Translations under genes and position numbers: made by a program | NCBI GenBank assembly: GCA_049322575.1 | Contig: JBMORQ010000015.1 | Coordinates: 13,373-77,372 of the forward strand | Source of the DNA: Patescibacteria group bacterium | GTDB taxonomy: Bacteria; Patescibacteriota; Microgenomatia; UBA1400; PJMF01 | Direction: 5' to 3' | Length of the DNA: 64,000 nucleotides | Shown here: in pieces, positions 1 through 64,000 of the stretch | Position numbering within the stretch: position 1 is the first letter of the stretch | Layout: each line of letters opens with the position of its first letter | Notes under the pieces: model-generated | What the model was told of the DNA's origin: nothing | Seen by the model: the letters and a program-made list of their open reading frames with translations, nothing else | The model's database searches: none

Positions 1-12
1 AAAATTACCGAA

Positions 13-1545
13 ATGGAAGCTGAGATTCAGTCAGACATTAGATCTGGAAAAATTAGCAACATCAACACTGAGATCAAACTTAGTGATGCTCGTGCCATTC
101 GCGAACAATTAGCAGCTGGGGCTGAGAGGTTTTTTCAATTTGGCTTATACGTCACCATTCACGCCGAAAGTAAGGACGAGCTAGATCGCGTAACAAAAAA
201 TATACAATCAACCCTCGGTTCTTTACTTATTGTTTCCAAAAAAGCCACTCTTCAGATGGATGAAGGTTTTAAAACCACCCTCCCCATGGGTTCAGATAAG
301 CTTTTAATTACTAGAAACATGGACACCACTTCTTTGGCTACAACCTTTCCTTTCACTTCTTCTGAGCTGACAATGGAAAGCGGAATCATGTATGGCATCA
401 ACGAACATAATGAATCCTTGGTTGTTTTTGATCGTTTTAAGATGGAAAACGCTAATGTGGTAATCTTTGCCAAATCTGGTGCGGGTAAGTCTTACACTGT
501 CAAACTCGAGATCTTGCGTCAATTAATGTTTGACACCGAAGTAATTGTTCTTGATCCAGAACATGAATATGAAGACCTCGCACAAGCAGTTGGTGGCGAA
601 TATATAAATTTTACTTTCGGCTCAGAAACCAAAATTAATCCCTTTGACCTTGCTAATCTTTATGAAGAGGGTGAAAACGAGCTCGGTCAGAAAATCTTGT
701 CTCTGCATGGGCTACTAAAAGTCATGCTTGGAGACATGACACCCCAGCAAGAGGCCCTTCTTGACCGCGCTTTGGTTGCCGCTTACAAAGCCAAGGGTAT
801 TACACCAGACCCCACCACCCAAGCCAATGAGCCACCTCTCATGGAAGACTTGTACAAAGCTTTAATTGGTATGGAAAACAACGACGCTGCAGACATCGCA
901 GCTCGCTTAGAAAAATACATAACTGGTTCATTTCGAGGAATTTTTGACAAGCCATCAAACATTGATCTCACTAATCAGTTTACTGTTTTCTCGGTTAAAG
1001 AAATGGAAGAAGAACTCAGGCCAGTAGCCATGTACATTGTGCTTGACTATATTTGGACGCGTGTACGCAAGAATCTTAAGAAACGATTACTAATCATTGA
1101 CGAGGCTTGGTATTTCATGAAACATCCGGATAGTGCCTCCTTTATTCATTCAATGGCTAAAAGAGCTCGTAAATATTACCTAGGTATTACTACTATTACT
1201 CAGGATGTTGAGGATTTTCTTCATAATGATTATGGCAAGGCGATTGTTTCCAACGCTTCCATTCAGTTTCTAATGAAGCAATCAACGGCCTCAATTCCTG
1301 TCCTGGCACAAACTTTCTACTTATCAGAGGGTGAAAGACAATTGCTGGTTTCAGCAGATGTTGGTGAGGGTATTTTCTTTGCTGGCCAAAATCATGTAGC
1401 TTTAAGGGTTGTTGCTTCACAAGAAGAACATAATATTATTACTACCGATCCAGAAGAATTACTAAAGAAGCGTCAAGTAAAAACTTCAAGTCAGACTATT
1501 ACCTCGGTTAAAAACAGTCTTTCTGATTACCAAATGCCTGAGTAG
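13..1545 (+). CDS. virB4: VirB4/TrbE-family type IV secretion ATPase, C-terminal 510 aa; the 5' end is cut by the window edge
   Basis: The ORF runs off the left edge of the window. It has a Walker A motif (FAKSGAGKSYT) and a Walker B motif (LLIIDEAWYF), and its overall layout matches the NTPase domain of VirB4/TraE/TrbE. Confidence 0.7.
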   Translation: MEAEIQSDIRSGKISNINTEIKLSDARAIREQLAAGAERFFQFGLYVTIHAESKDELDRVTKNIQSTLGSLLIVSKKATLQMDEGFKTTLPMGSDKLLITRNMDTTSLATTFPFTSSELTMESGIMYGINEHNESLVVFDRFKMENANVVIFAKSGAGKSYTVKLEILRQLMFDTEVIVLDPEHEYEDLAQAVGGEYINFTFGSETKINPFDLANLYEEGENELGQKILSLHGLLKVMLGDMTPQQEALLDRALVAAYKAKGITPDPTTQANEPPLMEDLYKALIGMENNDAADIAARLEKYITGSFRGIFDKPSNIDLTNQFTVFSVKEMEEELRPVAMYIVLDYIWTRVRKNLKKRLLIIDEAWYFMKHPDSASFIHSMAKRARKYYLGITTITQDVEDFLHNDYGKAIVSNASIQFLMKQSTASIPVLAQTFYLSEGERQLLVSADVGEGIFFAGQNHVALRVVASQEEHNIITTDPEELLKKRQVKTSSQTITSVKNSLSDYQMPE

Positions 1546-1602
1546 CTTTTAAAGCCTTTACTTCTCTAATATTTTTATGTCTTTGTATCTTAAACCACGT
1601 AT

Positions 1603-1657
1603 TAGACTTATCATGAAATAACATTTTTATTACGAAATTTTATTTCGCTATAAGTCA
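1603..1657. repeat. Short hairpin copy of the dispersed palindromic repeat family (TAGACTTaTcaTGAAATA ... TATTTCgcTAtAAGTCa)
   Basis: Imperfect inverted repeat with a 19-nt loop in the virB4-dnaA intergenic region; the arms match the terminal inverted repeats of the long copies at 11683 and 50348. Confidence 0.6.
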
Positions 1658-1682
1658 ATTATTATTTTTAGTGCTTGCGCTC

Positions 1683-1691
1683 TGTGGATAA
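1683..1691 (-). promoter_or_regulatory. Perfect DnaA box (TTATCCACA on the minus strand) upstream of dnaA
   Basis: The + strand reads tgtggataa, which is the exact reverse complement of the consensus TTATCCACA, 90 bp upstream of the dnaA start. Confidence 0.6.
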
Positions 1692-1779
1692 TTATGTGTA
1701 TAACCTGATTATCTTCTAAGGGTTTTCATCAGACTTCCTGAGTATATTTAAAAAGTTTCTGCCTTCTGGTTACAAAAAC

Positions 1780-3285
1780 ATGCAATTTAATGAGGATGTC
1801 TCTCAAGGGGTTACAGCTGAAGAAATTAGTCAGGTTTGGCAAAAAGCAACAAAAAACTTGCAATCTCAGCTTTCTCCAGCCGTCTTTAGCACTTGGATTG
1901 CCTCTAATCCGCTCACATTACTTAGTTATTCACCTCCCAATAAGGCGTTGGCAACCATTACCTGTCCCTCAGCTTTTCACGCCACGAATTTAAAAAAAAA
2001 CTTATATACGCAGATAAAAGCGGCTCTTGAAGAACAAATCGGCAGAATCACTGAAATTGAGTTTAAGGTTGGGTCAGTTTTTCCAGACGCCAACCATGAA
2101 CACACCCAACAAAAAGACAGTAAGTCAACTTTTTCAACAATTACCAGAGAGGTGATAAAAAAAAGCCAAAATCTTTCACCGACAGTTGAAGAGCTGTTCT
2201 CGTCTCACATCATTCAGGCTTCAATCCAAGATCGAGCAATTGCTAAAGCGAGAGCTATTGGTCTTCGCCTGGACTATACTTTTAAAACTTTTGCTGTTTC
2301 TACTAGTAATGAGATGGCACATGCAGCTGCATCAGCCGTTTCCAATAGCCCTGGAAGCGCCTACAATCCTCTTTTTCTCTACGGTGGAGTCGGTGTTGGT
2401 AAAACCCACTTAATGCATGCAATTGGCAACAACATTTTGAAAAAAAATCCAGAAACTCACATAATCTATTGTACTGGTGAAGAATTTACCAATGAAATTG
2501 TAAGCGCCATCCAAACAAAAAAAGCTCTCTCATTTAAACAAAAATATCGAAACACCTCTGTTTTGCTAATTGATGATATTCAGTTTATTGCTGGTAAAAA
2601 CACTGTCCAAGAGGAATTTTTTCACACTTTTAACGCTTTGGTTAAACAATCAGCTCAAGTGGTGCTTACGTCTGACCGTCCTCCGCATGAAATTAATCTA
2701 CTTGAAGATAGGTTGAGGTCCCGTTTTGAGGCTGGTTTAATGATTGATATTCAACAACCATCTTTTGAGCTCCGCACTGCGATCTTATTGATAAAATCCC
2801 AAGCTTTAGGGATAAATCTACCAATGGATTTTGCCCAACAAATTGCAGAAAAGGTTGATTCAGCAAGAAAAATAGAGGGTGTAATTAATTTTCTACGGTC
2901 TGAGGTTGAGTTAAAAGGTCGAGAAATTAATCAACAATTAGTTCAAGACTTTCTCAAAATCGACACCTCTCAAAAAACCAGAATAATTAGAATTAAACCT
3001 CAAGATTTGATCAAAAAGGTTGCTACACACTACGGTGTAAAACAGTCTGCGATAAAAGGCAAGTCAAGAACAAAGGACTTAGTCTATGCAAGGCACGTTG
3101 CCATGTTTTTATTGAGAAATGAGCTTAAGATGTCACTTGAAGAGATTGGTAAGTGGTTTTCTGGAAGAGATCATACTAGCGTTCTTCACGCAATCCAAAG
3201 AGTTGATGAAATTGTCCAAAACAATGAAGAAGAAAAGTCTGATATATCTTCCTTAAAGATGAGTTTAGGATCAAGCTTCACATAG
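1780..3285 (+). CDS. dnaA: Chromosomal replication initiator DnaA
   Basis: AAA+ Walker A (GGVGVGKTHLMHAIGN) and Walker B (LLIDDIQFIAGK) motifs. The C-terminal DNA-binding domain IV carries the signature KSRTKDLVYARHVAMFLLRNELKMSLEEIGKWFSGRDHTSVLHA. Confidence 0.95.
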   Translation: MQFNEDVSQGVTAEEISQVWQKATKNLQSQLSPAVFSTWIASNPLTLLSYSPPNKALATITCPSAFHATNLKKNLYTQIKAALEEQIGRITEIEFKVGSVFPDANHEHTQQKDSKSTFSTITREVIKKSQNLSPTVEELFSSHIIQASIQDRAIAKARAIGLRLDYTFKTFAVSTSNEMAHAAASAVSNSPGSAYNPLFLYGGVGVGKTHLMHAIGNNILKKNPETHIIYCTGEEFTNEIVSAIQTKKALSFKQKYRNTSVLLIDDIQFIAGKNTVQEEFFHTFNALVKQSAQVVLTSDRPPHEINLLEDRLRSRFEAGLMIDIQQPSFELRTAILLIKSQALGINLPMDFAQQIAEKVDSARKIEGVINFLRSEVELKGREINQQLVQDFLKIDTSQKTRIIRIKPQDLIKKVATHYGVKQSAIKGKSRTKDLVYARHVAMFLLRNELKMSLEEIGKWFSGRDHTSVLHAIQRVDEIVQNNEEEKSDISSLKMSLGSSFT

Positions 3286-3538
3286 TTTTTCCACAAATGT
3301 GGATATCTCTGTGAAAAACTTGGTGAATTGATTATGGAAATCTGTGAATATTTTTAGCTCTTTGTTGATTACTTAAACGGCTCTTTGAACTAAATGAACA
3401 AGAATAAACATTTTTATTCAGGTGATTTCGCGGTATTATTAACAAGTATTTTTTATAGATTTCTAGGCTAGAAGCCGGATTTTATTAACTTATCCACATC
3501 TCCTATTGCTACTACAACTAATTATATTTATATAGAAT
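3286..3538. promoter_or_regulatory. Putative oriC in the dnaA-dnaN intergenic region, AT-rich and containing DnaA boxes
   Basis: At 3288-3308 two DnaA-box-like 9-mers face each other (ttttccaca ... tgtggatat), each one mismatch from consensus, and a perfect TTATCCACA sits at 3490-3498. The surrounding sequence is AT-rich, and a dnaA-dnaN spacer is the usual oriC position. Confidence 0.5.
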
Positions 3539-4648
3539 ATGAAAATTACAATACTACAAGAAAATCTAAAAAACTCGTTAAATCATCTCCAAAAGACGAT
3601 ACCTACCAAACCCCAATTACCAATTTTAAGTTCAATTTTATTGGAAGCAAAAAAAAATAGGCTTTTTCTATCAGCTACGGATTTATACTTTGGTATTAGA
3701 ACAGAAATTGATATTAAGGTTGATGAAGAAGGAGTTATTGTAGTTCCTGGAGATACTTTTCGCAGTCTTATAAACTCTTTGTCTCAAGAAGAGATAAAAA
3801 TCTCTCACACTCAACAGAACATTTTAATACAAACAAATAAGAACAAAGTTTCTCTACCCCTACAAAATCCAGAGGAATACCCACCATTCCCTGAAATTTC
3901 TGGGACTGTGCTGAATTTATCATTGGAAGACCTGGAAAGAATCATTAAACTTGTCTCTTTTACCGCATCGCTGGATCAAACAAGGCCAGTATTGACTACG
4001 ATACTTTTCAAATTCTCAAAAGATTCCCTGGAGGTTGTGGCAACAGACGGTTATCGCCTTTCTAGGTTGATGATTGATAAAGAGTTTGAGGAAGAACTCG
4101 AAATGATGGTTCCGGCCAAAGCCTTGCAGGAAATTTATCGAGTTGCAACCCAATTAAATAGTAAAACCGTCTCAATTCAAGTGTCACAAGAACTAAAACA
4201 AGCACTATTTTGTATTGATCAGACAAACTTTTATGTTCGTTTAATTGATGGAGAGTATCCTCCTTATCAAAAAATTGTTCCTGATAGTTTTCTTTTTGAG
4301 TGCGAATTTGAGGTAGAAGACCTCATGCAACAGTTAAAAAGAGCTATGATTTTTTGTAGAGATTCTTCAAATATTATTCGTTTACAAATAGACGCAGAAA
4401 AAATTTTAATCAAGTCGAGTTCTCCTGTGGCCGGAAACTTTGAGGGCGAAGTTTCTCTTAATAAAAGTAATTTTCAAGGAGAACAACAAATAGCTTTTAA
4501 TGCCAACTATCTCCACGATTTTCTCAACAATATTAAAGACGGCATTATTTGGTTCTCGATGAACGAGAGTTTAAAACCAGCGATGTTTAAAACTATGAAA
4601 CAAGACGATTATTTTCATGTTGTAATGCCATTTAGAGTCAATGAATGA
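3539..4648 (+). CDS. dnaN: DNA polymerase III beta subunit (sliding clamp)
   Basis: 369 aa, the typical N-terminus MKITILQENLKNSLNHLQKTIPTKPQLPILSSILLEA, and a three-domain length; it lies immediately downstream of dnaA. Confidence 0.9.
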   Translation: MKITILQENLKNSLNHLQKTIPTKPQLPILSSILLEAKKNRLFLSATDLYFGIRTEIDIKVDEEGVIVVPGDTFRSLINSLSQEEIKISHTQQNILIQTNKNKVSLPLQNPEEYPPFPEISGTVLNLSLEDLERIIKLVSFTASLDQTRPVLTTILFKFSKDSLEVVATDGYRLSRLMIDKEFEEELEMMVPAKALQEIYRVATQLNSKTVSIQVSQELKQALFCIDQTNFYVRLIDGEYPPYQKIVPDSFLFECEFEVEDLMQQLKRAMIFCRDSSNIIRLQIDAEKILIKSSSPVAGNFEGEVSLNKSNFQGEQQIAFNANYLHDFLNNIKDGIIWFSMNESLKPAMFKTMKQDDYFHVVMPFRVNE

Positions 4649-4675
4649 TTTAAAGACGTGATATAATCCCCAACT

Positions 4676-4825
4676 ATGACAAAGAGAACTTGGAACCCAA
4701 AAAAGAAAAAAAGATTAAGAACACATGGATTTTTAAAGAGAATGATGAGTCTCGGCGGAAGAAAAGTCCTAAAACGTCGCAGGGCTAAGGGTCGTGCTAA
4801 ACTAACAGTTGCGAAAAAGATTTAA
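4676..4825 (+). CDS. rpmH: 50S ribosomal protein L34
   Basis: Translated by hand, since it is below the ORF-track length cutoff. The product is [49 protein letters not shown], a clear match to the L34 family (MKRTFQPS..RxHGFxxRM...GRxVLxxRRAKGR). Confidence 0.9.
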
Positions 4826-4912
4826 ACCATTAGAAATCACAGTCTAATCAGAGGTTTAGAGCTCTTGAATTTATAAATCAAGACACCAAAAGCAACCATT
4901 TTATGGTGACCC

Positions 4913-5278
4913 TTGGTAAACCTAAATGAAAATCATCGGCAAAAAATCACTCTAATGCTCGCTAAGAAAAACCGCCTAAATCTCAAAACTGAGCAACGCC
5001 AGTGCGTTTTAAAGTCTGGAAAAAGGTTTTTTTCTCGCTACTTTACTTCAAGTCTTGTAAAAAACACCAACGATTTTCAAGTAGCTGTAATAATTCCCAA
5101 GTCCAAGATAGCTTTGGCCAGCGCTAGAAACAGATTAAAACGCTTAGTGTTTCAAGCTGTCGATCAAAAACCACCGGGTAAATTATGGACAATTATTAGG
5201 TATATTGGATCAAGTCAAACGTCCGAACAAGAAATAGTTGGAGACCTGAGAGATTTACTTAGAAGGATGAATGATTAA
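4913..5278 (+). CDS. rnpA: Ribonuclease P protein component
   Basis: A small basic protein immediately after rpmH, which is the conserved gene order. It carries the ARNRLKRLVFQAV motif typical of RnpA. The true start may be the internal M in MLAKKNRL. Confidence 0.8.
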   Translation: MVNLNENHRQKITLMLAKKNRLNLKTEQRQCVLKSGKRFFSRYFTSSLVKNTNDFQVAVIIPKSKIALASARNRLKRLVFQAVDQKPPGKLWTIIRYIGSSQTSEQEIVGDLRDLLRRMND

Positions 5279-5477
5279 AAGTATATTAATAAAAATAATC
5301 GGCTTGTATCAAAAACTCGACGCGGTGAAACACGCTACCCTGCTCTCCACATACGGGTTTACGAGCTATTGTAAACATCATCCATCATGCTCTCAATATC
5401 TGGTTAATCAAATAAAAGAGCGTGGTACAATTGTGGGATTAAAATTGGGTTTGAGGAGATTGCTATCATGCCATTAA
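5271..5477 (+). CDS. yidD: Membrane protein insertion efficiency factor YidD
   Basis: 68 aa with the YidD signature (GLYQK...CKHHPSCSQY, matching the C-x-x-x-P-[ST]-CS-x-Y motif). It overlaps the rnpA stop and precedes yidC. Confidence 0.8.
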   Translation: MIKSILIKIIGLYQKLDAVKHATLLSTYGFTSYCKHHPSCSQYLVNQIKERGTIVGLKLGLRRLLSCH

Positions 5478-6223
5478 TTATTGAAAAGTTCATCCTACTC
5501 TTGGTTGAGATTTATAAAATCGTGGGCGATCTAGGACTAACAATCATTATTTTTACATTATTAACCAGAGCCGCTCTGCTGCCGTTTACTCTTAAATCTC
5601 TCAAGACACAAAAGCAACTCAAGACACTTCAGCCAGAATTGAAAAAAATTAAGCAAAAACATGGAGATGATAAAAAATCACTTCAATTAGCTCAAGTGGA
5701 ATTGTATAAAAAATACAATGTAAACCCAATGTCAGGATGTCTGCCGCAGATTTTACAATTTGCTGTTTTAATTGTTCTTTATCAAGCGCTAATGACATTT
5801 TTAACTAAACCTGTTGACGGATTAGTAATAGATCCAAGTTTTTTTTGGTTAAACCTCGCTCATCCAGATCAGTTATACATTTTACCAGTGCTCGCCGGCC
5901 TAACTCAGTTGGTTCTATCAATTATGATTGCTCCAGGAGCTGAAGTGCCGGATATTGTTCCAAACGATAGTAAAAACAAAAAGATTAAAAAAGCCAATGA
6001 AAAAGAAGAAGACATGGCTCAGATGGCCGAAACCATGCAAAAACAAATGGTTTTTATGATGCCGATTATGACCGCCATTTTTGCCCTGAGATTTCCTTCG
6101 GGTCTAGCCTTATATTGGGTCACTACAACAATAATTAGTATAATCCAACAGTACTTTATAAGTGGCTGGGGAGGTTTAACTTTATATTACCAACGAATTA
6201 TTAATATGGGAAAAAAGTCATGA
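5468..6223 (+). CDS. yidC: Membrane protein insertase YidC, short form
   Basis: A polytopic membrane protein with the conserved NPMSGCLPQILQ motif, in the standard rnpA-yidD-yidC order. Confidence 0.85.
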   Translation: MPLIIEKFILLLVEIYKIVGDLGLTIIIFTLLTRAALLPFTLKSLKTQKQLKTLQPELKKIKQKHGDDKKSLQLAQVELYKKYNVNPMSGCLPQILQFAVLIVLYQALMTFLTKPVDGLVIDPSFFWLNLAHPDQLYILPVLAGLTQLVLSIMIAPGAEVPDIVPNDSKNKKIKKANEKEEDMAQMAETMQKQMVFMMPIMTAIFALRFPSGLALYWVTTTIISIIQQYFISGWGGLTLYYQRIINMGKKS

Positions 6224-6678
6224 CTATTGAAGAATATATAAAAAAACTTTGCGCTTACCTAGGCATTGAGGGAGATTGTAATCTTGAGATTGAAGAGCTG
6301 GAAAAACGCATTAGAGTTTCAATAACCGTATCTGACTCTGAAGCAAGTCTTTTTATTGGCTCATACGGAGAGAGACTGGAAGCCATTGAATTGCTTTTAA
6401 AAATGATTTTTCAGGATGAAGAAGACGACAAGACGATTGTTTTTGATGTTAATGACTACCGCTTGAGAAGGGAAGAAAAAATCATAGAAAAGGCCTTGGC
6501 TTTGGCAGAAGTTGTTTTGCAAAGTGGAGAAAAGAAACGTCTTTCGAGACTTAATTCCTATGAAAGATATCTTGTTCATTTGGCAATATCTGAGGATCCA
6601 TCCCTAAGCGAAGTTGAAACTGAGTCTTTTGACTCTGAAGACGGTCGTGTCTTATTAATTAAGAGAAAAGACAGTTAA
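6220..6678 (+). CDS. jag: Jag/SpoIIIJ-associated RNA-binding protein (KH/R3H domains)
   Basis: A C-terminal R3H-like segment (ERYLVHLAISEDPSLSEVETES); it is translationally coupled to yidC by a 4-nt overlap, as in yidC-jag operons. Confidence 0.7.
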   Translation: MTIEEYIKKLCAYLGIEGDCNLEIEELEKRIRVSITVSDSEASLFIGSYGERLEAIELLLKMIFQDEEDDKTIVFDVNDYRLRREEKIIEKALALAEVVLQSGEKKRLSRLNSYERYLVHLAISEDPSLSEVETESFDSEDGRVLLIKRKDS

Positions 6679-6744
6679 TTATTTATTGGCTTAACTTGAA
6701 AAGTCGACAAGCCTCATAATTACGAGTCTTGCAATAGAAAAATT

Positions 6745-7182
6745 GTGAAAATTGAAATTTACACTGATGGTGGCTCAAGAGGAAACCCTGGTATTGCAGG
6801 AGCTGGTTTTGCTGCTTATTATCTTGACGAAGAAAAAAAAGAAGTAGATGGACATCCATTTTTTGAAGAGGCTGTGTTTTTAGGAGAAAAGACTAATAAT
6901 GAAGCCGAATATTTAGGTTTTTTAGCCTCATTGAAATGGCTATCCACCCATAAATTTGGCGAAACAATCAATATGGTGGTTTGGAAACTTGATTCAAAAC
7001 TAGTGGTTGAACAACTAAACAAGAAATGGAAGATTAAAGAGCCAAGATTAGCAAAATTTGCCCAAGAGGCATGGAGTTTTCTTTCAACCCTCCCCCATTC
7101 ATTCACAATTACTCATATTCCCAGAGAACAGAATTCTCGAGCAGATAAGTTGGCTAATCAAGCTATGGATCTAGGATCTTGA
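6745..7182 (+). CDS. rnhA: Ribonuclease HI
   Basis: Begins EIYTDGGSRGNPGIAGAGF, contains NNEAEYLGFLASLKW, and has a C-terminal H..R..N..AD motif, matching the RNase H catalytic DEDD core. Confidence 0.85.
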   Translation: MKIEIYTDGGSRGNPGIAGAGFAAYYLDEEKKEVDGHPFFEEAVFLGEKTNNEAEYLGFLASLKWLSTHKFGETINMVVWKLDSKLVVEQLNKKWKIKEPRLAKFAQEAWSFLSTLPHSFTITHIPREQNSRADKLANQAMDLGS

Positions 7183-7443
7183 TCAAATATTTACTTTTGG
7201 TTTCTATTAGGGTTGTTTTCTCGCTCGAACAAGCCATAAAAAAACTTGCCTGAAAGGAAAGCTCCTTGTCCGCGAAAACAGCTTTTCCACTATAAAATCG
7301 TTTTTCGTAACATCTTACATGGAAACATAGAATTTTCTGTGAGTTAACTTTTGAATTGTGTTCATAGATACATTAGACTTGTAATAGAACTCTGTAGAAG
7401 AACATTCTGGAACTGGTGGATTGAGACACCTAGGTAATTTCTT

Positions 7444-10400
7444 ATGTCATTAATTATCGAACAAGTTACAAAACAACCACTGGTTGTCATCATTGGCCAA
7501 ACTACGCCCTTTCTTGGCCTATTGACGCAGGCAATGAGACAAAAGAGTCTGGACTGTAAAATCTTTTTACCAACGGATATAAAATCTCTAAAAAACTGTC
7601 TGGAAAACGAGCAGGAATCTCTTTATAAAATCATTTTTGATATTACATCGACTGAAAATGGTCAAAACAGCCTGGATGAAATACTCAATACTATTACGGC
7701 TTATGGACACATCACAACTATTATCGCCAAAAGACAGACAACCTTTCATGGTTCAGATGATTTTTACAAAGAAAACTTATCTGAACAAGAACACCATCTC
7801 TCACAAATACACATCGTTAGGCAAAATTTACCAAACTCACAGCTTTTTGTTGGTCAGGATGTTGTTTTTAGCCACTCCCCTATCTCCTATCCTTTAAAGT
7901 TTTTTGTATTAAATTTGAAAAACCTAATTCTCTTTAATCCAGATCAGGAAATATATTTACAGTCTGATGAGTCATTTTTACGATCGTTTTTACCGCAAAT
8001 AACCAAGCCACATAAGTCGCAAACCATTGTGTTTCGTGGTCAAAAACAAGAAAGTCTTAAGTGGCTAGAGATAATTCAAACAAGCTATGAACAATATTTT
8101 CATAAAAAAACCCAAATAATTAACCTAGTATCTAACGTAATAAAACCAGAGTCATCCGAATACTACTCAAACGATGATGTTTTAAACAATCAGTACCTGG
8201 AACAAGAAATAATTGTTACAACTCCCGATGTAAACATTGAAGATGTGGTTGATCGATGGGTTCGCATTCTCCCCTCCCATCTCGGCGAGTTAACCTTAAA
8301 AGATCGAATAGTTGGAGCCGAGAAAAAAACTACTGAAGCTCTAATTAAACCAAATTCTCAGCTAATTAATTCTCAACAATTATTTCAAAACATCAACGAA
8401 GCTAAAAAAACCGCCCAGGGTTTATTAAACACGGCAAAAACGTCTGTGAAAACAATTAGCGATCAGCTTGTCACTCACTCCCCAACCCATCATAATTTGT
8501 TATTAAAAAAAACGCCTATAAATCAACAAAAAAACGATGTAAATCTGTTGAAGAGATCATTTATTGATAAGCGGCAAAACAGCCATGTAAATATCGATCA
8601 ACAAGAAACCTTTGTTGAAAATATCTCGCAACTCGAAACAGACAAGATAAAAAATCAATCAGAACAAGAAAACATCACCATTGACAATCAGTTGACTCAA
8701 ATCTTTGGTAAAAACAGACAGTGTTTTGCAAAAAAACGTCTCTCTTTTAAAACCGGAGTCACTAAAAAAATTATTGCTAAATCAAAGAAAAACAGGGTTC
8801 TATTTTATAGTGGTGTAGTGGTGATTTCACTCGGCTTACTCATTATGAGTTTAATTGGTGTGTATCAAACCACATTGGGACAAGCTGTTAAGAATGTCAG
8901 CATCTTAATTCAAAGTCCCAATCAAACACCCACAGATGGAGAAAGTCGTTGGTTGTCACTCTTGGAAAGACAAATTGTCTTTTACGAAAACATTCTAGAA
9001 GAGGACTTTTTTATTGATGCAAAAACACTTTTAAAGGTCTCTCGTTCATTAAAACAATCACGGCAACAACTAGACCAATATTTACAGAAAGTTGGAAACG
9101 TTTTTCAAAAGATCGTTTTAACCGGTGATAACAGCGAGGAAGACGTAAAACAACTCATGGCTCAGGCGCAAACGGCTTACGAAACACTCTCATATTTTCA
9201 AGCAGACTTGGGAGAAGTAAATCTTCAAGCCTTCTCAGCTGAAAATCAAGGAGTTTTCCAGCAACAGCAAGATCAGATTGAGCTACAACGCGAAAAACTC
9301 TCACAGTATAGCCAGATACAAAATATATTAGAGGGGTTTTTGGGTTTTGAACAGCAAAAAACTTACGCGGTTTTGATCCAAAATAATCTAGAGCTTCGAC
9401 CAACAGGCGGTTTTATTCAATCAGTTTTAATCCTAACTTTTGACAAAGGCAATTTAATAAATTCTCAAACATTTAGCGTTTATGAAATTGACAATCGTCT
9501 ACCAAGCGAAATCAAACCACCAGATGAGTTAGAGCGTATTTTGGGCGAAAAAAGATGGTTCTTGCGAGATAGTAATTGGGATCCGGATTTTCCCACCACA
9601 GCAAAACGGGTAGAGTGGTTTATTAATGAGTCACTCGGCATAAAGCTAGATGGGGTAATAGCACTCAATTATGATTCAATTCGCCAGATATTGTCAGAAA
9701 CTGGTTCCTTGGAGTTGGCAGCTCTTCAAGAAACAATTACGGAGAAAAACTTTTTTGAAAGGATTTTGTTCCACTCTGGGAGTGAGTTGTCGGCAAGCCA
9801 ACAACCTGGTTCAGATTACTATTCTCTCCTTGCCAAAGAATTAGTAAGGAGAACCACCATACTTGAGGGCGATAAAGCCGCTCAATTTTTATCAGTTCTC
9901 CATGACTCATTTAATCAAAAACAAAGCCTAATCTATTTAAACGATGAATCTCTACAACAATCAGTTCGCACCTTAGGATGGGATGGGGGATTGGTTGAGC
10001 CAGAGTGTCCTTCTAGATTTGCTAGTTCAGATTGTTACGTTGATGTCATTTTTCAAGTCGAAGCTAATGTCGGTTTAAACAAAGTTAATAACTCGGTTTA
10101 CCGAGACATCAGTCACTCGATAAATATTCAACCCAATGTGGTTAAGCACAAACGAATTGTTAAATACCAAAATAAATCTCGTTCAATAACCTGGCCTGAG
10201 GGAAACTATAGGGCTTATGTTAAGTTCTATACCAACCAAGATTCAAAGCTTATTTCAATCGAGATGAATGATAAACAGCTGTTGCCAAACGAAATGAGTC
10301 AAGAAACTGACAAGGGGAGAAGAGTTTTTGGCCTACTAATTGATGTGCCAAAAGGAGAAGAGTTGTTGTTAGAGTTAAATTACCAAGTGCCCACAAACAA

Positions 10401-10596
10401 GACGAGCGCATTCTCATATGTCTTTTTTGATCAAAAACAAGCTGGTTATCTCAATAATTCATTAAAGACATATTTATCATATCTACCAACAATGACTCCA
10501 GAGATCATTGCGCCAAAAGCAACTGTTGAGGGTGATTTAGTAATGTTTGAACCCGATAACAAAGGACACGCTTTTGTTGGCGTGAGTTTTGAATAA
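7444..10596 (+). CDS. Large (1050 aa) membrane-anchored protein of unknown function, possibly DUF4012-like
   Basis: A single central transmembrane helix (VLFYSGVVVISLGLLIMSLIGV). The ELRPTGGFIQSV motif resembles the signature I recall for DUF4012 proteins that are common in CPR and Actinobacteria; this is from memory and has not been searched. Confidence 0.4.
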   Translation: MSLIIEQVTKQPLVVIIGQTTPFLGLLTQAMRQKSLDCKIFLPTDIKSLKNCLENEQESLYKIIFDITSTENGQNSLDEILNTITAYGHITTIIAKRQTTFHGSDDFYKENLSEQEHHLSQIHIVRQNLPNSQLFVGQDVVFSHSPISYPLKFFVLNLKNLILFNPDQEIYLQSDESFLRSFLPQITKPHKSQTIVFRGQKQESLKWLEIIQTSYEQYFHKKTQIINLVSNVIKPESSEYYSNDDVLNNQYLEQEIIVTTPDVNIEDVVDRWVRILPSHLGELTLKDRIVGAEKKTTEALIKPNSQLINSQQLFQNINEAKKTAQGLLNTAKTSVKTISDQLVTHSPTHHNLLLKKTPINQQKNDVNLLKRSFIDKRQNSHVNIDQQETFVENISQLETDKIKNQSEQENITIDNQLTQIFGKNRQCFAKKRLSFKTGVTKKIIAKSKKNRVLFYSGVVVISLGLLIMSLIGVYQTTLGQAVKNVSILIQSPNQTPTDGESRWLSLLERQIVFYENILEEDFFIDAKTLLKVSRSLKQSRQQLDQYLQKVGNVFQKIVLTGDNSEEDVKQLMAQAQTAYETLSYFQADLGEVNLQAFSAENQGVFQQQQDQIELQREKLSQYSQIQNILEGFLGFEQQKTYAVLIQNNLELRPTGGFIQSVLILTFDKGNLINSQTFSVYEIDNRLPSEIKPPDELERILGEKRWFLRDSNWDPDFPTTAKRVEWFINESLGIKLDGVIALNYDSIRQILSETGSLELAALQETITEKNFFERILFHSGSELSASQQPGSDYYSLLAKELVRRTTILEGDKAAQFLSVLHDSFNQKQSLIYLNDESLQQSVRTLGWDGGLVEPECPSRFASSDCYVDVIFQVEANVGLNKVNNSVYRDISHSINIQPNVVKHKRIVKYQNKSRSITWPEGNYRAYVKFYTNQDSKLISIEMNDKQLLPNEMSQETDKGRRVFGLLIDVPKGEELLLELNYQVPTNKTSAFSYVFFDQKQAGYLNNSLKTYLSYLPTMTPEIIAPKATVEGDLVMFEPDNKGHAFVGVSFE

Positions 10597-10994
10597 TCCT
10601 TGCCCAATTGTTTGGTCAACCCATGGAGAACCTCTTACCAGGTGATGATTGTCTGACTTATGTTTTGTTGAGTGTATGAAGAAGTACGACTGTAAGAAAA
10701 TATAGTACTTTGAGAGTAATAAACACTTAGTTGTAACTGGGTATTTTGTAGTGATAAGTGGGATAAAATCCGCGGGTGTTGTTCAAAAGTCCCCCCAGAT
10801 CAATTAATTTTCACGTGCAGTTTTTAACCTCAAGAAATCAGGTGAGGATTTGGCAATTTTTTTCGTGAAAAAACTTTAAAGCTCCCCCAAGAAACCTAGC
10901 GCCTTTGGACGGACGTGATAGAATGGATTTTCGTTAGAACATTTTTAACGATATTATAAGAAATAATTATATAAATTTAAAAGAGAAGAGAGAT

Positions 10995-11663
10995 ATGAAT
11001 AAAATCGTCTTAAAAACCAGCCTAAGAGAGAAAACAGAAAAAAGCAAGCACCTTAGAACCACCGGACAGATTCCAGCCAGCTATTATGTAAAGGGGGACG
11101 AGTCAAAAGATCTTAAGGTCACCGCCAAAGATTTTAAGAAAACTTATGGTTTGGTTGGAGATAGTGGTTTATTGTATTTAGAAATTGACCAAGAAAAACG
11201 TCAAAAACCTGTTTTGGTGGGAGAAGTCCAGCATGATTCGCTATCTGGAGCAGTTTTACATGTGGCTTTTAGGGGAGTTGACCTTAAGGACAAGATTAAA
11301 GCCGAAATTCCTGTTGAAATCGTTGGGGAGTTTGGATTGAAGGATGCTGATCTGGTGACGTTAAAAAACACCATCGAGGTTGAGGCACTACCAACCGATT
11401 TGCCAGAAAAATTCGAGATTGATGTCTCAAAATTGACCGAAGTTGGACAAACAGTTACTTTAGCTGATCTGGATTATGATAAAGAGAAAGTTGAATTAGT
11501 GTTGAGTGATGAGGGTACAGACTCCGTTGTGGTGATGGCCCAGGAGCACCATGAGGTTGTGGAAGAGGAGCCAGCTCAAGTAGAATCAACCGAAGAATCC
11601 ACCGAGGCTACAGCGACAACTGGCCAGCAAACAGATGAAACAAGCTCAGCACAAGCAGACTAA
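10995..11663 (+). CDS. rplY: 50S ribosomal protein L25 / general stress protein Ctc form
   Basis: An L25-like N-terminus (KTSLREKTEKSKHLRTTGQIPASYYVKGDE) followed by an acidic C-terminal extension, as in Ctc-type L25. Confidence 0.8.
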   Translation: MNKIVLKTSLREKTEKSKHLRTTGQIPASYYVKGDESKDLKVTAKDFKKTYGLVGDSGLLYLEIDQEKRQKPVLVGEVQHDSLSGAVLHVAFRGVDLKDKIKAEIPVEIVGEFGLKDADLVTLKNTIEVEALPTDLPEKFEIDVSKLTEVGQTVTLADLDYDKEKVELVLSDEGTDSVVVMAQEHHEVVEEEPAQVESTEESTEATATTGQQTDETSSAQAD

Positions 11664-11682
11664 AAGTTTGTTCGAAATCTAA

Positions 11683-11844
11683 TAGACTTGTAGTGAAATA
11701 GCATTTTATTACGAAACTGTTTTTAAGTACTGCAAAGGCTTTTTTATTGCTCGAGGTAACTCTTGTTACTACTTCGCTCAAAAAAACCCTTTTCGTTCAA
11801 AAAAATCAGTTTTTCACTCCAAATTTTATTTCGCTACGGGTCTA
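11683..11844. repeat. Full-length copy (about 162 bp) of the dispersed repeat with terminal inverted repeats TAGACTTGTAGTGAAATA ... TATTTCGCTACGGGTCTA
   Basis: Its reverse complement aligns nearly end-to-end with the copy at 50348-50510, including the shared internal block gatttttttgaacgaaaagggtttttttgagcgaagtagta. Confidence 0.75.
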
Positions 11845-12286
11845 ATCTGGAAATTAAAGGAGAATTGGGATAGATCTCCACTGCTTTGTTTATTAGTTGC
11901 TGATTGTCGTCGCTATTTTGCTCGAGAAGTTGTTTTTCTATGGCCAAATTAAGCAGTAAAGCTTGATGAGTTGGTTGAATTTGTAGGACTTTCTTGCTTT
12001 TTTCAACATGTTGTTTGAGTTGCTCGTACGAGAGCAACTCTTCTTGGTTAATTAAATCTTGATTAATGATTTTAGGATAGGGCATTTGAATAATTTTCTG
12101 ACCGGGGGATTCGACCTTTAATTGATTAAAAAAATAAACGATTGAGAAGATAAAAATAGCAATCGAGACAAAAAGAATTTTTAAGTGTGAGATCTTGGTA
12201 AGTGCAAGCTGTAGTAAAAAACCAGCCAAAGAAAGAATTAGCCGAAAAACAAGAAAAAAGTAGCTGAGTAGATCGGGTGTGGGCAC
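11834..12286 (-). CDS. Hypothetical membrane protein (150 aa)
   Basis: An ORF with two N-terminal hydrophobic helices; its last codons overlap the repeat's terminal inverted repeat. No recognisable family. Confidence 0.4.
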   Translation of the reverse strand: MPTPDLLSYFFLVFRLILSLAGFLLQLALTKISHLKILFVSIAIFIFSIVYFFNQLKVESPGQKIIQMPYPKIINQDLINQEELLSYEQLKQHVEKSKKVLQIQPTHQALLLNLAIEKQLLEQNSDDNQQLINKAVEIYPNSPLISRLDP

Positions 12287-12371
12287 GACTTTAATAAACC
12301 TCTTTAAAACTTTACATAGAACTAATGGTTCTTGTTAAAAAACAGCCTTTAAAAATAGATTTCCAGCACAA

Positions 12372-12410
12372 TAGACTTGTGGTGAAATAACATTTTTATT
12401 ACAAATGTAG
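12372..12410. repeat. Partial copy of the dispersed repeat (left terminal inverted repeat TAGACTTGTGGTGAAATAACATTTTTATTAC)
   Basis: It directly abuts the valS stop codon at 12411 and matches the first 35 nt or so of the long copies. Confidence 0.6.
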
Positions 12411-14741
12411 TTATCTTGGCCAGTAACTGGTAATTAACAACTTTTCTTTTACCAGCTTATTATTCCATAAAACTTGCCAAATGGCTTCTGTCACAAAGGG
12501 CATAAATGGATGCAGAAGTTTGACAAAAACCTCAAGTCCTCTTACAAGCACCGGAATCGAGATTTCTCTCTGCTTGGCCTGTTCAATTTTTTGGTCGCAG
12601 AACCAATGCCAAAATTCGTTATAAATTCTTTCGGCTGCCAAGCCAACTTGATAATTGTTTAAATTATTTGTTAACTCAATTACCAATTGATCTAAATGCT
12701 CTTGAAACTCCATGTCACCGGGGTATTCTGAGGACGTTGGGTTATTGGATGCATTTTTCTGATCGGATTTTTCTGCTTCAAGCATGAGAAGAGTAAAGCG
12801 GGCGGCATTCCATAGTTTGTTCGTGAGATTGCGCGCTGCTTTAAAGTCTGAGTCACCAACAGATTTATCTAAACCAGCGGACGAACGAATAACTAGTGCC
12901 ATTCTGAGTGCGTCAGCACCGTATTTTTCGGTTATTTCAAGGGGGTTGACTACGTTGCCCTTACTCTTGCTCATTTTTTGGCCCTTTTGATCTCTAACAA
13001 GGCCATGTAGGTAAACATCGCTAAAAGGCAACTGGTTGGTGACAAAGCGCCCCATCATCAACATTCTCATTACCCAGAAGGGCAGGATATCGTAACCAGT
13101 CTCCATGACTTGGGTTGGGTAGAATTGGTCAAAATCACCGGGCTTGGTTGTTTTCAGGGTAACAAAAGGCCACTGCGAAGAAGAAAACCAAGTGTCAAAA
13201 GTGTCTGTTTCTTGAAGATAATTATCTCCTGGTTGGTTGAGACTAATAGTGTATGGGGCTTCGATTGGAGCAGTGAGTGATTGTAAACCAGAGGAAATCT
13301 CCTCAAGCGTATGGCCAACACCCATAAGATCACCAACTTTTCCGGAGATCTTATTTTTTGTTTGATCGATGAATGTCACTTGAACTTCTGGGCATTCCAC
13401 AACGTTATACCAGACTGGCATGCGAATTCCCCAGACAATTTGACGTGAAATGTTCCAATCTTGAAGGTTTTCTAGCCAATGTTTAAGGATTTTGTCGTGT
13501 CCAGCTCCATGTACTCTGATTTCTCGTCTCTTCAATGAATCAAGAATTGGTTGTGTGAGAGGTTTAACCTGGATATAAAACTGGGGTAGGGGGAGAGGCT
13601 CGATGATTGTTTGACAACGATAACAAACTCCAATGTTATTTTTATAATTATCCTGAACTTTCTCCAAGAGACCTTTTTCTAGTAGGGCCTCAACGATTTG
13701 AGGTCGAGCAACATGGGCTTTAAGACCAGCATAGGGTCCGGCAATCTCTGTGAGCCTGCCGCTATAATCAATAGCCATTTTTGGATGTGGCATTTCATCT
13801 TTGTGTCTTTGCCAAGCTTCAAAGTCATTAAAATCGTGGAAAGGTGTTATTTTTACCACCCCAGTGCCAAACTCAGGGTCAACAAACTCGTCCGCAACCA
13901 CTTTGAGTTTAAATTTCCCAAGTAAACCATCGCATTCAATTTCTTGTCCAACATATTGTTGGTAGCGTTTGTCTTGAGGATGAACGGCGACAGCTGTGTC
14001 GGCGAATTTTGTTTCTGGTCTGGTTGTGGCGAGGGTAAAAGGGCCGTATTTTATATAGTAGAGTTTGGTTAAGTTTTCTTGATGTGAAACCTCAAGGTTG
14101 CTAAAAGCCGTGCCACATTTTGTACAATAATTAACAAGGCGATTTTCCCGATAAATCAATCCTTTTTCTTTTAACAAAATAAAAGTCTGTAAAACCTCTT
14201 GAACCACACTCTTGTCTAAAGTAAATTTGTAGCGACTCCAATCGGCACTTGCCCCAAGTTTTTTGATCTGGTTAATAGCCAAATCAGAGTTTTCCTGAAC
14301 ATAATCCCAGATCATTTGATATAGCGTTTCTCGGTCAAACTGGAAACGGCTTTGTCCTTGTTTTTTTAGTTTCTTTTCAAAAACAAATTGTGTTTCAATT
14401 CCCGCGTGATCTGTTCCAGGCAGCCAAAGGGTTTTATCACCAAGCATGCGGTGATACCTGATCAGGATGTCCTCAAGAGCTACAAACATAGCGTGGCCGA
14501 TGTGCAATGGATCATTGGCATTTGGAGGGGGCATGATAATGCAAAAAGGCTTGCGGAGACTTTGTTTTTCTAATGGTTTAAGTGGTGAATTGTTTTGGTT
14601 TATTCCAGAGTCAGATGAGTGGTTCCTATGCACATTAATTGCGTCAGGATCAAATGCTTGTGCCTCTTCCCACAATTCATAGATTTTTGACTCGTGAAGC
14701 GAGTGCTCATATCGTTTGTCCATATCTGGTGATTGTAGCAT
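12411..14741 (-). CDS. valS: Valyl-tRNA synthetase, short form (776 aa)
   Basis: A class I HIGH motif in the ValRS context (PPPNANDPLHIGHA), the KMSKSKGN motif, and a DWNISRQIVWG..P.WY editing/anticodon signature that matches ValRS (DWCISRQ). Confidence 0.85.
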   Translation of the reverse strand: MLQSPDMDKRYEHSLHESKIYELWEEAQAFDPDAINVHRNHSSDSGINQNNSPLKPLEKQSLRKPFCIIMPPPNANDPLHIGHAMFVALEDILIRYHRMLGDKTLWLPGTDHAGIETQFVFEKKLKKQGQSRFQFDRETLYQMIWDYVQENSDLAINQIKKLGASADWSRYKFTLDKSVVQEVLQTFILLKEKGLIYRENRLVNYCTKCGTAFSNLEVSHQENLTKLYYIKYGPFTLATTRPETKFADTAVAVHPQDKRYQQYVGQEIECDGLLGKFKLKVVADEFVDPEFGTGVVKITPFHDFNDFEAWQRHKDEMPHPKMAIDYSGRLTEIAGPYAGLKAHVARPQIVEALLEKGLLEKVQDNYKNNIGVCYRCQTIIEPLPLPQFYIQVKPLTQPILDSLKRREIRVHGAGHDKILKHWLENLQDWNISRQIVWGIRMPVWYNVVECPEVQVTFIDQTKNKISGKVGDLMGVGHTLEEISSGLQSLTAPIEAPYTISLNQPGDNYLQETDTFDTWFSSSQWPFVTLKTTKPGDFDQFYPTQVMETGYDILPFWVMRMLMMGRFVTNQLPFSDVYLHGLVRDQKGQKMSKSKGNVVNPLEITEKYGADALRMALVIRSSAGLDKSVGDSDFKAARNLTNKLWNAARFTLLMLEAEKSDQKNASNNPTSSEYPGDMEFQEHLDQLVIELTNNLNNYQVGLAAERIYNEFWHWFCDQKIEQAKQREISIPVLVRGLEVFVKLLHPFMPFVTEAIWQVLWNNKLVKEKLLITSYWPR

Positions 14742-14799
14742 AAAGATGATTATTTGGCCGAGATGCGATTTTGCAACACAAGTGGTTTAAAATATCAAT

Positions 14800-15453
14800 A
14801 TGAGCCCAATAAAGCACCAATCTAAAACCAGTCTTAACAAACCAAATCTTGTCTGGGTTGATCAGCACGATCGGGTAGTAGGAGAGGGCAATTTAATTCT
14901 GACACACACAATTCCGGCGCGCCTACATCGGGCAATTTCAGTGTTTTATTTCCGGCTGAAAGCGGGAAGAGTGGAGTTGCTTTGCCAACAAAGAAGCGCT
15001 ACTAAGATTGTTGCAGCTGGCCAATGGGCAAACACCACCTGCGGAAATGTTTGGGTGAATGAGTCGTTTGTTGCTTGTGCCAAACGTCGTTTGAAAGATG
15101 AGCTTGGGTTGGAGGGTGTGACTCTCAACCCTCTATTGAAATTCCACTACCAGGTCGATTGTAATGAAAAGTATGGCGAAAATGAACTAGACCAACTCTT
15201 TGCGGCAATAACTGATGACCATGATATATTGGTTGAACCAAACCCAATTGAGGTTGAGAGAACAGCCTGGCTAGATTGGTGGGAATTACGAAAAGCATTT
15301 TCAAACAGACAACCAATGAAATATTCCGGTGGAGTGATTAATATGTCACTCAATATTGATGGAAAAAAAGAAAAGTTGACCCTTGCTCCTTGGTTTGAGA
15401 TTATGATGAGTAAAAAAGAGATAATCGACCGTCTTAACAGACTTTTTGCATAA
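14800..15453 (+). CDS. idi: Isopentenyl-diphosphate delta-isomerase, type 1 (Nudix fold)
   Basis: Contains HRAISVFYF...LLCQQRSATKIVAAGQWANTTCGNVWVNESFVACAKRRLKDELGL, which matches the type 1 IDI core (HRAFS..lLlQrR...K..fPg.wtNtcC.HP..gE...A..RRL.EELGi). Confidence 0.7.
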   Translation: MSPIKHQSKTSLNKPNLVWVDQHDRVVGEGNLILTHTIPARLHRAISVFYFRLKAGRVELLCQQRSATKIVAAGQWANTTCGNVWVNESFVACAKRRLKDELGLEGVTLNPLLKFHYQVDCNEKYGENELDQLFAAITDDHDILVEPNPIEVERTAWLDWWELRKAFSNRQPMKYSGGVINMSLNIDGKKEKLTLAPWFEIMMSKKEIIDRLNRLFA

Positions 15454-15571
15454 TAACACTTTATGGCAGAATCTTAATCTCGATGAAGACTAATTAATTC
15501 GCGTCTCTTTAAATCCGGCTCACATTCCCTCGTTCGAGACGAGGAGGTGATTTGCTAAACAGAAAGGAAAT

Positions 15572-16273
15572 ATGAGCACCCCACAACACATCGCCATCAT
15601 CATGGACGGAAATCGGCGTTGGGCAAGACGGCACGGCCTAGAGATTGTTCAGGGGCATCGAAAAATGACCGACGAGATGATAGAAAGATTGGTAGATCAC
15701 GCCATCCTGCGCGGTGTTAAGTATTTAACCCTCTGGGGGTTCAGTACTGAGAACTGGAATCGCTCGCCAAAAGAAGTTGATGATTTAATGATGCTTTTCC
15801 GAGAATTGTTCACACGCAATGCACAGCCTCTACATGAGAAAGGCGTGCGCATTAATCATTTGGGTGACCCAAGTCGTTTCGCCCCGGATATCCAAGAACA
15901 AATGGCATATTGGCAGGAAAAAACAAAAAATAATCAAACAATCACTGTTTCTCTGGCTTTAAACTATGGTGGTCGAGATGAAATTTTGAGAGCTGTGCAG
16001 AAAATTACCAAAGAGGTTAAAGTCGGCAATCTTGATCCCGATCAAAAGATGGATGTAGCCGCTTTTTCGAGTTATCTAGATACTCACGACTTGCCAGATC
16101 CAGAAATAATTATTAGGCCCGGTGGTGAAAAGCGACTATCTGGTTTTTTATTATGGCAGATGGAGTATGCTGAGTTGTATTTTCCAGATGTGCTAATGCC
16201 AGATTTTGACGAAAAACAACTCGATCTAGTCATCGATGACTTTGAAAAGCGTAGTCGTCGTTTCGGTAAATAG
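15572..16273 (+). CDS. uppS: Undecaprenyl diphosphate synthase (cis-prenyltransferase)
   Basis: The canonical HIAIIMDGNRRWA start, followed by GHR and LTLWGFSTENWNR motifs. Confidence 0.9.
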   Translation: MSTPQHIAIIMDGNRRWARRHGLEIVQGHRKMTDEMIERLVDHAILRGVKYLTLWGFSTENWNRSPKEVDDLMMLFRELFTRNAQPLHEKGVRINHLGDPSRFAPDIQEQMAYWQEKTKNNQTITVSLALNYGGRDEILRAVQKITKEVKVGNLDPDQKMDVAAFSSYLDTHDLPDPEIIIRPGGEKRLSGFLLWQMEYAELYFPDVLMPDFDEKQLDLVIDDFEKRSRRFGK

Positions 16274-16277
16274 CAAG

Positions 16278-16721
16278 CTATTGCCAGTTGGTATCAGAGG
16301 TGGGGACTACAAAATGCAGAATACTTTTTACGCCGGTAAAATCAGCCACCACGTTGAGAATAATAAAAGACGAAAGAGCTAAAACTAAGCCAGCAAAGGC
16401 AAAAAGCATGGTTTTACCAGCTTTTTGTGTAGCTTGAGAATCACCACCAGATAGTTGCCACTGAAGGGCTCCCCAGACAAGCATAATGAAGCCAGCAATT
16501 CCTAAAAGAGTTAAAGAGACAGAAAGAACGTTGGCAATCAAACACTGGAGGCCCTGAATCGTTGGAACAGACGAGTCAGTAGGAGAGACGCAAACACCCG
16601 TCCAGGTGTTGCTTGCTGCCCAAGCAACTTTTGGTTGAAAAAGCATGGTCGCTGTAGTGCTAAAAAAAGCAATTAGACGATTTTTTGAGACGTTTTTCAT
16701 GACAGGTTGATTATATACCAA
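16278..16721 (-). CDS. Pilin-like two-helix membrane protein, paralog 1 of a 7-gene array (putative T4SS pilin/VirB2-like)
   Basis: A signal peptide (cleaved after AWA), two hydrophobic helices, and a variant of the array's loop motif (WQLSGGDSQATQKAGK). Confidence 0.5.
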   Translation of the reverse strand: MVYNQPVMKNVSKNRLIAFFSTTATMLFQPKVAWAASNTWTGVCVSPTDSSVPTIQGLQCLIANVLSVSLTLLGIAGFIMLVWGALQWQLSGGDSQATQKAGKTMLFAFAGLVLALSSFIILNVVADFTGVKSILHFVVPTSDTNWQ

Positions 16722-16763
16722 AACCCCGCCTTGCGGCGGGGTTCATCAAACAAACTGAATATC

Positions 16764-17084
16764 TTAGTTACCGTGAATATTTGTGGTGCTATCAAAAACT
16801 TGATTAATACCGCCATCAAAGCCCAAGAAATTAAGAGCTAAGGTGAGAATGGCGTATGAAGAAGCCAAAACAACTAAGCCGATAACAGAAGCAGTAAGCT
16901 TGTTTCTAGCTGACTCAGTTTTACCCTTATCACCGCCACTGGCGATCCATTCAATACTTCCGTAAATTAGGAAGCCGAAGGCTAAAACAGCGGCAATGAC
17001 CATAACAAAGGTCAACAAAGCACTAAAAAGAGTGCCGAAGTTTGTGGCCCAGCCTGTTCCGAGACTAATTTCTATATCTCTCAT
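16764..17084 (-). CDS. Pilin-like two-helix membrane protein, paralog 2
   Basis: Two transmembrane helices flanking the loop motif EWIASGGDKGKTESARNK. Confidence 0.55.
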   Translation of the reverse strand: MRDIEISLGTGWATNFGTLFSALLTFVMVIAAVLAFGFLIYGSIEWIASGGDKGKTESARNKLTASVIGLVVLASSYAILTLALNFLGFDGGINQVFDSTTNIHGN

Positions 17085-17274
17085 TTCTCTCCTTTTTTCT
17101 TATACTCTAACTAATAATTATACCAAGAGTTGTTTCTTTAAGTCAAATAGCTCTCCTGCGAACTAAAAATTTGCAATAAAGGTGTGATTACGCAGGAAAT
17201 CTAACACCTGTCATATGAGTCTTATTTATGTGTTGTTAGTTGTTATTTTTTTTAATAATTATCTTATTATTGAC

Positions 17275-17637
17275 TTAGACACTCGGCTGACAAGTGCCTC
17301 CAAAATCTATAACACAGACATCTAAAAAGTCTTGCAAAAGTATAAACACGGCGCTTATGCTTGCTAGGGCTATTAGGCCAATAACCGACTGAGTGATGCG
17401 GGTACGCGCCTTATCAACTTTCCCCTTATCACCACCGGCACTTATCCACTCAATTGCTCCCCAGACCATAAATCCAAAAGACAAGAGTGCGGCAATGGTA
17501 AAAACTAAACTTAAGACACCACTAAACATCACTGCGAAGCCTTTTTTGGGATCAGCTGCCGTCTGGTAGCCGGGTAGTTTTTGGCTAACTGCCTCTTTGG
17601 TAAAATCCAGAGTTTGAGCGATGAGCTGAGTTTTCAT
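17275..17637 (-). CDS. Pilin-like two-helix membrane protein, paralog 3
   Basis: Two transmembrane helices flanking the loop motif EWISAGGDKGKVDKARTR. Confidence 0.55.
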   Translation of the reverse strand: MKTQLIAQTLDFTKEAVSQKLPGYQTAADPKKGFAVMFSGVLSLVFTIAALLSFGFMVWGAIEWISAGGDKGKVDKARTRITQSVIGLIALASISAVFILLQDFLDVCVIDFGGTCQPSV

Positions 17638-17686
17638 ATGGTTTTTGTTAATACTTGTTTTACTTTTAAAGTGTCAATTATTTGTA

Positions 17687-18112
17687 CTAAATAGCATTGC
17701 CAACTCCAGGGAAAGTCAGCTTTAGAATATCAAAGTTATCATCAAAAAGTAGTTTGCCTAGGAAGCCAATAAGGGTAAATGAGCCCACCAGCAAGAACAG
17801 ACCGATTGCTGAATTGAAGATCTTTTGTCGGGCTTTATCGACCTTGCCTGAGTCGCCACCCGAGGTAATCCACTCAACAGTGCCAAAAACAAACATACCA
17901 ATGACAATCAATGCACCAAAAGTGATCGCTGTATTCCAGAGGTAAACAAAGTACTTGGTAAAAATCACGCCAGACTCGGCTTTTTTGACGTTGTCGCCCA
18001 AATCCTTGTCAATGACTGGGTTTTTGATTTGTGCTAGAGCAACCTTGGCAGTTAGTGCCCAGAATGAAAAAGCAGAAAAAAGTGCGGTTTTGATTTTTAA
18101 ATTGTTTTTCAT
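17687..18112 (-). CDS. Pilin-like two-helix membrane protein, paralog 4
   Basis: A signal peptide (cleaved after ALAQ) and two transmembrane helices flanking the loop motif EWITSGGDSGKVDKARQK. Confidence 0.55.
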   Translation of the reverse strand: MKNNLKIKTALFSAFSFWALTAKVALAQIKNPVIDKDLGDNVKKAESGVIFTKYFVYLWNTAITFGALIVIGMFVFGTVEWITSGGDSGKVDKARQKIFNSAIGLFLLVGSFTLIGFLGKLLFDDNFDILKLTFPGVGNAI

Positions 18113-18117
18113 ATCGT

Positions 18118-18507
18118 TTATCCAGTAACCAACTCCTTGATCATTTTTGCTGGCCTGAGAAGCTCAACACCAATGATGGTGCCAATTAAACCGATTACGC
18201 CATATGCGGCGACGATGATGATTAAACCGATCGCGCCCTGGATCATCTTGTCTCTGGCTTTTTGGGCTTTGCCCGAATCACCACCTGCGTTGATCCACTC
18301 AATGCAGGCAACAACAAAATAGACTACGTAGAAGATTCCACCTAGAATGGTGAGCACCCCGATAATATTGGAAATAATTGTCTCTCCGTTTTTCAAGGCT
18401 GTTTCGTTGTTAATCGAGCCTTGGTTGTATTTTGCACTGGGTGGAGTAATATCACCCAGTTTTACAGCAAGTTGATTTGAGAGTTTTGACATATTAAATT
18501 TCCTCAA
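18118..18507 (-). CDS. Pilin-like two-helix membrane protein, paralog 5
   Basis: Two transmembrane helices flanking the loop motif EWINAGGDSGKAQKARDK; it overlaps the upstream paralog by 14 nt. Confidence 0.55.
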   Translation of the reverse strand: MRKFNMSKLSNQLAVKLGDITPPSAKYNQGSINNETALKNGETIISNIIGVLTILGGIFYVVYFVVACIEWINAGGDSGKAQKARDKMIQGAIGLIIIVAAYGVIGLIGTIIGVELLRPAKMIKELVTG

Positions 18508-18937
18508 AGGTTGGACTCAGAATATACGAGGCGCTGCCAAATACGATGTAGCTAATTATGCCAGTAATTGTGTATGCGGTCACGATTAGCACCAGGCCGA
18601 CAACGCTCATGGTCAATTTATTTGAGATTTTGCTGGAGGTGTTGGAATCACCAGCGCCGGAAATATACATCCAACCAGCGGCGATAAAGTTAAATAGCAC
18701 CCAGATTCCCGCTGCAATGGTTGCAATACGGATCAGGGTTGAGATAAATGGAATAATACCGATTCCACCAGCTCTGGAGTTGTATACTTCTACTCCTGGT
18801 GGTGCTTCAATATCTCCAAAAACGCTTTGAGCTTGAGCCAGCCCAGAAAGACTGACAAACAAAACCGCGGCGATTGCGAAGGAGTTTTTTATTTTGTTGA
18901 GAAAATGTTGATTTCTTTTTTGCATTTGATTTTTCAT
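18494..18937 (-). CDS. Pilin-like two-helix membrane protein, paralog 6
   Basis: A signal peptide (cleaved after AQAQS) and two transmembrane helices with a degenerate loop motif (MYISGAGDSNTSSKISNK). Confidence 0.5.
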   Translation of the reverse strand: MKNQMQKRNQHFLNKIKNSFAIAAVLFVSLSGLAQAQSVFGDIEAPPGVEVYNSRAGGIGIIPFISTLIRIATIAAGIWVLFNFIAAGWMYISGAGDSNTSSKISNKLTMSVVGLVLIVTAYTITGIISYIVFGSASYILSPTFEEI

Positions 18938-18959
18938 TTATGCCTGACAAAGCATAGCA

Positions 18960-19307
18960 CTAACCAATTACTTTTACTTTCGTGATTAGTTCAACCACCT
19001 GAACGATCCAATAAGCAGCAAACATGATGATTAGGCCGATGGTAGCTGTTGTCATAATGGTTTTTGCTTCATCTTTACCTTTTGATTCATCTTTAAGGAA
19101 CTTAAAGCCAGAAATAATTATCAGGACGAAAAGGATGAATCCAGCAATGACAAACATGTTGCTAACAGCTAGATTTACCAACTTAGAAAGGTCAGAATAT
19201 TGGGAGGCGACAGTGGTGCCATCGCTCAGTTCCAAACAGTCAGCAAGATTTATTCCAGCTGAACCAGGATTGCAGGCGGCATAGACTTTTGACACAATCT
19301 CTACCAT
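18960..19307 (-). CDS. Pilin-like two-helix membrane protein, paralog 7 (most divergent)
   Basis: The same size class and two-helix topology; the loop reads FKFLKDESKGKDEAK and lacks the GGD motif. It is the first gene of the array, lying nearest the divergent ECF sigma gene. Confidence 0.45.
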   Translation of the reverse strand: MVEIVSKVYAACNPGSAGINLADCLELSDGTTVASQYSDLSKLVNLAVSNMFVIAGFILFVLIIISGFKFLKDESKGKDEAKTIMTTATIGLIIMFAAYWIVQVVELITKVKVIG

Positions 19308-19341
19308 ATCAAGATGGTATTATACAAGAAACGTTTAAATC

Positions 19342-19881
19342 ATGCACAAACTAAAAGCTGATCAACAAAAACTGCTTGCTGGCTTGAGGAAAGCCGATCC
19401 TGCTTCGGTTAAAAAATGGTTTGATCTCTTTTATCCAGAGCTACTAAAAATTGCCGTGGTTAAGTTAAGCAGCCAGGATTTGGCTGAAGAACTGGTTCAA
19501 GAAACCTTTATTCACTCTCTTAAGCAGCTAACGCTGTTTCGTGGTGATTCGAGTTTGATGACCTGGATGCAAAGCATCTTGAGACATGAAATTTCTGACT
19601 ATTATAGAAAACAGTACGCTAAGAAGGCCATTAGAACGGTTTCTCTCTCGGAGTTGATTTTAAACGAGCCAATTAGAGACTCACACGAGGTTTCGGCCAA
19701 AGTTTCACAGGTTTTGTCGCGCATGGTGAATGGGCACAAGGAACTCTTGTTACTCAAATATGTAGATAAAAAGCGTGTCAAACAAATCGCGGCCGATCTT
19801 GGCAGAAGTGTCAAGTCGGTGGAATCAGAGCTCTTTCGGGCAAGGGAGGAATTTAGAGAGTTGTATATTGGCTTGGAGTAG
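19342..19881 (+). CDS. ECF-type sigma-70 family RNA polymerase sigma factor
   Basis: A region-2-like segment (ELVQETFIH) and a region-4 HTH (LKYVDKKRVKQIAADLGRSVKSVESELFRAREEFR). Confidence 0.8.
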   Translation: MHKLKADQQKLLAGLRKADPASVKKWFDLFYPELLKIAVVKLSSQDLAEELVQETFIHSLKQLTLFRGDSSLMTWMQSILRHEISDYYRKQYAKKAIRTVSLSELILNEPIRDSHEVSAKVSQVLSRMVNGHKELLLLKYVDKKRVKQIAADLGRSVKSVESELFRAREEFRELYIGLE

Positions 19882-19957
19882 ATTTAGGAACTAAGAATGC
19901 ATTTTTAGGGCGAGCCCTTTTTTAGGGGGGGTCCTTAAGCAAATTATTATTTATAAA

Positions 19958-20173
19958 ATGTTACGGCAATCAATGAGTTCACAGTCGCAAGATTTTATAG
20001 CTATGTTGCAAGAGGAAGCCGAGTTGCAGGCGAAGCTTCAGAGAACTCGTCTGTTGCCTGCTAGGCTAGACTTCTTAAGTCGTTTTGTGGCAACTCATGC
20101 TTGGCAGACAGTTTTAGTCAGCTCGTTTTTAACTGCTCTGATTTTGTGGTTGGGGCAGGTGGCGGGAAGGTGA
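19958..20173 (+). CDS. Putative anti-sigma factor (small single-pass membrane protein)
   Basis: 71 aa, immediately downstream of the ECF sigma gene, with a C-terminal transmembrane helix (VLVSSFLTALILWLGQVAG). The call rests on position and topology only. Confidence 0.35.
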   Translation: MLRQSMSSQSQDFIAMLQEEAELQAKLQRTRLLPARLDFLSRFVATHAWQTVLVSSFLTALILWLGQVAGR

Positions 20174-20190
20174 GGGGTTAGGTGGGTTTA

Positions 20191-20817
20191 CTATTCTGGA
20201 AGCAAGGTGCCACCAGCTGACTCAATTTCTTCATCAGTTATTACCCATCTCATTTTTGTGTCGTGGTAGAGCTTTTTAAGATGGTTGAATTCGTTGTGCA
20301 ATTCACTTTGACCTCCATCGTAGCTAAATTTCATATTGTTTGTTTGCGCAAGGATCTCTGCACATCTTTTTGATGCTTCAATTATGGTCTGAAGCGCTTC
20401 GCTTCTTCGTCTTTCAAATTCACCATCTGAATAAGCATTGGCCTTATCAGTATATTCTGCTTCACTTAAACCCCAGGATTCTGTTATCTTTTCAAGATAG
20501 TGGGTGAGCCTAGAACGCTCTTGTTTGGCATGATCACTAACGTCGCCTGATAGTGGAAAACCATTATTTTCAACATTTAATATTCTAAGTCTCAATTCAA
20601 TATCGCTGGCAATTTGCAGGGCTTCTTCACGACTACCAATCTCTTCTAAAGGAATTGGTTTTTCTTCAAGTGGTTTCTCTGCAACTCCGCTGATGTGTTG
20701 TTGTTCGCCCATTTCTGCCATTTTCATCCTTAAAAAGTGATAACGATAAAATTTTAGTACACAGTGCAATATATATCCAGACCTAGGAGATTGATAATTT
20801 AAGACGGGGTATTCCAT
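20191..20817 (-). CDS. Hypothetical protein; the likely true start is the internal MAEMGEQQ near 20724
   Basis: The ORF is present, but the 5' extension overlaps a promoter-like AT-rich stretch. No family was recognised. Confidence 0.3.
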   Translation of the reverse strand: MEYPVLNYQSPRSGYILHCVLKFYRYHFLRMKMAEMGEQQHISGVAEKPLEEKPIPLEEIGSREEALQIASDIELRLRILNVENNGFPLSGDVSDHAKQERSRLTHYLEKITESWGLSEAEYTDKANAYSDGEFERRRSEALQTIIEASKRCAEILAQTNNMKFSYDGGQSELHNEFNHLKKLYHDTKMRWVITDEEIESAGGTLLPE

Positions 20818-21018
20818 TAAAAGTGCGACAATCTTTTGTGACTGCTATTTTTATGTGAGATTAATAATGTTGGTTATTTGCTTATGTTTTAAAAAATATT
20901 TAAGCTCGTAGTAAGATACCCTTGGTTATTTGTCAGTAGTAAATTGGATATTTTTTAGAGCTCTCGACTTTTTATTGTTAAAGCTCGTTGTTGCAAAAGT
21001 TTTATTATTTAAAGAACC

Positions 21019-21360
21019 ATGAAAAACCTAATTCTTTCTTTTATCTACTCATGTTTACAAATTGGTTTTGGTTTGTTGGTTCATCCATATCAGACCATGC
21101 AGTCTCTGGTTAGGGAGCGATTGTTTGTTTGGATGACTTTGTTGCCCATGTTTTGGTTAGCGATTTCAACAGTGTTGTGGAGAATCGTTGTTGTTCCACT
21201 AGTCAGAACATTTTTTGTATGTGGATCGATGGGGAATGACCCATGTGTTTTTTTGCCGCTCATATCAGACTGGATGACCTTTTTCTGTATTTACTGGCAG
21301 ACCCTATTGTTTTATTTGTTAATAAGATTTGGCAGTGTTTTTGGCAAAAATGAGAATTAA
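21019..21360 (+). CDS. Small hypothetical membrane protein
   Basis: 113 aa with three hydrophobic segments; it overlaps the annotated recF start. Confidence 0.3.
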   Translation: MKNLILSFIYSCLQIGFGLLVHPYQTMQSLVRERLFVWMTLLPMFWLAISTVLWRIVVVPLVRTFFVCGSMGNDPCVFLPLISDWMTFFCIYWQTLLFYLLIRFGSVFGKNEN

Positions 21361-22516
21361 TAAAATTGCCCTACAAAACTTTCGCAATTTTCCGCAGGCT
21401 TTTTTCGAGTTCGATCAGATCAATTTGTTGTTGGGTAAGAACGGCTCTGGCAAAACGTCGGTGATGGAGGCGATTTACTCACTTTCTAGTGGCAACAGTT
21501 TTAGGGCGGGACAAGTTGAGGAAATGATTGGCTTAGGACATGACCTTGCCAGGGTTAAGGGCGAGGTTGTTGTTGAAAAAAATGGGGATAACTGGGGACA
21601 AAATGTGGAAAACTTACTTGAGGGAAAAAATGTTGATGATGACTTGGTTGGTGAGGAAAAAATCATTCTGGAAACAATGTTTACAAATGGTTTTGTTCAG
21701 GGTAAGAAAACACAAAAAAGACATTTTTCTGTTAACGGAGCAAAAAGACGTCAAAAAGATTTTTTAAAAAATTTTTTTGCTGTGGTTTTTCGTCCAGAAG
21801 ATATGCGATTAATAGAGGGTTCGCCAAATCGGAGGAGGGTGTTTTTGAACACAGCCCTACAAGAACTTGATTATGAGTATGCCAATTCTCTCTCAAGTTA
21901 TGAACAAACACTGCGTAGGCGCAATCGACTTCTTGACGAAGTGCGCGAGGCAAAGCAGTCTCGGGCCTCACTGACTTATTGGAACCTGGCCTTAGTAAAA
22001 CATGGCCAAATTTTGCAGCACAAGCGTCAGGACTTTTTAAACTTCGTACAAACGGTTGCTTTTCCTATGGATTTTTCCATTGATTATCAACCCTCTTTAA
22101 TTACGGCCGAAAGAGCTGAGCAGTATTTAGACAAGGAAATAATGGTGGGTCATTCATTAATTGGTCCGCACAAAGATGATTTTTCTGTATGTTTCAGGCT
22201 CTCATACTTTGAGAAGTTAACAAACAAAAAACTTGATATACAGGATGATTTAGCGTTGTCGAGCTATGGATCTCGCGGACAGCAACGCATGGGAGTTTTA
22301 TGGTTAAAACTGGGCGAACTGGAATTTATTAAGCGCAGAACCGGCTTGTTACCAGTCATTATTCTTGATGATATCTTTTCTGAACTAGATGAGGTTGGAA
22401 GAAAGATGGTGATGGGTTTGGTTAAAGATCATCAGTCATTTTTCACTACGGCCGATCAGTCGTCGGCTGATGAACTGCTGTCAGGGATTGAAAATGTTAA
22501 GAGGTTTATCCTGTAA
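21329..22516 (+). CDS. recF: DNA replication and repair protein RecF
   Basis: The N-terminus MRINKIALQNFRNF..LLLGKNGSGKTSVMEAIYSL with a Walker A motif, and a C-terminal Walker B/D-loop (ILDDIFSELD). The probable true start is the M of MRINKI (about 21350). Confidence 0.85.
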   Translation: MAVFLAKMRINKIALQNFRNFPQAFFEFDQINLLLGKNGSGKTSVMEAIYSLSSGNSFRAGQVEEMIGLGHDLARVKGEVVVEKNGDNWGQNVENLLEGKNVDDDLVGEEKIILETMFTNGFVQGKKTQKRHFSVNGAKRRQKDFLKNFFAVVFRPEDMRLIEGSPNRRRVFLNTALQELDYEYANSLSSYEQTLRRRNRLLDEVREAKQSRASLTYWNLALVKHGQILQHKRQDFLNFVQTVAFPMDFSIDYQPSLITAERAEQYLDKEIMVGHSLIGPHKDDFSVCFRLSYFEKLTNKKLDIQDDLALSSYGSRGQQRMGVLWLKLGELEFIKRRTGLLPVIILDDIFSELDEVGRKMVMGLVKDHQSFFTTADQSSADELLSGIENVKRFIL

Positions 22517-22540
22517 TTAAAAATCCAAGCTTGGCAACAT

Positions 22541-23404
22541 TTAATGGTTGGAGATTTCTTGCAGTGTTTTCCACAGTACGCTGGGAATTACCTGAACCAT
22601 ATCTGAAGCATTAAAAAACGGTCCAACTTGGCTATGCAAGTAGTCACCAGCTTTTTTGCTTACAAAGCTGCCTAAGATAGTTGAGGTCAATGCTTCGTTG
22701 TTAGTATAAAGACCGGCGATGAGCCCGGCCAGGACGTCACCCGTTCCACCCTTGGTCATTCCGGGGTTTCCTCCAAAAATGTTGATTTGCTGTCTTACAA
22801 GGCCTTTATGGAAAAAAATCTGATCAGTCGGACCTTTTAGCAGAACTGTCGCTCTAAAATCATTTAGGATTGTTTGCTGAGAAAGATTAGACCTCTGGGC
22901 TAAAAAAGAAAGTTCTCTGGGGTGTGGGGTGAGAATTTGTTGCTCATTAACAAGTGAGGGGTCAAGCATTTGCAGAGCTCCGGCGTCGATTACCCATTTT
23001 TTTTTGTCAAACTTTTTGATCAGCTTATTGCACAGTTCCTGCGTCTCTGGGGAACGTTCCATGCCGGGACCGATTAAGACACAGTCAGCTTCATTGATGT
23101 AATCTTCAATTTTTTCTCTAGGGATAACTATACCATTCCAAAAGTTTGCCTTGATTGTTTGGATTAATTGGTTGTTTGAGGGAACGGAGGAGTAAAAAAC
23201 CATGTCAACAAAGCGTGAGGCGATATCAAGACTCCATTTGCTGGCAGCATGAAATAGTTCTGAACCGCCAATAATCATTAATTTGCCGTTTTGACCTTTA
23301 TGGGAGTTGGCTGATGGTAATTTTATCTGTAGAAAAATCTTTCTTAACTCTGGTGGTATCGGGCCATTGGTGGAAAAACCAAGGTTCTTTTTTTGGAAAA
23401 GCAT
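22541..23404 (-). CDS. nnrD: ADP-dependent (S)-NAD(P)H-hydrate dehydratase (YjeF C-terminal, carbohydrate-kinase-like domain)
   Basis: Contains GKLMIIGGSELFHAASKW and the GGNPGMTKGGTGDVLAGLIAGL motif typical of YjeF-C. Confidence 0.8.
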   Translation of the reverse strand: MLFQKKNLGFSTNGPIPPELRKIFLQIKLPSANSHKGQNGKLMIIGGSELFHAASKWSLDIASRFVDMVFYSSVPSNNQLIQTIKANFWNGIVIPREKIEDYINEADCVLIGPGMERSPETQELCNKLIKKFDKKKWVIDAGALQMLDPSLVNEQQILTPHPRELSFLAQRSNLSQQTILNDFRATVLLKGPTDQIFFHKGLVRQQINIFGGNPGMTKGGTGDVLAGLIAGLYTNNEALTSTILGSFVSKKAGDYLHSQVGPFFNASDMVQVIPSVLWKTLQEISNH

Positions 23405-23407
23405 TGT

Positions 23408-23758
23408 TTATTTTTTCTTGGTAGAGTCGGCGTTTTCCGTTGGGTCACAATCGTCCTGTTTTGAGGACTTTTTACCGACAATTTCGTTAAAGACTTCTAA
23501 TTTTTTCTGGAGAAAGGCTAATTGCATGGTCACAAAGACAGCCAACAAGGTCATGGCTGCTGCGTAAATTAACATAGAAGCGACGCCGCTGTTTTTGCCA
23601 AGATACGGATCAACATAGGTTTCAACTGCTCGCTTAATGGCTTCGTTCCAGGCTAAAGCAACCACAACACCAAAACCACTGGTGGCAAGTGAAATCATGT
23701 TTTTGACTATTGAAAGAGGAACTTCTTGTAGGTTGCTGGGTGTTTCAATATTTGCCAT
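23408..23758 (-). CDS. Small hypothetical membrane protein
   Basis: 116 aa with two transmembrane helices and a charged C-terminal tail. Confidence 0.35.
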   Translation of the reverse strand: MANIETPSNLQEVPLSIVKNMISLATSGFGVVVALAWNEAIKRAVETYVDPYLGKNSGVASMLIYAAAMTLLAVFVTMQLAFLQKKLEVFNEIVGKKSSKQDDCDPTENADSTKKK

Positions 23759-23884
23759 GCCTGTTGATTATATCAGTTTTTATACCTGCAAATTTTGCAA
23801 AAATAAGTTAAAATACAAGAGGTTTTCCACGATAAACTCACAGCGTTGAAACAAATATGATTGGCATAAAAAGAAAAAAGCGAC

Positions 23885-24976
23885 ATGTATCAACCAATTT
23901 TTTCAATTACCTCAAACTTGCTAACATACCTCACAACAATCGAGGCAGCCAAAGCATTAATCGATCATTCTCCGCTGGTTCCGGCCTGGGAGGCTAAGTT
24001 TCGCGATGAGGCTTTGGCCAGGACCGTTCATTTTGGTACCAAGATTGAGGGCAATGATCTAACTCAGGAGCAAGCTCAGCAAGTAGTGAGATTGCAAGGA
24101 TTGGTAGATAGTAAAGAAATCGCTGAGCAAGCCGGAATTGTTGCTAGAGAGCGAGACATCCAAGAGGTTATCAACTATCGGAATGTAATAAATTGGATTG
24201 ATCAACAACACCAAATTGAACAAAAAAATATTTTTAGCATTGAAACTTTGAAAAATATTCATATGCTGACCATGGCCAATTTGTTGCAAGATGATCAGGT
24301 TGGGGAGTTTCGTAAAAAACAAGTAATTGTTCGTGGGGCGCAAAATGGGGAAGTTGTTTTTAGACCACCGGTCTCGGTCGAGGTTCCCTTCCTTGTCGAG
24401 GAGTTTTTCCAATGGTTAAATCATCCCACCACCAAAAACATTCATCCAATTCTCAGGGCCGCTGCAACTCACTACCAGCTGGCTTTTATTCATCCGTTTA
24501 TTGAGGGAAATGGTCGAACAGCACGCGCTTTGGCCACTTTGGTGCTTTATGACGGTGGCTATGATTTTAAGAAATTCTTTTCTTTGGAGCAGTATTTTGA
24601 TAGCGATGTGGAGAAGTATTATCAGGCGCTGTTGTCTGTTCAGCAAAGTGTTAACTCGGATATGACCTATTGGTTTGAATATTTTTGTTATGGACTGGCC
24701 ATTGAGATTGATAAGGTTAAACAACAGGTTTTAAGACTGTCGAAGGATCTCAAGCTCAAAAAAGAGTTGGGCAAGCAAGTGGCGCTTTCGGAGAGGCAGA
24801 TAATCATTCTGGAAATTCTTCAGAACCAAGGAGAGATTTCTTCAGAAGATGCTCAGCGTGCAATACCAAATGTTTCCGTTGATACGGTTCTTCGCGACCT
24901 CAAAGATTTAATAAAGAAAGGCGTGATTCAAAAACGCGGTGTAACCAAGGGAGTTAGTTATATTTTGAGAGAATAG
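23885..24976 (+). CDS. Fic-family protein (AMPylator-type Fic/Doc) with a C-terminal winged-helix
   Basis: An intact Fic active-site motif (HPFIEGNGRTARAL, matching HxFx(D/E)GNGRxxR). Confidence 0.85.
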   Translation: MYQPIFSITSNLLTYLTTIEAAKALIDHSPLVPAWEAKFRDEALARTVHFGTKIEGNDLTQEQAQQVVRLQGLVDSKEIAEQAGIVARERDIQEVINYRNVINWIDQQHQIEQKNIFSIETLKNIHMLTMANLLQDDQVGEFRKKQVIVRGAQNGEVVFRPPVSVEVPFLVEEFFQWLNHPTTKNIHPILRAAATHYQLAFIHPFIEGNGRTARALATLVLYDGGYDFKKFFSLEQYFDSDVEKYYQALLSVQQSVNSDMTYWFEYFCYGLAIEIDKVKQQVLRLSKDLKLKKELGKQVALSERQIIILEILQNQGEISSEDAQRAIPNVSVDTVLRDLKDLIKKGVIQKRGVTKGVSYILRE

Positions 24977-25007
24977 TTTTTCTCGGAGTCATGTTAAGCT
25001 ATCTTTA

Positions 25008-26975
25008 ATGACTTTTAACGATTTTGCTTTGCTGCTTGAAGAACTAGAAAAAACCCCATCTCGTCTGGAGATGACGGCTTTATTAGCTCAACTTTTTTCC
25101 AGGTTAGAAAAAGAAGAAATTGCACCCACTTGTTACCTGTTGCAAGGTCGACTAGTTCCTCAATATCAATCTCTCGAGTTTCAGTTGTCAAGCAAAATGT
25201 TGGTTAGGGTTTTGGCAAGAATAAAAGCTGACTTAACCGATTCAAGGGCAGATAATTTTGGCGGGGCAGTTGGTGATTCCCAGACAAAGGCTCCAGCTTC
25301 AAAAGCAGTATCTTTGGATCTGTTTAATCAACCTGACTATTCCAGTTTGGAAAAGGCAGTTGACAGCGAATATCGGCAAATTGGTGATCTTGGCTTGTTG
25401 GCGGAAAAAATCATTAATCAATTTAGAGCTCAGTCGTCAGTTTTATCACCAAGACTAGATAATGTGGATATTTCTCAAACTGGGGGAGGTCAGACCATTC
25501 TCCAAGTATTTGACAGCTTGCAGCAAGTTGCCAAACAAGGCGGTGAGGGGTCACAAGATCGAAAGGTCAATCAAATGGTTGAACTTTTGAGAAAAAATGA
25601 CCCGGTGGCAGCCAAGTTCATCGTTAGAATAATCTTGGGTAAATTACGACTAGGTTTTTCCACCATGACCATGATGGACGCCTTGTCTTGGCAAAGACGA
25701 GGCGACAAGTCTGACAGTGGTCTGCTTGAAGAAACGTACCAAAAACGTGCCGACATTGGTCAACTGGCAGAAGTTTATTTAACGGCAGAAGGCGAAGAAG
25801 GGCTAAAAAGAGCTCTAGAGCAGTATTCTGTTAAAGTGGGCGTGCCGGTAGTTCCCTCTCTTTGTCAGCGCCTCAATTCAGCCACTGAAATTATTGAGAA
25901 ACTGGGCCAAGTCATCGCTGAGCCAAAATATGATGGTCTACGAGTGCAGATTCACTTGTCTAAGGAGGCTTGTTATGCGTTTACACGCAACCTGGAAGAT
26001 GTTACGCACATGTTCCCGGAAATTCAAAAAATGCTTCAAGTTTTGAGCGCTCAGAGCTGTATTTTAGATGCTGAGGCAATTGGCTTTAGTCTTGAATCTG
26101 GTAAATTGCTCACTTTTCAAGAAACCATTACTCGCAAGCGCAAGCACGACATAGAGCAACAGGCACAGAAAGTGCCAATCCGTTTTTATATCTTTGACGT
26201 GTTAAGTTTAAATGGGCAATCGCTCATCGATTTGCCTCTATTTGAACGCAAACAAAAACTAGCTCGACTTTTTACCGACAACGATTTTATGGTTAAGGCA
26301 CCTTTTGTTGAAACAAATTCCGCAACCGAGCTAAAACAATTTCATGAGGAACAGTTGGCTTTAGGCCTTGAAGGAGCTGTGATGAAAAAGGCAAACAGTA
26401 AATATCGCAGCGGACGCAAGGGTTGGCGTTGGGTTAAGATCAAAGAGGAGGAAGGATCGAGGGGCAAACTTAATGACACGCTTGATTGTTTAGTGATGGG
26501 TTATTATTTTGGTCGTGGTAAAAGGACACAGTTTGGCATCGGCGCCTTTCTGGTGGGTGTGTTGGGTGGTGGGGGTGAAAACGCAACTGAGTTGCGTCAT
26601 CCGAAGACCACCGACAAATCCGATGAATCGATTCTAGCCGAGGAAGCTTATGACCAGTCGCAAAAAGTTCTGACTATTGCAAAAATTGGCACAGGGCTGA
26701 CTGATGAACAGTTTCTTGAATTCAAAAAACGAGTTGCGGGTAACGAAATGATCGATAAGCCAGTTGTTTATGAAGTGGAAAAAAACCTGATGCCTGACAA
26801 ATGGATTAGTCCATTTTTAGTAGTTGAAATTGCAGCCGATGAAATAACAAAGTCGCCAGTTCACACCGCGGGGGTTGCATTGCGTTTTCCACGACTGGTT
26901 AGATTCCGTGACGACAAAAGTTGGGAAGAAACCACTACTTTGGATGAGGTCAGAACAATTGAAATTGCCAAATAA
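25008..26975 (+). CDS. ATP-dependent DNA ligase
   Basis: The adenylation motif I (KYDGLRVQIH, matching KxDGxR), a downstream FDVL/EGAV nucleotidyltransferase and OB-fold architecture, and a length of 655 aa. Confidence 0.8.
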   Translation: MTFNDFALLLEELEKTPSRLEMTALLAQLFSRLEKEEIAPTCYLLQGRLVPQYQSLEFQLSSKMLVRVLARIKADLTDSRADNFGGAVGDSQTKAPASKAVSLDLFNQPDYSSLEKAVDSEYRQIGDLGLLAEKIINQFRAQSSVLSPRLDNVDISQTGGGQTILQVFDSLQQVAKQGGEGSQDRKVNQMVELLRKNDPVAAKFIVRIILGKLRLGFSTMTMMDALSWQRRGDKSDSGLLEETYQKRADIGQLAEVYLTAEGEEGLKRALEQYSVKVGVPVVPSLCQRLNSATEIIEKLGQVIAEPKYDGLRVQIHLSKEACYAFTRNLEDVTHMFPEIQKMLQVLSAQSCILDAEAIGFSLESGKLLTFQETITRKRKHDIEQQAQKVPIRFYIFDVLSLNGQSLIDLPLFERKQKLARLFTDNDFMVKAPFVETNSATELKQFHEEQLALGLEGAVMKKANSKYRSGRKGWRWVKIKEEEGSRGKLNDTLDCLVMGYYFGRGKRTQFGIGAFLVGVLGGGGENATELRHPKTTDKSDESILAEEAYDQSQKVLTIAKIGTGLTDEQFLEFKKRVAGNEMIDKPVVYEVEKNLMPDKWISPFLVVEIAADEITKSPVHTAGVALRFPRLVRFRDDKSWEETTTLDEVRTIEIAK

Positions 26976-26990
26976 GCTGGTCGTACTAAT

Positions 26991-27033
26991 TAGACTTGTG
27001 GTGAAATAAGATTTTTATGTCGCAGAAAGTCTG
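26991..27033. repeat. Partial hairpin copy of the dispersed repeat, lying between convergent genes
   Basis: The sequence tagacttgtggtgaaataagatttttatgtcgcagaaagtctg starts 16 nt after the ligase stop codon. Confidence 0.5.
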
Positions 27034-27080
27034 ATTTTGTTAATTTGGCCCTGATCTTTTATGGACGGAATCGAGCGCTA

Positions 27081-28214
27081 TTACACAGAAGGGTTGTTGA
27101 TGGCAGTTTCGACGATTTCTAGCAGTTTTTGTTTTGATTGTTTGTTGTAATTTGCCATTTTTGCTATCGATTTTGAGTGCTCTTGGAGTTTTTTGGGATT
27201 GTGCAATAAATTGAGAATTTTTACTAAGGCATAGCTGGGGTTTTCTTCCACCCATCCGAGCTGATTTTGTCTGATTATATCCAGGTTACCATCTTCTTGG
27301 CCCGAAATATGAGTGGTGGCGAAAAAGGGCTTGTGAGCAGCAACTGCCTCAAAAAGTGTATTTGGTCCAGCTTTTCCTATGACGAGATCAGCCGCCTTGA
27401 TGAAAGGGCTGCTATCAGTAAAAGGCAAGACGACCAATTGGATAGAGGAGTTGTTGGCTTCAAGCTCAGCCTGGAGTAGTTGTAGACGGCCAAACATTGC
27501 CTTGTTGCGTCCGCAAGCAACAATGATTTGAGCGGGACAGAGCGAGTGCATTAGCGGATCAAGAGTTTCCCAAATAGTGTTTGTTCCCTCTGAACCACTA
27601 ACAAAAAACAAAGTGGTGAGGTTTGGTTGTAGACCGAGTTGCTTGCGTAAGTTCTTTTGATTGTAGCTTTTTTCATAACTATCCCTCACCAGCCAACCAA
27701 TAGCCCGAGTAGTTGCTTGTGGCTTAATTTGGGCAACTTGTTGAGAGGCATGTTGGTCAAAAACAAAGTTGCAGTTTGCTTTCTTTGCAACTTCCATGTA
27801 AGAAATTGTATGAGGATTGCAGACCAAGTTGAAAAAAGGGATATTTTGTTTGTTGGAAATTTTTTCTAGAGTTGGATTAAAACCAAAATAGGTGCTAATT
27901 AAAGCATTTGGCCGAACTGTTTGAATGAACTTTTCAACTTTTCTGCTATAACTACTTTTACTTTTTATGACCAGCTTGGACAAATTTTCAAAAGCATTAT
28001 TATTTGAAGCCCGATAAATATGGGAAAAAAGTGAGGGTTTGTGAATATATATTTGCCTATAAATCTCAAAGAGAGGATCCTCATAGGAGAAAACCTCAAC
28101 CTGATAGCCAACTTTATCAAATGCCTGAGATACGGCCTCGGCCAGGCTAGCGTGACCTTCGATACTGGTAAAAACCGCGATGGTTTTTTTTGAGGTGTGG
28201 GAAATTTGTGACAT
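27081..28214 (-). CDS. GT28-family glycosyltransferase, MGDG-synthase/UgtP-like (diacylglycerol glycosyltransferase)
   Basis: The N-terminus KKTIAVFTSIEGHASLAEAV resembles the MGDG-synthase N-terminal motif (ILtasyGgGH), and the C-terminal half is GT-B-like. Confidence 0.55.
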   Translation of the reverse strand: MSQISHTSKKTIAVFTSIEGHASLAEAVSQAFDKVGYQVEVFSYEDPLFEIYRQIYIHKPSLFSHIYRASNNNAFENLSKLVIKSKSSYSRKVEKFIQTVRPNALISTYFGFNPTLEKISNKQNIPFFNLVCNPHTISYMEVAKKANCNFVFDQHASQQVAQIKPQATTRAIGWLVRDSYEKSYNQKNLRKQLGLQPNLTTLFFVSGSEGTNTIWETLDPLMHSLCPAQIIVACGRNKAMFGRLQLLQAELEANNSSIQLVVLPFTDSSPFIKAADLVIGKAGPNTLFEAVAAHKPFFATTHISGQEDGNLDIIRQNQLGWVEENPSYALVKILNLLHNPKKLQEHSKSIAKMANYNKQSKQKLLEIVETAINNPSV

Positions 28215-28375
28215 AAATTGGTACTCAAGCTAGGATGTTGAGCCTTTTTGATATTTGACTCGTTGTGAAGTGTGATTTGTAAAATTTCTTTATAAAAAAT
28301 AGATTTTGACAAAAAGCTATAGTGAATTATATCCCAGATAGGTTAAAATCATAACCAGACTAAAAAAAAGGATAA

Positions 28376-28975
28376 ATGACAACAATCGTTGGTCTAGGCA
28401 ATCCTGGATCTGAATATCGTTTTACCCGTCACAACATCGGTTTTATGGTTGTGGACTCTTTGCTGACAAAACTATTGGTGAAAAAAAATGGAATCAGCAC
28501 GGCAAATCAATTAAGTGTAAAAGAAAAAGATGACTTGTTGCAGCAGTTCCAAAACTCCAAAAAACACCAAGCATTGATTTCAAGAAACCAATTTCAAAAT
28601 CAAGACTTCTTGTTAATTAAGCCGCAAACTTTTATGAACGATTCTGGTTTGGCCGTAAGGTCTATCCAAAAATTTTTGAACTTTGAAATTTCCCGTATGT
28701 TTGTGGTTCATGACGATTTGGACTTAGAGATTGGCAATTATAAAGTTCAGTATGGCAAGGGTCCCAAAATTCACAACGGCTTGTCGTCTATTTACCAGCA
28801 CCTAAAGACTCAGAGTTTTTGGCATGTCAGGATTGGAGTTGACGGCCGAGGAGGCCGGCGCGACCAGGCTTCGGCGGAATACGTTCTTAGCCAGTTTTTG
28901 CCAGCAGAGAAGACTGTTATTAACCAGGTAATTGATGAAGTAGTTGATAAGTTGCTATCATGGAGAGAGTTGTAA
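28376..28975 (+). CDS. pth: Peptidyl-tRNA hydrolase
   Basis: The N-terminus MTTIVGLGNPGSEYRFTRHNIGFMVVD is the Pth signature; the protein is 199 aa and carries an internal insertion. Confidence 0.85.
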   Translation: MTTIVGLGNPGSEYRFTRHNIGFMVVDSLLTKLLVKKNGISTANQLSVKEKDDLLQQFQNSKKHQALISRNQFQNQDFLLIKPQTFMNDSGLAVRSIQKFLNFEISRMFVVHDDLDLEIGNYKVQYGKGPKIHNGLSSIYQHLKTQSFWHVRIGVDGRGGRRDQASAEYVLSQFLPAEKTVINQVIDEVVDKLLSWREL

Positions 28976-28996
28976 AACCCAGAGTTTCTTAAAAAT

Positions 28997-30217
28997 ATGC
29001 CCAGAACTCAGTCGTATCATTTGCATTTACCAGGTTTGAGTTTTGACCATGGTCGCGAGATGAATCTGCTGTACGTTGTTCGAACTTTGCGCGAAATGAG
29101 CAACACTTTGGTATTGTTTTACATACCCCTATTTCTTTTCCAAGAGTCAGGCGTCATCCTTGATGGTCTAAGTATGAGTAGGTTGTTAAAAGGTGTTTTA
29201 GTCATATCACTCTTTTATTTAACGGTGCGTGTTAGTCAGTTTTTATCAGGTATTTTTGTTGGAAAGATTCTCTCAAAGATTGGAATTGAACGTGGTTTTG
29301 TTATTGCTAACTTGATTTATCTGGTTAGTTTGTGCCTTTTTTTTCTTGCTACAACTCACCCCTTGATGATTTTTTTGGCTGCAATTTCCGAAGGTATTCA
29401 AATCAGTTTTTTTTGGCCTAGTTATCACACAATTATGAGCAAAAATGCTCATAAAAGTCGGATTGGACAAGACCTAGGCTTGGTCAAGTTCTTAATCACC
29501 TTGGTGACTATGATTGCTCCTGCAGCCGGAGGAGTGATCGTAGTGACATTTGGTTACCAATCGTTATTTTTGGCCGGAGCGGTGGTGGTCTTACTGGGAA
29601 TGATCACATCCCTGATGATGAAGAGTTGCACAGACGTCGATGAAATAAGCTGGAAGGAATTTTTCTCTTGGATTAAAGAAAAGACATATCGACGCTTGGC
29701 CGTTTCTTTTGCTGGTCGCTATGCCAATGACGCGGCCAAAACTCTCTGGCCACTCTACGTTTTTATATTACTTGGATCGGCTGATCGTGTTGGTTATTTG
29801 TATACCTTTTCCTTGTTTTTGGCGATGTTGGTAAGTTATTTTGTTGGTTTTTTGGTAGACAAACATCACAAGAATAACAAGCCTTTTGTCATGTCCGGTT
29901 GGGTATTATCAGCTTTATGGTTTTTTCGTACTCAAATATACAGTATTTGGACGATTGCAGTCGTTGATATGTTAGACAAGTTGGTGGGAAATTTTCATAG
30001 CTTGTTTTTTGATCGTGCTTGGATGCTGCGTGGTACAGGCAAAGAGGCACTATCATATTTTGTATATAGGGAAATGATTTTAAGTTTGGCCGCTTGGTTT
30101 TTTTGGCTGGTTTTTCTTCTATTTTTTGTTTTGTTTGATAACGGGTGGGTTGCTCTTTTTCTCTTTGCTGCTGTTGGAGTTTTGTTTAGTTTGTTTATCA
30201 AAGATCACAGGGGTTAA
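28997..30217 (+). CDS. Polytopic membrane protein, possibly an MFS-type transporter
   Basis: About 10 to 12 predicted hydrophobic helices; no diagnostic motif was recognised. Confidence 0.4.
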   Translation: MPRTQSYHLHLPGLSFDHGREMNLLYVVRTLREMSNTLVLFYIPLFLFQESGVILDGLSMSRLLKGVLVISLFYLTVRVSQFLSGIFVGKILSKIGIERGFVIANLIYLVSLCLFFLATTHPLMIFLAAISEGIQISFFWPSYHTIMSKNAHKSRIGQDLGLVKFLITLVTMIAPAAGGVIVVTFGYQSLFLAGAVVVLLGMITSLMMKSCTDVDEISWKEFFSWIKEKTYRRLAVSFAGRYANDAAKTLWPLYVFILLGSADRVGYLYTFSLFLAMLVSYFVGFLVDKHHKNNKPFVMSGWVLSALWFFRTQIYSIWTIAVVDMLDKLVGNFHSLFFDRAWMLRGTGKEALSYFVYREMILSLAAWFFWLVFLLFFVLFDNGWVALFLFAAVGVLFSLFIKDHRG

Positions 30218-30418
30218 TAGACTTGTAATAATAGCGTCATTTCGCTATAAGTCTATAAGACTCGCCGCGGAATAATGTTCTAATCACGAAACTGCTTTTT
30301 AGTGCTACCAGAGTTGGCTTCTCACTCGAAGTAGCTATACTAGTTGGCTGGAAAAGCAATCTAGCTGCACACAAAACCAGTTTTTTGCTACGAAATCTTA
30401 TTTCGTGGGGCATGTCTA
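30218..30418. repeat. Composite or long copy (about 200 bp) of the dispersed repeat, beginning exactly at the stop codon of the upstream gene
   Basis: A 5' hairpin (tagacttgtaataatagcgtcatttcgctataagtcta) is followed by an internal block homologous to copy 11683 (cacgaaactgctttttagtgctacc...ctcactcgaagtagcta). It ends with the terminal-inverted-repeat-like tatttcgtggggcatgtcta. Confidence 0.6.
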
Positions 30419-30487
30419 ACCTGATGGGGGTGCATTCTCACAATGGCGGAAAATAAAACTTGATGGAAGCATTTTTTCGAATCGATC

Positions 30488-30820
30488 ATGAATTCACAAA
30501 ATAAAACCAAAAAATCCATTACCAACTTTCAATCGGCTCAGTCGCTATTCTCAGGGTATAAACTTAATGATGCGGGTGGTTATATTAGCCGAGAGTTTCA
30601 GGACTATGGTTATCGCTTGGCGATGGAGCTGGATGATCTCAGACACAAAAGCTTGTATATTAAAATGGCTAAGGAATATGATAGGGTTATCTTGGAGAAG
30701 GCTCTTAGCTTTGTGAGTGATGCCAACGCTCAAAGCAAGGCAAAACTGTTCATGTGGAAGGTAAAGCAACTTAGAAAAATTGGACCCAACCAGATCTCCT
30801 CAAAAAAAGATGAAAAATAA
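30488..30820 (+). CDS. Hypothetical protein (110 aa)
   Basis: An ORF only; it overlaps the start of the next gene. Confidence 0.3.
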   Translation: MNSQNKTKKSITNFQSAQSLFSGYKLNDAGGYISREFQDYGYRLAMELDDLRHKSLYIKMAKEYDRVILEKALSFVSDANAQSKAKLFMWKVKQLRKIGPNQISSKKDEK

Positions 30821-32072
30821 AACAACGCTTATCTTAATGGTAATTTTAGCTATATTTGCAGTTCTGGCAGGCTACAACTACTTTAATAAACCGATTTTAA
30901 AATACCTGCAGGGTATTTCAGAGAAAAATAGTTTGGCAGAAAAAATTAATCAGCTGCAAAATCAGCAAGAGAGTGCCGAAGACAAGCTCTTAAAACAGTA
31001 CTCAACAGAAGAAAAGATTCATCAGCTTTTGGCTGTGCCGGTGGTGATAAATAAGTCCACTGATTCCACGGGTGGAAATATTAGTACAGCGAGTGCCTTG
31101 GTCGACAGTTCCTCCGGAGTGTCGCTGGCTTGGGTAGAGAGTCATCTTCCAGGAGCGGTGGTTATATTCGGGGAGAGAGTCTCATCCGATTCGGCAAAGT
31201 TTGTTATTGATGAAATTAAGAGCTTTGTATCGGTTGCGGATCTCGGGTCACAGGAAAAGAGGCATTTTTTACCGATCATAGCGGTGGATCATGAAGGTGG
31301 CTCGGTCCAGCGATTGTCTGGGACTGGTTTCAGCGATTTACCGCCATGGAGATCGATTTGTGGATTTTCTGCTGAAAAGCAGGCGGAGATTTTTACTCAG
31401 TCTGCCTCGGAGTTGGCTGGAGTAGGTGTCAACATGATTCTGGCTCCTAGTCTGGATCTGGCAGAAAGCCACCGTGTTTTTAAGGACCGATTTTGTGGCG
31501 ATCAAGAGCAGTTGTATCAGGCTGCAGATAGTATGATCATGGCTTTTGCCCGACAGGGCATTATCTCTGTTGTTAAGCATTTTCCCGGCATTGGCCAGAC
31601 AACCCTGGATCTGCACAAAACCGAACAGGAAGTAGATGTTTCTCTTGAAGAAATGCAGATGTTTCAGGCTATTTTGGACAAGTATGCAAATATCGGTGTG
31701 ATGTCAGCTCACTTGATCGTTAAGGATCGGTTTTCTGGGACGCCATGTTCTTTGAGCAGCGAGTGCCTTGGTTACTTGCGCAGAGATTATCCGCAGGTGT
31801 TGGTTATGAGTGACGCCATCGAGATGAGGTCGGCTCTAATGGTTTTTGAGCAGTCCGGCCAAGTTGAGCCAGCTACCGATGTAGAATTAATCTCGAAAGC
31901 CTCTACTCAGGCCATTCTGGCGGGGAATGACCTGGTGGTTTTTGGCAGAGGGGTATCAGAGAATGATCTGCAAGCGGTTATCGGAGTCTTGGTGGATAAA
32001 TATCAAGGTGATGCTGAGTTTAGGAAACGGGTCGACGAATCATTTATTAAGGTTGTGGGGCTCAAGAAATGA
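30780..32072 (+). CDS. Glycoside hydrolase family 3 beta-N-acetylhexosaminidase-like enzyme (NagZ-like) with an N-terminal membrane anchor
   Basis: The GH3 N-domain motifs IAVDHEGGSVQRL and KHFPGIGQT; the more probable start is MKNKTT at about 30810. Confidence 0.75.
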   Translation: MDPTRSPQKKMKNKTTLILMVILAIFAVLAGYNYFNKPILKYLQGISEKNSLAEKINQLQNQQESAEDKLLKQYSTEEKIHQLLAVPVVINKSTDSTGGNISTASALVDSSSGVSLAWVESHLPGAVVIFGERVSSDSAKFVIDEIKSFVSVADLGSQEKRHFLPIIAVDHEGGSVQRLSGTGFSDLPPWRSICGFSAEKQAEIFTQSASELAGVGVNMILAPSLDLAESHRVFKDRFCGDQEQLYQAADSMIMAFARQGIISVVKHFPGIGQTTLDLHKTEQEVDVSLEEMQMFQAILDKYANIGVMSAHLIVKDRFSGTPCSLSSECLGYLRRDYPQVLVMSDAIEMRSALMVFEQSGQVEPATDVELISKASTQAILAGNDLVVFGRGVSENDLQAVIGVLVDKYQGDAEFRKRVDESFIKVVGLKK

Positions 32073-32542
32073 AACGAGCCAAGCTAGCATACCTCTGGTC
32101 ATTGCTAATTTGCTTGGTTTATCTGGCAGCAATCTTGTTGCTTGGGGACTGGATTTCAGCAATCTGGTTCGCTTTTGGCTGTACAATCGCTTGGGTGTTG
32201 TTATTAGTTGACGAATTATTTTTGGTAAAGCTATACCGCGAGCAAGCTAATGATAGTTTTTTAATCTCTCGTTCAGTGCTTTTTCTCTTTGCCTTATTTG
32301 TTGCCAGCGTTTTTTTGTTGACGACAGTTAGAAGTTGGCAAGGCAGTGGTATGTTAATTGGCATCTGGTCATTGTTGGTTTGTGAAATGTGGCTCTGGCG
32401 CTCACAGCCCGAGTGGTTTGCAACAAGGTTTTTGTCTCAGTTGCAGAGGCGGGCTAGTAGGAGAGAAATTAATTATTTGACTATCTTGATGACGATCTGG
32501 CTAGGGGTGATTTGTTTAGTAAGTTGGCTGGTGATGAGGTAG
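32069..32542 (+). CDS. Hypothetical membrane protein (157 aa), translationally coupled to the GH3 gene
   Basis: A 4-nt overlap with the upstream stop codon and four hydrophobic helices. Confidence 0.4.
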   Translation: MKRAKLAYLWSLLICLVYLAAILLLGDWISAIWFAFGCTIAWVLLLVDELFLVKLYREQANDSFLISRSVLFLFALFVASVFLLTTVRSWQGSGMLIGIWSLLVCEMWLWRSQPEWFATRFLSQLQRRASRREINYLTILMTIWLGVICLVSWLVMR

Positions 32543-32579
32543 CAGTCAGGCGCGACAATGAGCTTGTACAAAACTGCTT

Positions 32580-32672
32580 TATAGCTGCTGCAAGTTTATT
32601 TCACTCTAAGACAGCAGCTTTCGCTCAACTAAATCAGTTTTCACTACAAGATCTTATTTGACAGAAAGTCTA
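32580..32672. repeat. Partial copy (right half) of the dispersed repeat
   Basis: The sequence ctttcgctcaactaaatcagttttcactacaagatcttatttgacagaaagtcta aligns with the right-hand 55 nt of copy 11683-11844. Confidence 0.45.
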
Positions 32673-32751
32673 TTTAAAAACCAGTCAATCACGACGAGTT
32701 TATTGAGACAGAACAAATTTTCACGGGAAAATTGATCATTAAGCCAAACCT

Positions 32752-33591
32752 ATGAATTTTCTTACACACCCTGCTATAACTCCAACCGGTATCTGGTTTT
32801 TTGGTCTGAGGTTTAATTATTATGGCTTGATCGTGGGTTTGGCGATGCTTGTTTTTTACTCGGTAATTAATATTCTTGCCAAGAAAGAGAGGAATCCCCA
32901 TTTTAGCGATCTTTACTTTTTGGGCTTGGTTGTCTCGGCACTTGTGGGTGCTAGGATTTGGCATCTGGTAACGGATTTTCAACTTTATCTTGATGATTGG
33001 TGGCAGGCTTTTTATATTTGGCGCGGTGGTCTGAGTATCTTGGGAGCGATTGGTGTGGGATTGCTCTACTCTCTCGCTTGGTGGCGTGTTAAAAATCTTT
33101 CTTGGTCGGCAATGCGACACAATCTCGATATGGCGATTTTTGCTTTGCCCTTAGCTCAAATGATTGGACGTTTTGCTAATTATCTAAATCAAGAGTTGCC
33201 AGGGAGGCCGACCTCTCTCCCCTGGGCAATGAGCTTGGAACCTGCGGTAAGACCAGAGGGTTTCGAGTATTATGAGGGCTTCCATCCTCTTTTTGCCTAC
33301 GAGTCGATCGTCTTGTTGGCGCTATTTTTTGTCTTTTTATTAGGTTGGAAGAAAGGATGGTTACGTTTTGGCTCGGGAAAGTTGAGTTGCTTGTATTTTC
33401 TTATTTATGGATCCATGCGCTTTTTCCTTGATTTCCTGAGAATCGAGCCAAAAACTGGCTTGGGGTTGGGAAAAAATCAGCTTTTTTTACTGTTTTTATT
33501 TTTATCGTTATTCTTCATAATGGTTGTCAAGAAGATAGTTGGACAGCGCTCTTTTCAGCAAGTCTTTAGGAAAGTGGTGAGGTGCAAATGA
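32752..33591 (+). CDS. lgt: Prolipoprotein diacylglyceryl transferase
   Basis: The Lgt signature GRFANYLNQELPGRPTSLPWAM (matching G-R-x-G-N-F-x-N-x-E), plus the WRGGLSILGAIGVG segment. Confidence 0.85.
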   Translation: MNFLTHPAITPTGIWFFGLRFNYYGLIVGLAMLVFYSVINILAKKERNPHFSDLYFLGLVVSALVGARIWHLVTDFQLYLDDWWQAFYIWRGGLSILGAIGVGLLYSLAWWRVKNLSWSAMRHNLDMAIFALPLAQMIGRFANYLNQELPGRPTSLPWAMSLEPAVRPEGFEYYEGFHPLFAYESIVLLALFFVFLLGWKKGWLRFGSGKLSCLYFLIYGSMRFFLDFLRIEPKTGLGLGKNQLFLLFLFLSLFFIMVVKKIVGQRSFQQVFRKVVRCK

Positions 33592-34088
33592 AAATTAATT
33601 GGTTGATCGTAATAATAATCGTTATTTTACTTGCTGGATCAGGATTTTTTGCCTTTGGTTTTTTTCAGCCAAAAAGAGCAACTTTGGCAACCTTTCAACA
33701 AATCCAAGATGGGTCAAAGATAAAAATTAAGCTTGGTAAGCAGGTCATCGAAGTTGAGGTTGCTAATACCGATACCAGTCGTACCCAGGGCTTGAGTGAT
33801 CGGCAGGAAATTGGTAGCGATGGTTTGCTTTTTGTTTTTGACAAACCCGACCAGTATCGTTTTTGGATGAAGCAGATGCGGTTTGGACTCGATTTCATTT
33901 GGTTGGCTGATCAAAAGATTGTGGAGATTACTCGAGATGTGCCACCGCCGGTGGAAGGTCAGCAGTTGCAGTTTTTAGACATCTATCAACCTGCAGTTCC
34001 AGCCGACATGATGATTGAGGTGGCTGCGGGACAGGCTGAGAAATGGGGTTTGGAAGTTGACCAGGAATTGAAGTTAGTTTCTCAATAG
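33582..34088 (+). CDS. DUF192-domain protein (small secreted or membrane-anchored)
   Basis: An N-terminal transmembrane segment and a DUF192-like core (LFVFDKPDQYRFWMKQMRFGLDFIWL). Confidence 0.65.
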   Translation: MQMKINWLIVIIIVILLAGSGFFAFGFFQPKRATLATFQQIQDGSKIKIKLGKQVIEVEVANTDTSRTQGLSDRQEIGSDGLLFVFDKPDQYRFWMKQMRFGLDFIWLADQKIVEITRDVPPPVEGQQLQFLDIYQPAVPADMMIEVAAGQAEKWGLEVDQELKLVSQ

Positions 34089-34122
34089 GCTTGTAACGAA
34101 AATTTTATTTCGCTACGAGTCT
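34086..34122. repeat. Minimal hairpin version of the dispersed repeat (taggcttgtaacgaaaattttatttcgctacgagtct)
   Basis: A near-perfect palindrome whose first three bases, TAG, are the stop codon of the DUF192 gene; this placement is terminator-like. Confidence 0.55.
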
Positions 34123-34212
34123 CATAGATTCCCTGAGGATATGGCGCTATGCGAGATACTTATGGCGTTTGGCTTCTTCTCGATTAGTAGAAAAAAATGT
34201 ATCATGTAGCAG

Positions 34213-34968
34213 ATGGATCAATCTGCTCAAAACTTGTCGAGTCAAATAAAATCTGGAATTCGGAAACAGTTGACAAAGCTGTCAACTCCGCCTGTTTCTC
34301 TGGACTATTCGGTATCGACGACCTCAGCTCAGCCCACTGCCTCATACTCGGTAGGTGTGCAAGATGAGCTGACAGCCCAAGATTTATCGCCAATCCAAGA
34401 TACACCAACAGCCCACAATATACCAAGCGGCCAAAACCCACCAGCTCATCCTGCCTTTAATCAGAACTCAACACAAAATCAATCAGGGGATGATGATCTC
34501 GATCTGTTGATCGAGTCCATTGAGCAGGTAGAAGCTATGCCCCAGGTACTGCCAGAGGTATTTTTAAGGGCTAGTGATACGCTCAACCCGCCGGTGGCAT
34601 ATTCAGCGAAAAAAGAGACATTTGATGCAGCCGTTGGTCCTGATTTGAGCCAAGAGGATGGTGGAAAGGGCGTCCAATACGTTGAAACCGAGCCGTCGCC
34701 TGAGATATCGCCTGAGATTGAGGCATATCTACAGAAAGTTGAGCAGAGCCAGGATCAATTGCCTCAGGAAATAGTGGTGGCAGATGGCAGTATTGACCAG
34801 CCGGTTGGTCATGCTCGGCCATCCAAACCAGTGGTGGTTTTGCCCATTACTCAGGAAATCGAGGAAGAAGGCCAGAAAAAGAGTCCGGTTTTTAGTATCC
34901 GCTGGTTGGTTGAGTGGAGCCAAAAAATCATGAAGATGTTTGTGGGACGGGTTATCTATCGTCAGTAG
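34213..34968 (+). CDS. Hypothetical Pro/Gln/Ser-rich low-complexity protein
   Basis: An ORF with biased composition and no recognisable domain. Confidence 0.35.
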   Translation: MDQSAQNLSSQIKSGIRKQLTKLSTPPVSLDYSVSTTSAQPTASYSVGVQDELTAQDLSPIQDTPTAHNIPSGQNPPAHPAFNQNSTQNQSGDDDLDLLIESIEQVEAMPQVLPEVFLRASDTLNPPVAYSAKKETFDAAVGPDLSQEDGGKGVQYVETEPSPEISPEIEAYLQKVEQSQDQLPQEIVVADGSIDQPVGHARPSKPVVVLPITQEIEEEGQKKSPVFSIRWLVEWSQKIMKMFVGRVIYRQ

Positions 34969-35102
34969 ATTTTTACTGGGCTTAAAGTTTAATTGAAAGC
35001 AGATTCTCGCTCCAGGTGATGTGGAAGTTGGCAAAAGTAACCAACAAAGTAACCAACAAAGCAACCAAACAGGTGGACTTCTCGGCAAATAAAAGTCATA
35101 AT

Positions 35103-35180
35103 AGACTCGGTGTGAATCTAGTTTTATTGTGCAAAAATGGTTCTTGCGAGTAATAAAAATGTTATTTCACTACAAATCTA
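35103..35180. repeat. Partial copy of the dispersed repeat upstream of the T4CP gene (right terminal inverted repeat gtaataaaaatgttatttcactacaaatcta, preceded by a tagactcggtgtgaatcta mini-palindrome)
   Basis: The right terminal inverted repeat is almost identical to that at 50480-50510. Confidence 0.55.
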
Positions 35181-35191
35181 ATTAACAAAAA

Positions 35192-37534
35192 ATGAGAAAC
35201 ATATCCACTCCAGAGCAGATGGCAGAAAAAGCAATGGGCGTTGTTTTTGGCCTATTTATGCTTGTGTTCTTGTTGGCTGCACTGATAGGAATTGCTTACT
35301 TATTATTTCTTTGGTTGAAGCGTCGCAATCGCGAAAACTACGCTCTGGATTTTGTTACCCTCATGATCCGGTTACCAAAAGACAACGAGATCAAGGTCGA
35401 TGCTGCTGAGCAGATGTTTGCCAGTCTTTTCTCTCTTAAAAAATCTGGCTGGATGGCCTTCGCCAAACCTGAAGAGGTGATTAGCTTTGAGATTGTGGCA
35501 CTCAAGGAATACATCGCATTTTATGTTTGCTGTCCCAAACGCATCCGTGATCTGGTAGAAAAACAAATTCAGGGCGCATATCCTCAAAGTGATATTAAAC
35601 AGGTGGATGAAGTTAATATTTTTAATGAAAATGGTAGGGTGGCCTTCGCCGATATTAAGTTGTCGAAGTCCAAGTATTTACCCATTAAAACCTACAAAGA
35701 TTTGCCAACCGATGGTTTGTCTTTGATAACTTCTGCTATGTCCAAGATGGGCGATGGTGAAGGTGCAATTTTGCAGTTTCTCTTCCAGCCCGAAGGCCAT
35801 AAATGGCAGGTTGCTGGGCGCTCCTACATGCAAAAAGAGAAAAAACGTGAGGCAGATCCAGACAAGGCGAGTTATAACCATGATCCTAAAGAAATGGAGG
35901 CGATAGGTAATAAGATTGAAAAGCCAGGATTTCGGGTAGCGATTCGAGCGGTGGTTTCGTCGCCCAACGAAATGATGGCTAAATCTCATTTGGAAAACAT
36001 TGTTGGAGCTTTTTCTCAGTTTACTTCTGCTTACAACAACTTTGGCAAACACATTCCTTTTTTTAAACACTTTTTCATGATCGATTTTATTTATCGTTAC
36101 ATGCCTTTTTTTGATCGCAATGTTTGCACTTTGAACACTGAGGAATTTGCCACGGTTTTTCATCTGCCAAATAAAACAGTTGCGACACACCACATCCAAT
36201 GGTTAACCGCAAAAAATGCCCCTGCACCAAACAATATTCCCAATCAAGGTTTGTATTTAGGCAAATCGATGTATCGTGGCGAAGCCCGTGAGGTTTTCAT
36301 GGACATCAACGACAGGCGTCGACACATGTACATTATTGGAAAAACCGGTACCGGTAAATCAGAGTATTTGAAAGAAATGATTTTACAGGATATTGAAAAC
36401 GGTTATGGAGTTTGTGCTATCGACCCCCATGGTGAGTTTGTTGAAGACATCTTACAACTCATGCCACCAGAGCGCGCCGAAGACGTAATTTATTTTAACC
36501 CCTCGGATTTGGAGAGGCCGATGGGCTTGAACATGATGGAGGCCGACACCGAGGAGCAGCGTCATTTTGTGGTGAGCTCGATCATCGGCTTGATGTATAA
36601 GCTTTACGATCCTCACCGCACTGGTATCATTGGTCCCCGTTTTGAGCACGCTATCCGCAACGCCATGTTAACTGTCATGAGCCGAGAAAACTCAACGTTT
36701 ATTGAGCTAGTGCGTTGTTTGACCGATCAAAAATTTGTTGAAGAAATGCTGCCTTATGTTAAAGACCCGGTGGTGAAACGCTATTGGACGGATCAGATCG
36801 CTCAGACCTCAGACTTTCACAAATCGGAAGTTTTGGATTACATCGTTTCCAAGTTTGGCCGCTTTGTAACTAACAAAACCATGCGTAATATTATTGGTCA
36901 AACTCAAAGTGCTTTTAATTTCCGCAAGGCCATGGACGAGAAGAAAATTATTTTGGTTAATTTATCCAAGGGTATTTTGGGCGAGGAAGACGCCAAGTTT
37001 TTAGGTTTGATTTTGGTGCCAAAAGTCCTGACTGCGGCCATGAGCCGTCAAGATGTGCCGATGGATCAACGCGAAGACTTTTTCCTTTATGTTGACGAGT
37101 TTCAGAACTACGCCACCGAGGATTTTGCTACGATCTTGTCCGAGGCGCGTAAATATCGTTTAAATCTAATCGTGGCTAACCAGTTTATTGGTCAGATTGA
37201 CGAAGAGATCAAGAATGCGGTTTTTGGCAACGTTGGCACGATTGTCTCTTTCCGCGTGGGTGTGACTGATGCCAACTTTTTGCAACACGAGTTTGCGCCA
37301 GTTTTTAACGAAAACGACCTGACCAACATCGAGAAATTTCACGTATACATCAAGACAATTGTTAAGAACGAACCAGTTGAAGCCTTTAGTATGTCGCTGC
37401 AAAAAGACATGGACGCGCAACAGGCTCGGATGAATCCCAAATTGGCGGAAATGATCAAAGAACTCTCGCGCTTGAAATACGGCAAGGACCGCTCGGTCAT
37501 TGAGGCCGACATGCAGGTGCGGGCGAAGTTGTAG
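35192..37534 (+). CDS. VirD4/TraG-family type IV coupling protein-like ATPase (T4CP)
   Basis: An N-terminal transmembrane helix, a Walker A motif (IIGKTGTGKSEY) followed by AIDPHGE (compare the xxDPKGD of TrwB/VirD4), a Walker B motif (FFLYVDEFQNY), and the T4CP-like LIVANQFIGQI motif (the Q-x-x-x-Q-L family). Confidence 0.6.
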   Translation: MRNISTPEQMAEKAMGVVFGLFMLVFLLAALIGIAYLLFLWLKRRNRENYALDFVTLMIRLPKDNEIKVDAAEQMFASLFSLKKSGWMAFAKPEEVISFEIVALKEYIAFYVCCPKRIRDLVEKQIQGAYPQSDIKQVDEVNIFNENGRVAFADIKLSKSKYLPIKTYKDLPTDGLSLITSAMSKMGDGEGAILQFLFQPEGHKWQVAGRSYMQKEKKREADPDKASYNHDPKEMEAIGNKIEKPGFRVAIRAVVSSPNEMMAKSHLENIVGAFSQFTSAYNNFGKHIPFFKHFFMIDFIYRYMPFFDRNVCTLNTEEFATVFHLPNKTVATHHIQWLTAKNAPAPNNIPNQGLYLGKSMYRGEAREVFMDINDRRRHMYIIGKTGTGKSEYLKEMILQDIENGYGVCAIDPHGEFVEDILQLMPPERAEDVIYFNPSDLERPMGLNMMEADTEEQRHFVVSSIIGLMYKLYDPHRTGIIGPRFEHAIRNAMLTVMSRENSTFIELVRCLTDQKFVEEMLPYVKDPVVKRYWTDQIAQTSDFHKSEVLDYIVSKFGRFVTNKTMRNIIGQTQSAFNFRKAMDEKKIILVNLSKGILGEEDAKFLGLILVPKVLTAAMSRQDVPMDQREDFFLYVDEFQNYATEDFATILSEARKYRLNLIVANQFIGQIDEEIKNAVFGNVGTIVSFRVGVTDANFLQHEFAPVFNENDLTNIEKFHVYIKTIVKNEPVEAFSMSLQKDMDAQQARMNPKLAEMIKELSRLKYGKDRSVIEADMQVRAKL

Positions 37535-37551
37535 AGAAAAACGATGTTTTC

Positions 37552-40500
37552 ATGCATGAAAAAATTGCTTATCAACCAAAGGATTCACAAAATTCTATTA
37601 GCTTGGCAAAAGAAGAGCTTGTTGTTTTGGAAGAGATTAGAAAGAAGATAGTTGCTGCTGACATCGATTTTAGACTCTCTACTGAGGATTATAAAAATCT
37701 CCTAGAATTGGGTCTTGATAAAAAATGCAACCTTTGGACGAGGAACGATTTACTGTCGGTAATAGTTCTTAGAATCAAGTTTATTTCTCAAGAAATCTTA
37801 GAAAAGACAGACGCAATAAATTTTTTTTCTGATGTAATAGGTAGTTCAGAGATGACCAATGATGGTGAGATTGTATTGCAAAAGGATGCTGATGGTATTG
37901 ACGGTGTTTGCAATAAGGTTCTTCAAAGTCTTGCAACTATTTTTCCAGACAATAAAAACGAGTTACAGGACAAATTGGCTTTTTCGGCAAATCATTTCTT
38001 ATCAATTGGCAATGCATTGGCCTATTTAGCGACGAGCAGTAATCCGACATTTTTTCAGCAAATTGAAACAGAGCTTTTAAATGAAAATCTGATTTGCAAA
38101 ATGAGAAGTGTTTGGTCGCAGGACATGAAAGATGCATTAAACGCCTGTCATCGCGAAAAGACAAAGGAGAGCTATCAGAGATTATTAAAGGCTTATCAGC
38201 GCGAAAAACCAAGGCTGATAGTGTTTTTATGTTTTGCAGTTTCTATGAGTATGTTTGAATCGACTGACCATGGTAATTTTGATAAGCATGCTGAAAGAAT
38301 TATAAAGGGTTTAGAGGACAGTAATTTTATTGGTTCGTTTGTTACTCATGCTGAAGTTATGCAAATTGTTGGAAGCATAGATGCTAATAAAAAACAAAAG
38401 GTTCAACCACAATTGGCGCAATATTTAAAATCGAAACTTGAGAGCGGAGAAATAAACTCTGGGTTTGCGCTCGAAATTTTTGCTTCTGCAAAGAATGGCT
38501 CATCTCTTTTAGAAAGTCCTAGTTTTATCAGATTTTTTGCTGAGATGGAATCATTTTTGATGGATGATTATCTAATTAAAGAAAATGATGCTAAACAAAG
38601 ACTGAGAATTAATCCAAATGTTAGGGCGATTGCCTCATTATTATTGTTGTCAATGTTTTTTGTTGGTGATTCAAAAACATATAGCAGACCTCAGTTACAG
38701 TTAGATTTTGGTAGGTTTTTCCCGATAACCATGAACGTTTTTGGTGGCTTGGAAGAAGGAATCGATACGGTAATCCAAAGGGTTAAGTTTGAAGATAAAA
38801 AAGAAGACGTTGTTGTTGAAGAAAAAAAAGAAACGGTTTCGGTAGAATCTTTAGGTATTGACCCAAAAGCTGTTAATAGCTCTGTGGAAGGACTGGATCA
38901 GGAGTCAGATAGGCAACATGAGGCCGCTCAAAAACTTGCCAATGAACTAGGTGAAAAAGATATCAACGAGTTTTTAATCGATTCTCCCGCTAGCCCAAGT
39001 AGTTTATCGAAATTTCAAACCGGGGCTGTCTCTGCCGAGGGTTATATTGCAACAGGTTATGAGGTTGGTTGTACTTTTAGGAAATCAAGTAGTAGCTCAA
39101 TCGGTTTTTTTAGTAAGGTTTTGTATGACAAAATAGATCCTGGTTCTGGAGAATTTGTTTCAAGCTGGAGTCCATCCAACGAAATTCCCCAGGAGCTTGA
39201 GCAGATTCCAATGATTGTTGCTTCTAGTGGAATGGAAATAATAATTTGCAAATTGTCCGAATTGCAGCCGAATAATTGGTACAGCATCGCAACTACCCCA
39301 TCTCGTTCAGTAGTGCGTGGTCAACTTGTTGCAGATAATCAAGGTGATCAAATTTTGATTCCGATTGAGGTTGTTAAAGATCCAGAAAGTACAACAAGTT
39401 TTTTTAGAATAAATGAAAAATATAAAGAAGATCTTAGCCGGTCGTCTGATTTCCAATTGGTTTATGAACTTGGAGACCCCTTTGATTATCCCCAAAAAGA
39501 AAAGGATGACGGGGTGCCGTTTCTGGACAGAGAATATATTGATCCGGCAATTATGCAAATAATTGACCAGCTCAATGCTGATAAGAATATGGACGAATAT
39601 GAGAAGCTAGTTGTGTTGCGTAAGGCCATGCAAAATTATGGAATATATAGTGTTGATCCAAAAAATGATCAAGATAAGTATTTAGCAGAATTTGTTGGAA
39701 AAGTTGATGCTGCCACTTATACAAAGCTGCGATATTCTTTGTATTTTGGTCAATATGAGCGATTTGGTTTAACGTCCGATACTGGTCCAGTCAAAGGTGC
39801 TGGCGAATGTAATAGATCAAATGGAGCAGCGTTTTTAGCCTTTGAGCATCTTATACTAAACGACTGGAAGATTCGCTTAAGAAGTGGTGACGTGATCTCT
39901 GAAAATGAAAAATATGGTTTTGCTGGATCTGGCCATATTTATATTGAAGCGGTCAACATTAAAAATGGCGAAATAATAGACCTTGATACAACATCTTCTA
40001 ATATAGATGCATACACCCAATCTTTGAGAGCAAAAGGACACGATCCATCAGTGGCCTTTGATGCAAATTTTGAACAATTAGCTAGTGGGACGTTAACAAT
40101 TACTGACTATGATTACAGTAATTATGTAACACCCGATACTTCACTTAACATAGAAGTAGCCTTGATCAGAAAGTCAGAGTGGGGCTGGCCTGTTACGCTT
40201 GATGATGAACTTCTTGCAAAAATTAATACTCCAGACAATTTCATTAATTATAATGATTGGTTTTCTCCTGATAAACTCAAGAAATGGATTGTAAATAGTA
40301 ACTATGGTTATGAGATTAATGTGGCAGATGAGGATGGTGGTGTTGATTACTGTATGCCGGTTTTTAGCAAAAATGATGGATTTACGACTCAAATTACTCC
40401 AGATTCAGTGCTAACTGATGGAATAATTAAAAATAAATTTTTAATTGAAAGAGTCGCTGACAAGGCTATGAAAATGAGGCGTGATTTTGTTGTTGAAATA

Positions 40501-42597
40501 AATGGAACCAACATGTTTCCTTTACCGATTCTTTGGTATGTATCAGTTCCGAGTATACGTTTGAGCACTCCTGATGGTGAGCCAGTAGAAATACAGTTAG
40601 TTGGAATAAAGAATTATGATCAGCCATTTATTTTAATTACCGACCCCAAATATATCGATAGCAAAGAAAGCAATGTTTTCATTTTAAGTTATCTATCTGG
40701 GGCGCTTACTGATAACCGTGATTTTTCTGCAGGAACTTATAAATATGGGTCAGTTGAGCCTCGAGATTTTTATGAAGCTAGGACCAGACTAGAAAATCTG
40801 GGCTTTTCTACTAACGACGCTGAAAGTGCAATTCTCGCAGCTAGAATCATCCAAATAAATGAGCTTTTGGGATCGTCAATCAAATATGGAGAGTGGCAAG
40901 GCAGAGATTTGATTTTCAACAACCTTCTTTCTTTGCAAGCGGACGCACAAGAAATGAATAATGAAAATGCGATTGTTTATGTTGGTGAGCTTTTAAAACT
41001 ATTTAAATTTGCAGATGATTTCATAACATTTTACAGTTCACTAACTAATGAAGAAAAAATGAATGTAAAAATATCAAGTCAATTAAAAATTATTATTGAG
41101 TCGGTTGACTGGCAATTGCTTAAATTAGAAACACCTACTAGCTTCGTAGGAACCGACGATGAAATAATTTATTATGTTGGCGCTGAAAAGATTGAGTATG
41201 TTGACTCACTTTTCTCATATATTTTTTCCTCGTTTTCCCAGCTCATGCCGTCAGAAGGATCAGTTAAGCCATTCACTTCTGGAAAAAGCTCAGAATCAGA
41301 GAATAATCTCAATAACTATTGTGCTGGTGTGTCAATTGATTTTAATGATTTAGCAGCTTGTCAGCTTCAATCACCATTTTTACCGAGTGGTGATGAAATG
41401 GTTAGTGCTATACGAAGAGCAATATTTAACATTGATGATGACTCACCAGTTTTTGAATTATTTTTTCATGATTATAATCCAGTAGAAATTATTAGAGGCA
41501 ATGATGTTATGGCTTCATTACCACTCTCTCAATTTACGCTTGATGACGAAGACGTCGCAGGCGGGATATTTCTTAAAGATGGCAGTGTGGGACCATCATC
41601 TTTTCTCCTTAACAATTCAAGGGCAGACTTATCATGGTGGCAGTATTTCCTTGATAATGAGAAAGGCAATTACAGTGAAGATCAAATTGTCACGCTCTAC
41701 GACACATTGATTAATGTTATCTCTGAGGATCCCGAAAGATATCTTGCTCAGGAACAGTTGCAGAGTCTCAGCGAAGAAAACAAGCAAGAGTTAATCAATA
41801 GATTGCAGGAAAGAGAATTAGAAAAAGTAAAGTTTCTATTTGAGCACATTTGTCGTTCGTTAGTAAAAGGTAACTATAAAGTTTGGAGTTCTTATTTAGC
41901 ACTTCTTTTGCCATTGGCAGCTGGTGCTTATGGTGCCATGCGTTGGCATGCTGAAACATATGATTGGAAGAGGAAGCGATTAAAAAGTATTGAGCTTGAA
42001 AAAGAACTTAAGTTGATTAGTGAAACCTTCAATTTGGAGATTGATTTAGTACGTGCCCATTTTGAAGATCTTGCCAAATCTAGGTCGATGGTTTTAGCCT
42101 TATCCGGAAATGTGAATCCGGAAAATGGCGAATATGATCATCTAAATTTACTGAGACGCTTGGTTGTTACTGCTCTCAAAACCACCGGAGAGACCAGGAT
42201 GCCTTTTAATCTGGGTTTTGAATCAGAGGCAAATAATCCATGGTCAAGCCACGACGTTCCGGCTACCTATTATTCTCATATTGATCAAGCAGTTAATGGT
42301 GGTCAAATTGAAGCAGTTGCATCACTTTGGCCAGACAACCATCAAGCGGCAGTGGTAAAGCAACTTGGCGAAATGTTTAAAGTTGGATCTGGAGGAAAAG
42401 TCATTTCTGCCAATGAGCAAGTTTTAAAAACCCCAGATCAATTTCAAAGACAATTATTGCTAAAAGCGATTGATGATTTACAAAAATCCGGCGTATCGGT
42501 GGAAAAATACCAACAGCAAGCTATTGAGCAAGTAGTTGCCTCTTGTGTTAAGACTTGGCAACAAATTATGATGGATTATCAAAGGATTAAATCATGA
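37552..42597 (+). CDS. Giant protein (1681 aa) of unknown function with an internal papain-fold (transglutaminase/CHAP/NlpC-P60-like) Cys-His-Asp core and a C-terminal transmembrane helix
   Basis: An uninterrupted ORF that starts 17 nt after the T4CP stop codon. At about nt 39780-39990 it encodes GAGECNRSNGAAFLAF...GSGHIYIEAV...IDLDTT, which matches a C-x(~40)-H-x(~15)-D papain-fold core. A C-terminal hydrophobic helix is present (VWSSYLALLLPLAAGAYGAM). Confidence 0.55.
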   Translation: MHEKIAYQPKDSQNSISLAKEELVVLEEIRKKIVAADIDFRLSTEDYKNLLELGLDKKCNLWTRNDLLSVIVLRIKFISQEILEKTDAINFFSDVIGSSEMTNDGEIVLQKDADGIDGVCNKVLQSLATIFPDNKNELQDKLAFSANHFLSIGNALAYLATSSNPTFFQQIETELLNENLICKMRSVWSQDMKDALNACHREKTKESYQRLLKAYQREKPRLIVFLCFAVSMSMFESTDHGNFDKHAERIIKGLEDSNFIGSFVTHAEVMQIVGSIDANKKQKVQPQLAQYLKSKLESGEINSGFALEIFASAKNGSSLLESPSFIRFFAEMESFLMDDYLIKENDAKQRLRINPNVRAIASLLLLSMFFVGDSKTYSRPQLQLDFGRFFPITMNVFGGLEEGIDTVIQRVKFEDKKEDVVVEEKKETVSVESLGIDPKAVNSSVEGLDQESDRQHEAAQKLANELGEKDINEFLIDSPASPSSLSKFQTGAVSAEGYIATGYEVGCTFRKSSSSSIGFFSKVLYDKIDPGSGEFVSSWSPSNEIPQELEQIPMIVASSGMEIIICKLSELQPNNWYSIATTPSRSVVRGQLVADNQGDQILIPIEVVKDPESTTSFFRINEKYKEDLSRSSDFQLVYELGDPFDYPQKEKDDGVPFLDREYIDPAIMQIIDQLNADKNMDEYEKLVVLRKAMQNYGIYSVDPKNDQDKYLAEFVGKVDAATYTKLRYSLYFGQYERFGLTSDTGPVKGAGECNRSNGAAFLAFEHLILNDWKIRLRSGDVISENEKYGFAGSGHIYIEAVNIKNGEIIDLDTTSSNIDAYTQSLRAKGHDPSVAFDANFEQLASGTLTITDYDYSNYVTPDTSLNIEVALIRKSEWGWPVTLDDELLAKINTPDNFINYNDWFSPDKLKKWIVNSNYGYEINVADEDGGVDYCMPVFSKNDGFTTQITPDSVLTDGIIKNKFLIERVADKAMKMRRDFVVEINGTNMFPLPILWYVSVPSIRLSTPDGEPVEIQLVGIKNYDQPFILITDPKYIDSKESNVFILSYLSGALTDNRDFSAGTYKYGSVEPRDFYEARTRLENLGFSTNDAESAILAARIIQINELLGSSIKYGEWQGRDLIFNNLLSLQADAQEMNNENAIVYVGELLKLFKFADDFITFYSSLTNEEKMNVKISSQLKIIIESVDWQLLKLETPTSFVGTDDEIIYYVGAEKIEYVDSLFSYIFSSFSQLMPSEGSVKPFTSGKSSESENNLNNYCAGVSIDFNDLAACQLQSPFLPSGDEMVSAIRRAIFNIDDDSPVFELFFHDYNPVEIIRGNDVMASLPLSQFTLDDEDVAGGIFLKDGSVGPSSFLLNNSRADLSWWQYFLDNEKGNYSEDQIVTLYDTLINVISEDPERYLAQEQLQSLSEENKQELINRLQERELEKVKFLFEHICRSLVKGNYKVWSSYLALLLPLAAGAYGAMRWHAETYDWKRKRLKSIELEKELKLISETFNLEIDLVRAHFEDLAKSRSMVLALSGNVNPENGEYDHLNLLRRLVVTALKTTGETRMPFNLGFESEANNPWSSHDVPATYYSHIDQAVNGGQIEAVASLWPDNHQAAVVKQLGEMFKVGSGGKVISANEQVLKTPDQFQRQLLLKAIDDLQKSGVSVEKYQQQAIEQVVASCVKTWQQIMMDYQRIKS

Positions 42598-44432
42598 CAG
42601 AAATACATCATCCGAGACTTGATTTTGATGGGGGCAATGATTCTAGAGCAAGAGCAGAACAGGATTGGGTTATTGCCGAGGCTACTAGAAGAACTGAACA
42701 GGGATCTGATTTCATTGTTACGCCTCATGCTCGTGAAAAACTTAATCGATTAAAGGAAGCATTCCGAAGAGGTAATAGAGTTGTAATAGTTGAAGGTCCA
42801 CCTGGTACGGGTAAGTCTCAACTTTTATACCAACTAGTGATAGAGCTCATGAAAGAGAATCCCGAAATTTTGGGTTATAGCAGGACTCAGGGAGCTCCGG
42901 GTTTAATTTCTGCTGATTTATTAGTTCAGCCAAGAGTTACACCCAAAACTAGCGCTGAAGATAATACTTTTCAGGCATTAGAAAACAATCAGGAATTGAT
43001 GGACAAAATAATTGGGGAGTATGTCCAGCTTTCTATTGGTGGTTTTTTAAATAACTTACCACCCGATGTTCGAAGACAAAAGATAGACTTATTTTTAAAA
43101 AAGATTGGGGTAAAAGGAGCTTTTTCTGAAACGGGTGAGCTTATTCTGGAAGAAGACCAATCGGAGTTTTTACAATTTTTAGAAGACAAAAGACTTCGTC
43201 AAAATTTGGGACCATTGGTTGATAAGAAAATTCTAGCACTGGCTATGGAACTGGGTTTATTGGTAATTATTGACGAGGCTAATATGGTCCGTACACCAAA
43301 TGGACTGGGATTGCAGGGACTAGAAAATGCTTTTACGGTCAAGCCCGGGGAAATATTTAATTTTGATGGCCTGTTTGTTATAGTTGATAAAGTTTTTGGT
43401 GTATTTATGACAACCAACAGTATTGACGAAATTTCGCCAGCAATTGCTAGGTTTGGTAGATCAGGTCATTTGACAATGAACGCTGACTCCGGAGATATGG
43501 CTGCTGCAGCAAGAGTTTTATTAACCGATGAAAAAGGTAAGTTTATTCTGTCAGAAAGAAAAAGAGATGAATCGGAATTGTGTAGGTTAATATGGTGGCT
43601 TGAGGACCTAAATTTAGAGGGAATAGATGTTAGCTTGAACTTAGTGACTCCGCTTTGTAAATTGATGGCAGAGGGTATGGATTTTAGGCAAGCATTTCAG
43701 CAGATAGTACAAAGCTTAAAAAGGGAAGAAAAGGATTATTTAATATCTAGAATTCGAGGCTCATTTCAAAGTACAGCTGGCGAGGATGAGGAAGCCTTTG
43801 GCCGTCAATCACTATCACAACTAAATTGTTTATACAACTCTGATGTTTTTGGTAATGAAAGGAAGGAAGCTCTTGTTGATTCTGGTTTTCGTGCTGAGTT
43901 TAATCAGACAACCGGAACGTGTTTTGTCACCGATGGAAACAACTCCGTTATTACAGAACACCAGTTTAAGATAGATGGATCAATCACTAAGCAGATCTCG
44001 TCTCCAGATGGAAAACTTCTTATAATGAATTCTGAAGGTGGATTGATTGTTATTGATACAGTTTTAATGCAGGCAATTCCAGTTTTGGATTCTAAACAAA
44101 TCGGTAAAGACTCAGAAAACATTGGTAATGAACGAGGCTTGAGAAATATCGAGGTTCATGAATTTTGTTGGGCAAACCATAATCAGCTGTTGGCCGTAAT
44201 TAAACGAGGCTCAAACTGGGAAGTGGCGCTTTTTTCAAAAGTGAAACAAAGAGCTGAGGCTGGTGAGTCGCCGATATCATTTCTCAAGATTGAAGAATCA
44301 AGAAAAATTGAACAACCTCAGAATGTGCTCGTAGAGGGCAAGCAGTTGATCGTTGATGATTATTTATACTCAGTTAATCAGGACGACCTTCTTAACCCAT
44401 TAGCGCGAAAAAAATTTAGCAATGCTAGTTGA
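42594..44432 (+). CDS. AAA+ ATPase (AAA_5/MoxR/McrB-like class)
   Basis: The start codon overlaps the giant gene's stop codon (ATGA). It carries a Walker A motif (VVIVEGPPGTGKSQL), a Walker B motif (LLVIIDEANMV) and a sensor-like ARFGRSGH segment. Confidence 0.7.
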   Translation: MTEIHHPRLDFDGGNDSRARAEQDWVIAEATRRTEQGSDFIVTPHAREKLNRLKEAFRRGNRVVIVEGPPGTGKSQLLYQLVIELMKENPEILGYSRTQGAPGLISADLLVQPRVTPKTSAEDNTFQALENNQELMDKIIGEYVQLSIGGFLNNLPPDVRRQKIDLFLKKIGVKGAFSETGELILEEDQSEFLQFLEDKRLRQNLGPLVDKKILALAMELGLLVIIDEANMVRTPNGLGLQGLENAFTVKPGEIFNFDGLFVIVDKVFGVFMTTNSIDEISPAIARFGRSGHLTMNADSGDMAAAARVLLTDEKGKFILSERKRDESELCRLIWWLEDLNLEGIDVSLNLVTPLCKLMAEGMDFRQAFQQIVQSLKREEKDYLISRIRGSFQSTAGEDEEAFGRQSLSQLNCLYNSDVFGNERKEALVDSGFRAEFNQTTGTCFVTDGNNSVITEHQFKIDGSITKQISSPDGKLLIMNSEGGLIVIDTVLMQAIPVLDSKQIGKDSENIGNERGLRNIEVHEFCWANHNQLLAVIKRGSNWEVALFSKVKQRAEAGESPISFLKIEESRKIEQPQNVLVEGKQLIVDDYLYSVNQDDLLNPLARKKFSNAS

Positions 44433-45042
44433 ACAAAGAGAAGAACCGATTTTTTCTACTATTGATAGTTTTAGGCAGTATTTTAAAGCCATTCAAGATA
44501 GAGGCCATGTAAGTAATGTTGATTATCGTTCCAGGCCTAATGTCAGTGAATTGTGCCGTGCAGCAGTAAAGTCAATGATCACTGGAATTGAAATTAGACC
44601 TGAAGCACAAGGATTACAGTCGAGAGAGATTGTCAAAAATAATGAGGTGATCATAATTTGCCAACGATATTTACTACCTGCTCTGGAGGAAATAAAACGC
44701 GCTGGCAATAAACATGGAATTGATGTAAGTTTTATAACAATCGAGCAAGTTTATAGTCCTATGGGAGTGAGTGTTTGGCGAGTTCATTTTCCAGGTGACG
44801 AATCCAATTTTGATTTACCTTTTGCCGAGTACAGTCATCATAAACTGGGTGATGTTATGGCACTTGCAAAAAATTTTCCACAATTGAACAAAACCATTGG
44901 GGATAAAAATGTTTTTGTTGTTGGTCCCAGACCAACTTACGATTCAGGTGTAGAACTTAAAGCGGTTGCATTAAAGAAAATGAAAAACAGAAATGGTAGC
45001 TATTGGCACGAGATCGGTCAAAATGGCTTTTCTGAGTTCTAG
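44422..45042 (+). CDS. Hypothetical protein (206 aa), the last gene of the T4CP-giant-AAA+ operon
   Basis: An 11-nt overlap with the AAA+ gene; no family was recognised. Confidence 0.4.
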   Translation: MLVEQREEPIFSTIDSFRQYFKAIQDRGHVSNVDYRSRPNVSELCRAAVKSMITGIEIRPEAQGLQSREIVKNNEVIIICQRYLLPALEEIKRAGNKHGIDVSFITIEQVYSPMGVSVWRVHFPGDESNFDLPFAEYSHHKLGDVMALAKNFPQLNKTIGDKNVFVVGPRPTYDSGVELKAVALKKMKNRNGSYWHEIGQNGFSEF

Positions 45043-45054
45043 CGCAGTTTATAG

Positions 45055-45798
45055 TTACTCTCCCAACCCCGCATGGGTATAAACTTTGGGCCCGTTAGAA
45101 CCAAAACCTGCCTCCGACATCTTTTTCTTTCTCCAAATCACGATGGCGGCCGCAACCAGCAGGCCGGCAAACAGAGAAAGTCCCACCACAACTCCCAGAT
45201 AGTTGGTGTTGGCAGCTTGATTTGTGGGTGGGTGCTGTGGAAAGGTTTCGGTTTTTGCTGCTCCGGTTGTAACACTCTTGCTTGGGGTGGCACTGGGCGT
45301 AGCGGTTTTAAGGTTGGCGCTGGCGGTGGAATTTCCCAGAATGCTGCCGTCAGCGGCACGGGAGGTTATCTCGGTGCTGGTAAAACGAATTTTTCCTGAT
45401 TCATCAATGACAAAACGCTTGGTAAATTTATAAATCTTGTCGTCTGCGGTTAGGGCCTGCAAAATTAAGGTTCCACTGGCAGGATCGTGCAAAAACTGAT
45501 CTCCGCCAGACTCAGTGCCTGCTAAGACAACCTCAGAGAAAACATTCTTAGTGTCTGCCTTGCCAGCTCCCCCCAGGCCGTTCTCGACTGCTTCTAAAAC
45601 CTCGTCGGCACTCGTGTTTGGATCAGTGCCCGTGTTTGTTGACAGGCTTGTCAAGTTGGCGGAAGCAGTGGCCTCACCTGGTTTGGGCAAACGAAGTTTG
45701 TAGGTTAACTGATATTCTACCTCAAGAACGTTGTAGGCCCCAATCGAAAACTCGTGGGTGTCTTTGTTGTAGGTGAGGGTAATGGTTGGTTTGCTCAT
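45055..45798 (-). CDS. Ala/Thr/Gly-rich surface protein with a C-terminal transmembrane anchor
   Basis: A C-terminal hydrophobic helix (LGVVVGLSLFAGLLVAAAIVIW) followed by RKKK, low-complexity T/S/A-rich stretches, and elevated GC content. Confidence 0.45.
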   Translation of the reverse strand: MSKPTITLTYNKDTHEFSIGAYNVLEVEYQLTYKLRLPKPGEATASANLTSLSTNTGTDPNTSADEVLEAVENGLGGAGKADTKNVFSEVVLAGTESGGDQFLHDPASGTLILQALTADDKIYKFTKRFVIDESGKIRFTSTEITSRAADGSILGNSTASANLKTATPSATPSKSVTTGAAKTETFPQHPPTNQAANTNYLGVVVGLSLFAGLLVAAAIVIWRKKKMSEAGFGSNGPKVYTHAGLGE

Positions 45799-46052
45799 GG
45801 TTTAGAAATAGTTGCTTGGCATGACAACTGCGCTATTTATGGTTGGCTGATAACGCAACAAAAACAATAACTAAGAATTTGTCAAAACCATCATATTCTG
45901 CCGCTGGGGTCTTTGCCAAGGTGCAAAAAAGTGCAAAAACTGGTACAGAAATTGTAATAAGCAAAGAAAGGTAGCTTTAATGCAGCACTAACTTCAATCT
46001 TGATCGAGCAACGAATGATTTTTAGTTAAAAAGCGACTAATTAGTCACTTCT

Positions 46053-46853
46053 ATGCGAGAATCACAGCCATCCAGGACCTGGAGACGAAGAGAAACTGAC
46101 CTGGCTTTTAATGGTTATAAATGTAACGTCTGTGGTGGAAATTCACTTGTTCCTCACGGTGTGTGTACCAATTGCGGCATCAACTTGTCAGGAAAAATTA
46201 CTCTTATGACAGGCGTGATGGCTGTACCTTTTTTTGGTGATCAAGCACTGGTTTTGAAGGCTCAGCCAACTGAAAATGCTCAGAAACTCGAAGCAGTTTT
46301 GGTTCCAGATGTTAATGGGCGGCTTGCTAGAAATGCGTTTGGTTTAGCTGGAAATGGCGATCACGAGTTTGTAGGCGGTGGAGTGAATTCAGATGAGTCA
46401 ATGCGGGAAGCGATGAGGAGAGAAATTCTGGAAGAAATATCTGCCTTAGTTAACTGTATATTTTTTCCATCTCAAGAAAATCACGAGCTTATTAAAGCAG
46501 AATTTGAACGTGTGTTTGCTTGTTTAAGTATTTCTGATTCGGAGGAATTGCCCAATTTTTTTGTTGCTCAATGGTTGTTGTCCAATGGCGGCATAAGAAC
46601 ATTGCGAGGTGTTTTTAGGATCGTTCTTTTTAAATGGGTTTTATCTGCTGATCAATTCAATTTTCTAAGTCAGTATGGTTTAGTTTTCTCCCTGAAGAAA
46701 TTAGTAGAAGAGGGAAAGTTAAGGATGAGACCTTACATGAAAGCACTTGTGGATTCAAACTATCCCTTGACTATTCATATGCAACCTCAGGAGCAACCTC
46801 AGGAGCAACCATCCCCGGAGCAACCATTAAAAAGCACCAAGAGAACCAACTAA
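46053..46853 (+). CDS. Hypothetical protein with an N-terminal zinc ribbon and a C-terminal QPQEQP repeat
   Basis: A CNVCGG...CTNCG Cys4 pattern and a tandem PQEQPQEQPSPEQP tail. Confidence 0.4.
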   Translation: MRESQPSRTWRRRETDLAFNGYKCNVCGGNSLVPHGVCTNCGINLSGKITLMTGVMAVPFFGDQALVLKAQPTENAQKLEAVLVPDVNGRLARNAFGLAGNGDHEFVGGGVNSDESMREAMRREILEEISALVNCIFFPSQENHELIKAEFERVFACLSISDSEELPNFFVAQWLLSNGGIRTLRGVFRIVLFKWVLSADQFNFLSQYGLVFSLKKLVEEGKLRMRPYMKALVDSNYPLTIHMQPQEQPQEQPSPEQPLKSTKRTN

Positions 46854-46891
46854 CAGCAGTACAAACAACAAATAAGAGTTAAAATATAATT

Positions 46892-47716
46892 TTGTGGAAA
46901 AATATGCATGAGATCGAACAAAAAAAACCCATAGTTTTGATAAAAATTGGTGGCTCATTGATTACCGACAAAAACAAGCCATTTACTGTTAAAGAACGAG
47001 CCTTAAATATTATTGCTGGCGAAGTTAAAAAAGCCTTGGAAAGCGGCAAGCAGTTAATTATTGGCCACGGTGCTGGATCTTTTGCCCATGTGCCAGCCAA
47101 AAAATATCAAACACATAAAGGTTTGCTAAATGACAAAAGTGTCGAAGGCATCGCGCAAGTTGCTAATGTTGTTCATCGCTTAAACAAAATTGTCATGGAT
47201 GAATTGCTTGACAAGGGTGTCAATGCTGTGGCTGTAAGCCCATTAAGTACCATGATCGCCAAAAATCACCAAATCGATACAATTTCAACAGAAGCGATTG
47301 AGTTGGCCATGTCTCTTAATATTTTGCCGGTTGTTTATGGTGATCAAATTTTTGATCGAGAAGTTGGTTGCACCATTTTTTCCACAGAGAAAGTTCTGGC
47401 TTATCTTGGTCTCGAATTAATGCGCAAGGGTTATAAGATTGAGCGCGTGATTCATTGTGGCCAAACCAATGGAGTTTATGATGAAAACGGCCAAACTATC
47501 CCGCTTATTAACTCTAAAAATTTTGATGGAATTGTTAGTTTGTTGGGCGGCTCTGGAGGAGTAGACGTGACTGGTGGTATGTTGCATAAAGTCGAAGAGA
47601 CATTGAGCTTGGCTCGTCAGGGAATTCCAGGACTGATCATTGATGGCATAGAACACGGTACTTTGTCTGACGCAATTAATGGCAAAGACGTTTTGGGGAC
47701 GAGGATAGAAGATTAG
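46892..47716 (+). CDS. Isopentenyl phosphate kinase (amino-acid-kinase fold), archaeal-type mevalonate pathway
   Basis: Contains IVLIKIGGSLITDKNKPF...IIGHGAGSFAHVPAKKY, which matches the IPK signature (LKLGGS.itdK...GHGGGsFGH). The probable start is MHEIEQ at about 46907. Confidence 0.7.
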   Translation: MWKNMHEIEQKKPIVLIKIGGSLITDKNKPFTVKERALNIIAGEVKKALESGKQLIIGHGAGSFAHVPAKKYQTHKGLLNDKSVEGIAQVANVVHRLNKIVMDELLDKGVNAVAVSPLSTMIAKNHQIDTISTEAIELAMSLNILPVVYGDQIFDREVGCTIFSTEKVLAYLGLELMRKGYKIERVIHCGQTNGVYDENGQTIPLINSKNFDGIVSLLGGSGGVDVTGGMLHKVEETLSLARQGIPGLIIDGIEHGTLSDAINGKDVLGTRIED

Positions 47717-47741
47717 CTTTTTTTGTGGCCAGGTAAAGTTC

Positions 47742-48194
47742 TTAGTCTTGGTTTGTCACCGCAACTGTTGGTGTCACCTTTTCAGTCGGCGTCACCGAGG
47801 CCTCTTGTTTCTTTTTTTCCTGATCTGCAATGCGTTTCTCGTAATCTTTTACAACTTGTTGGCAGTATAAATATCGACCGTAGTCGATGGCGCGCTCTTG
47901 GAGGGAGGGTTGGTCTTCGTTGGCTTCCACAGTGCTTCCCAAAACGTTAGAAACATGCCCGCCTACCTCCTGTGCCTTAGAAGACAAAATCTCGGTTTGC
48001 TTCTTGGCATCTTGACCGACGGTTGCTAGATTTTTCTCGTCAAAAAAACTATTTAACTGGGGGATCTTTTGTAGCTGGGCGACTAGCTGACCGTTAGCCA
48101 CGGTTTTTAAATCAACATAACCCTTGGCGATCAAAAAGCTACTCACTAAGACAAGTACAAGGGTTATTAATAGGGCAACTTTTACGACTTTCAT
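47742..48194 (-). CDS. Hypothetical membrane-anchored protein; the start is trimmed to MKVVKVALL
   Basis: The ORF-track version is extended by 56 codons into the upstream gene's leader. The internal ATG at 48192-48194 precedes an N-terminal transmembrane helix. Confidence 0.4.
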   Translation of the reverse strand: MKVVKVALLITLVLVLVSSFLIAKGYVDLKTVANGQLVAQLQKIPQLNSFFDEKNLATVGQDAKKQTEILSSKAQEVGGHVSNVLGSTVEANEDQPSLQERAIDYGRYLYCQQVVKDYEKRIADQEKKKQEASVTPTEKVTPTVAVTNQD

Positions 48195-48343
48195 TGGCTT
48201 AATGATATCACGTCTCGAGTGTGTGCTTGAACCTAAAAAACTAACACGTCTACTTAACGCTAAAAAACAAAATAGCAAGCGCAGTGCTCTGCTGCAGAAC
48301 CCCAAATTTAATGCCGATGAACGCAACAATTTAATTTTCTCAC

Positions 48344-49351
48344 TTGCATCGACAACAATCAACCTTGAAGTTATACTTCACACTTATGAAGTACAAACAT
48401 CTGGAAAAAACCAGCGAGATTGACAGAAAATTGCAACGGCTTTTACAACAGGTTCCATACGGTGCGAAATATTTGGCTGGCTTGATGGACTGGTTTAGCA
48501 TCGAACTGACTTATACCTCCAACGCACTCGAAGGCAACACCCTTACCAGGGCAGAAACAGCATTGGTGATTGAAAATGGCTTGACGACAGCGGGAAAAAC
48601 GATTCGCGAACATCTTGAAGCGATTAATCATGCCCAGGCTTTTGAATTTATAAAAAACAAAGTCGATCAATCAACTCAAGAACATAAAAATTTAGATGAA
48701 GATGATATTCTTAAAGCTCATCGCCTCATTTTGCAAAAAATTGATGATCAAAATGCTGGTCGCTATCGAAACGTTCCAGTTAGAATTTCGGGGTCGAGGG
48801 TAGTCATGCCCAATGCCGCTAAGATACCAGATTTAATGTCGGAGTTGGTTGCCGATTTTGGCAAGTCGAAGCAACATGTCGTTACTCAAGCAGTCGATTT
48901 TCACTTGCGTTTGGTGTCAATTCATCCATTTCTTGATGGCAATGGCCGCGTGGCCAGATTGATGATGAATTTTTGGCTCATGATGTATGGTTATCCGCCG
49001 CTAATAGTTTCCAAGGAGGTGCGCAGGCAATATCTTTCAAGCATTGAAAAAGTACAACTTGGTGGCTCATCTGCCGATTATTACAACCTCATGTACCAAG
49101 CCATGAATTATTCGCTGGATATTTGTCTAGAAAATTCCCAGCAACAAGAAAAGCTCCGCCAGTTAAACAAAAAATCTTTATTAAAAATTGGTGATTTTGC
49201 CAATCTGTCTTCTGAAACTGTGCCAACTATCCGCTATTGGACCAAGCAGGGATTAATTGATGTAGACGATTATTCTAGGGGTGGTTATCAGCTTTATTCA
49301 CCAAGTGCTATCAAAAGAACTAAGAAAATTCGCCAACTTCAGAAAAATTAA
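48344..49351 (+). CDS. Fic-family protein fused to a C-terminal MerR-type HTH
   Basis: The class II inhibitory motif TSNALEGN (matching [ST]xxxE[GN]), the Fic motif HPFLDGNGRVARLM, and a C-terminal segment IGDFANLSSETVPTIRYWTKQGLID...GGYQLY typical of the MerR N-terminal HTH. Confidence 0.8.
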   Translation: MHRQQSTLKLYFTLMKYKHLEKTSEIDRKLQRLLQQVPYGAKYLAGLMDWFSIELTYTSNALEGNTLTRAETALVIENGLTTAGKTIREHLEAINHAQAFEFIKNKVDQSTQEHKNLDEDDILKAHRLILQKIDDQNAGRYRNVPVRISGSRVVMPNAAKIPDLMSELVADFGKSKQHVVTQAVDFHLRLVSIHPFLDGNGRVARLMMNFWLMMYGYPPLIVSKEVRRQYLSSIEKVQLGGSSADYYNLMYQAMNYSLDICLENSQQQEKLRQLNKKSLLKIGDFANLSSETVPTIRYWTKQGLIDVDDYSRGGYQLYSPSAIKRTKKIRQLQKN

Positions 49352-49425
49352 AGATTGACGTTGGAGGAAATAAGACAGCTTTTGAATAAATTTTAGTTCA
49401 AAAAAACGGTTTTTCGCTAGTAAAC

Positions 49426-50064
49426 TTATTTCTTAGACAGTCTATTTTGGAGATATTCTTTTACGTTTTTAATAATGATATCTTTAATTTGAGAGTCGGA
49501 ATATTCTTTTCCGACCCATTCAATTGGTGTCATTTCCAAATCATCAAAGAAAGTTAGTGGATCGAGAATCCATCTCTGGTTTATTTGATATCTGGCAACT
49601 GACTCTTCGACAGCTTCTTTTAGTGAGCAAACACTTTGTTCCAAACAGATGGCTACATCAACATAATCTCTCCACGTGGCTCTTCTGCCTATGACATAAA
49701 GCTTTGAACTAAAAATATCTTTGATGTTTACAAGGGAAAAATTTTCAAAATCTTGTGGATTGTGTAAGAGTGGCGCTTCGTCTTGAAAGAAAGTAATTTT
49801 TACTTCATCGGCAAAAGCTGTATATTGTGATTCTGAAAGCAGGCGTTGTGATAAATCAAAATTTTTGAGGACTTGTTGGACTTTTTTTACTAAATCAGCT
49901 CCTATTTTTTCCTGGGTAACGAAATCTAAATCATATGATTTTCTGTGGCCAATTTGCAGGGAAAGAGCAGTTCCTCCTAGTAATTTACCAAGATTTAAAT
50001 TTCCGAGTTTTTCTAGTAGTTCCAGTTGTTTGGCAGAAACTGTTTCAAAGTGCAAATTTGACAT
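49426..50064 (-). CDS. Nucleotidyltransferase of the AbiEii/DUF1814 type (type IV toxin-antitoxin or abortive-infection toxin-like)
   Basis: Contains LGGTALSLQIGHRKSYDLDF, which matches the AbiEii signature (l.GGTAL.l..gHR.S.DlDf). Confidence 0.6.
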   Translation of the reverse strand: MSNLHFETVSAKQLELLEKLGNLNLGKLLGGTALSLQIGHRKSYDLDFVTQEKIGADLVKKVQQVLKNFDLSQRLLSESQYTAFADEVKITFFQDEAPLLHNPQDFENFSLVNIKDIFSSKLYVIGRRATWRDYVDVAICLEQSVCSLKEAVEESVARYQINQRWILDPLTFFDDLEMTPIEWVGKEYSDSQIKDIIIKNVKEYLQNRLSKK

Positions 50065-50338
50065 AGTTTTCTTTATCGATGGAATCTGAAATTTTTAGCA
50101 AATAATTTTTGACGAAATTAAAAGTTTGGGGCTGATATGTAGATCTAGGTCTATTAACAAAAGTATTCTTAATTTTAGTTAGAGAATAAATCTTCTCAAG
50201 CCATTTAAAATCGTTTAAATCACCGTATTGCAACACTTGATGAATAATGTATTCACGGTGTTTTTCTTTATCAAGTTGAGAAAAATCACACGACCAAAAA
50301 ATTTTTTGTGCAGATCTGGGTAAGCTCTTTAAGGCCAT
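50045..50338 (-). CDS. Small protein partner of the AbiEii-like gene (possible antitoxin); the start is moved to the ATG at 50338
   Basis: It overlaps the downstream AbiEii-like gene by 20 nt. The ORF-track start at 50362 is a TTG lying inside the repeat's terminal inverted repeat, whereas the first ATG, at 50336-50338, lies just outside the repeat. Confidence 0.35.
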   Translation of the reverse strand: MALKSLPRSAQKIFWSCDFSQLDKEKHREYIIHQVLQYGDLNDFKWLEKIYSLTKIKNTFVNRPRSTYQPQTFNFVKNYLLKISDSIDKENYVKFAL

Positions 50339-50347
50339 AGCTGAAAT

Positions 50348-50510
50348 TAGACTTGTAGCCAAATAAAATTTTGTAGTGAAAAATTGATTTTTTTGAACGA
50401 AAAGGGTTTTTTTGAGCGAAGTAGTAGCATAGCTAATTCGAGCGAGAAAAAAACCTTTGTAGTACTTAAAAGCAGTTTTGTAATAAAAATGTTATTTCAC
50501 TACAAGTCTA
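50348..50510. repeat. Full-length copy (163 bp) of the dispersed repeat with terminal inverted repeats TAGACTTGTAGCCAAATA ... TATTTCACTACAAGTCTA
   Basis: It is near-identical, in inverted orientation, to copy 11683-11844 and shares the internal block ttgaacgaaaagggtttttttgagcgaagtagta. Confidence 0.75.
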
Positions 50511-50611
50511 TTATATAGCAAAAGCCATGCAAATAAAAATTTGTTTCCTAAAAATTTCCCCACAAGTCTAAGCGGTTTTATCGTTAAGTTTTGTTTTTAG
50601 GTTTTTCCCAC

Positions 50612-51823
50612 CTACTCATACCTCAACGCCTCAATGGGTGAGAGTTTTGATGCGCGACGAGCCGGAGCGGCGCCAAAAACCAGTCCCACCACCGTTGAAA
50701 CGCCAAAGGCCAAGCCCACGGCTGTCATGGTAACTTTGGCTGGGAAATATGGTTGGATTAGTGCCGAGCCCAGGAACGCCAAGCCCAAGCCGATCAAGCC
50801 GCCTAAAATAGACAAAAACGCCGCCTCGATTAGAAACTGCAGCAGGATCTGGTTAGGTGTGGCACCCAGGGCCTTACGCAGTCCAATCTCGCGTGTTCGT
50901 TCGGTCACTGAGACAAGCATGATGTTCATAATACCGATGCCACCCACCAAAAGTGAAATAGCTGCGATGCCACCCAGACCAACTGTAAAGGCTCCCAAGA
51001 TCTGATTAATCGTATCCAGAATTTCGGACTGGTCAAAAACGCTAAACTCTTTGTCCTCCAGGCGCTGGGACAGCAGATCCTCTATGGCTTTGATTGCCTC
51101 AGGCATGACGTCTTTGTTTTTAGCCTTGGCCATGATTTCCATGATGGTATTCTTGTCGTAAATGTTGGAAAAAGTGCTAAACGGGATAAAAACATAAGTG
51201 TCAAAGGACGGCCCGCCGAAGCCACTCCCTTGCTTGTCAGCCACGCCCGCCACCACAAAAGTTTGGTTGCCAATCTTAATTCTCTTGCCAACTGGATCTG
51301 ATTCGCCAAAAAGTTTGTTGGCAATTTCATAGCCTAAAACAGCTACTCTTTTGCTGGATAAATCATCGTTTTTACCAAAAAAACTATCTTTTTCTGTGAC
51401 AGATTTCATGATGTCTTGATATCGATAGGTGGTGCCCACCACCGAGACGGTTTTGGTTTCATCACGATATGATGCTTTATCTGAAGCGGTATTGATTGGT
51501 ACGGCAAATAAAATAAACTCTCGCAAACCCTCGATGTCGTTGACGTCGCTCATTTTCAGCTTGCTGTTACTGAAACTTGCCGTTTGGCTTTCTCGATTAA
51601 ATCCACCATCTTCGCCAAAAATATCACCAGGATAAATGAAAATATTGCTTGACCCCAGGCTCTCAAATTGCTCGGTAACGTAGGCCTGTAGGCCGTTGCC
51701 GATGGCTGTGAGCATGGTGACGGAAAAAACACCGATGATGACGCCCAAGACCGTTAGAAAACTCCTGACTTTATTGGTGATGATGGCTCGTAGGGCTATG
51801 ATAAAAGTGTTTTGAACTGTCAT
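50612..51823 (-). CDS. ABC transporter permease, MacB/FtsX family
   Basis: An N-terminal transmembrane helix, a large periplasmic-type domain, then a C-terminal FtsX-like four-helix bundle (the GLRKALGAT motif). Confidence 0.85.
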   Translation of the reverse strand: MTVQNTFIIALRAIITNKVRSFLTVLGVIIGVFSVTMLTAIGNGLQAYVTEQFESLGSSNIFIYPGDIFGEDGGFNRESQTASFSNSKLKMSDVNDIEGLREFILFAVPINTASDKASYRDETKTVSVVGTTYRYQDIMKSVTEKDSFFGKNDDLSSKRVAVLGYEIANKLFGESDPVGKRIKIGNQTFVVAGVADKQGSGFGGPSFDTYVFIPFSTFSNIYDKNTIMEIMAKAKNKDVMPEAIKAIEDLLSQRLEDKEFSVFDQSEILDTINQILGAFTVGLGGIAAISLLVGGIGIMNIMLVSVTERTREIGLRKALGATPNQILLQFLIEAAFLSILGGLIGLGLAFLGSALIQPYFPAKVTMTAVGLAFGVSTVVGLVFGAAPARRASKLSPIEALRYE

Positions 51824-51824
51824 C

Positions 51825-52646
51825 TTATCTTTTTTTCTTGGTGTATTGATCAGACTTTGTCAGCTTGCTGTAATCAATGGTTTGGGTTTTGTCCAAAACT
51901 TCATTGTTTAGTTTTAGGCAATGTGCCGATTGTTGCGAAGAGCCAGGTTTTCTGGTGTCGGAAACAATCTCACCGTCTTTGATCACCACTCTTCGTTTGG
52001 CGATTGAGGCGACTTCATTTTCATGGGTAACTAGAATAATGGTTTTGCCCTCCTTGTTAAGCTTTTTGAGGATTTTTTCGACTTCCAAACCGCTTTTGGA
52101 GTCCAAGTTACCGGTTGGCTCATCAGCAAAAATTATGCTTGGGCTGTTAACCAAGGCTCTGGCGATAGCTACGCGTTGCTGCTGGCCTCCGGAAAGCTGT
52201 GAGGGGGTGTTGTTAAGTCGATCTCCTAGCCCCAGCAGCTCGAGGGCCTCCTTGGCTCGGCGGCGGCGCTCTCTCTCGGGCACGTTGGCATAAAGGAGGG
52301 GCAGGGCCACATTGTCGACAGCCGAGGTTTTAGCAAGCAAGTTAAATTGCTGAAATATAAAGCCAATTTCTTTGTTACGCAACTGAGCTCTCTCGACCTC
52401 ATTGTACTTTGTGACGTCCTTTTCGCCTAAATAAATCTGGCCACTCGAAGGAGCTGCCAACATGCTGGCGATTTGCAGAAAAGTTGATTTTCCTGAACCA
52501 GAAGGACCCATGATCGCCACAAACTCGCCGCTTTCCACACAAAGAGAGACCTGGTTAAGGGCGCGAATCACTTGATCGCCAAGGTGGTAAACTTTGGAGA
52601 CTTGCTTGAGCCGAAGAATGGGTTTAGTACGATTTTTTCCAGACAT
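51825..52646 (-). CDS. ABC transporter ATP-binding protein (MacB/LolD-type)
   Basis: A Walker A motif (GPSGSGKST), the ABC signature LSGGQQQRVAIARAL, and a Walker B motif (IIFADEPT). Confidence 0.9.
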   Translation of the reverse strand: MSGKNRTKPILRLKQVSKVYHLGDQVIRALNQVSLCVESGEFVAIMGPSGSGKSTFLQIASMLAAPSSGQIYLGEKDVTKYNEVERAQLRNKEIGFIFQQFNLLAKTSAVDNVALPLLYANVPERERRRRAKEALELLGLGDRLNNTPSQLSGGQQQRVAIARALVNSPSIIFADEPTGNLDSKSGLEVEKILKKLNKEGKTIILVTHENEVASIAKRRVVIKDGEIVSDTRKPGSSQQSAHCLKLNNEVLDKTQTIDYSKLTKSDQYTKKKR

Positions 52647-52715
52647 GATTATTACTTTTTTGCAGATGTGCCTTTTGCGACATATAACAGAGATTTTTTT
52701 GGTTAACGACTAGAG

Positions 52716-53825
52716 CTACTGAGGAATCCTTACCTCGTCAGACTCAGATAGGCCGGCAGTTACTTCCACAAAGTCGTCGGTCTCGAGGCCGATTTCAATC
52801 TCTCGTTCAGCGAACGATTCTCCATTTGTCCTCACGTCAACATAATTTTTATTGTCGCGTTGGCGGATGGCATCGATCGGCACGGTCAAAACATTGCTCT
52901 TGCTTGTGACGAGTATCTGAGCATCACCGTTCATGCCTAGACGGTATTTTTCCAGGCTGCTGTTGTTGGGAAAGGGCATTTCGATGATAAAAGAGGTGCC
53001 GCTGGATGTTTCGGTACTCTTGTAGGAAATGAACTTGACAAAGCTGTCAACTGTTTCGTCCGGATAGGCATCAAGGGTGATATAGGCCGATTGACTGGCC
53101 ATGACCTGGGCGATCTCGGCTTCATCAACCAGTGCCTTAAAAATCAGGCTACCGGGATTGATAACCTCAAATGAGTCGGTGGCCAGTAATTGCACACCCT
53201 TAACATTAGTTGGTGATTCAATCAAAACCCCTTCAATGGGCGAAGATAAAACCGTGTTACGGATAGCGATGTCACGAATTTCCACATCGAGAACCTCGTT
53301 TTCCAGATCCCACTGATTTTGATCAACCGAGCGCTGCTCGCGCTTGTCGATAGTGCGATCCTTGATGTCATCGAGTTGCTGATCCCAGTCCCAGCGTTCT
53401 TTCATGTAGTTGTTGAGATCCTGTTGCAGACGCTTGTTAAGATCAGCTTGGTCGATCGTGGCTAGGGTTTGGCCTTTTTTGATCCAATCGCCTTCTTGCG
53501 CCCCCAGATAAACGACTTTACCACCAGCCGCGAAGCGTAGACTGGCTTTTTCTTTGGCGTCAATAATTCCTGAGATTTCGAGGTATTTAGTTAAATCTTG
53601 TCTGACAGGATGCTCAAAGACCTCTGGAGTTTTTAAAGACGCTTGCCTTAGCTGCCATCGCCAAACTACAAAAAGAATTAAAGCGATTATGAGCAACCAC
53701 CAAAATTTTGATTTCACAAAGCCTAATGTCAAACGACCAGCTTTGCGAACGAGGGCTAAAGCTTTCATAAATAACCAGTTTAATGCATCGACAAAGGAAA
53801 AGCTAGGATTTTGTTTGCACAACAT
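52716..53825 (-). CDS. Periplasmic adaptor / membrane-fusion protein (HlyD/MacA family)
   Basis: An N-terminal transmembrane anchor followed by coiled-coil and lipoyl-like segments; it lies upstream of the ABC ATPase and permease in one operon. Confidence 0.75.
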   Translation of the reverse strand: MLCKQNPSFSFVDALNWLFMKALALVRKAGRLTLGFVKSKFWWLLIIALILFVVWRWQLRQASLKTPEVFEHPVRQDLTKYLEISGIIDAKEKASLRFAAGGKVVYLGAQEGDWIKKGQTLATIDQADLNKRLQQDLNNYMKERWDWDQQLDDIKDRTIDKREQRSVDQNQWDLENEVLDVEIRDIAIRNTVLSSPIEGVLIESPTNVKGVQLLATDSFEVINPGSLIFKALVDEAEIAQVMASQSAYITLDAYPDETVDSFVKFISYKSTETSSGTSFIIEMPFPNNSSLEKYRLGMNGDAQILVTSKSNVLTVPIDAIRQRDNKNYVDVRTNGESFAEREIEIGLETDDFVEVTAGLSESDEVRIPQ

Positions 53826-53962
53826 CCATTTCCAGGCAATTACTTTGTCATGATAACTTGACAGCTGGTCTGAGATCTATCGCGGGTAAACTAGATTACT
53901 GAATTACTTGGGGGAGGAGAACTCTGCTAGAACAGATCGTATTGGGGAGGAGACCCAAATTG

Positions 53963-54036
53963 TGAGCCGGGGAGGACTTGAACCCCCGACCAGTAAGGTA
54001 TAAGCTTACCGCTCTAACCAACTGAGCTACCGGCTC
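53963..54036 (-). tRNA. tRNA-Ile with anticodon UAU (reads AUA)
   Basis: Folded by hand into a cloverleaf. The acceptor stem is GAGCCGG/CCGGCTC, positions 8-9 are U-A, the D stem is GCTC/GAGC, the anticodon stem is GTAAG/CTTAC with loop C-U-UAU-A-C, and the T arm is GGGGG-TTCAAGT-CCTCC with discriminator A. The 3' CCA is not encoded. Confidence 0.8.
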
Positions 54037-54276
54037 ACGAATGATCTGTAGCTCAAGGCTTGAACAAGCTCTGGGCCACTAGATTAACAGCTTGATTATA
54101 ACAACTGGATTATATCAGTTGAACCCAAGAACAAAAGGCTTTGTTCACCAGTGTCTGTTCACCAGTCCAATCAAGGGATGTAGCCAACAAGTGGTGGAGA
54201 GAAGCCATGCAGCTCGCAATTGGCAAAAAAACCCCGGCACTTGGCCGGGGTAGTTAATTTCTTTACAAGTTGTAAT

Positions 54277-55515
54277 CTAGAGGAAGAGCAAGAGTAGAGC
54301 ACCTACACCTAGGGCTACAAGCCCGACCTTGAGATAGTTCATCCAATCAGCTGGGCCGGTTTGAGGTAACTCAGCTGGCAGTTCTTGGGCTACGTAAACT
54401 GTCTCAACATACTTGGTGGTGGCACCACTTGGCATTCTGCAATACTGATCCTCGGGATTGACGTCAAGCCTACAGCGTCCGTTGTAGCAGATATGACTGA
54501 CATTGGCACAGTCTGAGTTGATTGAGCAGGTGTCATTACATTGAACAGTAGTGACAACTATGTAGCCAGTCGGTTGTGGTGAAACATATGGAGGCAGGGT
54601 TGGTACTGGGGTATTGGTGGCACCAGGCACTGGCGTGTTAGTTGGCACAGTCGGGGCGGTGCAACATGAACTGTAGCTCGGGTTAGCCGCACAGGCCGTT
54701 CGATATTCGTTGTAGCCACAGTAGTTGCTGCCGTTACTGGCTGGGATACAGACCAAGCTACCAGTACAGTCATCGTCATTTGAACATGGTGTGTAACCAC
54801 AGTCGCTGGGAGCGGGAGTTGGTGTAGCCGTTGGAGCAGCTGTACAACAACTTGCAACACTTGGACTGGCGATACAGGCAGTTCTGTATTGTGGCAAACT
54901 ACAGTAGTTATTGCCGTTGTTTGCAGTGACACAGACTAGTTCTCCGGCACAACTGTTATCATCGGTGCAAGGCGTGTATCCACATTCACTTGGAGCTGGT
55001 GTTGCTGTTGGAGTCGGGGTGGACGACGGGGTTGGTGTGCGGGACGGTGTCGGTGATGGCCCACGGGTTGGTGTGGGGGAAACCGATGGCCGCCTGGTTG
55101 GGGTTGGCGATTGTCTGGTGATTGTTGGGCTAGGTCGTGGTGTTGAGGTAGCCGTGACACGAGGTGTTGTTGGAGTGGGATTGACAGCTCCGACATCGAA
55201 AGTTAGAGTACAAGTGGCTGTTTTCGAAACATATGCGGCCGGTTCTGACTCAGGAGCATTAGGAGCCACTGGCGCTGTTTTGCTGATGCGCTGCTTCTGA
55301 GAGATGAGTACACCTGCTAAGCCAGCGACTAAAACGAGGATGAGAGCCACAACCCCAAGCAAAGCGCGAACATCAACACCAAGAAGCTTCTTGGGTGATT
55401 TCTTTTTGAAACCACTGGGAATGTTGGCCGACGGTACATTACCAATCACTTGATCAGGGTTGTTGGCGTGATCCTTCATATATAAAGCTTGTGGTTGGTT
55501 ATTAGTGTCTATCAT
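54277..55515 (-). CDS. Cysteine-rich, Pro/Thr-rich surface protein with an N-terminal signal anchor and a C-terminal LPXTG sorting signal
   Basis: An N-terminal transmembrane helix (VALILVLVAGLAGVLI); two internal repeats of about 60 aa, each with eight Cys (ECGYTPC..C.G.LVC....NG.NYC....YRTAC...PS..SCCTA); and C-terminal LPQTG followed by a hydrophobic tail. Confidence 0.6.
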   Translation of the reverse strand: MIDTNNQPQALYMKDHANNPDQVIGNVPSANIPSGFKKKSPKKLLGVDVRALLGVVALILVLVAGLAGVLISQKQRISKTAPVAPNAPESEPAAYVSKTATCTLTFDVGAVNPTPTTPRVTATSTPRPSPTITRQSPTPTRRPSVSPTPTRGPSPTPSRTPTPSSTPTPTATPAPSECGYTPCTDDNSCAGELVCVTANNGNNYCSLPQYRTACIASPSVASCCTAAPTATPTPAPSDCGYTPCSNDDDCTGSLVCIPASNGSNYCGYNEYRTACAANPSYSSCCTAPTVPTNTPVPGATNTPVPTLPPYVSPQPTGYIVVTTVQCNDTCSINSDCANVSHICYNGRCRLDVNPEDQYCRMPSGATTKYVETVYVAQELPAELPQTGPADWMNYLKVGLVALGVGALLLLFL

Positions 55516-55530
55516 TTTATTTTATCTAGA

Positions 55531-64000: not shown

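Follow-up and report, generated by a model that had tools for sequence, protein, structure and literature searches.

What is the palindromic sequence that recurs between the genes of a 64-kb stretch of DNA (the window), taken from the dnaA region of a Patescibacteria MAG (Microgenomates/Pacebacteria-like), and what has distributed it there? A sequence-only reading of the window had described a dispersed, MITE/REP-like repeat family with terminal inverted repeats. When the 18-mer TAGACTTGTAGTGAAATA was searched with up to 3 mismatches, 12 matches were found in the window, compared to 0.08 expected from shuffles, and shuffled windows never gave more than one match. Thus, the family is real. We consider it highly likely that these repeats form a MITE family whose movement depends on an IS5-type transposase acting in trans.

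Using an nhmmer profile with shuffle checks, we listed 14 features at 11 intergenic sites in the 64 kb, comprising 3 full copies of about 163 bp, 5 short two-ended forms of 38 to 78 bp, 4 partial or degraded copies, and 2 solo ends. The elements are 38 to 164 bp in size, no ORF is contained within any of them, and together they occupy about 1.1 kb (about 1.7%) of the window, with none located past 50.6 kb. Divergence among the copies is 12–35%. Two good ends are kept in 5 of 14 features, leaving 9 in which at least one good end is missing.

The full copy at 11683–11844 (162 bp, + strand) lies in the spacer that separates the L25 gene from a convergent ORF of 150 aa, whose last codons and stop come from the right end of the element. 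It is flanked by AAT on both sides and forms a long hairpin of −45.9 kcal/mol (z = −6.3). The second, at 50348–50510 (163 bp, − strand), is located between the AbiEii gene and a MacB/FtsX-type permease gene with ATT on both sides, and its hairpin has −46.7 kcal/mol (z = −5.6). A doubtful 105-aa ORF with a TTG start overlaps 50348–50362. The two copies had been called near-identical; they are only similar, with 87.8% identity over a 172-bp alignment. What had been taken as a third long copy at 30218–30418 contains a full copy, at 30257–30420 (+ strand), preceded by an adjoining 39-bp mini element at 30218–30256, which sits directly 3′ of the TAA stop of an MFS transporter gene (fold z = −3.9). 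The copy at 30257–30420 is diverged, about 65% identical to the others, and since it was among the 4 sequences from which the profile was built, its nhmmer E value of 3.6e-44 holds by construction; independent support comes from a BLAST alignment with 65% identity over 181 bp.

The 56-bp mini element at 1603–1658, between a VirB4-like gene and dnaA, consists of two ends without a core, both within 3 mismatches of the motif, and is flanked by ATT on both sides; its fold has −14.6 kcal/mol (z = −6.4). The 38-bp one at 34086–34123, of which the first 3 bases are the TAG stop codon of a DUF192 gene, also folds stably (z = −5.1), and both hairpin-only forms proposed earlier are borne out. Besides the mini element next to the third full copy, there are a 43-bp element at 26991–27033 with a degenerate right end, located where the DNA ligase and glycosyltransferase genes converge (fold z = −3.7), and a 78-bp element at 35103–35180 with a degenerate left end, an intact right end, and AAT on both sides. 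The latter stops 11 nt short of the start codon ATG of a VirD4-like gene and showed no significant hairpin (z = −0.5).

Among the incomplete copies, the one at 12372–12410 (+ strand) retains the left end, with 1 mismatch to the motif, and about 20 nt more (nhmmer E = 1.5e-4), and abuts the valS stop codon. The copy at 32568–32672 (+ strand), upstream of lgt, covers profile positions 33–166 with a degenerate right end (E = 2.7e-7), and its score was reached by 0 of 300 shuffles. Thus, all four partial copies listed in the sequence-only reading, including those at 26991 and 35103, were recovered. A degraded remnant that it had placed at 7215–7400 was supported with changed coordinates: the internal part of a full copy, its ends unrecognisable, lies at 7172–7312 (+ strand, RNase H/DUF4012 spacer; profile positions 20–160, E = 2.9e-10, 0 of 300 shuffles), and a separate solo end-like 18-mer, TAGACTTGTAATAGAACT, at 7374–7391 (+ strand), which is weak because it has 5 mismatches to the motif. 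The other proposed remnant, at 10700–10960, gave no nhmmer match, and its best local alignment score was reached by 86 of 300 shuffles. Two further sites had not been listed before: a weak right-end remnant at 49391–49444 (+ strand), overlapping the AbiEii gene stop (BLAST E = 7e-5; nhmmer E = 0.047; 0 of 300 shuffles), and a solo end with 3 mismatches at 50553–50570 (− strand), 43 bp from the full copy at 50348–50510.

The copies are found in both orientations, as had been noted, and the claim that every copy is intergenic is essentially right, except that several overlap the stop or last codons of an adjacent ORF. Neighbouring ORFs at 11834–12286, 33582–34088, and 49426–50064 enter element ends by a few codons only. 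Copies are often placed at gene 3′ ends, and all 3 full copies point the same way with respect to the gene upstream of them (n = 3 only). Such placement would fit elements of MITE origin that the host has put to use or that affect the host, whether through an RNA hairpin (stabilising mRNA 3′ ends, terminating transcription, or being cut by RNase III) or through a structural site in DNA. No enrichment of terminator or promoter patterns was seen at the copies, and a scan against Rfam matched nothing other than a tRNA. Together with the comparisons of relatives and hairpins described below, this makes a host role quite unlikely in our view.

The ends themselves indicate how the family may move. 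The terminal inverted repeats of about 20 bp, with the consensus TAGACTTGTAG(C/T)GAAATA(A/G), are conserved in the window and in at least 50 elements elsewhere. A 3-bp direct duplication of the form A-N-T, mostly AAT or ATT, flanks AGACTTG...CAAGTCT, as was found when target-site duplication, a check proposed along with the original description, was tallied over 51 distinct two-ended elements from many genomes. The base beside TAGAC... and ...GTCTA was identical on both sides in 42 of the 51 (A/A in 24, T/T in 16, C/C in 1, and G/G in 1, compared to A/T in 1 and T/A in 4), and the A-N-T 3-mer was a perfect direct repeat in 73%. Since the base outside TA is also directly duplicated, the duplication is 3 bp and not TA. 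In the window, a perfect 3-bp repeat flanks four elements in which both ends are readable (those starting at 1603, 11683, 35103, and 50348), and in several other copies the duplication is imperfect (2 of 3 bases) or absent.

The same ends of about 20 bp also bound complete insertion sequences of 1.02–1.07 kb (1018–1074 bp), each encoding a DDE_Tnp_4/IS5-family transposase of about 300 aa, and the A-N-T duplication fits 7 of 7 full IS copies. Their hosts are Collierbacteria (L090:4-1024), Daviesbacteria (L092:1563-2636), and Paceibacterota (L073:5727-6744), with ORFs of 298–314 aa, and one Chloroflexia MAG (CAWBQF01), which carries 4 copies, each of 1074 bp with a 323-aa ORF; a close variant is present on cyanobacterial plasmids. 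The transposases score 89–102 bits against Pfam DDE_Tnp_4 (cut-off 24.8) and 43–67 bits against DDE_Tnp_1 (cut-off 23), and HTH_Tnp_4 is also present. The best NCBIfam model is IS5_4, of which the cut-off of 140 was not reached (90–98 bits in Patescibacteria and Chloroflexia, 68 bits in Nostoc); on these model scores, the assignment of the putative partner stands at the level of the IS5 family, not of a named subgroup. The transposase family is large, with at least 1253 protein clusters, most of them from contigs that are about 1 kb long and consist of the IS alone. Resemblance between MITE and IS is limited to the ends, about 20–30 nt, and MITE cores vary between lineages while the ends are conserved.

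These ends bear directly on the REP half of the earlier MITE/REP-like label, in which the palindromes would be spread by a Y1 (RAYT, IS200/IS605-like) transposase; an IS200/IS605 TnpA had been named as one possible partner. Hallmarks of REP/RAYT systems are palindromes that are short, G+C-rich, and headed by GTAG or CGTC, together with an associated Y1 transposase. The hairpin-only forms of 38–56 bp are REP-sized and the ends do contain a GTAG tetranucleotide, but the elements are A+T-rich, their ends are about 20 bp long, and GTAG is internal and not at the head. The elements are flanked by a 3-bp direct duplication, while to our knowledge RAYT/REP systems make no target duplication, and about 40 window ORFs covered by a non-exhaustive scan included no Y1 transposase. 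The same ends bound an IS that encodes a DDE and not a Y1 transposase, and therefore the REP-like reading fails; we give it almost no credence. The MITE half of the label is supported by size, lack of coding capacity, terminal repeats, target duplication, IS-matched ends, and presence/absence differences, with a DDE transposase of the IS5 family (DDE_Tnp_4 with HTH_Tnp_4) as the likely partner.

From the shared ends and target sites, we infer that transposases of the IS5 type moved the window copies. A DDE transposase of the IS5 family, about 300 aa long and carrying HTH_Tnp_4 and DDE_Tnp_4, is predicted to bind and cleave the element at its ends of about 20 bp; it would be encoded by a 1.02–1.07-kb IS with the same ends and supplied in trans. 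Excision of the element would be followed by insertion into an A-N-T target (AAT or ATT in most cases), and duplication of the 3-bp target would yield AAT-AGACTTG...CAAGTCT-AAT. By analogy, the chemistry is presumably the cut-and-paste reaction established for IS5 and PIF-Harbinger DDE enzymes.

Comparison with related genomes also points to mobility. In two relatives, L097 and L099, the gene order from dnaA to valS is shared with the window, and their ValS proteins are 67–69% identical to that of the window. Over the organisms used to compare filled and empty sites, ValS identity is 67–70%, so that the comparison is between lineages and not strains. No end or profile match was found in 22 kb of L097 and L099, and their spacers are 26–66 bp where those of the window are 124–261 bp. 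For example, the RNase H/DUF4012 spacer measures 261 bp in the window, whereas L097 has 66 bp there and L099 has 26 bp; the spacer holding the copy at 12372 is 124 bp compared to 44–45 bp in both; and the one orthologous to the site of the full copy at 11683 is 36 bp in L097. The one exception is the spacer between a hypothetical gene and L25 in L099, which has 250 bp compared to 170 bp in the window, without an end match. L105 and L106, with the same local gene order, contained no elements either. The four element-free relatives were compared over 6–22 kb, and spacers in two of them. A fifth, L104, carries copies at other sites, among them a 162-bp copy of its own, and other Patescibacteria MAGs are also densely populated with elements. 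Such presence/absence differences among syntenic relatives argue for mobility, and because copies are missing from the orthologous spacers of four of them, these are not conserved regulatory sites as a host role would suggest. Additionally, three 51-bp mini elements with a common 9-nt core occupy different loci of one MAG, so the ends alone suffice for mobility.

A host role would account for the conservation of the hairpin. As the folding check proposed earlier confirmed, the long hairpins are very stable (z about −6), and compensatory change was found in 17 of 53 hairpin pairs, a number reached by 0 of 500 shuffles. In the internal arms, the subfamilies diverge almost only by pair-preserving double changes, and both ends of the copy at 30257–30420 are altered yet still paired, with both partners changed at alignment columns 7/158, 9/156, and 10/155. 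These compensatory changes, including those at the ends of that copy, are not predicted by end recognition by the transposase alone. However, G.U and A.C cells occur in similar numbers (14 and 13), so neither strand is favoured as RNA, and many truncated copies have lost the fold. Compensatory changes without strand bias suggest that, rather than RNA function, the cause lies at the DNA level and may be an advantage in transposition or quasi-palindrome ‘correction’ during replication. The subfamilies have an asymmetric central core in common and therefore did not arise by independent fold-back births. A structured non-coding RNA family, considered as a separate candidate, was rejected on the basis of no curated match beyond the tRNA, symmetric covariation, and loci that are not conserved in relatives. 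The pair-preserving changes of the internal arms, the altered but paired ends of the copy at 30257–30420, and the shared asymmetric core leave room for the idea that the long hairpin is itself under selection, apart from recognition of its ends, which we regard as unlikely. If it were true, this IS5-type family would have folded DNA (a cruciform or single-strand hairpin uniting both ends) as its actual transposition substrate, or transposition would be strongly enhanced by that form; alternatively, the elements would do something for the host in these minimal genomes.

The MITE reading leaves the question of present movement. No transposase gene or full-length IS was found by tblastn in the 64-kb window or in two Logan contigs of the same organism. 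Because the copies are 12–35% diverged, often truncated, and not accompanied by a transposase in the window, most of them are probably old relics. The family may even be wholly dead in this genome, consisting of fossils of an old burst after loss of the transposase. The few features with two good ends fit this, as does a subfamily-specific 24-mer that had no match in JGI metagenomes; against it, the window is 64 kb out of perhaps about 1 Mb, and intact IS copies exist in related Patescibacteria. We find this plausible while leaning slightly against it, and it bears on present activity, not on the identity of the elements.

The family is an ordinary kind of mobile DNA, and no earlier report of it in Patescibacteria was found. 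Our literature search turned up neither a publication containing these end sequences nor one that deals with patescibacterial MITEs, and within its reach the description of the repeats as previously unnoted is correct, although the element type is well known and a close variant of both the IS and the MITE is carried by cyanobacteria. Patescibacteria have genomes of about 1 Mb that are usually called streamlined. One lineage nevertheless has a MITE copy or remnant about every 5 kb, and four relatives with the same gene order have none in the 6–22 kb compared; thus, bursts of non-autonomous transposons occur even in reduced genomes. Short-read assemblies of these genomes break because of the copies, and the two Logan contigs both terminate inside the copy at 11683–11844. 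The conserved ends provide a simple marker for the IS/MITE family across phyla, and masking or annotating the copies avoids misreading their ends as regulatory sites or gene 3′ ends. Genetic tractability of Patescibacteria is only recent, and the 51-bp two-ended mini elements, as a minimal mobile unit, could help in the construction of transposon tools there. The understanding of the MITE mechanism is unchanged by these findings.

Among known systems, IS5-family IS of the DDE_Tnp_4/PIF-Harbinger type share with the partner IS a length of about 1 kb, a single ORF of about 300 aa with HTH_Tnp_4 and DDE_Tnp_4, ends of about 20 bp, and a 3-bp duplication of an A/T-rich target with a palindromic frame. 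In the IS1031 and ISL2 groups (ISfinder), the duplicated target is TNA, whereas the triplet here is A-N-T, with the element delimited as AGAC...GTCT, and not T-N-A. Correia elements of Neisseria and RUP elements of Streptococcus pneumoniae are likewise hairpin-forming intergenic MITEs of about 100–160 bp with ends that include TA. Their target duplication is TA, in contrast to 3 bp here, and their partner is of the IS630 type or unknown, in contrast to the IS5 type here. Plasmid pNPUN02 of Nostoc punctiforme carries an IS of 1005 bp that ends in TAGACTTGTCGGGAAATAAGA and is flanked by AAT on both sides, and a MITE of 139 bp with these ends is present on a Nostoc flagelliforme plasmid; the ends of both differ from those of the window in the central triplet only. 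The Nezha MITE, described along with ISNpu3-like elements of Nostoc and Anabaena and summarized in PMC3184786 after Zhou et al. 2008, has about 130–170 bp, a stable hairpin, A+T-rich targets, and ends in common with a Nostoc punctiforme IS. By this description, it resembles our family as a hairpin-forming MITE of similar size with IS-matched ends. For one Nezha copy, however, a later paper (PMC6042816) gives direct repeats of 10 bp, CATTATCTAC, unlike the 3-bp A-N-T found here, which makes identity of the two families doubtful. The MITEs of Porphyromonas gingivalis, BrickBuilt, and Neisseria ATR are also intergenic, multicopy type II elements with IS5-family-matched ends and an unrelated core, and differ in their GAGACC... 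ends, hosts, and variable duplication lengths (PMC4596501).

The dispersed palindromic repeats picked out by the sequence-only reading form a real family in the window: the 18-mer TAGACTTGTAGTGAAATA, with up to 3 mismatches allowed, matched the window 12 times, compared to a mean of 0.08 and a maximum of 1 in dinucleotide-preserving shuffles. The copies at 11683-11844 (+) and 50348-50510 (-) aligned end to end with 87.8% identity. An nhmmer profile, built from the three long copies of the window and one related copy and run against the window, returned full copies at 11680-11846, 30254-30420 and 50346-50513, a copy at 7172-7312 that is degraded and lacks ends (E=3e-10), part of a copy at 32568-32672 (E=3e-7), and, in short or truncated form, copies at 1603-1658, 12370-12414, 26989-27043, 34064-34126, 35150-35181 and 49396-49443. 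A solo end, i.e. a lone terminal repeat, at 50553-50570 was found by the end-motif search and was absent from the earlier list. Local-alignment scores at 7183-7443, 32543-32751 and 49352-49470 were matched by none of 300 shuffles each. The stretch first taken as a third long copy (30218-30418) does contain a diverged full copy, at 30257-30420, and also a separate 39-bp mini (a short two-ended form without the core) adjoining it at 30218-30256. The remnant suggested at 10700-10960 was not recovered, having no profile match and an alignment score equalled by 86 of 300 shuffles. Since the spacer there is about 150 bp longer than that of relatives, an eroded insertion is possible, but nothing shows one.

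Every copy was located between ORFs or overlapped only their last few codons, in agreement with the intergenic placement originally described. The stop codon of the DUF192 gene is the TAG of a MITE end (34086-34088), the stops of a 150-aa ORF and of the AbiEii gene fall inside MITE ends (11834-11844 and 49426-49444), and those of the MFS gene (30215-30218) and valS (12410-12413) each touch a copy. This overlap fits a T-A-W-T target preference overlapping TAA stops.

The genes run in the order VirB4-like, dnaA, dnaN, rpmH, rnpA, yidC, RNase H, DUF4012, L25 and valS, and the window further contains a cluster of T4SS-pilin genes and a DNA ligase of the Lig1 type. Since cumulative GC skew is lowest at about 2-4 kb, 1603-1760 probably belongs to the replication origin region; the 56-bp mini at 1603 lies about 25 bp from the DnaA-box-like TGTGGATAA, just upstream of dnaA. 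The VirB4-like ATPase is encoded at 13-1545, with conjugation-like or type IV secretion genes scattered across the window, including the gene of a VirD4-like coupling protein and, after it, a 1681-aa ORF without Pfam match (35192-42597). The T4SS-pilin paralogues at 16278-19307 (-) account for a direct-repeat family (D6), and the ATP-dependent ligase (dnl1 model) is at 25008-26975. Two blocks of unusual composition, without MITE copies, make up 52000-64000. The 52-58 kb block (GC 0.47-0.49) holds a 764-aa ORF at 55531-57825 (-) that lacks a Pfam match and contains a 141-nt tandem repeat (57241-57549), and a tRNA-Ile with anticodon UAU at 53962-54036 (-), which is uncommon, as AUA is read in most bacteria by a lysidine-modified CAU tRNA instead. 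The 58-64 kb block (GC 0.30-0.34), with an ABC-2 transporter and GT2 glycosyltransferases, is probably a surface-polysaccharide island.

The autonomous partner type of the MITE family was identified as an IS5-type DDE insertion sequence with ends TAGACTTGTAGYGAAATA. One genome per species in the GTDB set (596 Gb) was scanned for TAGACTTRTRGYGAAATA, and only inverted pairs were counted, since about 140 single 18-mer matches would arise by chance in a set of this size. The pairs fell into three size classes of 46-60 bp, about 143-166 bp and about 1020-1074 bp, the last of which consists of insertion sequences with a single ORF of 298-323 aa each. Four nearly identical copies were found on 750-800-kb contigs of a Chloroflexia MAG, and one each in a Collierbacteria contig (L090), a Daviesbacteria contig (L092) and the interior of a 137-kb Paceibacterota contig (L073). 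Their ORFs matched Pfam DDE_Tnp_4 with 93-102 bits (cut-off 24.8), as well as DDE_Tnp_1 and HTH_Tnp_4, while the best NCBIfam model was IS5_4, "IS5 family transposase", with a score under the model's cut-off. Identity among the three Patescibacteria transposases is 51-56%, and 31-34% between these and the Chloroflexia one; despite this divergence the 18-bp ends are nearly alike. The transposase family comprises at least 1253 protein clusters at E<=1e-10, mostly on contigs of about 1 kb with nothing but the IS; the few names given by the sources read "transposase family protein" (Gottesmanbacteria, Methylomirabilota). Hosts labelled "Gammaproteobacteria" and "Pseudomonadales" in the end scan should not be trusted. 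At least one of them, the MAG or contig CAYILC010000013.1 ("uncultured Pseudomonadales bacterium"), probably belongs to a Patescibacterium that was given the wrong label, judging from its VirB4-like protein, 76% identical to that of the window; it also encodes TraC-like and PrgI-like proteins resembling those of the syntenic relative L099. A predicted viral contig (IMGVR_UViG_2846165226_000002, GC 0.35) also has a two-ended mini, at 4343 to about 4385, whose left end is perfect and whose right end is degenerate; the contig may have served to spread the element, or may be host DNA wrongly called as viral.

The MITE resembles the IS only at its ends (20-30 nt), which is the pattern of type II MITEs. 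The ends of about 20 bp, TAGACTTGTAG(C/T)GAAATA(A/G), are conserved across genomes and the cores differ by lineage. Diverged subfamilies nevertheless have in common an asymmetric central core, ...CTCAAGTAGCTCTGGCTACTATCGTCA..., indicating a single ancestral element; that each subfamily arose independently by fold-back is thereby disfavoured. In one MAG, three 51-bp minis with the common core AACCGTTTC lie on different contigs with different flanks. As the same core recurs at different sites, two ends separated by about 10 nt suffice for copying, which makes this the minimal unit.

Target-site duplications were sought in a set of 51 distinct elements with both ends present, of which 11 were minis, 33 MITEs and 7 IS copies. 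The base outside TAGAC.../...GTCTA was alike on both sides in 42 of 51 (A/A 24, T/T 16, C/C 1, G/G 1), and unlike pairs were A/T in 1 and T/A in 4. An inverted repeat would give A opposite T; like bases were seen instead, and the flanks are thus a direct repeat. When the element is delimited as AGACTTG...CAAGTCT, this is a 3-bp repeat A-N-T, perfect in 73% of the 51. All 7 IS copies had direct repeats, 6 of them perfect and the seventh with one outer-base mismatch. In the window, the duplication was perfect at four elements, 1603 (ATT), 11683 (AAT), 35103 (AAT) and 50348 (ATT), and the flanks of others agreed at 2 of 3 bases. A TA-only duplication of the IS630/Correia type was ruled out because the next base outward is also directly duplicated. 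An origin of the repeats as REP elements mobilized by RAYT was rejected, since the partner is a DDE enzyme, a target duplication is present and the elements are A+T-rich. The MITE family is genuine and well delimited.

The ValS of the window has a 100% identical counterpart in an NCBI entry, "MAG: Patescibacteria group bacterium". Comparison with relatives, the nearest of which have ValS 64-70% identical to that of the window and go under the names Pacebacteria, Woesebacteria or Microgenomates, showed that the family expanded separately in different lineages, as copies occupy differing sites or are missing. The contigs L097 (ValS 67% identical) and L099 (69%) retain the dnaA-to-valS gene order of the window, with no end-motif or profile match in 22 kb. 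Spacers in the window, L097 and L099 were 170, 36 and 250 bp for hyp/L25, 261, 66 and 26 bp for RNase H/DUF4012, and 124, 45 and 44 bp for valS/hyp; the hyp/L25 spacer of L099, longer than that of the window, had no end match inside. A DNA ligase gene at the edge of L097 shares its three Pfam domains with the ligase of the window. No copies were found in L105 and L106 either. In comparison, L104 (69%; Logan SRR27366713) has its own 162-bp copy at 7107-7268, between prenyltransferase and amino-acid kinase genes, in a cluster of ends (6259-8979) with solo ends at 6259, 7324, 7355 and 8962, and its insertion sites are empty in the window. The end-like remnant CTTATTTAGCAAGTACTCTA in the valS/hyp spacer of L104 may be orthologous to the truncated copy at 12372. 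JGI metagenome scans, using the Lgt protein for orthologous loci and a subfamily-specific 24-mer, gave no matches, nor did a BLAST comparison of the MITE with plasmids. Two Logan contigs (SRR32167786), identical to the window, end 24-30 nt inside the 11683-11844 copy (L001 at 11706, L096 at about 11815), as expected of an assembler at a repeat; the repeat breaks k=31 assemblies.

Orthologous spacers without copies also make it unlikely that the repeats are purely a host-functional RNA or regulatory site. Further against such a role, there was no strand bias and no match to a known RNA family in Rfam, and scans of 23 kb covering eight copies, with promoter and terminator consensus patterns, gave site numbers no higher than in shuffled sequence, and no site recurred consistently in the copies. 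Whether the window copies are mostly relics of transposition is close to an even call: no transposase gene was found in the 64 kb, divergence of the copies is 12-35%, and the majority are truncated.

In structure prediction, the full copies form one long hairpin of -45.9 and -46.7 kcal/mol (z = -6.3 and -5.6). Compensation was examined in the Patescibacteria subfamily with the best sampling, using 12 copies, in which 93% of cells were standard pairs and two-sided changes occurred in 17 of 53 pairs (54 cells). These compensation and pairing values were reached by none of 500 shuffles, and slid controls gave only 6-9 such cells. Compensation lay mostly in internal helices and the end helix was nearly invariant; an impression of arms without co-variation, gained from the ends only, was overturned by this full-length test. 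In the window's own subfamily, the 30257 copy has three end pairs changed to C-G on both arms. G.U and A.C cells were about equal in the 12 copies (14 and 13), so that neither strand is favoured as RNA. Two candidate causes of the compensation are that a folded form of the DNA favours transposition and that quasi-palindromes are corrected by template switching. Hairpin compensation is the sole non-routine feature of the family.

Our literature search found no paper containing these end sequences and none on MITEs in Patescibacteria. A close variant of the IS/MITE pair is carried by cyanobacterial plasmids. Nostoc punctiforme pNPUN02 has a 1005-bp IS with ends TAGACTTGTCGGGAAATAAGA and AAT/AAT flanks, whose transposase is 36% identical to that of the Collierbacteria IS; close variants are also a 1067-bp IS in Stanieria and a 139-bp MITE in a Nostoc flagelliforme plasmid. 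This pair may be the published ISNpu3/Nezha pair (Zhou et al. 2008, as summarised in PMC3184786), which we regard as a lead rather than a finding; PMC6042816 gives the direct repeat of one Nezha copy as 10 bp. In its mechanism, the window family appears to match IS5-family/PIF-Harbinger-type elements, with their 3-bp duplications and derived MITEs.

What the first reader, a model, noticed from the sequence alone, without database searches (positions are those of the whole stretch)
16278..20173. Array of seven tandem, highly diverged pilin-like paralogs beside a divergent ECF sigma / anti-sigma pair
Seven consecutive minus-strand genes of 106-147 aa share one architecture: an optional signal peptide and two hydrophobic helices flanking a short loop with the motif W-I-x-(S/A)-GGD-x-GK-x(3)-AR. 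The copy at 18960-19307 has lost the GGD motif. Two of the genes overlap by 14 nt. This is the topology of VirB2/TrbC-type T4SS pilins, but amplified sevenfold and diverged, which suggests diversification of a surface-exposed filament subunit, either antigenic or host-range variation. The array sits about 15 kb from the truncated virB4 gene and about 16 kb from the coupling-protein operon. An ECF sigma factor and a putative membrane anti-sigma factor are transcribed divergently from the array's first gene, so envelope-stress-type regulation of the pilins is plausible.
Basis: partly seen in the sequence, partly recalled or inferred. Interest (0 to 1): 0.75.

Follow-up and report, generated by a model that had tools for sequence, protein, structure and literature searches.

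The report
Conserved seven-gene T4SS pilin array
Seven neighbouring genes in this ultra-small (Patescibacteria) bacterium encode type IV secretion "pilin-like" membrane hairpins, a kind of array already published for this phylum, and here they are an ancient fixed-order set of distinct subunits rather than a recently amplified variable cassette.

Summary
Seven minus-strand genes (16278-19307) all hit Pfam PF18895 T4SS_pilin. An ECF sigma gene and a conserved ~65-aa tail-anchored membrane protein lie divergently next to them.

The kind is already published. VirB2-like pilin arrays of 2-11 genes, about 25% identical, occur in 383 Patescibacteria assemblies, especially Microgenomatia (PMC12102498). 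A six-gene array is essential in Southlakia epibionticum.

New here:
- In 78 related species-level genomes the array has 5-10 genes, most often 7.
- The gene order is always the same as in the window.
- Each window paralog has its own orthologs, 43-53% identical, with dN/dS of 0.01-0.33. This argues against antigenic or host-range variation and for non-redundant subunits.
- One gene (16764-17084) is a likely major subunit. It has its own consensus sigma-70 promoter, a Shine-Dalgarno site and a terminator, all conserved in relatives.

The link between sigma module and array survives at least two different flanking contexts. However, every pilin promoter I could recognise is sigma-70-type, so ECF control of the pilins remains unproven.

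- The "lost" GGD motif is ancestral to that orthogroup.
- The 14-nt overlap depends on the start codon chosen.
- "Truncated virB4" is only cut by the window edge.

The parts
18960..19307 (-). W1, first pilin-like gene (115 aa). It lacks the GGD turn motif, has two Cys in the N-terminal region, and its mRNA is near-leaderless.
   Evidence: PF18895 at 27.3 bits. Its best hit sits at rank 1 next to sigma in 75 of 76 loci. The orthogroup consensus lacks GGD throughout.
18494..18937 (-). W2 (147 aa), with a Sec-type signal peptide (...SGLAQA/Q) and a degenerate GAGD turn. This slot is often duplicated in relatives.
   Evidence: PF18895 at 19.1 bits, below cut-off. It scores 153 bits against my own family HMM. 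Its best hit is at rank 2 in 64 of 72 loci. Duplicates are shown.
18118..18492 (-). W3 (124 aa from ATG 18492, or 129 aa if TTG 18507 is used), carrying the full WI..GGD.GK...AR motif.
   Evidence: PF18895 at 37.5 bits. The external gene call gives 124 aa. GAGGAA precedes the ATG.
17687..18112 (-). W4 (141 aa), with a signal peptide (...KVALA/Q) and the full motif.
   Evidence: PF18895 at 26.7 bits. Orthogroup conservation is 45%.
17275..17637 (-). W5 (120 aa), with the full motif and no signal peptide. A possible own promoter (TTGACA-18-TATTAA) lies at 17648-17677.
   Evidence: PF18895 at 26.1 bits. The promoter matches 10 of 12 positions in the window, but this is rarely conserved (4 of 54 orthologs).
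17117..17146 (-). Consensus sigma-70 promoter of W6 (TTGACT-18-TATAAT with TG), followed by AAGGAG before ATG 17084.
   Evidence: It matches 11 of 12 positions and is the best site in the region. The same architecture occurs in 53 of 91 W6-class genes at 10 of 12 or better, against at most 18 of 92 for the other classes.
16764..17084 (-). W6 (106 aa), the candidate major subunit. It is the most conserved orthogroup and forms a monocistronic unit. The window copy lacks the signal peptide that its orthologs carry.
   Evidence: PF18895 at 38.1 bits. Orthologs are about 134 aa with a signal peptide and 57-69% identical. No signal-peptide remnant is found in the spacer. The AF2 model is a hairpin, H16-48 and H53-86, pLDDT 83.7. 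dN/dS is lowest, 0.01-0.12.
16720..16743 (-). Intrinsic terminator after W6 (AACCCCGCC-GCAA-GGCGGGGTT followed by a T run), then TATAAT at 16710-16715, the promoter of W7.
   Evidence: Read directly from the sequence and found by my hairpin scan. A terminator follows 53 of 91 W6-class genes in relatives.
16278..16700 (-). W7 (140 aa from ATG 16700), with a signal peptide (...KVAWA/A), two conserved Cys in the N-terminal ectodomain, and GGD without the GK/AR part.
   Evidence: PF18895 at 25.2 bits. Its best hit is the distal gene of the array in 62 of 71 loci. The conserved AQt..W...C...C signature is shown.
19315..19324 (.). Shared back-to-back -10 element, TGGTATTATA. On the + strand it reads as an extended -10 for the sigma gene. 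On the - strand it reads TATAAT, 11 nt before the W1 ATG.
   Evidence: The window sequence is. TGnTATTAT(A) occurs in 39 loci including the window, mostly next to the W1 start, and no conserved -35 accompanies it.
19342..19881 (+). ECF-type (group IV) sigma factor, divergent from W1.
   Evidence: Sigma70_r2 and r4_2 domains, and TIGR02937 at 68.1 bits. There are 169 homologs at 44-61% identity in Pacebacteria and Woesebacteria MAGs. It is adjacent to a pilin array in 78 of 81 loci.
19958..20173 (+). 71-aa tail-anchored membrane protein, a candidate minimal anti-sigma factor. It has an N-terminal amphipathic helix and a C-terminal TM helix, with no extracytoplasmic domain.
   Evidence: No Pfam or NCBIfam hit. 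A homolog lies immediately after the sigma gene in nearly all of the 80 related loci; the consensus is FL..Lq.eA..Q..L...lP...WQ.ll.ls.
21019..21360 (+). 113-aa polytopic membrane protein. In relatives it directly follows the small TM protein. In the window it is separated from it by a lineage-specific 208-aa ORF (20191-20817, minus strand).
   Evidence: A homolog is present in 72 loci, starting just after the small protein. The 208-aa ORF has no homolog in any locus. No Pfam hit.
1..1545 (+). C-terminal about 510 aa of a VirB4-type T4SS ATPase, cut by the window edge and lying immediately upstream of dnaA.
   Evidence: TraG P-loop (E 4.8e-26), AAA_10 and CagE_TrbE_VirB hits. The reading frame is open to base 1.
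35192..37534 (+). VirD4/TrwB-like coupling-protein candidate (780 aa).
   Evidence: TrwB_AAD_bind (E 1.1e-7), DUF87 and TraG-D_C hits.

Best explanation
The seven genes encode a fixed, ancient set of non-interchangeable T4SS pilin-like subunits of the chromosomal, host-interaction T4SS of a Microgenomatia-type Patescibacterium. They belong to PF18895, part of the VirB2/TrbC superfamily.

Each protein is a two-helix membrane hairpin. The tight turn is the GGD motif, and helix 2 starts with a Lys/Arg cluster.

Inferred topology: N- and C-termini outside and the basic turn inside. The proteins are inserted by Sec or YidC, and signal peptides are removed from W2, W4 and W7.

Inferred assembly: the VirB4 ATPase encoded next to dnaA extracts the subunits from the membrane and assembles them into a pilus or envelope-spanning conduit. 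W6 is the bulk (major) subunit. W1-W5 and W7 are low-abundance accessory subunits for the base, tip or adaptor, analogous to major and minor pilins in other filament systems.

The neighbouring module of ECF sigma, tail-anchored small protein and 113-aa membrane protein is a conserved partner. Whether it transcribes the pilins is not shown, and the recognisable pilin promoters look sigma-70-dependent.
For: Shown:
- Family membership of all seven genes.
- W6 is a hairpin with the turn at SGGD.
- hhalign gives 97% probability to a Bacillota 'pilin-like conjugal transfer protein' that lies upstream of VirB6-like and VirB4-like genes.
- VirB4 and a coupling-protein candidate are in the window.
- All 499 array ORFs from 78 loci, when assigned to their best window paralog, give gene orders that are always monotonic 1 to 7. 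Of 61 complete arrays, 33 have exactly 7 genes.
- Within-orthogroup identity is 43-53% against about 25% between paralogs, and each group has its own signature residues.
- dN/dS between close species is 0.01-0.33, similar to flanking genes at 0.01-0.22.
- The W6 class alone has a consensus promoter, a Shine-Dalgarno site and a terminator.
- Single polypeptides with 2-17 fused pilin hairpins exist, which suggests that several hairpins work together.

Literature:
- The pilin series is essential in S. epibionticum (PMC10633639).
- Arrays of 2-11 genes are widespread in Patescibacteria (PMC12102498).
Against: - No filament has been seen for any of these proteins.
- Fold searches return only generic helical hairpins, and there is no sequence match in the PDB.
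- Three of the seven genes fall just below the Pfam cut-off.
- W1, W3 and W5 have hydrophilic N-terminal regions of about 40 aa without a signal peptide. W3's is net positive, so the N-out topology is not secure.
- The window's W6 lacks the signal peptide of its orthologs.
- The array is 15 kb from virB4, with housekeeping genes in between.
- The major/minor assignment rests on promoter and terminator sequence only, not on expression data.
Confidence: 0.6

Rival explanations
1. Variation cassette. The paralogs are alternative, interchangeable major pilins whose diversification serves antigenic or host-range variation.
For: - Paralogs are only 19-27% identical.
- The N-terminal, presumably exposed, regions differ most.
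- The W2 and W6 slots are duplicated in some genomes.
- In the closest species pair, W1, W2 and W5 show somewhat relaxed dN/dS of 0.23-0.33.
- Precedent exists in the VirB2 arrays of Bartonella and Anaplasma, cited.
Against: - Gene order and orthogroup identity are invariant across 78 species-level genomes.
- Each paralog is conserved at 43-53%, about as well as the cytoplasmic sigma factor at a median of 51%.
- All dN/dS values are well below 1.
- Only one slot has strong independent expression signals.
- There are no recombination or inversion repeats or silent-cassette features. The genes are contiguous, and several are tightly packed.
Confidence: 0.1
2. Membrane-embedded heteromer. The hairpins never form an extracellular filament. 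They assemble into a ring or bundle of defined stoichiometry in the cytoplasmic membrane, forming part of the monoderm T4SS channel or a platform for it.
For: - Monoderm MPF_FATA-type T4SSs are not known to make pili, yet a Bacillota T4SS cluster carries two PF18895 genes beside VirB6.
- Polyproteins of 6-17 fused hairpins exist.
- The fixed seven-member composition fits a defined complex.
Against: - Weak but consistent similarity to the TrbC/VirB2 and CagC pilin families.
- One subunit shows bulk-expression signals, as expected for a polymer.
- Fused hairpins are not incompatible with a filament, because both termini lie on the same side.
Confidence: 0.2
3. The ECF sigma factor directly drives transcription of the pilin array in response to an envelope or host-contact signal relayed by the small TM anti-sigma factor.
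For: - The divergent arrangement is conserved in 78 of 81 loci, with a gap of 150 nt or less in 69.
- It is kept when flanking genes differ: uppS is distal in 26 loci and on the sigma side in 23, and L082 has a recA/pgk flank.
- The small TM protein is conserved after the sigma gene in nearly all of 80 related loci.
Against: - The promoters of W1, W5, W6, W7 and of the sigma gene itself are TATAAT or extended -10 type, and W6 has a near-consensus TTGAC-17/18-TATAAT.
- No conserved ECF-like -35/-10 pair was found.
- L071 keeps sigma, the small protein and the 111-aa protein without adjacent pilins.
- Much of the wider region is syntenic in the clade anyway.
Confidence: 0.2
4. The genes encode unrelated small membrane proteins (holin-like or DUF) with no T4SS role, or the array is an assembly artefact.
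For: - Two-helix hairpins are a very simple fold, and fold search is non-specific.
- Weak hits to many unrelated TM families appear at E above 0.001.
Against: - All seven genes, W6's homologs and all related-locus array ORFs hit PF18895 or the family HMM.
- The Bacillota homolog lies inside a T4SS cluster.
- The copies are far from identical, and the same array appears in an independent assembly and in 78 other genomes.
Confidence: 0.03

Closest known systems
VirB2-like pilin arrays of Patescibacteria (Quinonero-Coronel et al. 2025, PMC12102498; the six-gene essential array of Southlakia epibionticum ML1, Wang et al. 2023, PMC10633639; the TM7x array)
   Same: The family is the same (PF18895 was one of the profiles used). 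Both show tandem arrays of 2-11 genes, about 25% identity within an array, abundance in Microgenomatia, a chromosomal relaxase-poor T4SS, and virB4 beside dnaA.
   Different: Here the array is detached from virB4 by 15 kb and paired with an ECF sigma module. The papers do not report orthology or colinearity between arrays, a distinct major-subunit transcription unit, the sigma linkage, or fused poly-pilins. They speculate on host adaptation, whereas my data point to fixed non-redundant subunits.
VirB2/TrbC/TraA conjugative pilins of diderm T4SS (Pfam PF04956; CagC PF16943)
   Same: They are small helical hairpins with two hydrophobic helices and a basic connecting turn. There is weak sequence similarity: among W6, its homologs and the window paralogs, 24 of 32 hit TrbC (best E 6.7e-5) and 9 hit CagC. 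A VirB4 ATPase is encoded in the same genome.
   Different: All hits are below the PF04956 cut-off. There is no evidence of long leader processing or cyclisation. The host is a monoderm. There are seven distinct paralogs instead of one major pilin plus VirB5.
Pilin-like proteins of monoderm conjugation systems (NCBIfam NF045849, Mbov_0395 family; Pontibacillus plasmid NZ_CP062975 genes at 351801-352713)
   Same: The Pontibacillus proteins are in PF18895 (47.4 and 23.8 bits). hhalign gives 97% probability to the W6 family. There are two tandem copies, and they sit next to VirB6-like and VirB4-like (CD1110 family) genes and a peptidoglycan hydrolase.
   Different: The window proteins score only 17-26 bits against NF045849, whose cut-off is 40. 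The plasmid has two copies within a compact conjugation cluster. The window has seven copies detached from the ATPase.
VirB2 paralog arrays of Bartonella, Anaplasma and Rickettsia
   Same: They show tandem multiplication of T4SS pilin genes in host-dependent bacteria (cited; see also the PMC2653234 and PMC3556328 titles).
   Different: Those arrays are interpreted as antigenic or host-range variants. Here the copies are colinear orthogroups under purifying selection.
Major and minor pilin sets of type IV pili and type II secretion pseudopili (functional analogy only)
   Same: One abundantly expressed subunit is combined with several conserved, low-expression, non-interchangeable paralogs encoded together.
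   Different: The fold and machinery are unrelated: type IV pilins have a single N-terminal TM helix and depend on the PilD peptidase. The analogy is an inference, not a tested relationship.
Short single-pass (class II, CnrY-like) anti-sigma factors (from my own knowledge of the family)
   Same: It is a small protein encoded directly after an ECF sigma gene, with a short cytoplasmic N-terminal helix followed by one TM helix.
   Different: There is no sequence match to any anti-sigma family. It has no extracytoplasmic segment at all. Binding to the sigma factor is untested.

Membership tests
Pfam PF18895 T4SS_pilin | Profile score at or above the gathering cut-off (26.6 bits) | tested here: met
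   W6 38.1, W3 37.5, W1 27.3 and W4 26.7 pass. W5 26.1, W7 25.2 and W2 19.1 fall just below. All seven are tied together by my own family HMM at 120-164 bits, and their orthologs behave the same way. All 32 sequences of A3 (W6, its homologs and the other six window paralogs) hit PF18895.
Pfam PF18895 T4SS_pilin | Two hydrophobic helices forming a hairpin with a short polar turn | tested here: met
   The AF2 model of W6 has H16-48, a turn at SGGD and H53-86, with pLDDT 83.7. Hydropathy shows two hydrophobic segments in each paralog.
Pfam PF18895 T4SS_pilin | Genomic association with T4SS core genes (VirB4, VirB6, coupling protein) | tested here: inconclusive
   VirB4 lies 15 kb upstream and a VirD4-like gene 16 kb downstream, with housekeeping genes in between. 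There is clear association for a Bacillota family member and, per the literature, in 1135 of 1948 Patescibacteria assemblies. Whole-genome co-occurrence in this clade was not testable.
Pfam PF18895 T4SS_pilin | Assembly into an extracellular pilus | not testable with these tools
   No structural or imaging data exist. Fold searches give only generic hairpins.
TrbC/VirB2 pilins (PF04956) | Profile score at or above the family cut-off | tested here: not met
   None of the seven window proteins reached E of 1 or better for PF04956. 24 of the 32 A3 sequences give sub-threshold hits, best E 6.7e-5. This indicates a superfamily-level relationship only.
TrbC/VirB2 pilins (PF04956) | Leader peptide removal and, for TrbC/VirB2, head-to-tail cyclisation | not testable with these tools
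   Sec-type signal peptides are visible in W2, W4, W7 and in W6 orthologs. No processing data exist, and no cyclase was searched for.
NCBIfam NF045849 (Mbov_0395 pilin-like conjugal transfer protein) | Score at or above the cut-off (40 bits) | tested here: not met
   It is the top or only NCBIfam hit for all seven genes, but at 16.8-25.8 bits.
Patescibacteria VirB2-like pilin array (as defined in PMC12102498) | At least 2 pilin genes in tandem or separated by one gene, detected with PF18895 or PF04956, in a genome with VirB4 | tested here: met
   Seven contiguous genes. VirB4 is in the same window. The organism is named 'Patescibacteria group bacterium' and its relatives are Pacebacteria and Woesebacteria.
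ECF (group IV) sigma factors | Sigma-2 and sigma-4 domains only, matching the ECF superfamily model | tested here: met
   Sigma70_r2 (E 6e-11), Sigma70_r4_2 (E 6e-9) and TIGR02937 at 68.1 bits against a cut-off of 42.9; the protein is 179 aa.
ECF (group IV) sigma factors | Cognate anti-sigma factor with a recognisable anti-sigma domain encoded alongside | tested here: inconclusive
   A conserved co-directional ~65-aa TM protein follows the sigma gene in nearly all of 80 related loci. It has no anti-sigma family match and no zinc-binding HxxxCxxC motif.
ECF (group IV) sigma factors | Autoregulated ECF-type promoter (GAAC-like -35, CGT-like -10) upstream of its own operon or of neighbouring targets | tested here: not met
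   Only an extended -10 (TGnTATTAT) without a conserved -35 is found upstream of the sigma gene. Sigma-70-type sites lie upstream of the pilin units.

The most novel reading that the evidence does not exclude
The array is a seven-component heteromeric T4SS filament or conduit, with one major and six accessory hairpins in a fixed ancient order. Its membrane pool or assembly state is sensed within the bilayer by the tail-anchored small protein, which releases the adjacent ECF sigma factor. This would give these minimal epibionts a dedicated circuit linking host contact to transcription. The back-to-back shared -10 element would make pilin and sigma transcription mutually dependent.
Probability: 0.12. 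Interest if true: 0.7.

Novelty: new member of a known kind. Interest (0 to 1): 0.38.

Why it matters
The T4SS of Patescibacteria is essential for epibiotic growth in the one species tested, and its function is described as completely unknown (PMC11665869). Its pilin arrays are the feature that sets it apart from other monoderm T4SSs.

Showing that a Microgenomatia-type array is a fixed, colinear set of seven separately conserved subunits, with one strongly expressed member, changes the working model. The model moves from a variable surface antigen or host-range repertoire to a multi-component machine. It also tells experimenters which gene to tag as the bulk subunit.

The conserved partnership with a sigma, small TM protein and membrane protein module offers a testable candidate regulator, in a phylum where almost nothing is known about regulation.

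The array itself is not a discovery, because arrays of this kind are already in the literature.

Tried and rejected
2. A profile search of PDB sequences found nothing meaningful.
3. The afdb50 library was unavailable.
4. Aligning 39 loci on the shared -10 showed no conserved -35.
5. dN/dS among the paralogs themselves was rejected as meaningless at about 25% identity. I computed it between orthologs of close species instead.
6. I looked for a degraded signal-peptide coding remnant upstream of W6. There is none.
7. No further pilin genes were found elsewhere in the 64-kb window, even at E of 10 or less.
8. An Rfam scan of the window found only one tRNA.
9. A literature search for any reported link between a sigma factor and a pilin array found none in the held library.
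10. I first read conserved sigma-array adjacency as evidence of co-regulation. I then tempered that, because much of the region (NUDIX, uppS, recF and others) is syntenic in the clade. It was partly restored by the finding that the module persists in different flank contexts.

Full report
**What is there.** Between 16278 and 19307 the minus strand carries seven contiguous ORFs of 106-147 aa. An independent gene call on a Logan assembly of the same sequence gives the same seven genes. I number them W1 (18960-19307, next to the sigma gene) to W7 (16278-16721). All seven hit Pfam PF18895 'Type IV secretion system pilin'. Four are above and three just below the 26.6-bit cut-off. For all seven the best or only NCBIfam hit is the Mycoplasma-ICE 'pilin-like conjugal transfer protein' model, below its cut-off. 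Global identity to the first-listed paralog is 19-27%. The full W-I-x-(S/A)-GGD-x-GK-x3-AR motif is present in W3-W6, partial in W2 and W7, and absent in W1.

**Structure and family.** An AlphaFold model of W6 (pLDDT 83.7) is a two-helix hairpin whose turn is exactly the SGGD motif, and helix 2 opens with K/K/R/K. Alignment A3 holds W6, 25 of its homologs and the other six window paralogs. All 32 sequences hit PF18895, 24 also hit TrbC/VirB2 weakly, and 9 hit CagC. Fold searches were uninformative: they returned generic hairpins only.

**Genomic setting.** The window is a Patescibacteria chromosome near oriC. It begins inside a VirB4-type ATPase gene whose frame is open to base 1, so the gene is not truncated. 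Then follow dnaA, dnaN, rnpA, yidC, valS and uppS, and then the array. A VirD4/TrwB-like protein lies at 35192-37534. The sigma protein is 100% identical to a protein of an NCBI MAG named 'Patescibacteria group bacterium'. Its homologs are named Pacebacteria or Woesebacteria, which is the Microgenomatia-type lineage.

**Already known.** Quinonero-Coronel et al. 2025 (PMC12102498) searched 3,035 Patescibacteria genomes with PF18895 and PF04956. They reported 441 'VirB2 arrays' of 2-11 genes in 383 assemblies, especially in Microgenomatia and Saccharimonadia. Mean within-array identity was 25%, and virB4 often lay beside dnaA. They speculated about adaptation to different hosts by analogy with Bartonella and Anaplasma. 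Wang et al. 2023 (PMC10633639) found the pilin series of Southlakia epibionticum essential. A 2025 review highlights this as the one monoderm T4SS that may build a pilus (PMC12857230). Neither paper mentions sigma factors, orthology between arrays or fused pilins, and literature searches found no such link.

**Comparison with relatives.** Using an alignment of sigma homologs I fetched 80 species-level loci from GTDB genomes. I searched their six-frame ORFs with an HMM built from the seven window proteins. In 78 of 81 loci (the 80 fetched plus the window) a run of pilin ORFs lies on the opposite strand immediately upstream of the sigma gene, and the gap is 150 nt or less in 69. Among 61 arrays not cut by a contig end, sizes are 5-10, and 33 have exactly 7.

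Each window paralog finds its best match at the colinear position in the other genomes. W1 is at rank 1 in 75 of 76 loci, W2 at rank 2 in 64 of 72, and W7 at the distal end in 62 of 71. I assigned all 499 array ORFs to their best window paralog. Every locus then reads 1-2-3-4-5-6-7 in that order, with only missing members or local duplicates of slots 2 and 6. No locus has a different order.

Mean identity within an orthogroup is 43-53%, against about 25% between paralogs. Each group has its own signature. W1 lacks GGD everywhere, so that is ancestral and not a recent loss. W7 has two conserved cysteines.

Between closely related species, orthologous pilins have dN/dS of 0.01-0.33. The flanking genes (sigma, uppS, recF, ligase and others) have 0.01-0.22. 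W6 is usually the most constrained. These results do not fit a recently amplified, diversifying antigen or host-range repertoire. They fit seven old, non-redundant subunits.

**Expression signals.** W6 is set apart from the rest. In the window it has TTGACT-18-TATAAT with an upstream TG (11 of 12 matches, the best site in the region), an AAGGAG Shine-Dalgarno site, and a GC-rich hairpin with a T run directly after its stop codon. The same architecture recurs in relatives. Of 91 W6-class genes, 53 have a promoter matching 10 of 12 or better, 61 have a Shine-Dalgarno site and 53 have a downstream terminator. The other six classes reach at most 18 of 92, 7 and 4 respectively.

W1 and W7 (and, in the window, W5) have a TATAAT-like box 9-11 nt before the ATG, so their mRNAs are near-leaderless. 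W1 to W4 are tightly packed. I therefore infer a strongly expressed monocistronic major subunit (W6) and low-level accessory subunits. This is sequence inference only.

**The sigma module.** 19342-19881 is a typical ECF-type sigma factor. The 71-aa ORF after it has no family match. A homolog follows the sigma gene in nearly all of the 80 related loci, as a protein of about 65 aa with an N-terminal amphipathic helix and a C-terminal TM helix that ends the protein. It could be a minimal anti-sigma factor, but that is untested. In 72 loci a 113-aa membrane protein follows directly. In the window a lineage-specific 208-aa ORF has been inserted between them.

The sigma gene and W1 share a back-to-back -10 element at 19315-19324 (TGGTATTATA). 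It reads as an extended -10 towards the sigma gene and as TATAAT towards W1. A TGnTAwwAT element occurs in 39 loci including the window, mostly right beside the W1 start, and it has no conserved -35. I found no ECF-like promoter anywhere in the module.

Much of the surrounding region is syntenic in this clade, which weakens adjacency as an argument for co-regulation. However, the array-sigma block persists where the flanks differ. uppS is distal to the array in 26 loci but on the sigma side in 23. In 27 loci a large secreted protein follows the array instead. A locus with a more distant sigma (44% identical) keeps pilins, sigma, the small protein and the membrane protein between recA/pgk and uppS. 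One genome keeps the sigma module without adjacent pilins, and one has the sigma gene alone. The partnership is real, but its mechanism is open.

**T4SS association of the family.** A tblastn search of plasmids with W6 gave a single hit, a Pontibacillus (Bacillota) gene annotated 'Mbov_0395 family pilin-like conjugal transfer protein'. It and its neighbour both match PF18895. They lie upstream of a TrbL/VirB6-like protein, a CD1110-family VirB4-like ATPase and a peptidoglycan hydrolase. hhalign to the W6 family gives 97% probability. This is context evidence, independent of Patescibacteria, that the family belongs to T4SS machinery. It also suggests that monoderm conjugation systems are not entirely devoid of VirB2-like proteins.

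**Family size and fusions.** A profile of the seven proteins finds 70,361 cluster representatives at E of 1e-3 or better among 1.84 billion. Many top hits are single polypeptides with 2-17 tandem hairpin domains. Two-domain fusions also occur inside related arrays. That several hairpins can be covalently joined fits co-assembly. It does not decide between a filament and a membrane ring.

**Verdict.** Assignment to the pilin family and the T4SS link are supported. The diversification reading is not supported. ECF control is plausible only from conserved linkage and is not supported by promoter sequence. The object is a new member of a published kind. The incremental insights are the fixed heptad, the candidate major subunit and the sigma-module partnership, and they are testable.

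Noticed in passing
window 16764-17274: The window's W6 (106 aa) starts at what is the mature N-terminus in its orthologs. Those are about 134 aa with a clear Sec signal peptide. The 190-nt spacer holds the promoter and no remnant of signal-peptide coding. The candidate major subunit of this genome would therefore have to insert without a leader.
   Followed up: partly
P0241, P0262, P0253; L018 7409-8203, L047 7411-8238, L066 6106-6921: 'Poly-pilins' are single ORFs with 2 to 17 tandem PF18895-like hairpin domains. One example is 1775 aa with 17 units, most of them separated by Cys-containing linkers. They are not mentioned in the Patescibacteria T4SS paper.
   Followed up: partly
L011 7644-10573, L013 11772-14377, L025 10746-12409, L078 13670-15296 (minus strand): In many related genomes a pair of larger proteins lies 4-10 kb beyond the sigma gene. 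They are 150-540 aa and about 360-430 aa, each with a large N-terminal ectodomain and a C-terminal PF18895 hairpin. They are candidate adhesin-bearing pilins. No counterpart was found in the 64-kb window.
   Followed up: partly
L010 2642-6163 (minus strand) and 26 other loci: In 27 related loci a 600-1170 aa secreted protein without any Pfam match lies directly after the last pilin gene, on the same strand. In the window, uppS occupies that position instead.
   Followed up: partly
window 20191-20817 (minus strand): A 208-aa ORF with no family hit and no homolog in any of the 80 related loci is inserted between the small TM protein and the 113-aa membrane protein, which are adjacent in relatives.
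   Followed up: partly
L083 (Pontibacillus plasmid NZ_CP062975) 11776-18090: A Bacillota conjugation-type cluster carries two tandem PF18895 pilin-like genes upstream of VirB6-like and VirB4-like genes. This is at odds with the general statement that Gram-positive T4SSs lack VirB2-like proteins. It is relevant to where the Patescibacteria pilins came from.
   Followed up: partly
window 35192-45042: The VirD4/TrwB-like gene is followed, on the same strand, by a 1681-aa protein with no Pfam match, a 612-aa protein with weak AAA_30/STAND NTPase hits, and a 206-aa protein with no Pfam match. This may be a second T4SS-related operon.
   Followed up: no
window 53962-54036 (minus strand): The only tRNA in the window is tRNA-Ile with anticodon UAU. 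This is an uncommon way for bacteria to read AUA.
   Followed up: no
window 52000-64000: There is a sharp compositional step. GC is 0.47-0.49 at 52-58 kb, then 0.30-0.34 at 58-64 kb, against about 0.40 elsewhere. This may reflect foreign DNA or a strongly biased gene set.
   Followed up: no
L071 4000-12800; L030 1-6000: Two related genomes break the pattern. L071 keeps sigma, the small TM protein and the 111-aa protein, but has ArsR-like and heavy-metal ATPase genes where the pilins should be. L030 has a sigma homolog alone, in a different context beside a putative nrdR-like gene (my reading from the sequence), and no homolog of the small TM protein was detected there.
   Followed up: partly

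Follow-up and report, generated by a model that had tools for sequence, protein, structure and literature searches.

The LapG/LapD/LapA adhesin-release system divides protease and giant adhesin between two proteins and is regulated by c-di-GMP through LapD, not by an AAA+ ATPase; it has no sequence relationship to the genes described here. TgpA is a transglutaminase-like membrane protein encoded in the Pseudomonas aeruginosa PA2875-PA2874-tgpA locus, in which an N-terminal DUF3488 block of about five transmembrane (TM) helices precedes the transglutaminase domain (PMC3507681). The latter domain of TgpA occupies an extracytoplasmic loop with TM helices on either side. The core of the bifidobacterial PFNA cluster likewise comprises aaa-atp, duf58 and tgm genes (PMC8430577, PMC12067865). 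For Patescibacteria, 5,713 T4CP homologues have been reported in 2,918 genomes, with only 148 of the homologues lying near virB4 (PMC12102498).

The stretch of DNA analyzed here, a window of 64,000 nucleotides, contains four closely packed genes on the + strand, encoding a VirD4-type T4CP-like ATPase (gene 1, 35192-37534; 780 aa), a giant protein (gene 2, 37552-42597; 1681 aa), an AAA+ ATPase (gene 3, 42594-44432; 612 aa) and a small protein (gene 4, 44422-45042; 206 aa). The original prediction, which treated the four as one functional unit, gave these coordinates exactly, together with the 17-nt gap after gene 1 and the 4-nt and 11-nt overlaps that follow. Promoter and terminator scans of the region returned fewer sites than shuffled sequence and were uninformative; no terminator was predicted in the interval between genes 1 and 2 by a scan that performed no better than on the shuffles. 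We consider it moderately probable that the stretch is a composite of two unrelated units, gene 1 with its upstream partners and a cassette of genes 2-4, the latter with a TgpA-like mechanism.

Gene 1 and its upstream neighborhood

T4CP hallmarks that had been predicted for gene 1 were found, namely a single N-terminal TM segment (aa 14-42), the Walker A motif GKTGTGKS (aa 383-390), AIDPHGE (aa 409-415) and the Walker B motif FFLYVDEF (aa 630-637). Pfam searches matched the protein to DUF87/HerA (7e-10, 39.8 bits) and TrwB_AAD_bind (1e-7, 31.6 bits, with a cut-off of 20.5), with TraG-D_C at 19.9 bits falling slightly below its cut-off of 22. PDB matches were to HerA, DotL and TrwB, and PADLOC matched the protein to mad8 and HerA via the ATPase core. 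Gene 1 combines a TrwB/VirD4 nucleotide-binding domain, including the all-alpha-domain region, with an N-terminal anchor, as a VirD4-type T4CP does, and carries a ~300-aa region of unknown function N terminal to the ATPase domain. The nearest T4SS gene is VirB4-like and located at 13-1545 of the window, next to dnaA/dnaN and ~34 kb upstream, so that gene 1 is not linked to a T4SS locus; nor was a relaxase found among the window ORFs scanned. In its TrwB_AAD_bind and HerA/DUF87 domains, its N-terminal TM segment and its distance of ~34 kb from virB4, gene 1 resembles the orphan VirD4-type T4CP homologues of Patescibacteria (PMC12102498), a likeness that is limited to gene 1 and does not cover genes 2-4.

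Orthologues of gene 1, 57-85% identical, are present on at least 173 genome contigs. In the 80 orthologue loci examined, the upstream synteny Lgt-DUF192-g0 is kept and the downstream genes are variable, and neither single-sequence searches nor family profiles detected relatives of genes 2-4 downstream of gene 1 at any of the 80. The g0 gene (34213-34968, +) encodes a 251-aa low-complexity protein without a match in Pfam, NCBIfam, PADLOC or PHROG; at 71 of the 80 loci a g0 homologue directly precedes the gene 1 orthologue, and g0 is a conserved upstream neighbor of gene 1 that stands outside the cassette. As judged from these sequence comparisons, gene 1 belongs to the highly conserved core of Patescibacteria (CPR) genes and merely adjoins the cassette. 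This orphan VirD4/HerA-type ATPase would belong with Lgt, DUF192 and g0 and act independently of the genes downstream of it.

A match of gene 1 to phrog_5156 (Bacillus phage G gp156-like; 2.4e-94) raised the question of a phage origin, which was rejected because phage relatives share only 20-23% identity with gene 1 and the model of gene 2 gave no significant viral structural match. As had also been predicted, a copy of a dispersed, genome-specific intergenic repeat of about 31-38 nt lies upstream of gene 1 (35150-35182, +), 10 nt 5' of its start codon. The sequence ATGTTATTTCACTACAAGTCTA, allowing at most three mismatches, occurs in seven copies in the window, with none expected; another copy, 97% identical, is located at 50480-50510, and the repeat core is missing from 90 of 91 other loci.

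Synteny and composition of genes 2-4

The composition of the stretch changes exactly at the gene 1/gene 2 junction, with GC3 values of 0.498 for gene 1 and 0.292, 0.302 and 0.275 for genes 2, 3 and 4, respectively. Genes 2-4 are located in a variable island that also contains Fic-MerR and AbiEii/DUF6922 toxin-antitoxin genes. This contrast in composition holds for the present genome only, since in other genomes the cassette is not consistently unlike its flanks, and we do not claim that it is always foreign.

Word-indexed searches with gene 2, gene 3 or the alignment of 14 giants returned the query alone. However, genes 2 and 3 are not true ORFans, as an exhaustive HMMER search recovered relatives of both, at 15-35% identity, that the word-indexed prefilter had overlooked. 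For gene 2 these are 13 distant, full-length relatives of 1570-1918 aa (15-19% identity), and for gene 3 there are three from this search; the same search with gene 4 found itself alone. The triad-domain alignment, scanned against metagenome and viral contigs, gave no additional loci. About nine further genomes or contigs of the Microgenomates type carry the cassette, and the giant adjoins the ATPase in every context with sufficient flank. Seven contexts show the order ATPase, small protein, giant, compared with which the order in the window is rotated, and their flanks are unrelated housekeeping genes (ribosomal proteins, tRNA synthetases, glycolysis genes). No T4CP-like gene is present in any of the nine other contexts, and no secretion-system gene is conserved beside the cassette in them. 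The family is rare, patchy and very fast evolving (15-43% pairwise identity) and is confined to Patescibacteria-type MAGs. In P0004, the contig with the top-scoring match to gene 2, the ATPase and small-protein genes are, as in the window, missing upstream of the giant, and the contig stops directly after it.

Genes 2-4 thus appear to constitute a rare and undescribed three-gene cassette. The four-gene functional unit of the original prediction does not survive the synteny comparison, in which genes 2 and 3 co-occur elsewhere without a T4CP, and neither does its reading of the giant as a T4SS substrate, given those same contexts and the GC3 break after gene 1. Its alternative, a novel ATPase-driven system, is retained in reduced form, with genes 2-4 conserved as a unit and gene 1 excluded. 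We also agree that these genes do not correspond to any described defense system: PADLOC 2.0 gave no specific match, with none at all for genes 2 and 4 and merely 20- to 40-residue P-loop matches for gene 3. The present locus, where a core gene and foreign cargo are 17 nt apart, cautions against equating close packing with a functional operon.

The giant, the ATPase and the small protein

The predicted structure of gene 2 contains, at aa 520-830 (39109-40041, +), a beta-sandwich followed by a domain that folds like a transglutaminase domain around a Cys-His-Asp core. The papain-fold Cys-His-Asp core that had been noticed in gene 2 is thus real, and its residues, C753 (39808-39810), H795 (39934-39936) and D812 (39985-39987), are invariant across the 14-member family. 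At the fold level the domain has the features of the transglutaminase-like superfamily, with an alpha+beta core, the Cys at a helix N terminus, the His in a strand and the Asp in or after the next strand. At the level of sequence, PF01841 (Transglut_core) matches none of the 14 members at E<=0.05 and no fragment of gene 2 at E<=10; indeed, no member has any Pfam match, and no PDB sequence match was found. Foldseek aligned aa 520-830 with 3ISR, a transglutaminase-like putative cysteine protease from Cytophaga hutchinsonii (E 5e-5, probability 1.0, about 250-295 aligned columns, identity 13-15%), which has the same N-terminal beta-sandwich plus core. 3ISR, whose function is unknown, is a stand-alone protein of 285 aa, compared with the 1681 aa of gene 2, and we know of no TM segments or ATPase partner for it. 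The beta-sandwich also gave adhesin-like structural matches. The triad and fold suggest that the domain is catalytic. Relaxase features are absent from gene 2, as had been stated.

Two conserved hydrophobic segments flank the domain. Segment 1, predicted TM1 (aa 357-372; 38620-38667, +), is preceded by a Lys/Arg cluster and by ~350 aa of helical soluble sequence, and segment 2, predicted TM2 (aa 1444-1463; 41881-41940, +), is followed by an Arg-rich cluster. In gene 2 itself their hydropathy is modest (1.53 and 1.30, respectively), both values being below the usual threshold. In 12 of the 14 members, the counterpart of segment 1, preceded by its K/R cluster, is among the three most hydrophobic segments; the same holds in 12 of 14 for the counterpart of segment 2 with its following RRRW-type cluster, and segment 2 aligns across the family. 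The original prediction of a C-terminal TM helix in gene 2 is borne out insofar as segment 2 is conserved, but this segment ends 220 aa short of the C terminus and is not the only one. In 12 of 14 members the domain lies between the two segments, whose K/R clusters face away from it, an arrangement that, by hydropathy and charge prediction only, fits an N-in/loop-out/C-in topology. Gene 2 has no N-terminal signal peptide. The predicted cytoplasmic C-terminal domain contains conserved alignment blocks, among them the motif NPW-S-[RH]-[DE]-[VIL]-P-[PA]-[TS]-Y (42235-42270, +), in which P1570 is near-invariant; the ATPase may dock at this motif. A fused small-protein domain considered for the 1918-aa giant of locus L088 received no support from the small-protein profile and was rejected.

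Gene 3 had been assigned to the McrB/MoxR class of AAA+ ATPases. On its own the protein gives sub-threshold P-loop matches only, and its AAA+ nature is clear only at the level of its family, in which seven relatives of 725-802 aa align with it over the full length. The family has the Walker A GxxGxGK[ST], Walker B hhhhDE, sensor-1 Asn and conserved Arg of the AAA+ superfamily, and residues G68, G71, G73, K74, E228, N275, R289 and R307 are invariant in all eight members. In gene 3 these motifs are located, on the + strand, at 42795-42818 (Walker A), 43257-43280 (Walker B) and 43404-43424 (sensor-1, N275), followed by a conserved RVLLTD...LCR..WW block (43512-43604). Pfam AAA matches seven of the eight members (1e-11) and AAA_5 six (6e-11), along with AAA_22 and AAA_16, and PDB profile matches are to Cdc48/p97 and dynein AAA modules. 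By contrast, neither half of the more specific McrB/MoxR assignment was recovered: of the 33 Pfam families matched by the members, the 25 listed do not include the MoxR signature AAA_3, and McrB and McrC models in PADLOC, Pfam and NCBIfam match neither gene 3 nor gene 4. In the members, 612-802 aa in length, ~150 aa are inserted between Walker A and Walker B and the C terminus is extended by ~300 aa, and the C-terminal half of gene 3 is predicted to be beta-rich. As the single-sequence AlphaFold model of gene 3 has a mean pLDDT of 35, the ATPase and its C-terminal domain are given no fold classification.

Gene 4 follows the ATPase in the slot of the small protein, and the ATPase-to-small overlap is 11-22 nt in all six loci compared, the window among them. 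Its assignment is positional: homology to the 213- to 272-aa small proteins is undetectable, with an hhalign probability of 0.2% and an hmmsearch rank against the small-protein family of 240 of 2001, in competition with 2000 shuffles, and gene 4 is thus an orphan and a positional equivalent only. Pfam, PADLOC, NCBIfam and HMMER searches agree with the earlier view that it has no recognizable family. At the sequence level, none of the six small proteins, gene 4 included, has a DUF58 or vWA match at E<=10.

A proposed mechanism and its alternatives

The logic that we propose for the cassette, an AAA+ ATPase and a partner acting with a transglutaminase-like membrane protein, is that of the MoxR/DUF58/TgpA triad, in which we take PA2875 to be the MoxR and PA2874 the DUF58 protein. 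The cassette is most readily interpreted as a highly divergent analogue of this triad. The giants show no sequence-level membership of the TgpA family, as Transglut_core and DUF3488 are found in 0 of 14. TgpA has 688 aa with five TM helices before the domain, whereas the giants have 1570-1918 aa with one conserved hydrophobic segment before it and, unlike TgpA, large predicted cytoplasmic N- and C-terminal domains. Likewise, MoxR is compact (~300-350 aa) and carries the AAA_3 signature, whereas the cassette ATPase has 612-802 aa, matches Pfam AAA and AAA_5 instead, and contains the ~150-aa insert and beta-rich C-terminal half. The DUF58/vWA partner of MoxR systems has no counterpart by sequence signal among the cassette small proteins.

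In the mechanism that we envisage, the giant would cross the membrane twice, with the first ~350 aa and the last ~215 aa in the cytoplasm and its ~1070-aa middle, containing the beta-sandwich and the Cys753-His795-Asp812 domain, outside the cell. There it may cross-link, deamidate or cleave proteins of its own envelope or of the host surface. On the cytoplasmic side the AAA+ ATPase, which is probably ring-shaped, would work with the small protein as an adaptor, and the two may bind the cytoplasmic domains of the giant (for example, at NPW..[DE].PP.Y) and so assemble, insert or activate the enzyme. More tentatively, genes 2-4 could represent an undescribed, horizontally mobile and fast-evolving surface-enzyme system specific to Patescibacteria (Microgenomates), in which the cytoplasmic AAA+ motor acts through the membrane on an extracellular transglutaminase-like protease or cross-linker borne by the giant, for attachment to the host or remodeling of its surface.

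Features of the giant also bear on the reading of this protein as an episymbiotic effector or toxin that is exported or inserted into the host, with the AAA+ protein as an unfoldase or export chaperone and the hydrophobic segments entering a target membrane. The missing N-terminal signal peptide, the moderate hydrophobicity of the gene 2 segments and the adhesin-like matches of the beta-sandwich are consistent with it, as are the confinement of the family to Patescibacteria-type MAGs and a rapid divergence as expected of host-interaction proteins. However, no conserved secretion-system gene adjoins the cassette, the charges around both segments are distributed as the positive-inside rule predicts for a resident protein with two membrane passes, and TgpA, the nearest relative by structure, resides in the inner membrane (PMC3507681); we consider this reading unlikely. 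A role in anti-phage defense or conflict, in which the AAA+ NTPase senses invasion and releases the cysteine-protease domain of the giant as an abortive or defensive effector, is distinctly doubtful. The variable island with its toxin-antitoxin genes, the foreign composition in this genome and the rare, patchy and fast-evolving nature of the family would suit it, and NTPase plus protease pairs are described as common in conflict systems (PMC7159879). Against it, the flanks elsewhere are housekeeping genes, PADLOC gives generic P-loop matches only, neither a typical effector such as a nuclease nor any viral structural relative was found, and a catalytic domain predicted to be extracytoplasmic is ill-suited to an intracellular suicide effector. 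Finally, that all four genes form a single T4SS-linked module, in which gene 1 recruits the giant as a substrate or wall-breaching factor and the AAA+ protein is its chaperone, draws on their tight same-strand spacing with no terminator predicted between genes 1 and 2, the genuine T4CP domains of gene 1 and the VirB4-like gene 34 kb upstream in the window, but is very improbable, as it is contradicted by synteny (the cassette at 0/80 gene 1 orthologue loci, a T4CP-like gene in 0/9 other cassette contexts), by the sharp step in composition between genes 1 and 2 and by the location of Patescibacteria T4CP homologues mostly away from T4SS genes (PMC12102498).

The conservation of gene 1 and its partner g0 is extreme and bears on what T4CP homologues do away from T4SSs, a question raised in PMC12102498. 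Proteins of giant size and unknown function typify CPR/Patescibacteria genomes and are suspected of mediating dependence on the host, yet a fold or partner has been assigned to hardly any of them. One such giant now stands in a small family with an invariant triad, a predicted outward-facing domain and two conserved partners. The MoxR-DUF58-TgpA theme, which is poorly understood and is essential in P. aeruginosa, would by this analogy gain a very divergent form, and, if the more tentative reading as a host-surface system is true, the cassette would be a new molecular player in episymbiosis.

Gene 1 and its neighborhood

The four packed ORFs all lie on the plus strand, with gene 1 at 35192–37534 (780 aa), gene 2 at 37552–42597 (1681 aa), gene 3 at 42594–44432 (612 aa), and gene 4 at 44422–45042 (206 aa), and are spaced by a 17-nt gap, then a 4-nt overlap, and then an 11-nt overlap, in exact agreement with the original prediction. 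Genes 2 to 4 carry locus tags ACOZAN_01605 to ACOZAN_01615 in an NCBI Patescibacteria MAG (79.6-kb contig). The T4CP motifs attributed to gene 1 were all located: a TM segment (residues 14–42), Walker A (383–390), AIDPHGE (409–415), and Walker B (630–637). Its Pfam matches are DUF87/HerA (7e-10) and TrwB_AAD_bind (1e-7, above threshold), with TraG-D_C just under threshold, and HerA, DotL, and TrwB are weak matches in the PDB.

With one genome scanned per species, relatives of gene 1 were found in at least 173 stretches, and the best 80 of these loci are 57–85% identical to gene 1. When ORFs of at least 60 aa were called in the 80 loci and searched with the window proteins, the upstream neighbors proved to be kept, namely g0, the ORF preceding gene 1 (71 loci), DUF192 (64), and Lgt (38). 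Genes 2, 3, and 4 and g5, the minus-strand ORF after gene 4, had zero matches in the same loci, even at E ≤ 10, and profiles of the giant, ATPase, and small-protein families returned P-loop noise only. Downstream of gene 1 the relatives vary, often with a small minus-strand gene followed by a MacB/ABC/HlyD block, and elsewhere with an MFS transporter, a PilB-like ATPase, a GHMP kinase, or an epimerase. In the window the MacB/ABC/HlyD block lies at 50.6–53.8 kb, 13 kb downstream of gene 1, and because the downstream genes of the relatives vary, we consider 37.5–50.6 kb a variable island. The gene 1/gene 2 junction is exactly where GC drops, and at the gene 4/g5 junction it rises again; GC3 is 0.46 in g0, 0.50 in gene 1, and 0.51–0.53 in the MacB block, against 0.29, 0.30, and 0.28 in genes 2, 3, and 4. 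This break agrees with gene 1 being separate from genes 2–4. Thus, the proposal of one four-gene unit did not hold; gene 1 is separate from genes 2–4 and is an ordinary orphan T4CP-like core gene adjoining them.

Patescibacteria encode thousands of VirD4-type T4CP homologues, nearly all distant from virB4, and their exaptation to other roles has been proposed (PMC12102498). Gene 1 fits this already reported class. The VirB4-like gene of the window lies 34 kb away at the window start, as the C-terminal part of a VirB4-type ATPase (13–1545, +; P-loop_TraG 5e-26, CagE_TrbE_VirB 1.6e-4) whose ORF probably begins before the window edge. Directly downstream are dnaA (1780–3285) and dnaN (3539–4648), in agreement with the chromosomal T4SS site of Paceibacteria and Microgenomatia, which is beside dnaA/dnaN (PMC12102498). 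The g0 ORF (34213–34968, +) encodes a Q/S/P-rich protein of 251 aa with a conserved C-terminal segment and without a known family; since it so regularly precedes the T4CP-like gene, g0 and gene 1 are likely to be functional partners. Across many Patescibacteria species, gene 1 orthologues are unusually conserved (identity up to 85%). Gene 1 also matches phage protein family phrog_5156 (2.4e-94), and its full-length phage relatives, at 20–23% identity, include Bacillus phage G gp156 and proteins of Geobacillus/deep-sea thermophilic phages (JN638751, GU568037).

The island, a dispersed repeat, and other features of the window

The variable island also holds a Fic-MerR fusion gene (48344–49351, +) and an AbiEii toxin with a DUF6922 partner (49426–50064 and 50045–50362, both −; GC3 0.26); a second Fic-HTH gene lies outside it, at 23.9 kb (23885–24976, +). 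g5 (45055–45798, −; GC3 0.53) is convergent with gene 4, with 12 nt between them; its 247-aa product bears a C-terminal TM anchor and gives a weak LPXTG-like match (E 0.05).

The core of a dispersed repeat, ATGTTATTTCACTACAAGTCTA, occurs in 7 copies in the window versus 0 expected, and 90 of 91 other loci lack it; the repeat is specific to the source genome and may be a promoter, a terminator, or a MITE-like element. The repeat is ∼31–38 nt long and intergenic, in both orientations and always in spacers, with copies at 1600–1637, 11677–11716, 12369–12405, 17173–17203, 26988–27024, 30225–30255, 32638–32675, 34093–34125, 35150–35182, 50345–50382, and 50477–50513. The copy reported upstream of gene 1 is that at 35150–35182; it and the copy at 50480–50510 are 97% identical and flank gene 1 and the variable island. 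A 64-nt inverted repeat pair lies at 11764–11827 and 50366–50429.

The sole tRNA of the window is a tRNA-Ile with anticodon TAT (UAU) at 53962–54036 (−). Such a tRNA is uncommon in bacteria, where AUA is normally read by a lysidine-modified CAU tRNA. Adjacent ORFs of 412 and 764 aa without a Pfam match occupy 54277–57825 (−), the larger with internal direct repeats of 141 and 89 nt (57241–57549, 55960–56228). GC is 0.47–0.49 around these ORFs and drops abruptly to 0.30–0.34 past 58 kb (58000–64000), a further break in composition. A 1050-aa protein with a DUF4012 domain (4e-25), encoded at 7444–10596 (+), is likewise large and of unknown function.

The cassette in other genomes

Gene 2 had no match in Pfam, NCBIfam, PADLOC, or PHROGs, nor in the PDB by sequence, and word-indexed homologue searches with genes 2 and 3 and with the alignment of the 14 giants returned the queries only. 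HMMER was run exhaustively against 1.84 billion representatives with a concatenated query (gene 2 residues 482–1080, gene 3 residues 280–612, and gene 4). This recovered 13 giants (1570–1918 aa; E 4e-24 to 1.6e-4), three ATPases (755–802 aa; E 1.5e-6 to 8e-5), and no relatives of gene 4. The giants align end to end with gene 2 at only 15–19% identity. Shared features are the triad motifs, a pair of hydrophobic segments, the motif NPW.SR[DE].PP[TS]Y, and a C terminus reading W..IM.DY. Alignment of the ATPases covers the whole of gene 3.

In six independent sets of loci (L082/L083, L084, L085/L086, the P0012 contig, L089, and L090/L091) the order is ATPase, small protein (213–272 aa), giant. The P0009 contig (JGI 3300050046) has giant, ATPase, small, giant, an arrangement that includes the window's gene order; its paralogous giants, of 1753 and 1782 aa, are mutual closest relatives (39% identical) and flank a single ATPase–small pair. 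At L088 (10001–15757) the ATPase is followed directly by the 1918-aa giant and a separate small gene is absent; this giant is ∼230 aa longer, and the small-protein profile gave no sign of a fused small-protein domain in it. L087 retains a truncated small protein, then a giant, at a contig end; P0004 lies on a contig too short to show its context. ATPase and small-protein genes overlap by 11–22 nt in all six loci compared, the window included. The flanks differ everywhere in other genomes and consist of housekeeping genes, and no T4CP-like gene was found in these contexts. Gene 4, described in the original prediction as lacking a recognizable family, has zero matches in Pfam, NCBIfam, PADLOC, and PHROGs; because no homology between it and the other small proteins is detectable, we treat it as the positional equivalent only.

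Genes 2–4 are a conserved but rare three-gene cassette that appears undescribed; its named sources are Woesebacteria and Microgenomates MAGs. Synteny was thus found in other genomes for genes 2–4 and not for the four-gene block, and the earlier operon interpretation is partly supported.

Predicted enzyme domain and a proposed mechanism

The papain-type Cys-His-Asp core proposed for gene 2 is borne out by Cys753, His795, and Asp812, which are invariant in 14 of 14 giants. An AlphaFold2 model of residues 520–1090, from a 13-sequence alignment, is confident at 520–830 (pLDDT 70–96) and poor beyond 830. It contains a β-sandwich, then an α/β core with Cys753 at a helix start, His795 in a strand, and Asp812 after the next strand, so that the modeled 520–830 core has a papain/transglutaminase layout. 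Both hydrophobic segments are conserved across the giants, that at residues 357–372 preceded by a Lys/Arg cluster and that at 1444–1463 followed by an RRRW-type cluster; in gene 2 itself both segments are of only moderate hydrophobicity. From this charge pattern the positive-inside rule predicts, by inference only, that the N- and C-terminal domains are cytoplasmic and that the middle part, ∼1070 aa with the enzyme domain, is extracytoplasmic.

Gene 3 alone yields short P-loop matches only (Pfam, NCBIfam, PADLOC, PHROGs); its AAA+ assignment stands at the family level, with Pfam AAA in 7 of 8 members and AAA_5 in 6 of 8. In the family alignment the Walker A, Walker B, sensor-1 Asn, and Arg residues are invariant; the PDB matches are Cdc48/p97 and dynein modules, and the family carries a ∼150-aa insert. 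A low-confidence model predicts a β-rich C-terminal half of gene 3.

Other readings place the cassette differently. The giant may be an exported, host-directed effector. A conflict or defense system would suit the island context in the window and the rapid divergence of the family, but housekeeping flanks in other genomes, the absence of a PADLOC match, and a catalytic domain predicted to face outward speak against it. A four-gene T4SS module of genes 1–4 is contradicted by the synteny.

The proposed reading draws on the MoxR AAA+/DUF58/TgpA triad. Genes PA2875-PA2874-tgpA are cotranscribed in P. aeruginosa, where TgpA resides in the inner membrane, is essential, and shows transglutaminase activity in a periplasmic loop (residues 180–544) bounded by TM helices (PMC3507681). 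Bifidobacteria keep aaa-atp (MoxR), duf58, and tgm in a fixed order (PMC8430577; cf. PMC12067865). In the cassette, too, the ATPase is followed by the small protein and then by a membrane protein with a predicted outward transglutaminase-like domain. At the sequence level its proteins fail membership of the TgpA, MoxR, and DUF58 families, and their sizes and architectures are greatly unlike those of the triad. By analogy, we propose that the cassette works like the triad without being a member of it. A fold can be assigned and a mechanism is plausible: on the basis of the shared gene order, we propose activation by a cytoplasmic ATPase, in which the AAA+ ATPase and the small protein, working inside the cell, would act on the cytoplasmic domains of the giant and would assemble or activate its extracellular Cys-His-Asp enzyme, which may in turn modify envelope or host-surface proteins.

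Follow-up and report, generated by a model that had tools for sequence, protein, structure and literature searches.

The giant open reading frame at positions 37552..42597 (+ strand), taken from the ORF list with its translation, encodes a protein of 1681 residues which, with a probability we put at roughly 65%, is a membrane-anchored extracellular thiol enzyme. It would carry a divergent Transglut_core-type domain (~39530-40040) with the triad Cys753-His795-Asp812 and would have an AAA+ ATPase as its partner. All positions refer to the window, i.e. the whole stretch of 64,000 nucleotides that was analysed. The same sequence is found at NCBI as the hypothetical protein ACOZAN_01605 from a Patescibacteria MAG.

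The segment GAGECNRSNGAAFLAFEHLILNDWKIRLRSGDVISENEKYGFAGSGHIYIEAVNIKNGEIIDLDTT is read from the + strand in the same frame as the giant ORF, and the protein contains the motifs GAGEC(753), GSGH(795) and DLD(812)TT. The predicted nucleophile is Cys753 (codon tgt, 39808..39810, + strand), located in the motif G-A-G-E-C-N-R-x-N. His795 (cat, 39934..39936, + strand) is the predicted general base, and Asp812 (gat, 39985..39987, + strand), in the motif (L/I)-D-(V/T)-T, is the predicted third residue of the triad. The order is C...H...D with a spacing of C-x41-H-x16-D, i.e. 42 and 17 residues.

To obtain homologues, an exhaustive phmmer/HMMER search was performed. It returned 13 distant homologues of 1570-1918 residues, which are 24-32% identical to the queried region of the giant protein. 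When the giant protein and the 13 homologues are aligned with MAFFT, the mean pairwise identity over the full length is 21%. The carriers of the family are a few Patescibacteria, and two of the members, P0007 and P0010, are tandem paralogous giants on one contig. By these sequence comparisons the giant protein is the founding member, as met here, of an unannotated family of 1570-1918 residues.

The full-length protein has no matches in Pfam, NCBIfam, PADLOC, PHROG or the PDB sequences, and the excised region has no Pfam match even at E<=10. The k-mer-indexed searches with the full protein, the family profile A1 and the domain of member P0014 returned either the query itself or nothing, so every homologue stems from the single exhaustive HMMER run. 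A scan of GTDB genomes and JGI metagenomes with the pattern GAGECNR[RS]N provided one extra Woesebacteria locus and one fragment. Only chance matches were found for profile A1 in the PDB sequences, and no meaningful match in the BFVD viral library. A bridge to bona fide transglutaminases was sought with the P0014 domain in the PDB (phmmer), where only chance matches were obtained, and in plasmids (tblastn), where nothing was found.

A bare C...H...D pattern is an easy chance find in a protein of 1681 residues with 13 Cys, 18 His and 121 Asp, and the pattern is non-random because it is conserved across the homologues. In the MAFFT alignment C753, H795 and D812 are invariant in 14 out of 14 sequences. 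No other Cys and no other His is invariant, and besides D812 there is one further invariant Asp. Of the 19 invariant columns, 13 fall within aa 655-850, which make up 11.7% of the length (binomial P = 1e-8). Around the triad G751, N757, T814, D819 and T822 are also invariant, and the signature of the family is GAGEC-N-R-R-N ... AH ... LDVT..P.TD..T. The original prediction had proposed a Cys, a His and an Asp about 15 residues after the latter, and named a lack of conservation of the Cys and His in orthologs as a refutation. The motif is real, in frame and conserved, with both of these residues unchanged throughout the family. The Asp has to be corrected: it is D812, 17 residues past His795, as D810, at 15 residues, is variable among the homologues.

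According to the conservation profile, aa ~660-830 (39529..40041, + strand) are the best-conserved part of the giant protein. From this profile, an AF2 model and Foldseek we describe the region as a transglutaminase-like (papain-fold) domain. The AF2 model of aa 655-850 obtained a pLDDT of 86.8 and a pTM of 0.82. In the model Cys99 (C753) opens helix 99-110, His141 (H795) is near the start of strand 140-148, and Asp158 (D812) is located two residues past strand 154-156. As modelled, this is the arrangement of a papain-like alpha+beta core, in which a helix begins with the Cys, and the His and Asp lie on or beside neighbouring strands.

When the model of aa 655-850 was compared with the PDB using Foldseek, 11 of the 12 top chains belonged to the transglutaminase-like clan. 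The best match is the S. suis TGase 4xz7 (prob 0.99, E=7e-3), which was also matched by a larger model (aa 476-1100), and the second best is LapG (4u65_E, prob 0.97). Other chains of the clan among the top matches are 3isr, NATs and Rad4, and TG2/TG3 and PNGase are found further down the list. These figures are modest, with E-values of 7e-3 and worse and TM-scores of 0.37-0.40. Neither CHAP nor NlpC/P60 is present among the best 50 matches.

Among the 14 members, P0014 is the one that comes closest to Pfam Transglut_core (PF01841), with E=4.7e-4 across positions 13-106 of the 108 in the profile, and its 20.8 bits fall short of the gathering cut-off of 23 bits. The window protein and 12 of the 13 homologues lie beneath detection by this profile, and member P0003 matches the Rad4 TGase-like domain with E=0.028. 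As the threshold of PF01841 is not reached, the family is superfamily-level kin, outside the Pfam family as now defined. No member has a match to CHAP (PF05257) or NlpC/P60 (PF00877) at E<=10. In the classification of PMC10318531, LapG, TgpA, PeiW and NAT form one papain-like cluster, and PeiW and PeiP (C71) are grouped with Transglut_core.

The original prediction had offered three papain-fold options, transglutaminase, CHAP and NlpC/P60, to be examined by profile searches and structure prediction. The transglutaminase-like branch is supported, because the fold matches are TGase, LapG, NAT, Rad4 and PNGase, P0014 nearly reaches the Pfam model, and no CHAP or NlpC/P60 match is seen. The structure prediction agrees with the proposal. 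The profile search agrees in part, through P0014 and Transglut_core, while the window protein itself is unmatched and the CHAP and NlpC/P60 options are dropped.

Directly N-terminal to the catalytic core, the second AF2 model (aa 476-1100) contains a beta-sandwich-like domain at aa ~495-645 (39034..39486, + strand). It is all-beta with a pLDDT of 75-87 and a conservation of 0.40-0.44. Foldseek finds ~90-residue local matches to it inside M1 aminopeptidases (ERAP1, IRAP, aminopeptidase A; prob up to 1.0).

Hydropathy predicts two transmembrane segments. The first (38608..38676, + strand) has its best 19-residue window at aa 353-371, with the core AIASLLLLSMFFV (aa 359-371). The second, VWSSYLALLLPLAAGAYGA, covers aa 1444-1462 (41881..41937, + strand), and after it comes a basic tail (MRWH..KRKR). 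In the window protein both segments are only weakly hydrophobic, at KD 1.3-1.5, and aligned hydrophobic segments are present at both places in all 14 sequences. No signal peptide is seen in the window protein. Summed over the 14 sequences, the number of K+R flanking the first segment is 61 on the N-terminal vs 24 on the C-terminal side, and for the second it is 25 vs 66. By the positive-inside rule, which is the sole basis of the topology, this bias indicates an N-in, loop-out, C-in protein. The catalytic domain is then predicted to lie within an extracytoplasmic loop of ~1070 residues between the two helices, and the ~350 N-terminal and ~220 C-terminal residues are predicted to be cytoplasmic. 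Within the loop a pair of Cys is conserved in 12 of the 14 sequences.

The next gene encodes an AAA+ ATPase of 612 residues (w612; 42594..44432, + strand), recognised by its homology to giant-adjacent ATPases, its motifs and profiles. Its start overlaps the stop of the giant gene by 4 nt. Homologues of w612 are 725-900-residue proteins encoded beside giant genes in loci L002, L003, L005, L007 and L008, with phmmer scores from 7e-27 to 3e-9 and, for L008, a tblastn score of 1e-17. Their alignment contains the motifs GPPGTGKS, hhhhDEADK and TAN and an invariant Arg. Members of the ATPase family score above the Pfam gathering score for AAA and AAA_5, and a PDB profile search matches Cdc48, VAT, Lon and RFC; the score for AAA_3 (MoxR-type) is weak (E=0.013, one member). 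An AAA+ gene adjoins the giant gene in the window and in seven out of seven other loci with readable flanks. The AAA+ ATPase is a conserved partner of the giant protein.

The stop of the AAA+ gene is in turn overlapped by a gene for a small protein of 206 residues (w206; 44422..45042, + strand). From its place in the cassette it is the positional counterpart of the 213-279-residue small proteins at other loci; homology between w206 and these proteins was undetected (hhalign prob 0.3). The small proteins have no Pfam match and a DUF58/vWA signal is absent. The order AAA+, small protein, giant is found in L003/L004, L005/L006, L007, L008 and on the contigs of P0008 and P0010, and in L002 a called small gene is absent. 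In the window the order is permuted to giant, AAA+, small protein, and the succession from AAA+ to small protein with overlapping ends is the same as elsewhere. The genomic surroundings of the cassette differ from genome to genome. When the surroundings of the cluster were scanned for promoters and terminators, the sites were no more numerous than in shuffled sequence, so the scan is uninformative on the operon limits. Elsewhere the window also contains Fic/DOC genes.

In the mechanism that we propose, the thiolate of Cys753 would be activated by His795, which in turn would be oriented by Asp812. It would attack a protein or peptide substrate at an amide carbonyl and so give a thioester acyl-enzyme. 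Water would resolve this intermediate in a protease, isopeptidase or amidase, and an amine would do so in a transglutaminase-type cross-link. Such chemistry is common to all enzymes of the fold and would be expected of the giant protein. It is the loop-out location combined with this chemistry that leads us to read the protein as a membrane-anchored ecto thiol enzyme, which would cut or cross-link proteins or peptides of the envelope or the surface. The cytoplasmic AAA+ ATPase probably assembles or switches the enzyme via the cytoplasmic domains of the giant protein, a logic that we liken to MoxR-DUF58-TgpA operons and to FtsEX-controlled wall hydrolases. As a rough split of the activities, we would tentatively name a protease or isopeptidase first; cross-linking is more doubtful, and a peptidoglycan-peptide amidase is improbable, as is any other activity.

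As the domain is predicted to be extracytoplasmic, action on the host wall or on host proteins, which the original prediction had suggested, is possible. A bolder and unlikely reading is a hitherto undescribed, Patescibacteria-specific envelope machine, in which the cytoplasmic AAA+ ATPase would drive or gate the giant protein as a membrane-embedded ecto-transglutaminase or protease. Under arms-race evolution, the enzyme would link the episymbiont covalently to components of the host surface or cut these components. The arms race may be what the tandem paralogues, the ~21% identity and the immutable catalytic centre point to.

Among the alternatives, the one that survives best, in our view quite unlikely, is that the cassette serves in conflict, for defence or offence, as an NTP-dependent system of the MoxR-vWA-effector kind. 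The thiol enzyme would be its effector, set free or switched on upon attack, e.g. a toxin-like deamidase or protease directed at proteins of the host or of competitors. Ternary MoxR-vWA systems have been tied to biological conflict in work cited in PMC12067865. The different neighbourhood of the cassette in each genome, the tandem giants P0007 and P0010 on one contig, the extreme divergence outside the catalytic core and the Fic/DOC genes of the window would fit such a system, but the small proteins lack a vWA/DUF58 signal and no immunity-like gene was recognised. In PADLOC the giant protein is unmatched and the ATPase has generic P-loop matches only. The described VMAP effectors are soluble, and a two-TM membrane protein with the enzyme in an outside loop is unlike them.

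We consider it very unlikely that the domain lacks enzymatic activity and serves as a scaffold or for binding, like those of Rad4/XPC, protein 4.2 or the SirB1 type, and that the giant protein is purely an adhesin or a structural envelope protein. Rad4/XPC chains do occur among the fold matches, in sequence the domain is hardly similar to active enzymes, and most of the protein evolves as fast as a surface or adhesion protein, with the mean pairwise identity of 21%. A scaffold would, however, not account easily for a triad whose Cys and His are the only ones without variation in 14 highly diverged sequences and whose Asp is one of just two, surrounded by the invariant G751, N757, T814, D819 and T822. 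In transglutaminase folds that are non-catalytic, the triad has as a rule been lost. We infer that the domain of the giant protein is catalytically competent.

Upstream, a gene for a VirD4/HerA/FtsK-class ATPase of 780 residues with one N-terminal TM (35192..37534, + strand), assigned by Pfam and phrog, ends 17 nt before the giant gene. It matches DUF87 (7e-10), TrwB_AAD_bind (1e-7) and phrog_5156 (2.4e-94), and it scores far under the cut-offs of the TraD/VirD4-like NCBIfam models. In this genome it is probably co-transcribed with the giant gene. No VirD4-like homologue was found by tblastn within 10 kb of the giant gene in L001-L008; the VirD4-like ATPase is not a conserved partner of the giant protein. 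A VirB4/TraG-P-loop-like gene is located 36 kb from the giant gene, beside dnaA. Near the giant gene in the window no VirB6, VirB8, relaxase or further T4SS genes were found, and its remaining neighbours are housekeeping genes. LysM, SH3, PG-binding and lytic transglycosylase modules were not detected by Pfam in the giant protein. Least probable of all is therefore the framing of the original prediction, in which a peptidoglycan hydrolase, of the CHAP/NlpC-P60 type or another, acts as VirB1 analogue in a T4SS of the Gram-positive type and breaches the own or the host wall for the secretion channel: although the domain is predicted to be extracytoplasmic, both a VirD4/HerA-class and a VirB4-like ATPase are encoded in the window, and some transglutaminase-fold enzymes cleave wall peptides (PeiW, PeiP; PMC10318531), the partner that accompanies the giant gene from locus to locus is the AAA+ ATPase and not the VirD4-like one, the other T4SS genes and the wall-binding modules are missing, and neither Pfam nor the best 50 Foldseek matches contain a CHAP or NlpC/P60 domain.

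Patescibacteria (CPR) have small genomes in which a large share of the genes lacks an assigned function, and work on the giant protein bears on how they build their envelope and how they hold and feed from their hosts. With the membrane-anchored thiol enzyme as the preferred reading, a hypothetical protein of 1681 residues becomes an object with a predicted catalytic residue (C753), a soluble domain (aa ~495-830), a location predicted to face outwards and an AAA+ partner that looks obligate. The sequence family is newly defined and is missed by the current Pfam, NCBIfam, PHROG and PADLOC models. It also extends the gene syntax of AAA+, small protein and membrane transglutaminase into CPR. Should molecules of the host surface be its target, the enzyme would become a candidate for a role in attachment or feeding. 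Under the envelope-machine reading, if true, an extracellular thiol enzyme controlled by ATP would operate where symbiont and host meet.

Compared with known systems, the domain resembles Transglut_core (PF01841; 4xz7 and the Cytophaga putative Cys protease 3isr) in the position of its Cys, which starts a helix, and in a His and an Asp on or close to successive strands. In P0014 the preceding helix, ..EK..L..WF..YS.., also aligns with the N-terminal part of the Pfam model. Unlike Transglut_core, the family has its own signature and its domain is embedded in a two-TM protein of 1600-1900 residues. LapG and the BTLCP proteases (MEROPS C93, PF06035) are Ca-dependent, extracytoplasmic transglutaminase-like Cys-His-Asp proteases, which process a surface protein. 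The spacing of the LapG triad is similar, with a His-to-Asp distance near 17. In contrast to the giant protein, LapG is small, soluble, periplasmic and controlled by the c-di-GMP receptor LapD, and the giant protein has no match to PF06035. A NAT-like acetyltransferase was also considered and set aside as unlikely: the predicted place of the domain is on the outer side of the membrane, and acetyl-CoA would be unavailable there.

CPR-C4 is, according to PMC9108980, a vasohibin-like cysteine protease of CPR that binds Zn and has a Cys-His-Leu(carbonyl) triad. It resembles the giant protein in being an unannotated CPR cysteine protease recognised via remote structural similarity alone. We rejected identity with CPR-C4, given the different triad and the Zn described there and its absence from the best 50 fold matches and from the sequence matches; no relation between CPR-C4 and the giant-protein family is detectable.

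TgpA and the bifidobacterial Tgm are, like the giant protein, integral membrane proteins with a transglutaminase-like domain. The gene syntax of MoxR, DUF58 and a polytopic membrane TGase has been described in PMC6803598, and most of our loci share with the MoxR(MRP)-DUF58-TgpA operons the three-gene order AAA+, small protein, TGase, which is permuted in the window. The ATPase of our cassette differs in its length of 612-900 residues, in a C-terminal beta-rich domain and in the large insert that separates Walker A from Walker B. The giant protein has two predicted TM helices, whereas Tgm has up to eight, and it is two to three times larger; outside the fold, sequence homology to TgpA or Tgm is undetectable. 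Since the ATPase is not recognisably MoxR (AAA_3) and the small protein has no DUF58/vWA signal, the resemblance is analogous or extremely remote, and does not amount to membership.

The FtsEX systems control papain-fold wall hydrolases, i.e. PcsB (CHAP) and CwlO and RipC (NlpC/P60). There, a cytoplasmic ATPase acts via membrane helices and switches an extracellular Cys-His peptidase. The ATPase of FtsEX is of the ABC type vs AAA+ here, its hydrolase belongs to the CHAP or NlpC/P60 branch and is a protein of its own, and no relationship between FtsEX and the giant-protein cassette was found. What the giant protein and its AAA+ ATPase would have in common with FtsEX, by analogy only, is the proposed operating principle.

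The peptide flagged in the original prediction as a papain-fold Cys-His-Asp core matches the description given there and is encoded on the plus strand in the frame of a 1681-residue ORF (37552..42597), the giant protein. The candidate residues are Cys753 (codon 39808-39810, context G-A-G-E-C), His795 (39934-39936, G-S-G-H) and Asp812 (39985-39987, D-L-D-T-T, holding both Asp810 and Asp812), all on the plus strand. The protein is rich in these residues (13 Cys, 18 His and 121 Asp), so that a C...H...D succession alone means little, and conservation and structure were used as the test.

The giant protein is identical to one NCBI MAG entry, and a word-indexed search returned nothing beyond it. 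An exhaustive phmmer search with residues 480-1150 against 1.84 billion cluster representatives identified 13 further proteins of 1570-1918 residues, with 24-32% identity to the query; the flagged region is inside the matched stretch in all 13. Among all homologues considered, one from a Woesebacteria MAG (locus L008) is the sole one with a named lineage. The family is strongly diverged: when the 14 sequences are aligned over their full length with MAFFT, pairs share 21% identity on average. In this alignment C753 is the sole invariant Cys, H795 the sole invariant His and D812 one of two invariant Asp, i.e. the proposed triad is conserved in 14/14 proteins, with D812 as its Asp; D810, perhaps the residue originally meant, varies. 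Of 19 invariant columns, 13 fall inside residues 655-850, a stretch accounting for 11.7% of the protein (binomial P = 1e-8). Given the invariant triad and this clustering, no other part of the giant protein is as constrained as the candidate catalytic core. The approximate family signature is L-N ... Y-S ... G ... G-A-G-E-C-N-R-R-N ... L ... A-H ... L-D-V-T-x-A-P-x-T-D-x-x-T.

Residues 655-850 were modelled with AlphaFold2 from the 14-sequence alignment, with high confidence (mean pLDDT 86.8, pTM 0.82). In the model an alpha-helix begins with Cys753, His795 starts a beta-strand, and Asp812 is found two residues past the following strand; as modelled, this placement is the hallmark of enzymes with a papain-like or transglutaminase-like fold. 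A Foldseek search of the PDB gave marginal statistics, with no match below E = 1e-3 and query-normalised TM-scores of 0.37-0.40, but its leading matches come almost entirely from a single clan: 4xz7 "TGase" (E = 7e-3, prob 0.99), LapG in 4u65_E (prob 0.97), the putative cysteine protease 3isr from Cytophaga, arylamine N-acetyltransferases, Rad4/XPC, human TG2 and TG3, and PNGase. 4xz7 is a Transglut_core enzyme of Streptococcus suis, and LapG (C93), TgpA, PeiW/PeiP and the acetyltransferases belong to one papain-like superfamily cluster (PMC10318531, PMC5612097).

The domain sequence of each of the 14 members was also scanned singly against Pfam. The window protein itself is below detection. 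The domain of homologue P0014 matches Transglut_core (PF01841) at E = 4.7e-4 and covers positions 13-106 of the 108 in the profile; its 20.8 bits fall short of the gathering score, 23. In homologue P0003 the His-Asp hairpin matches the transglutaminase-like domain of Rad4 (E = 0.028). These are the only papain-clan families listed in the scan, and at the sequence level they are independent support for the predicted transglutaminase-like fold. The papain-fold Cys-His-Asp centre was thus borne out on both counts named in the original prediction, conservation of the residues in homologues and structural or profile matches. Among the enzyme types first proposed, the transglutaminase-like branch stands, while CHAP and NlpC/P60 are rejected, being absent from the best 50 Foldseek matches and from the Pfam papain-clan matches. 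We estimate a probability of roughly 0.85-0.9 that this is a transglutaminase-like catalytic domain, a remote and currently unannotated branch of the superfamily.

A second AlphaFold2 model, of residues 476-1100, has a mean pLDDT of 64.6. It contains a beta-sandwich-like domain directly before the catalytic core (residues ~495-645, pLDDT 75-87), a low-confidence linker (~831-961) and a further beta-rich domain (~974-1050). With this model Foldseek recovered 4xz7 again (prob 0.93), together with local matches of ~90 residues inside M1 aminopeptidase structures, e.g. ERAP1. The giant protein has no recognisable peptidoglycan-binding module.

Two aligned hydrophobic segments are present in 14/14 proteins, at residues ~353-375 and 1444-1462 of the window protein. 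Lys and Arg were counted in the 15-residue flanks and summed over the family, giving 61 before and 24 after segment 1, and 25 before and 66 after segment 2, the latter often as an H-R-R-R-W motif. According to the positive-inside rule, ~350 N-terminal and ~220 C-terminal residues are predicted to be cytoplasmic, and the ~1070-residue stretch between the segments, enzyme domain included, is probably outside the membrane. A Cys pair in this loop (C1257 and C1270, 41320..41361), conserved in 12/14, fits such a location and could form a disulfide. On another metagenome contig, a DsbB gene lies directly downstream of the P0008 giant gene.

The genes around the giant ORF are tightly packed. A 780-residue VirD4/HerA/FtsK-class ATPase with one N-terminal TM helix (35192..37534, plus strand) ends 17 nt before it, a 612-residue P-loop protein (42594..44432, plus) overlaps its stop by 4 nt, and a 206-residue protein (44422..45042, plus) follows with an 11-nt overlap. 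Lgt, DUF192, a GH3 hydrolase and a NUDIX protein, among others, are encoded near this cluster. Convergent with its end is a Ser/Thr/Ala-rich 247-residue protein (45055..45798, minus) with a C-terminal TM anchor and a basic tail (WRKKKM), which looks surface-displayed. Elsewhere in the window are two Fic/DOC proteins with C-terminal HTH domains (23885..24976, DeoR-like, and 48344..49351, MerR-like, both plus), which may be toxin or AMPylation modules, a 655-residue ATP-dependent DNA ligase in which the N, M and C domains are all present (25008..26975, plus), a 1050-residue DUF4012 protein (7444..10596, plus), a MacB/FtsX plus HlyD-type efflux pair (50612..53825), and four minus-strand ORFs of 412-764 residues (55531..57825, 54277..55515, 61297..62694, 62648..63943) without a Pfam family at E<=1e-4.

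We compared seven other loci with readable flanks (L002, L003/L004, L005/L006, L007, L008, the P0008 contig and the P0007/P0010 contig). In 7/7 a 725-900-residue protein is encoded directly before the giant gene, usually with a 213-279-residue protein in between; the remaining surroundings vary between genomes and consist of housekeeping genes. The large neighbours are homologous to the window 612-residue protein at the five loci with DNA, L008 included (phmmer 7e-27 to 3e-9; tblastn 1e-17 for L008). They carry GPPGTGKS, hhhhDEADK and TAN motifs and an invariant Arg, several members match Pfam AAA and AAA_5 above the gathering score, and PDB profile matches are to Cdc48/VAT, Lon and RFC modules. 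Judging from these sequence features, the conserved partner is an AAA+ ATPase. Its module is unusual, with an insert of ~130-150 residues splitting Walker A from Walker B. The C-terminal third (residues ~400-612, 43800..44430) contains a beta-rich motif, SPDG..L....SEG.L..ID.PT, conserved between the window protein and the L002-L008 homologues, which resembles beta-propeller blade repeats. The small proteins are fast-evolving and have no Pfam family; with an hhalign probability of 0.3, the window 206-residue protein is a positional counterpart only. On the JGI 3300050046 contig, the paralogous giants P0007 and P0010 (1753 and 1782 residues) flank a single AAA+ (778) and small-protein (256) pair, which may account for the permutation seen in the window (giant, AAA+, small).

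The VirD4-like protein has no counterpart near giant genes in any fetched locus, and the large neighbours are not homologous to it. Its match to the phage family phrog_5156 (function unassigned, E=2.4e-94) is far stronger than to any conjugation model. The only other clear T4SS-type ATPase in the window, a VirB4/TraG-P-loop-like protein (13..1545, plus; PF19044 at 5e-26, plus AAA_10 and DUF87), is encoded just upstream of dnaA (1780..3285), at the edge of the window and 36 kb from the giant gene. Neither neighbourhood conservation nor domain content supports the suggested function as VirB1 analogue of a T4SS or as peptidoglycan hydrolase.

The conserved triad and fold imply that His795, oriented by Asp812, would activate the Cys753 thiol. 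The thiolate would attack a peptide or side-chain amide, and the thioester would be resolved by water (protease, isopeptidase or amidase) or by an amine (cross-linking). Being predicted to lie outside, the domain would act on proteins or peptides of the envelope or surface, whether of the own or a partner cell. It may also cleave wall peptides, for which PeiW and PeiP, with a transglutaminase fold, are a precedent. NAT-like chemistry is unlikely, as it depends on acetyl-CoA and the domain is predicted to be outside. Judging from the invariable AAA+ neighbour and the two predicted cytoplasmic domains, intracellular ATP hydrolysis may assemble, gate or reset the outside enzyme, and on balance we lean towards such functional coupling.

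The fold and chemistry are already known. What is new is a family of 14 known sequences that current profile libraries miss, the placement of a putative transglutaminase-like domain in a giant protein with two predicted TM segments, and the strict linkage of this family to an unusual AAA+ ATPase in Patescibacteria. The nearest described gene syntax to the cassette of AAA+, small-protein and giant genes is the MoxR(MRP)-DUF58-transglutaminase operon, whose transglutaminase is a polytopic membrane protein (PMC6803598, citing Wong and Houry 2012; for TgpA, PMC10318531). The data do not support assigning the cassette to the MoxR system: its ATPase is not of the AAA_3 type, and no DUF58 or vWA signal is present in its small proteins. 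A functional analogy to the proposed control may be found in FtsEX, which switches extracellular CHAP or NlpC/P60 hydrolases.
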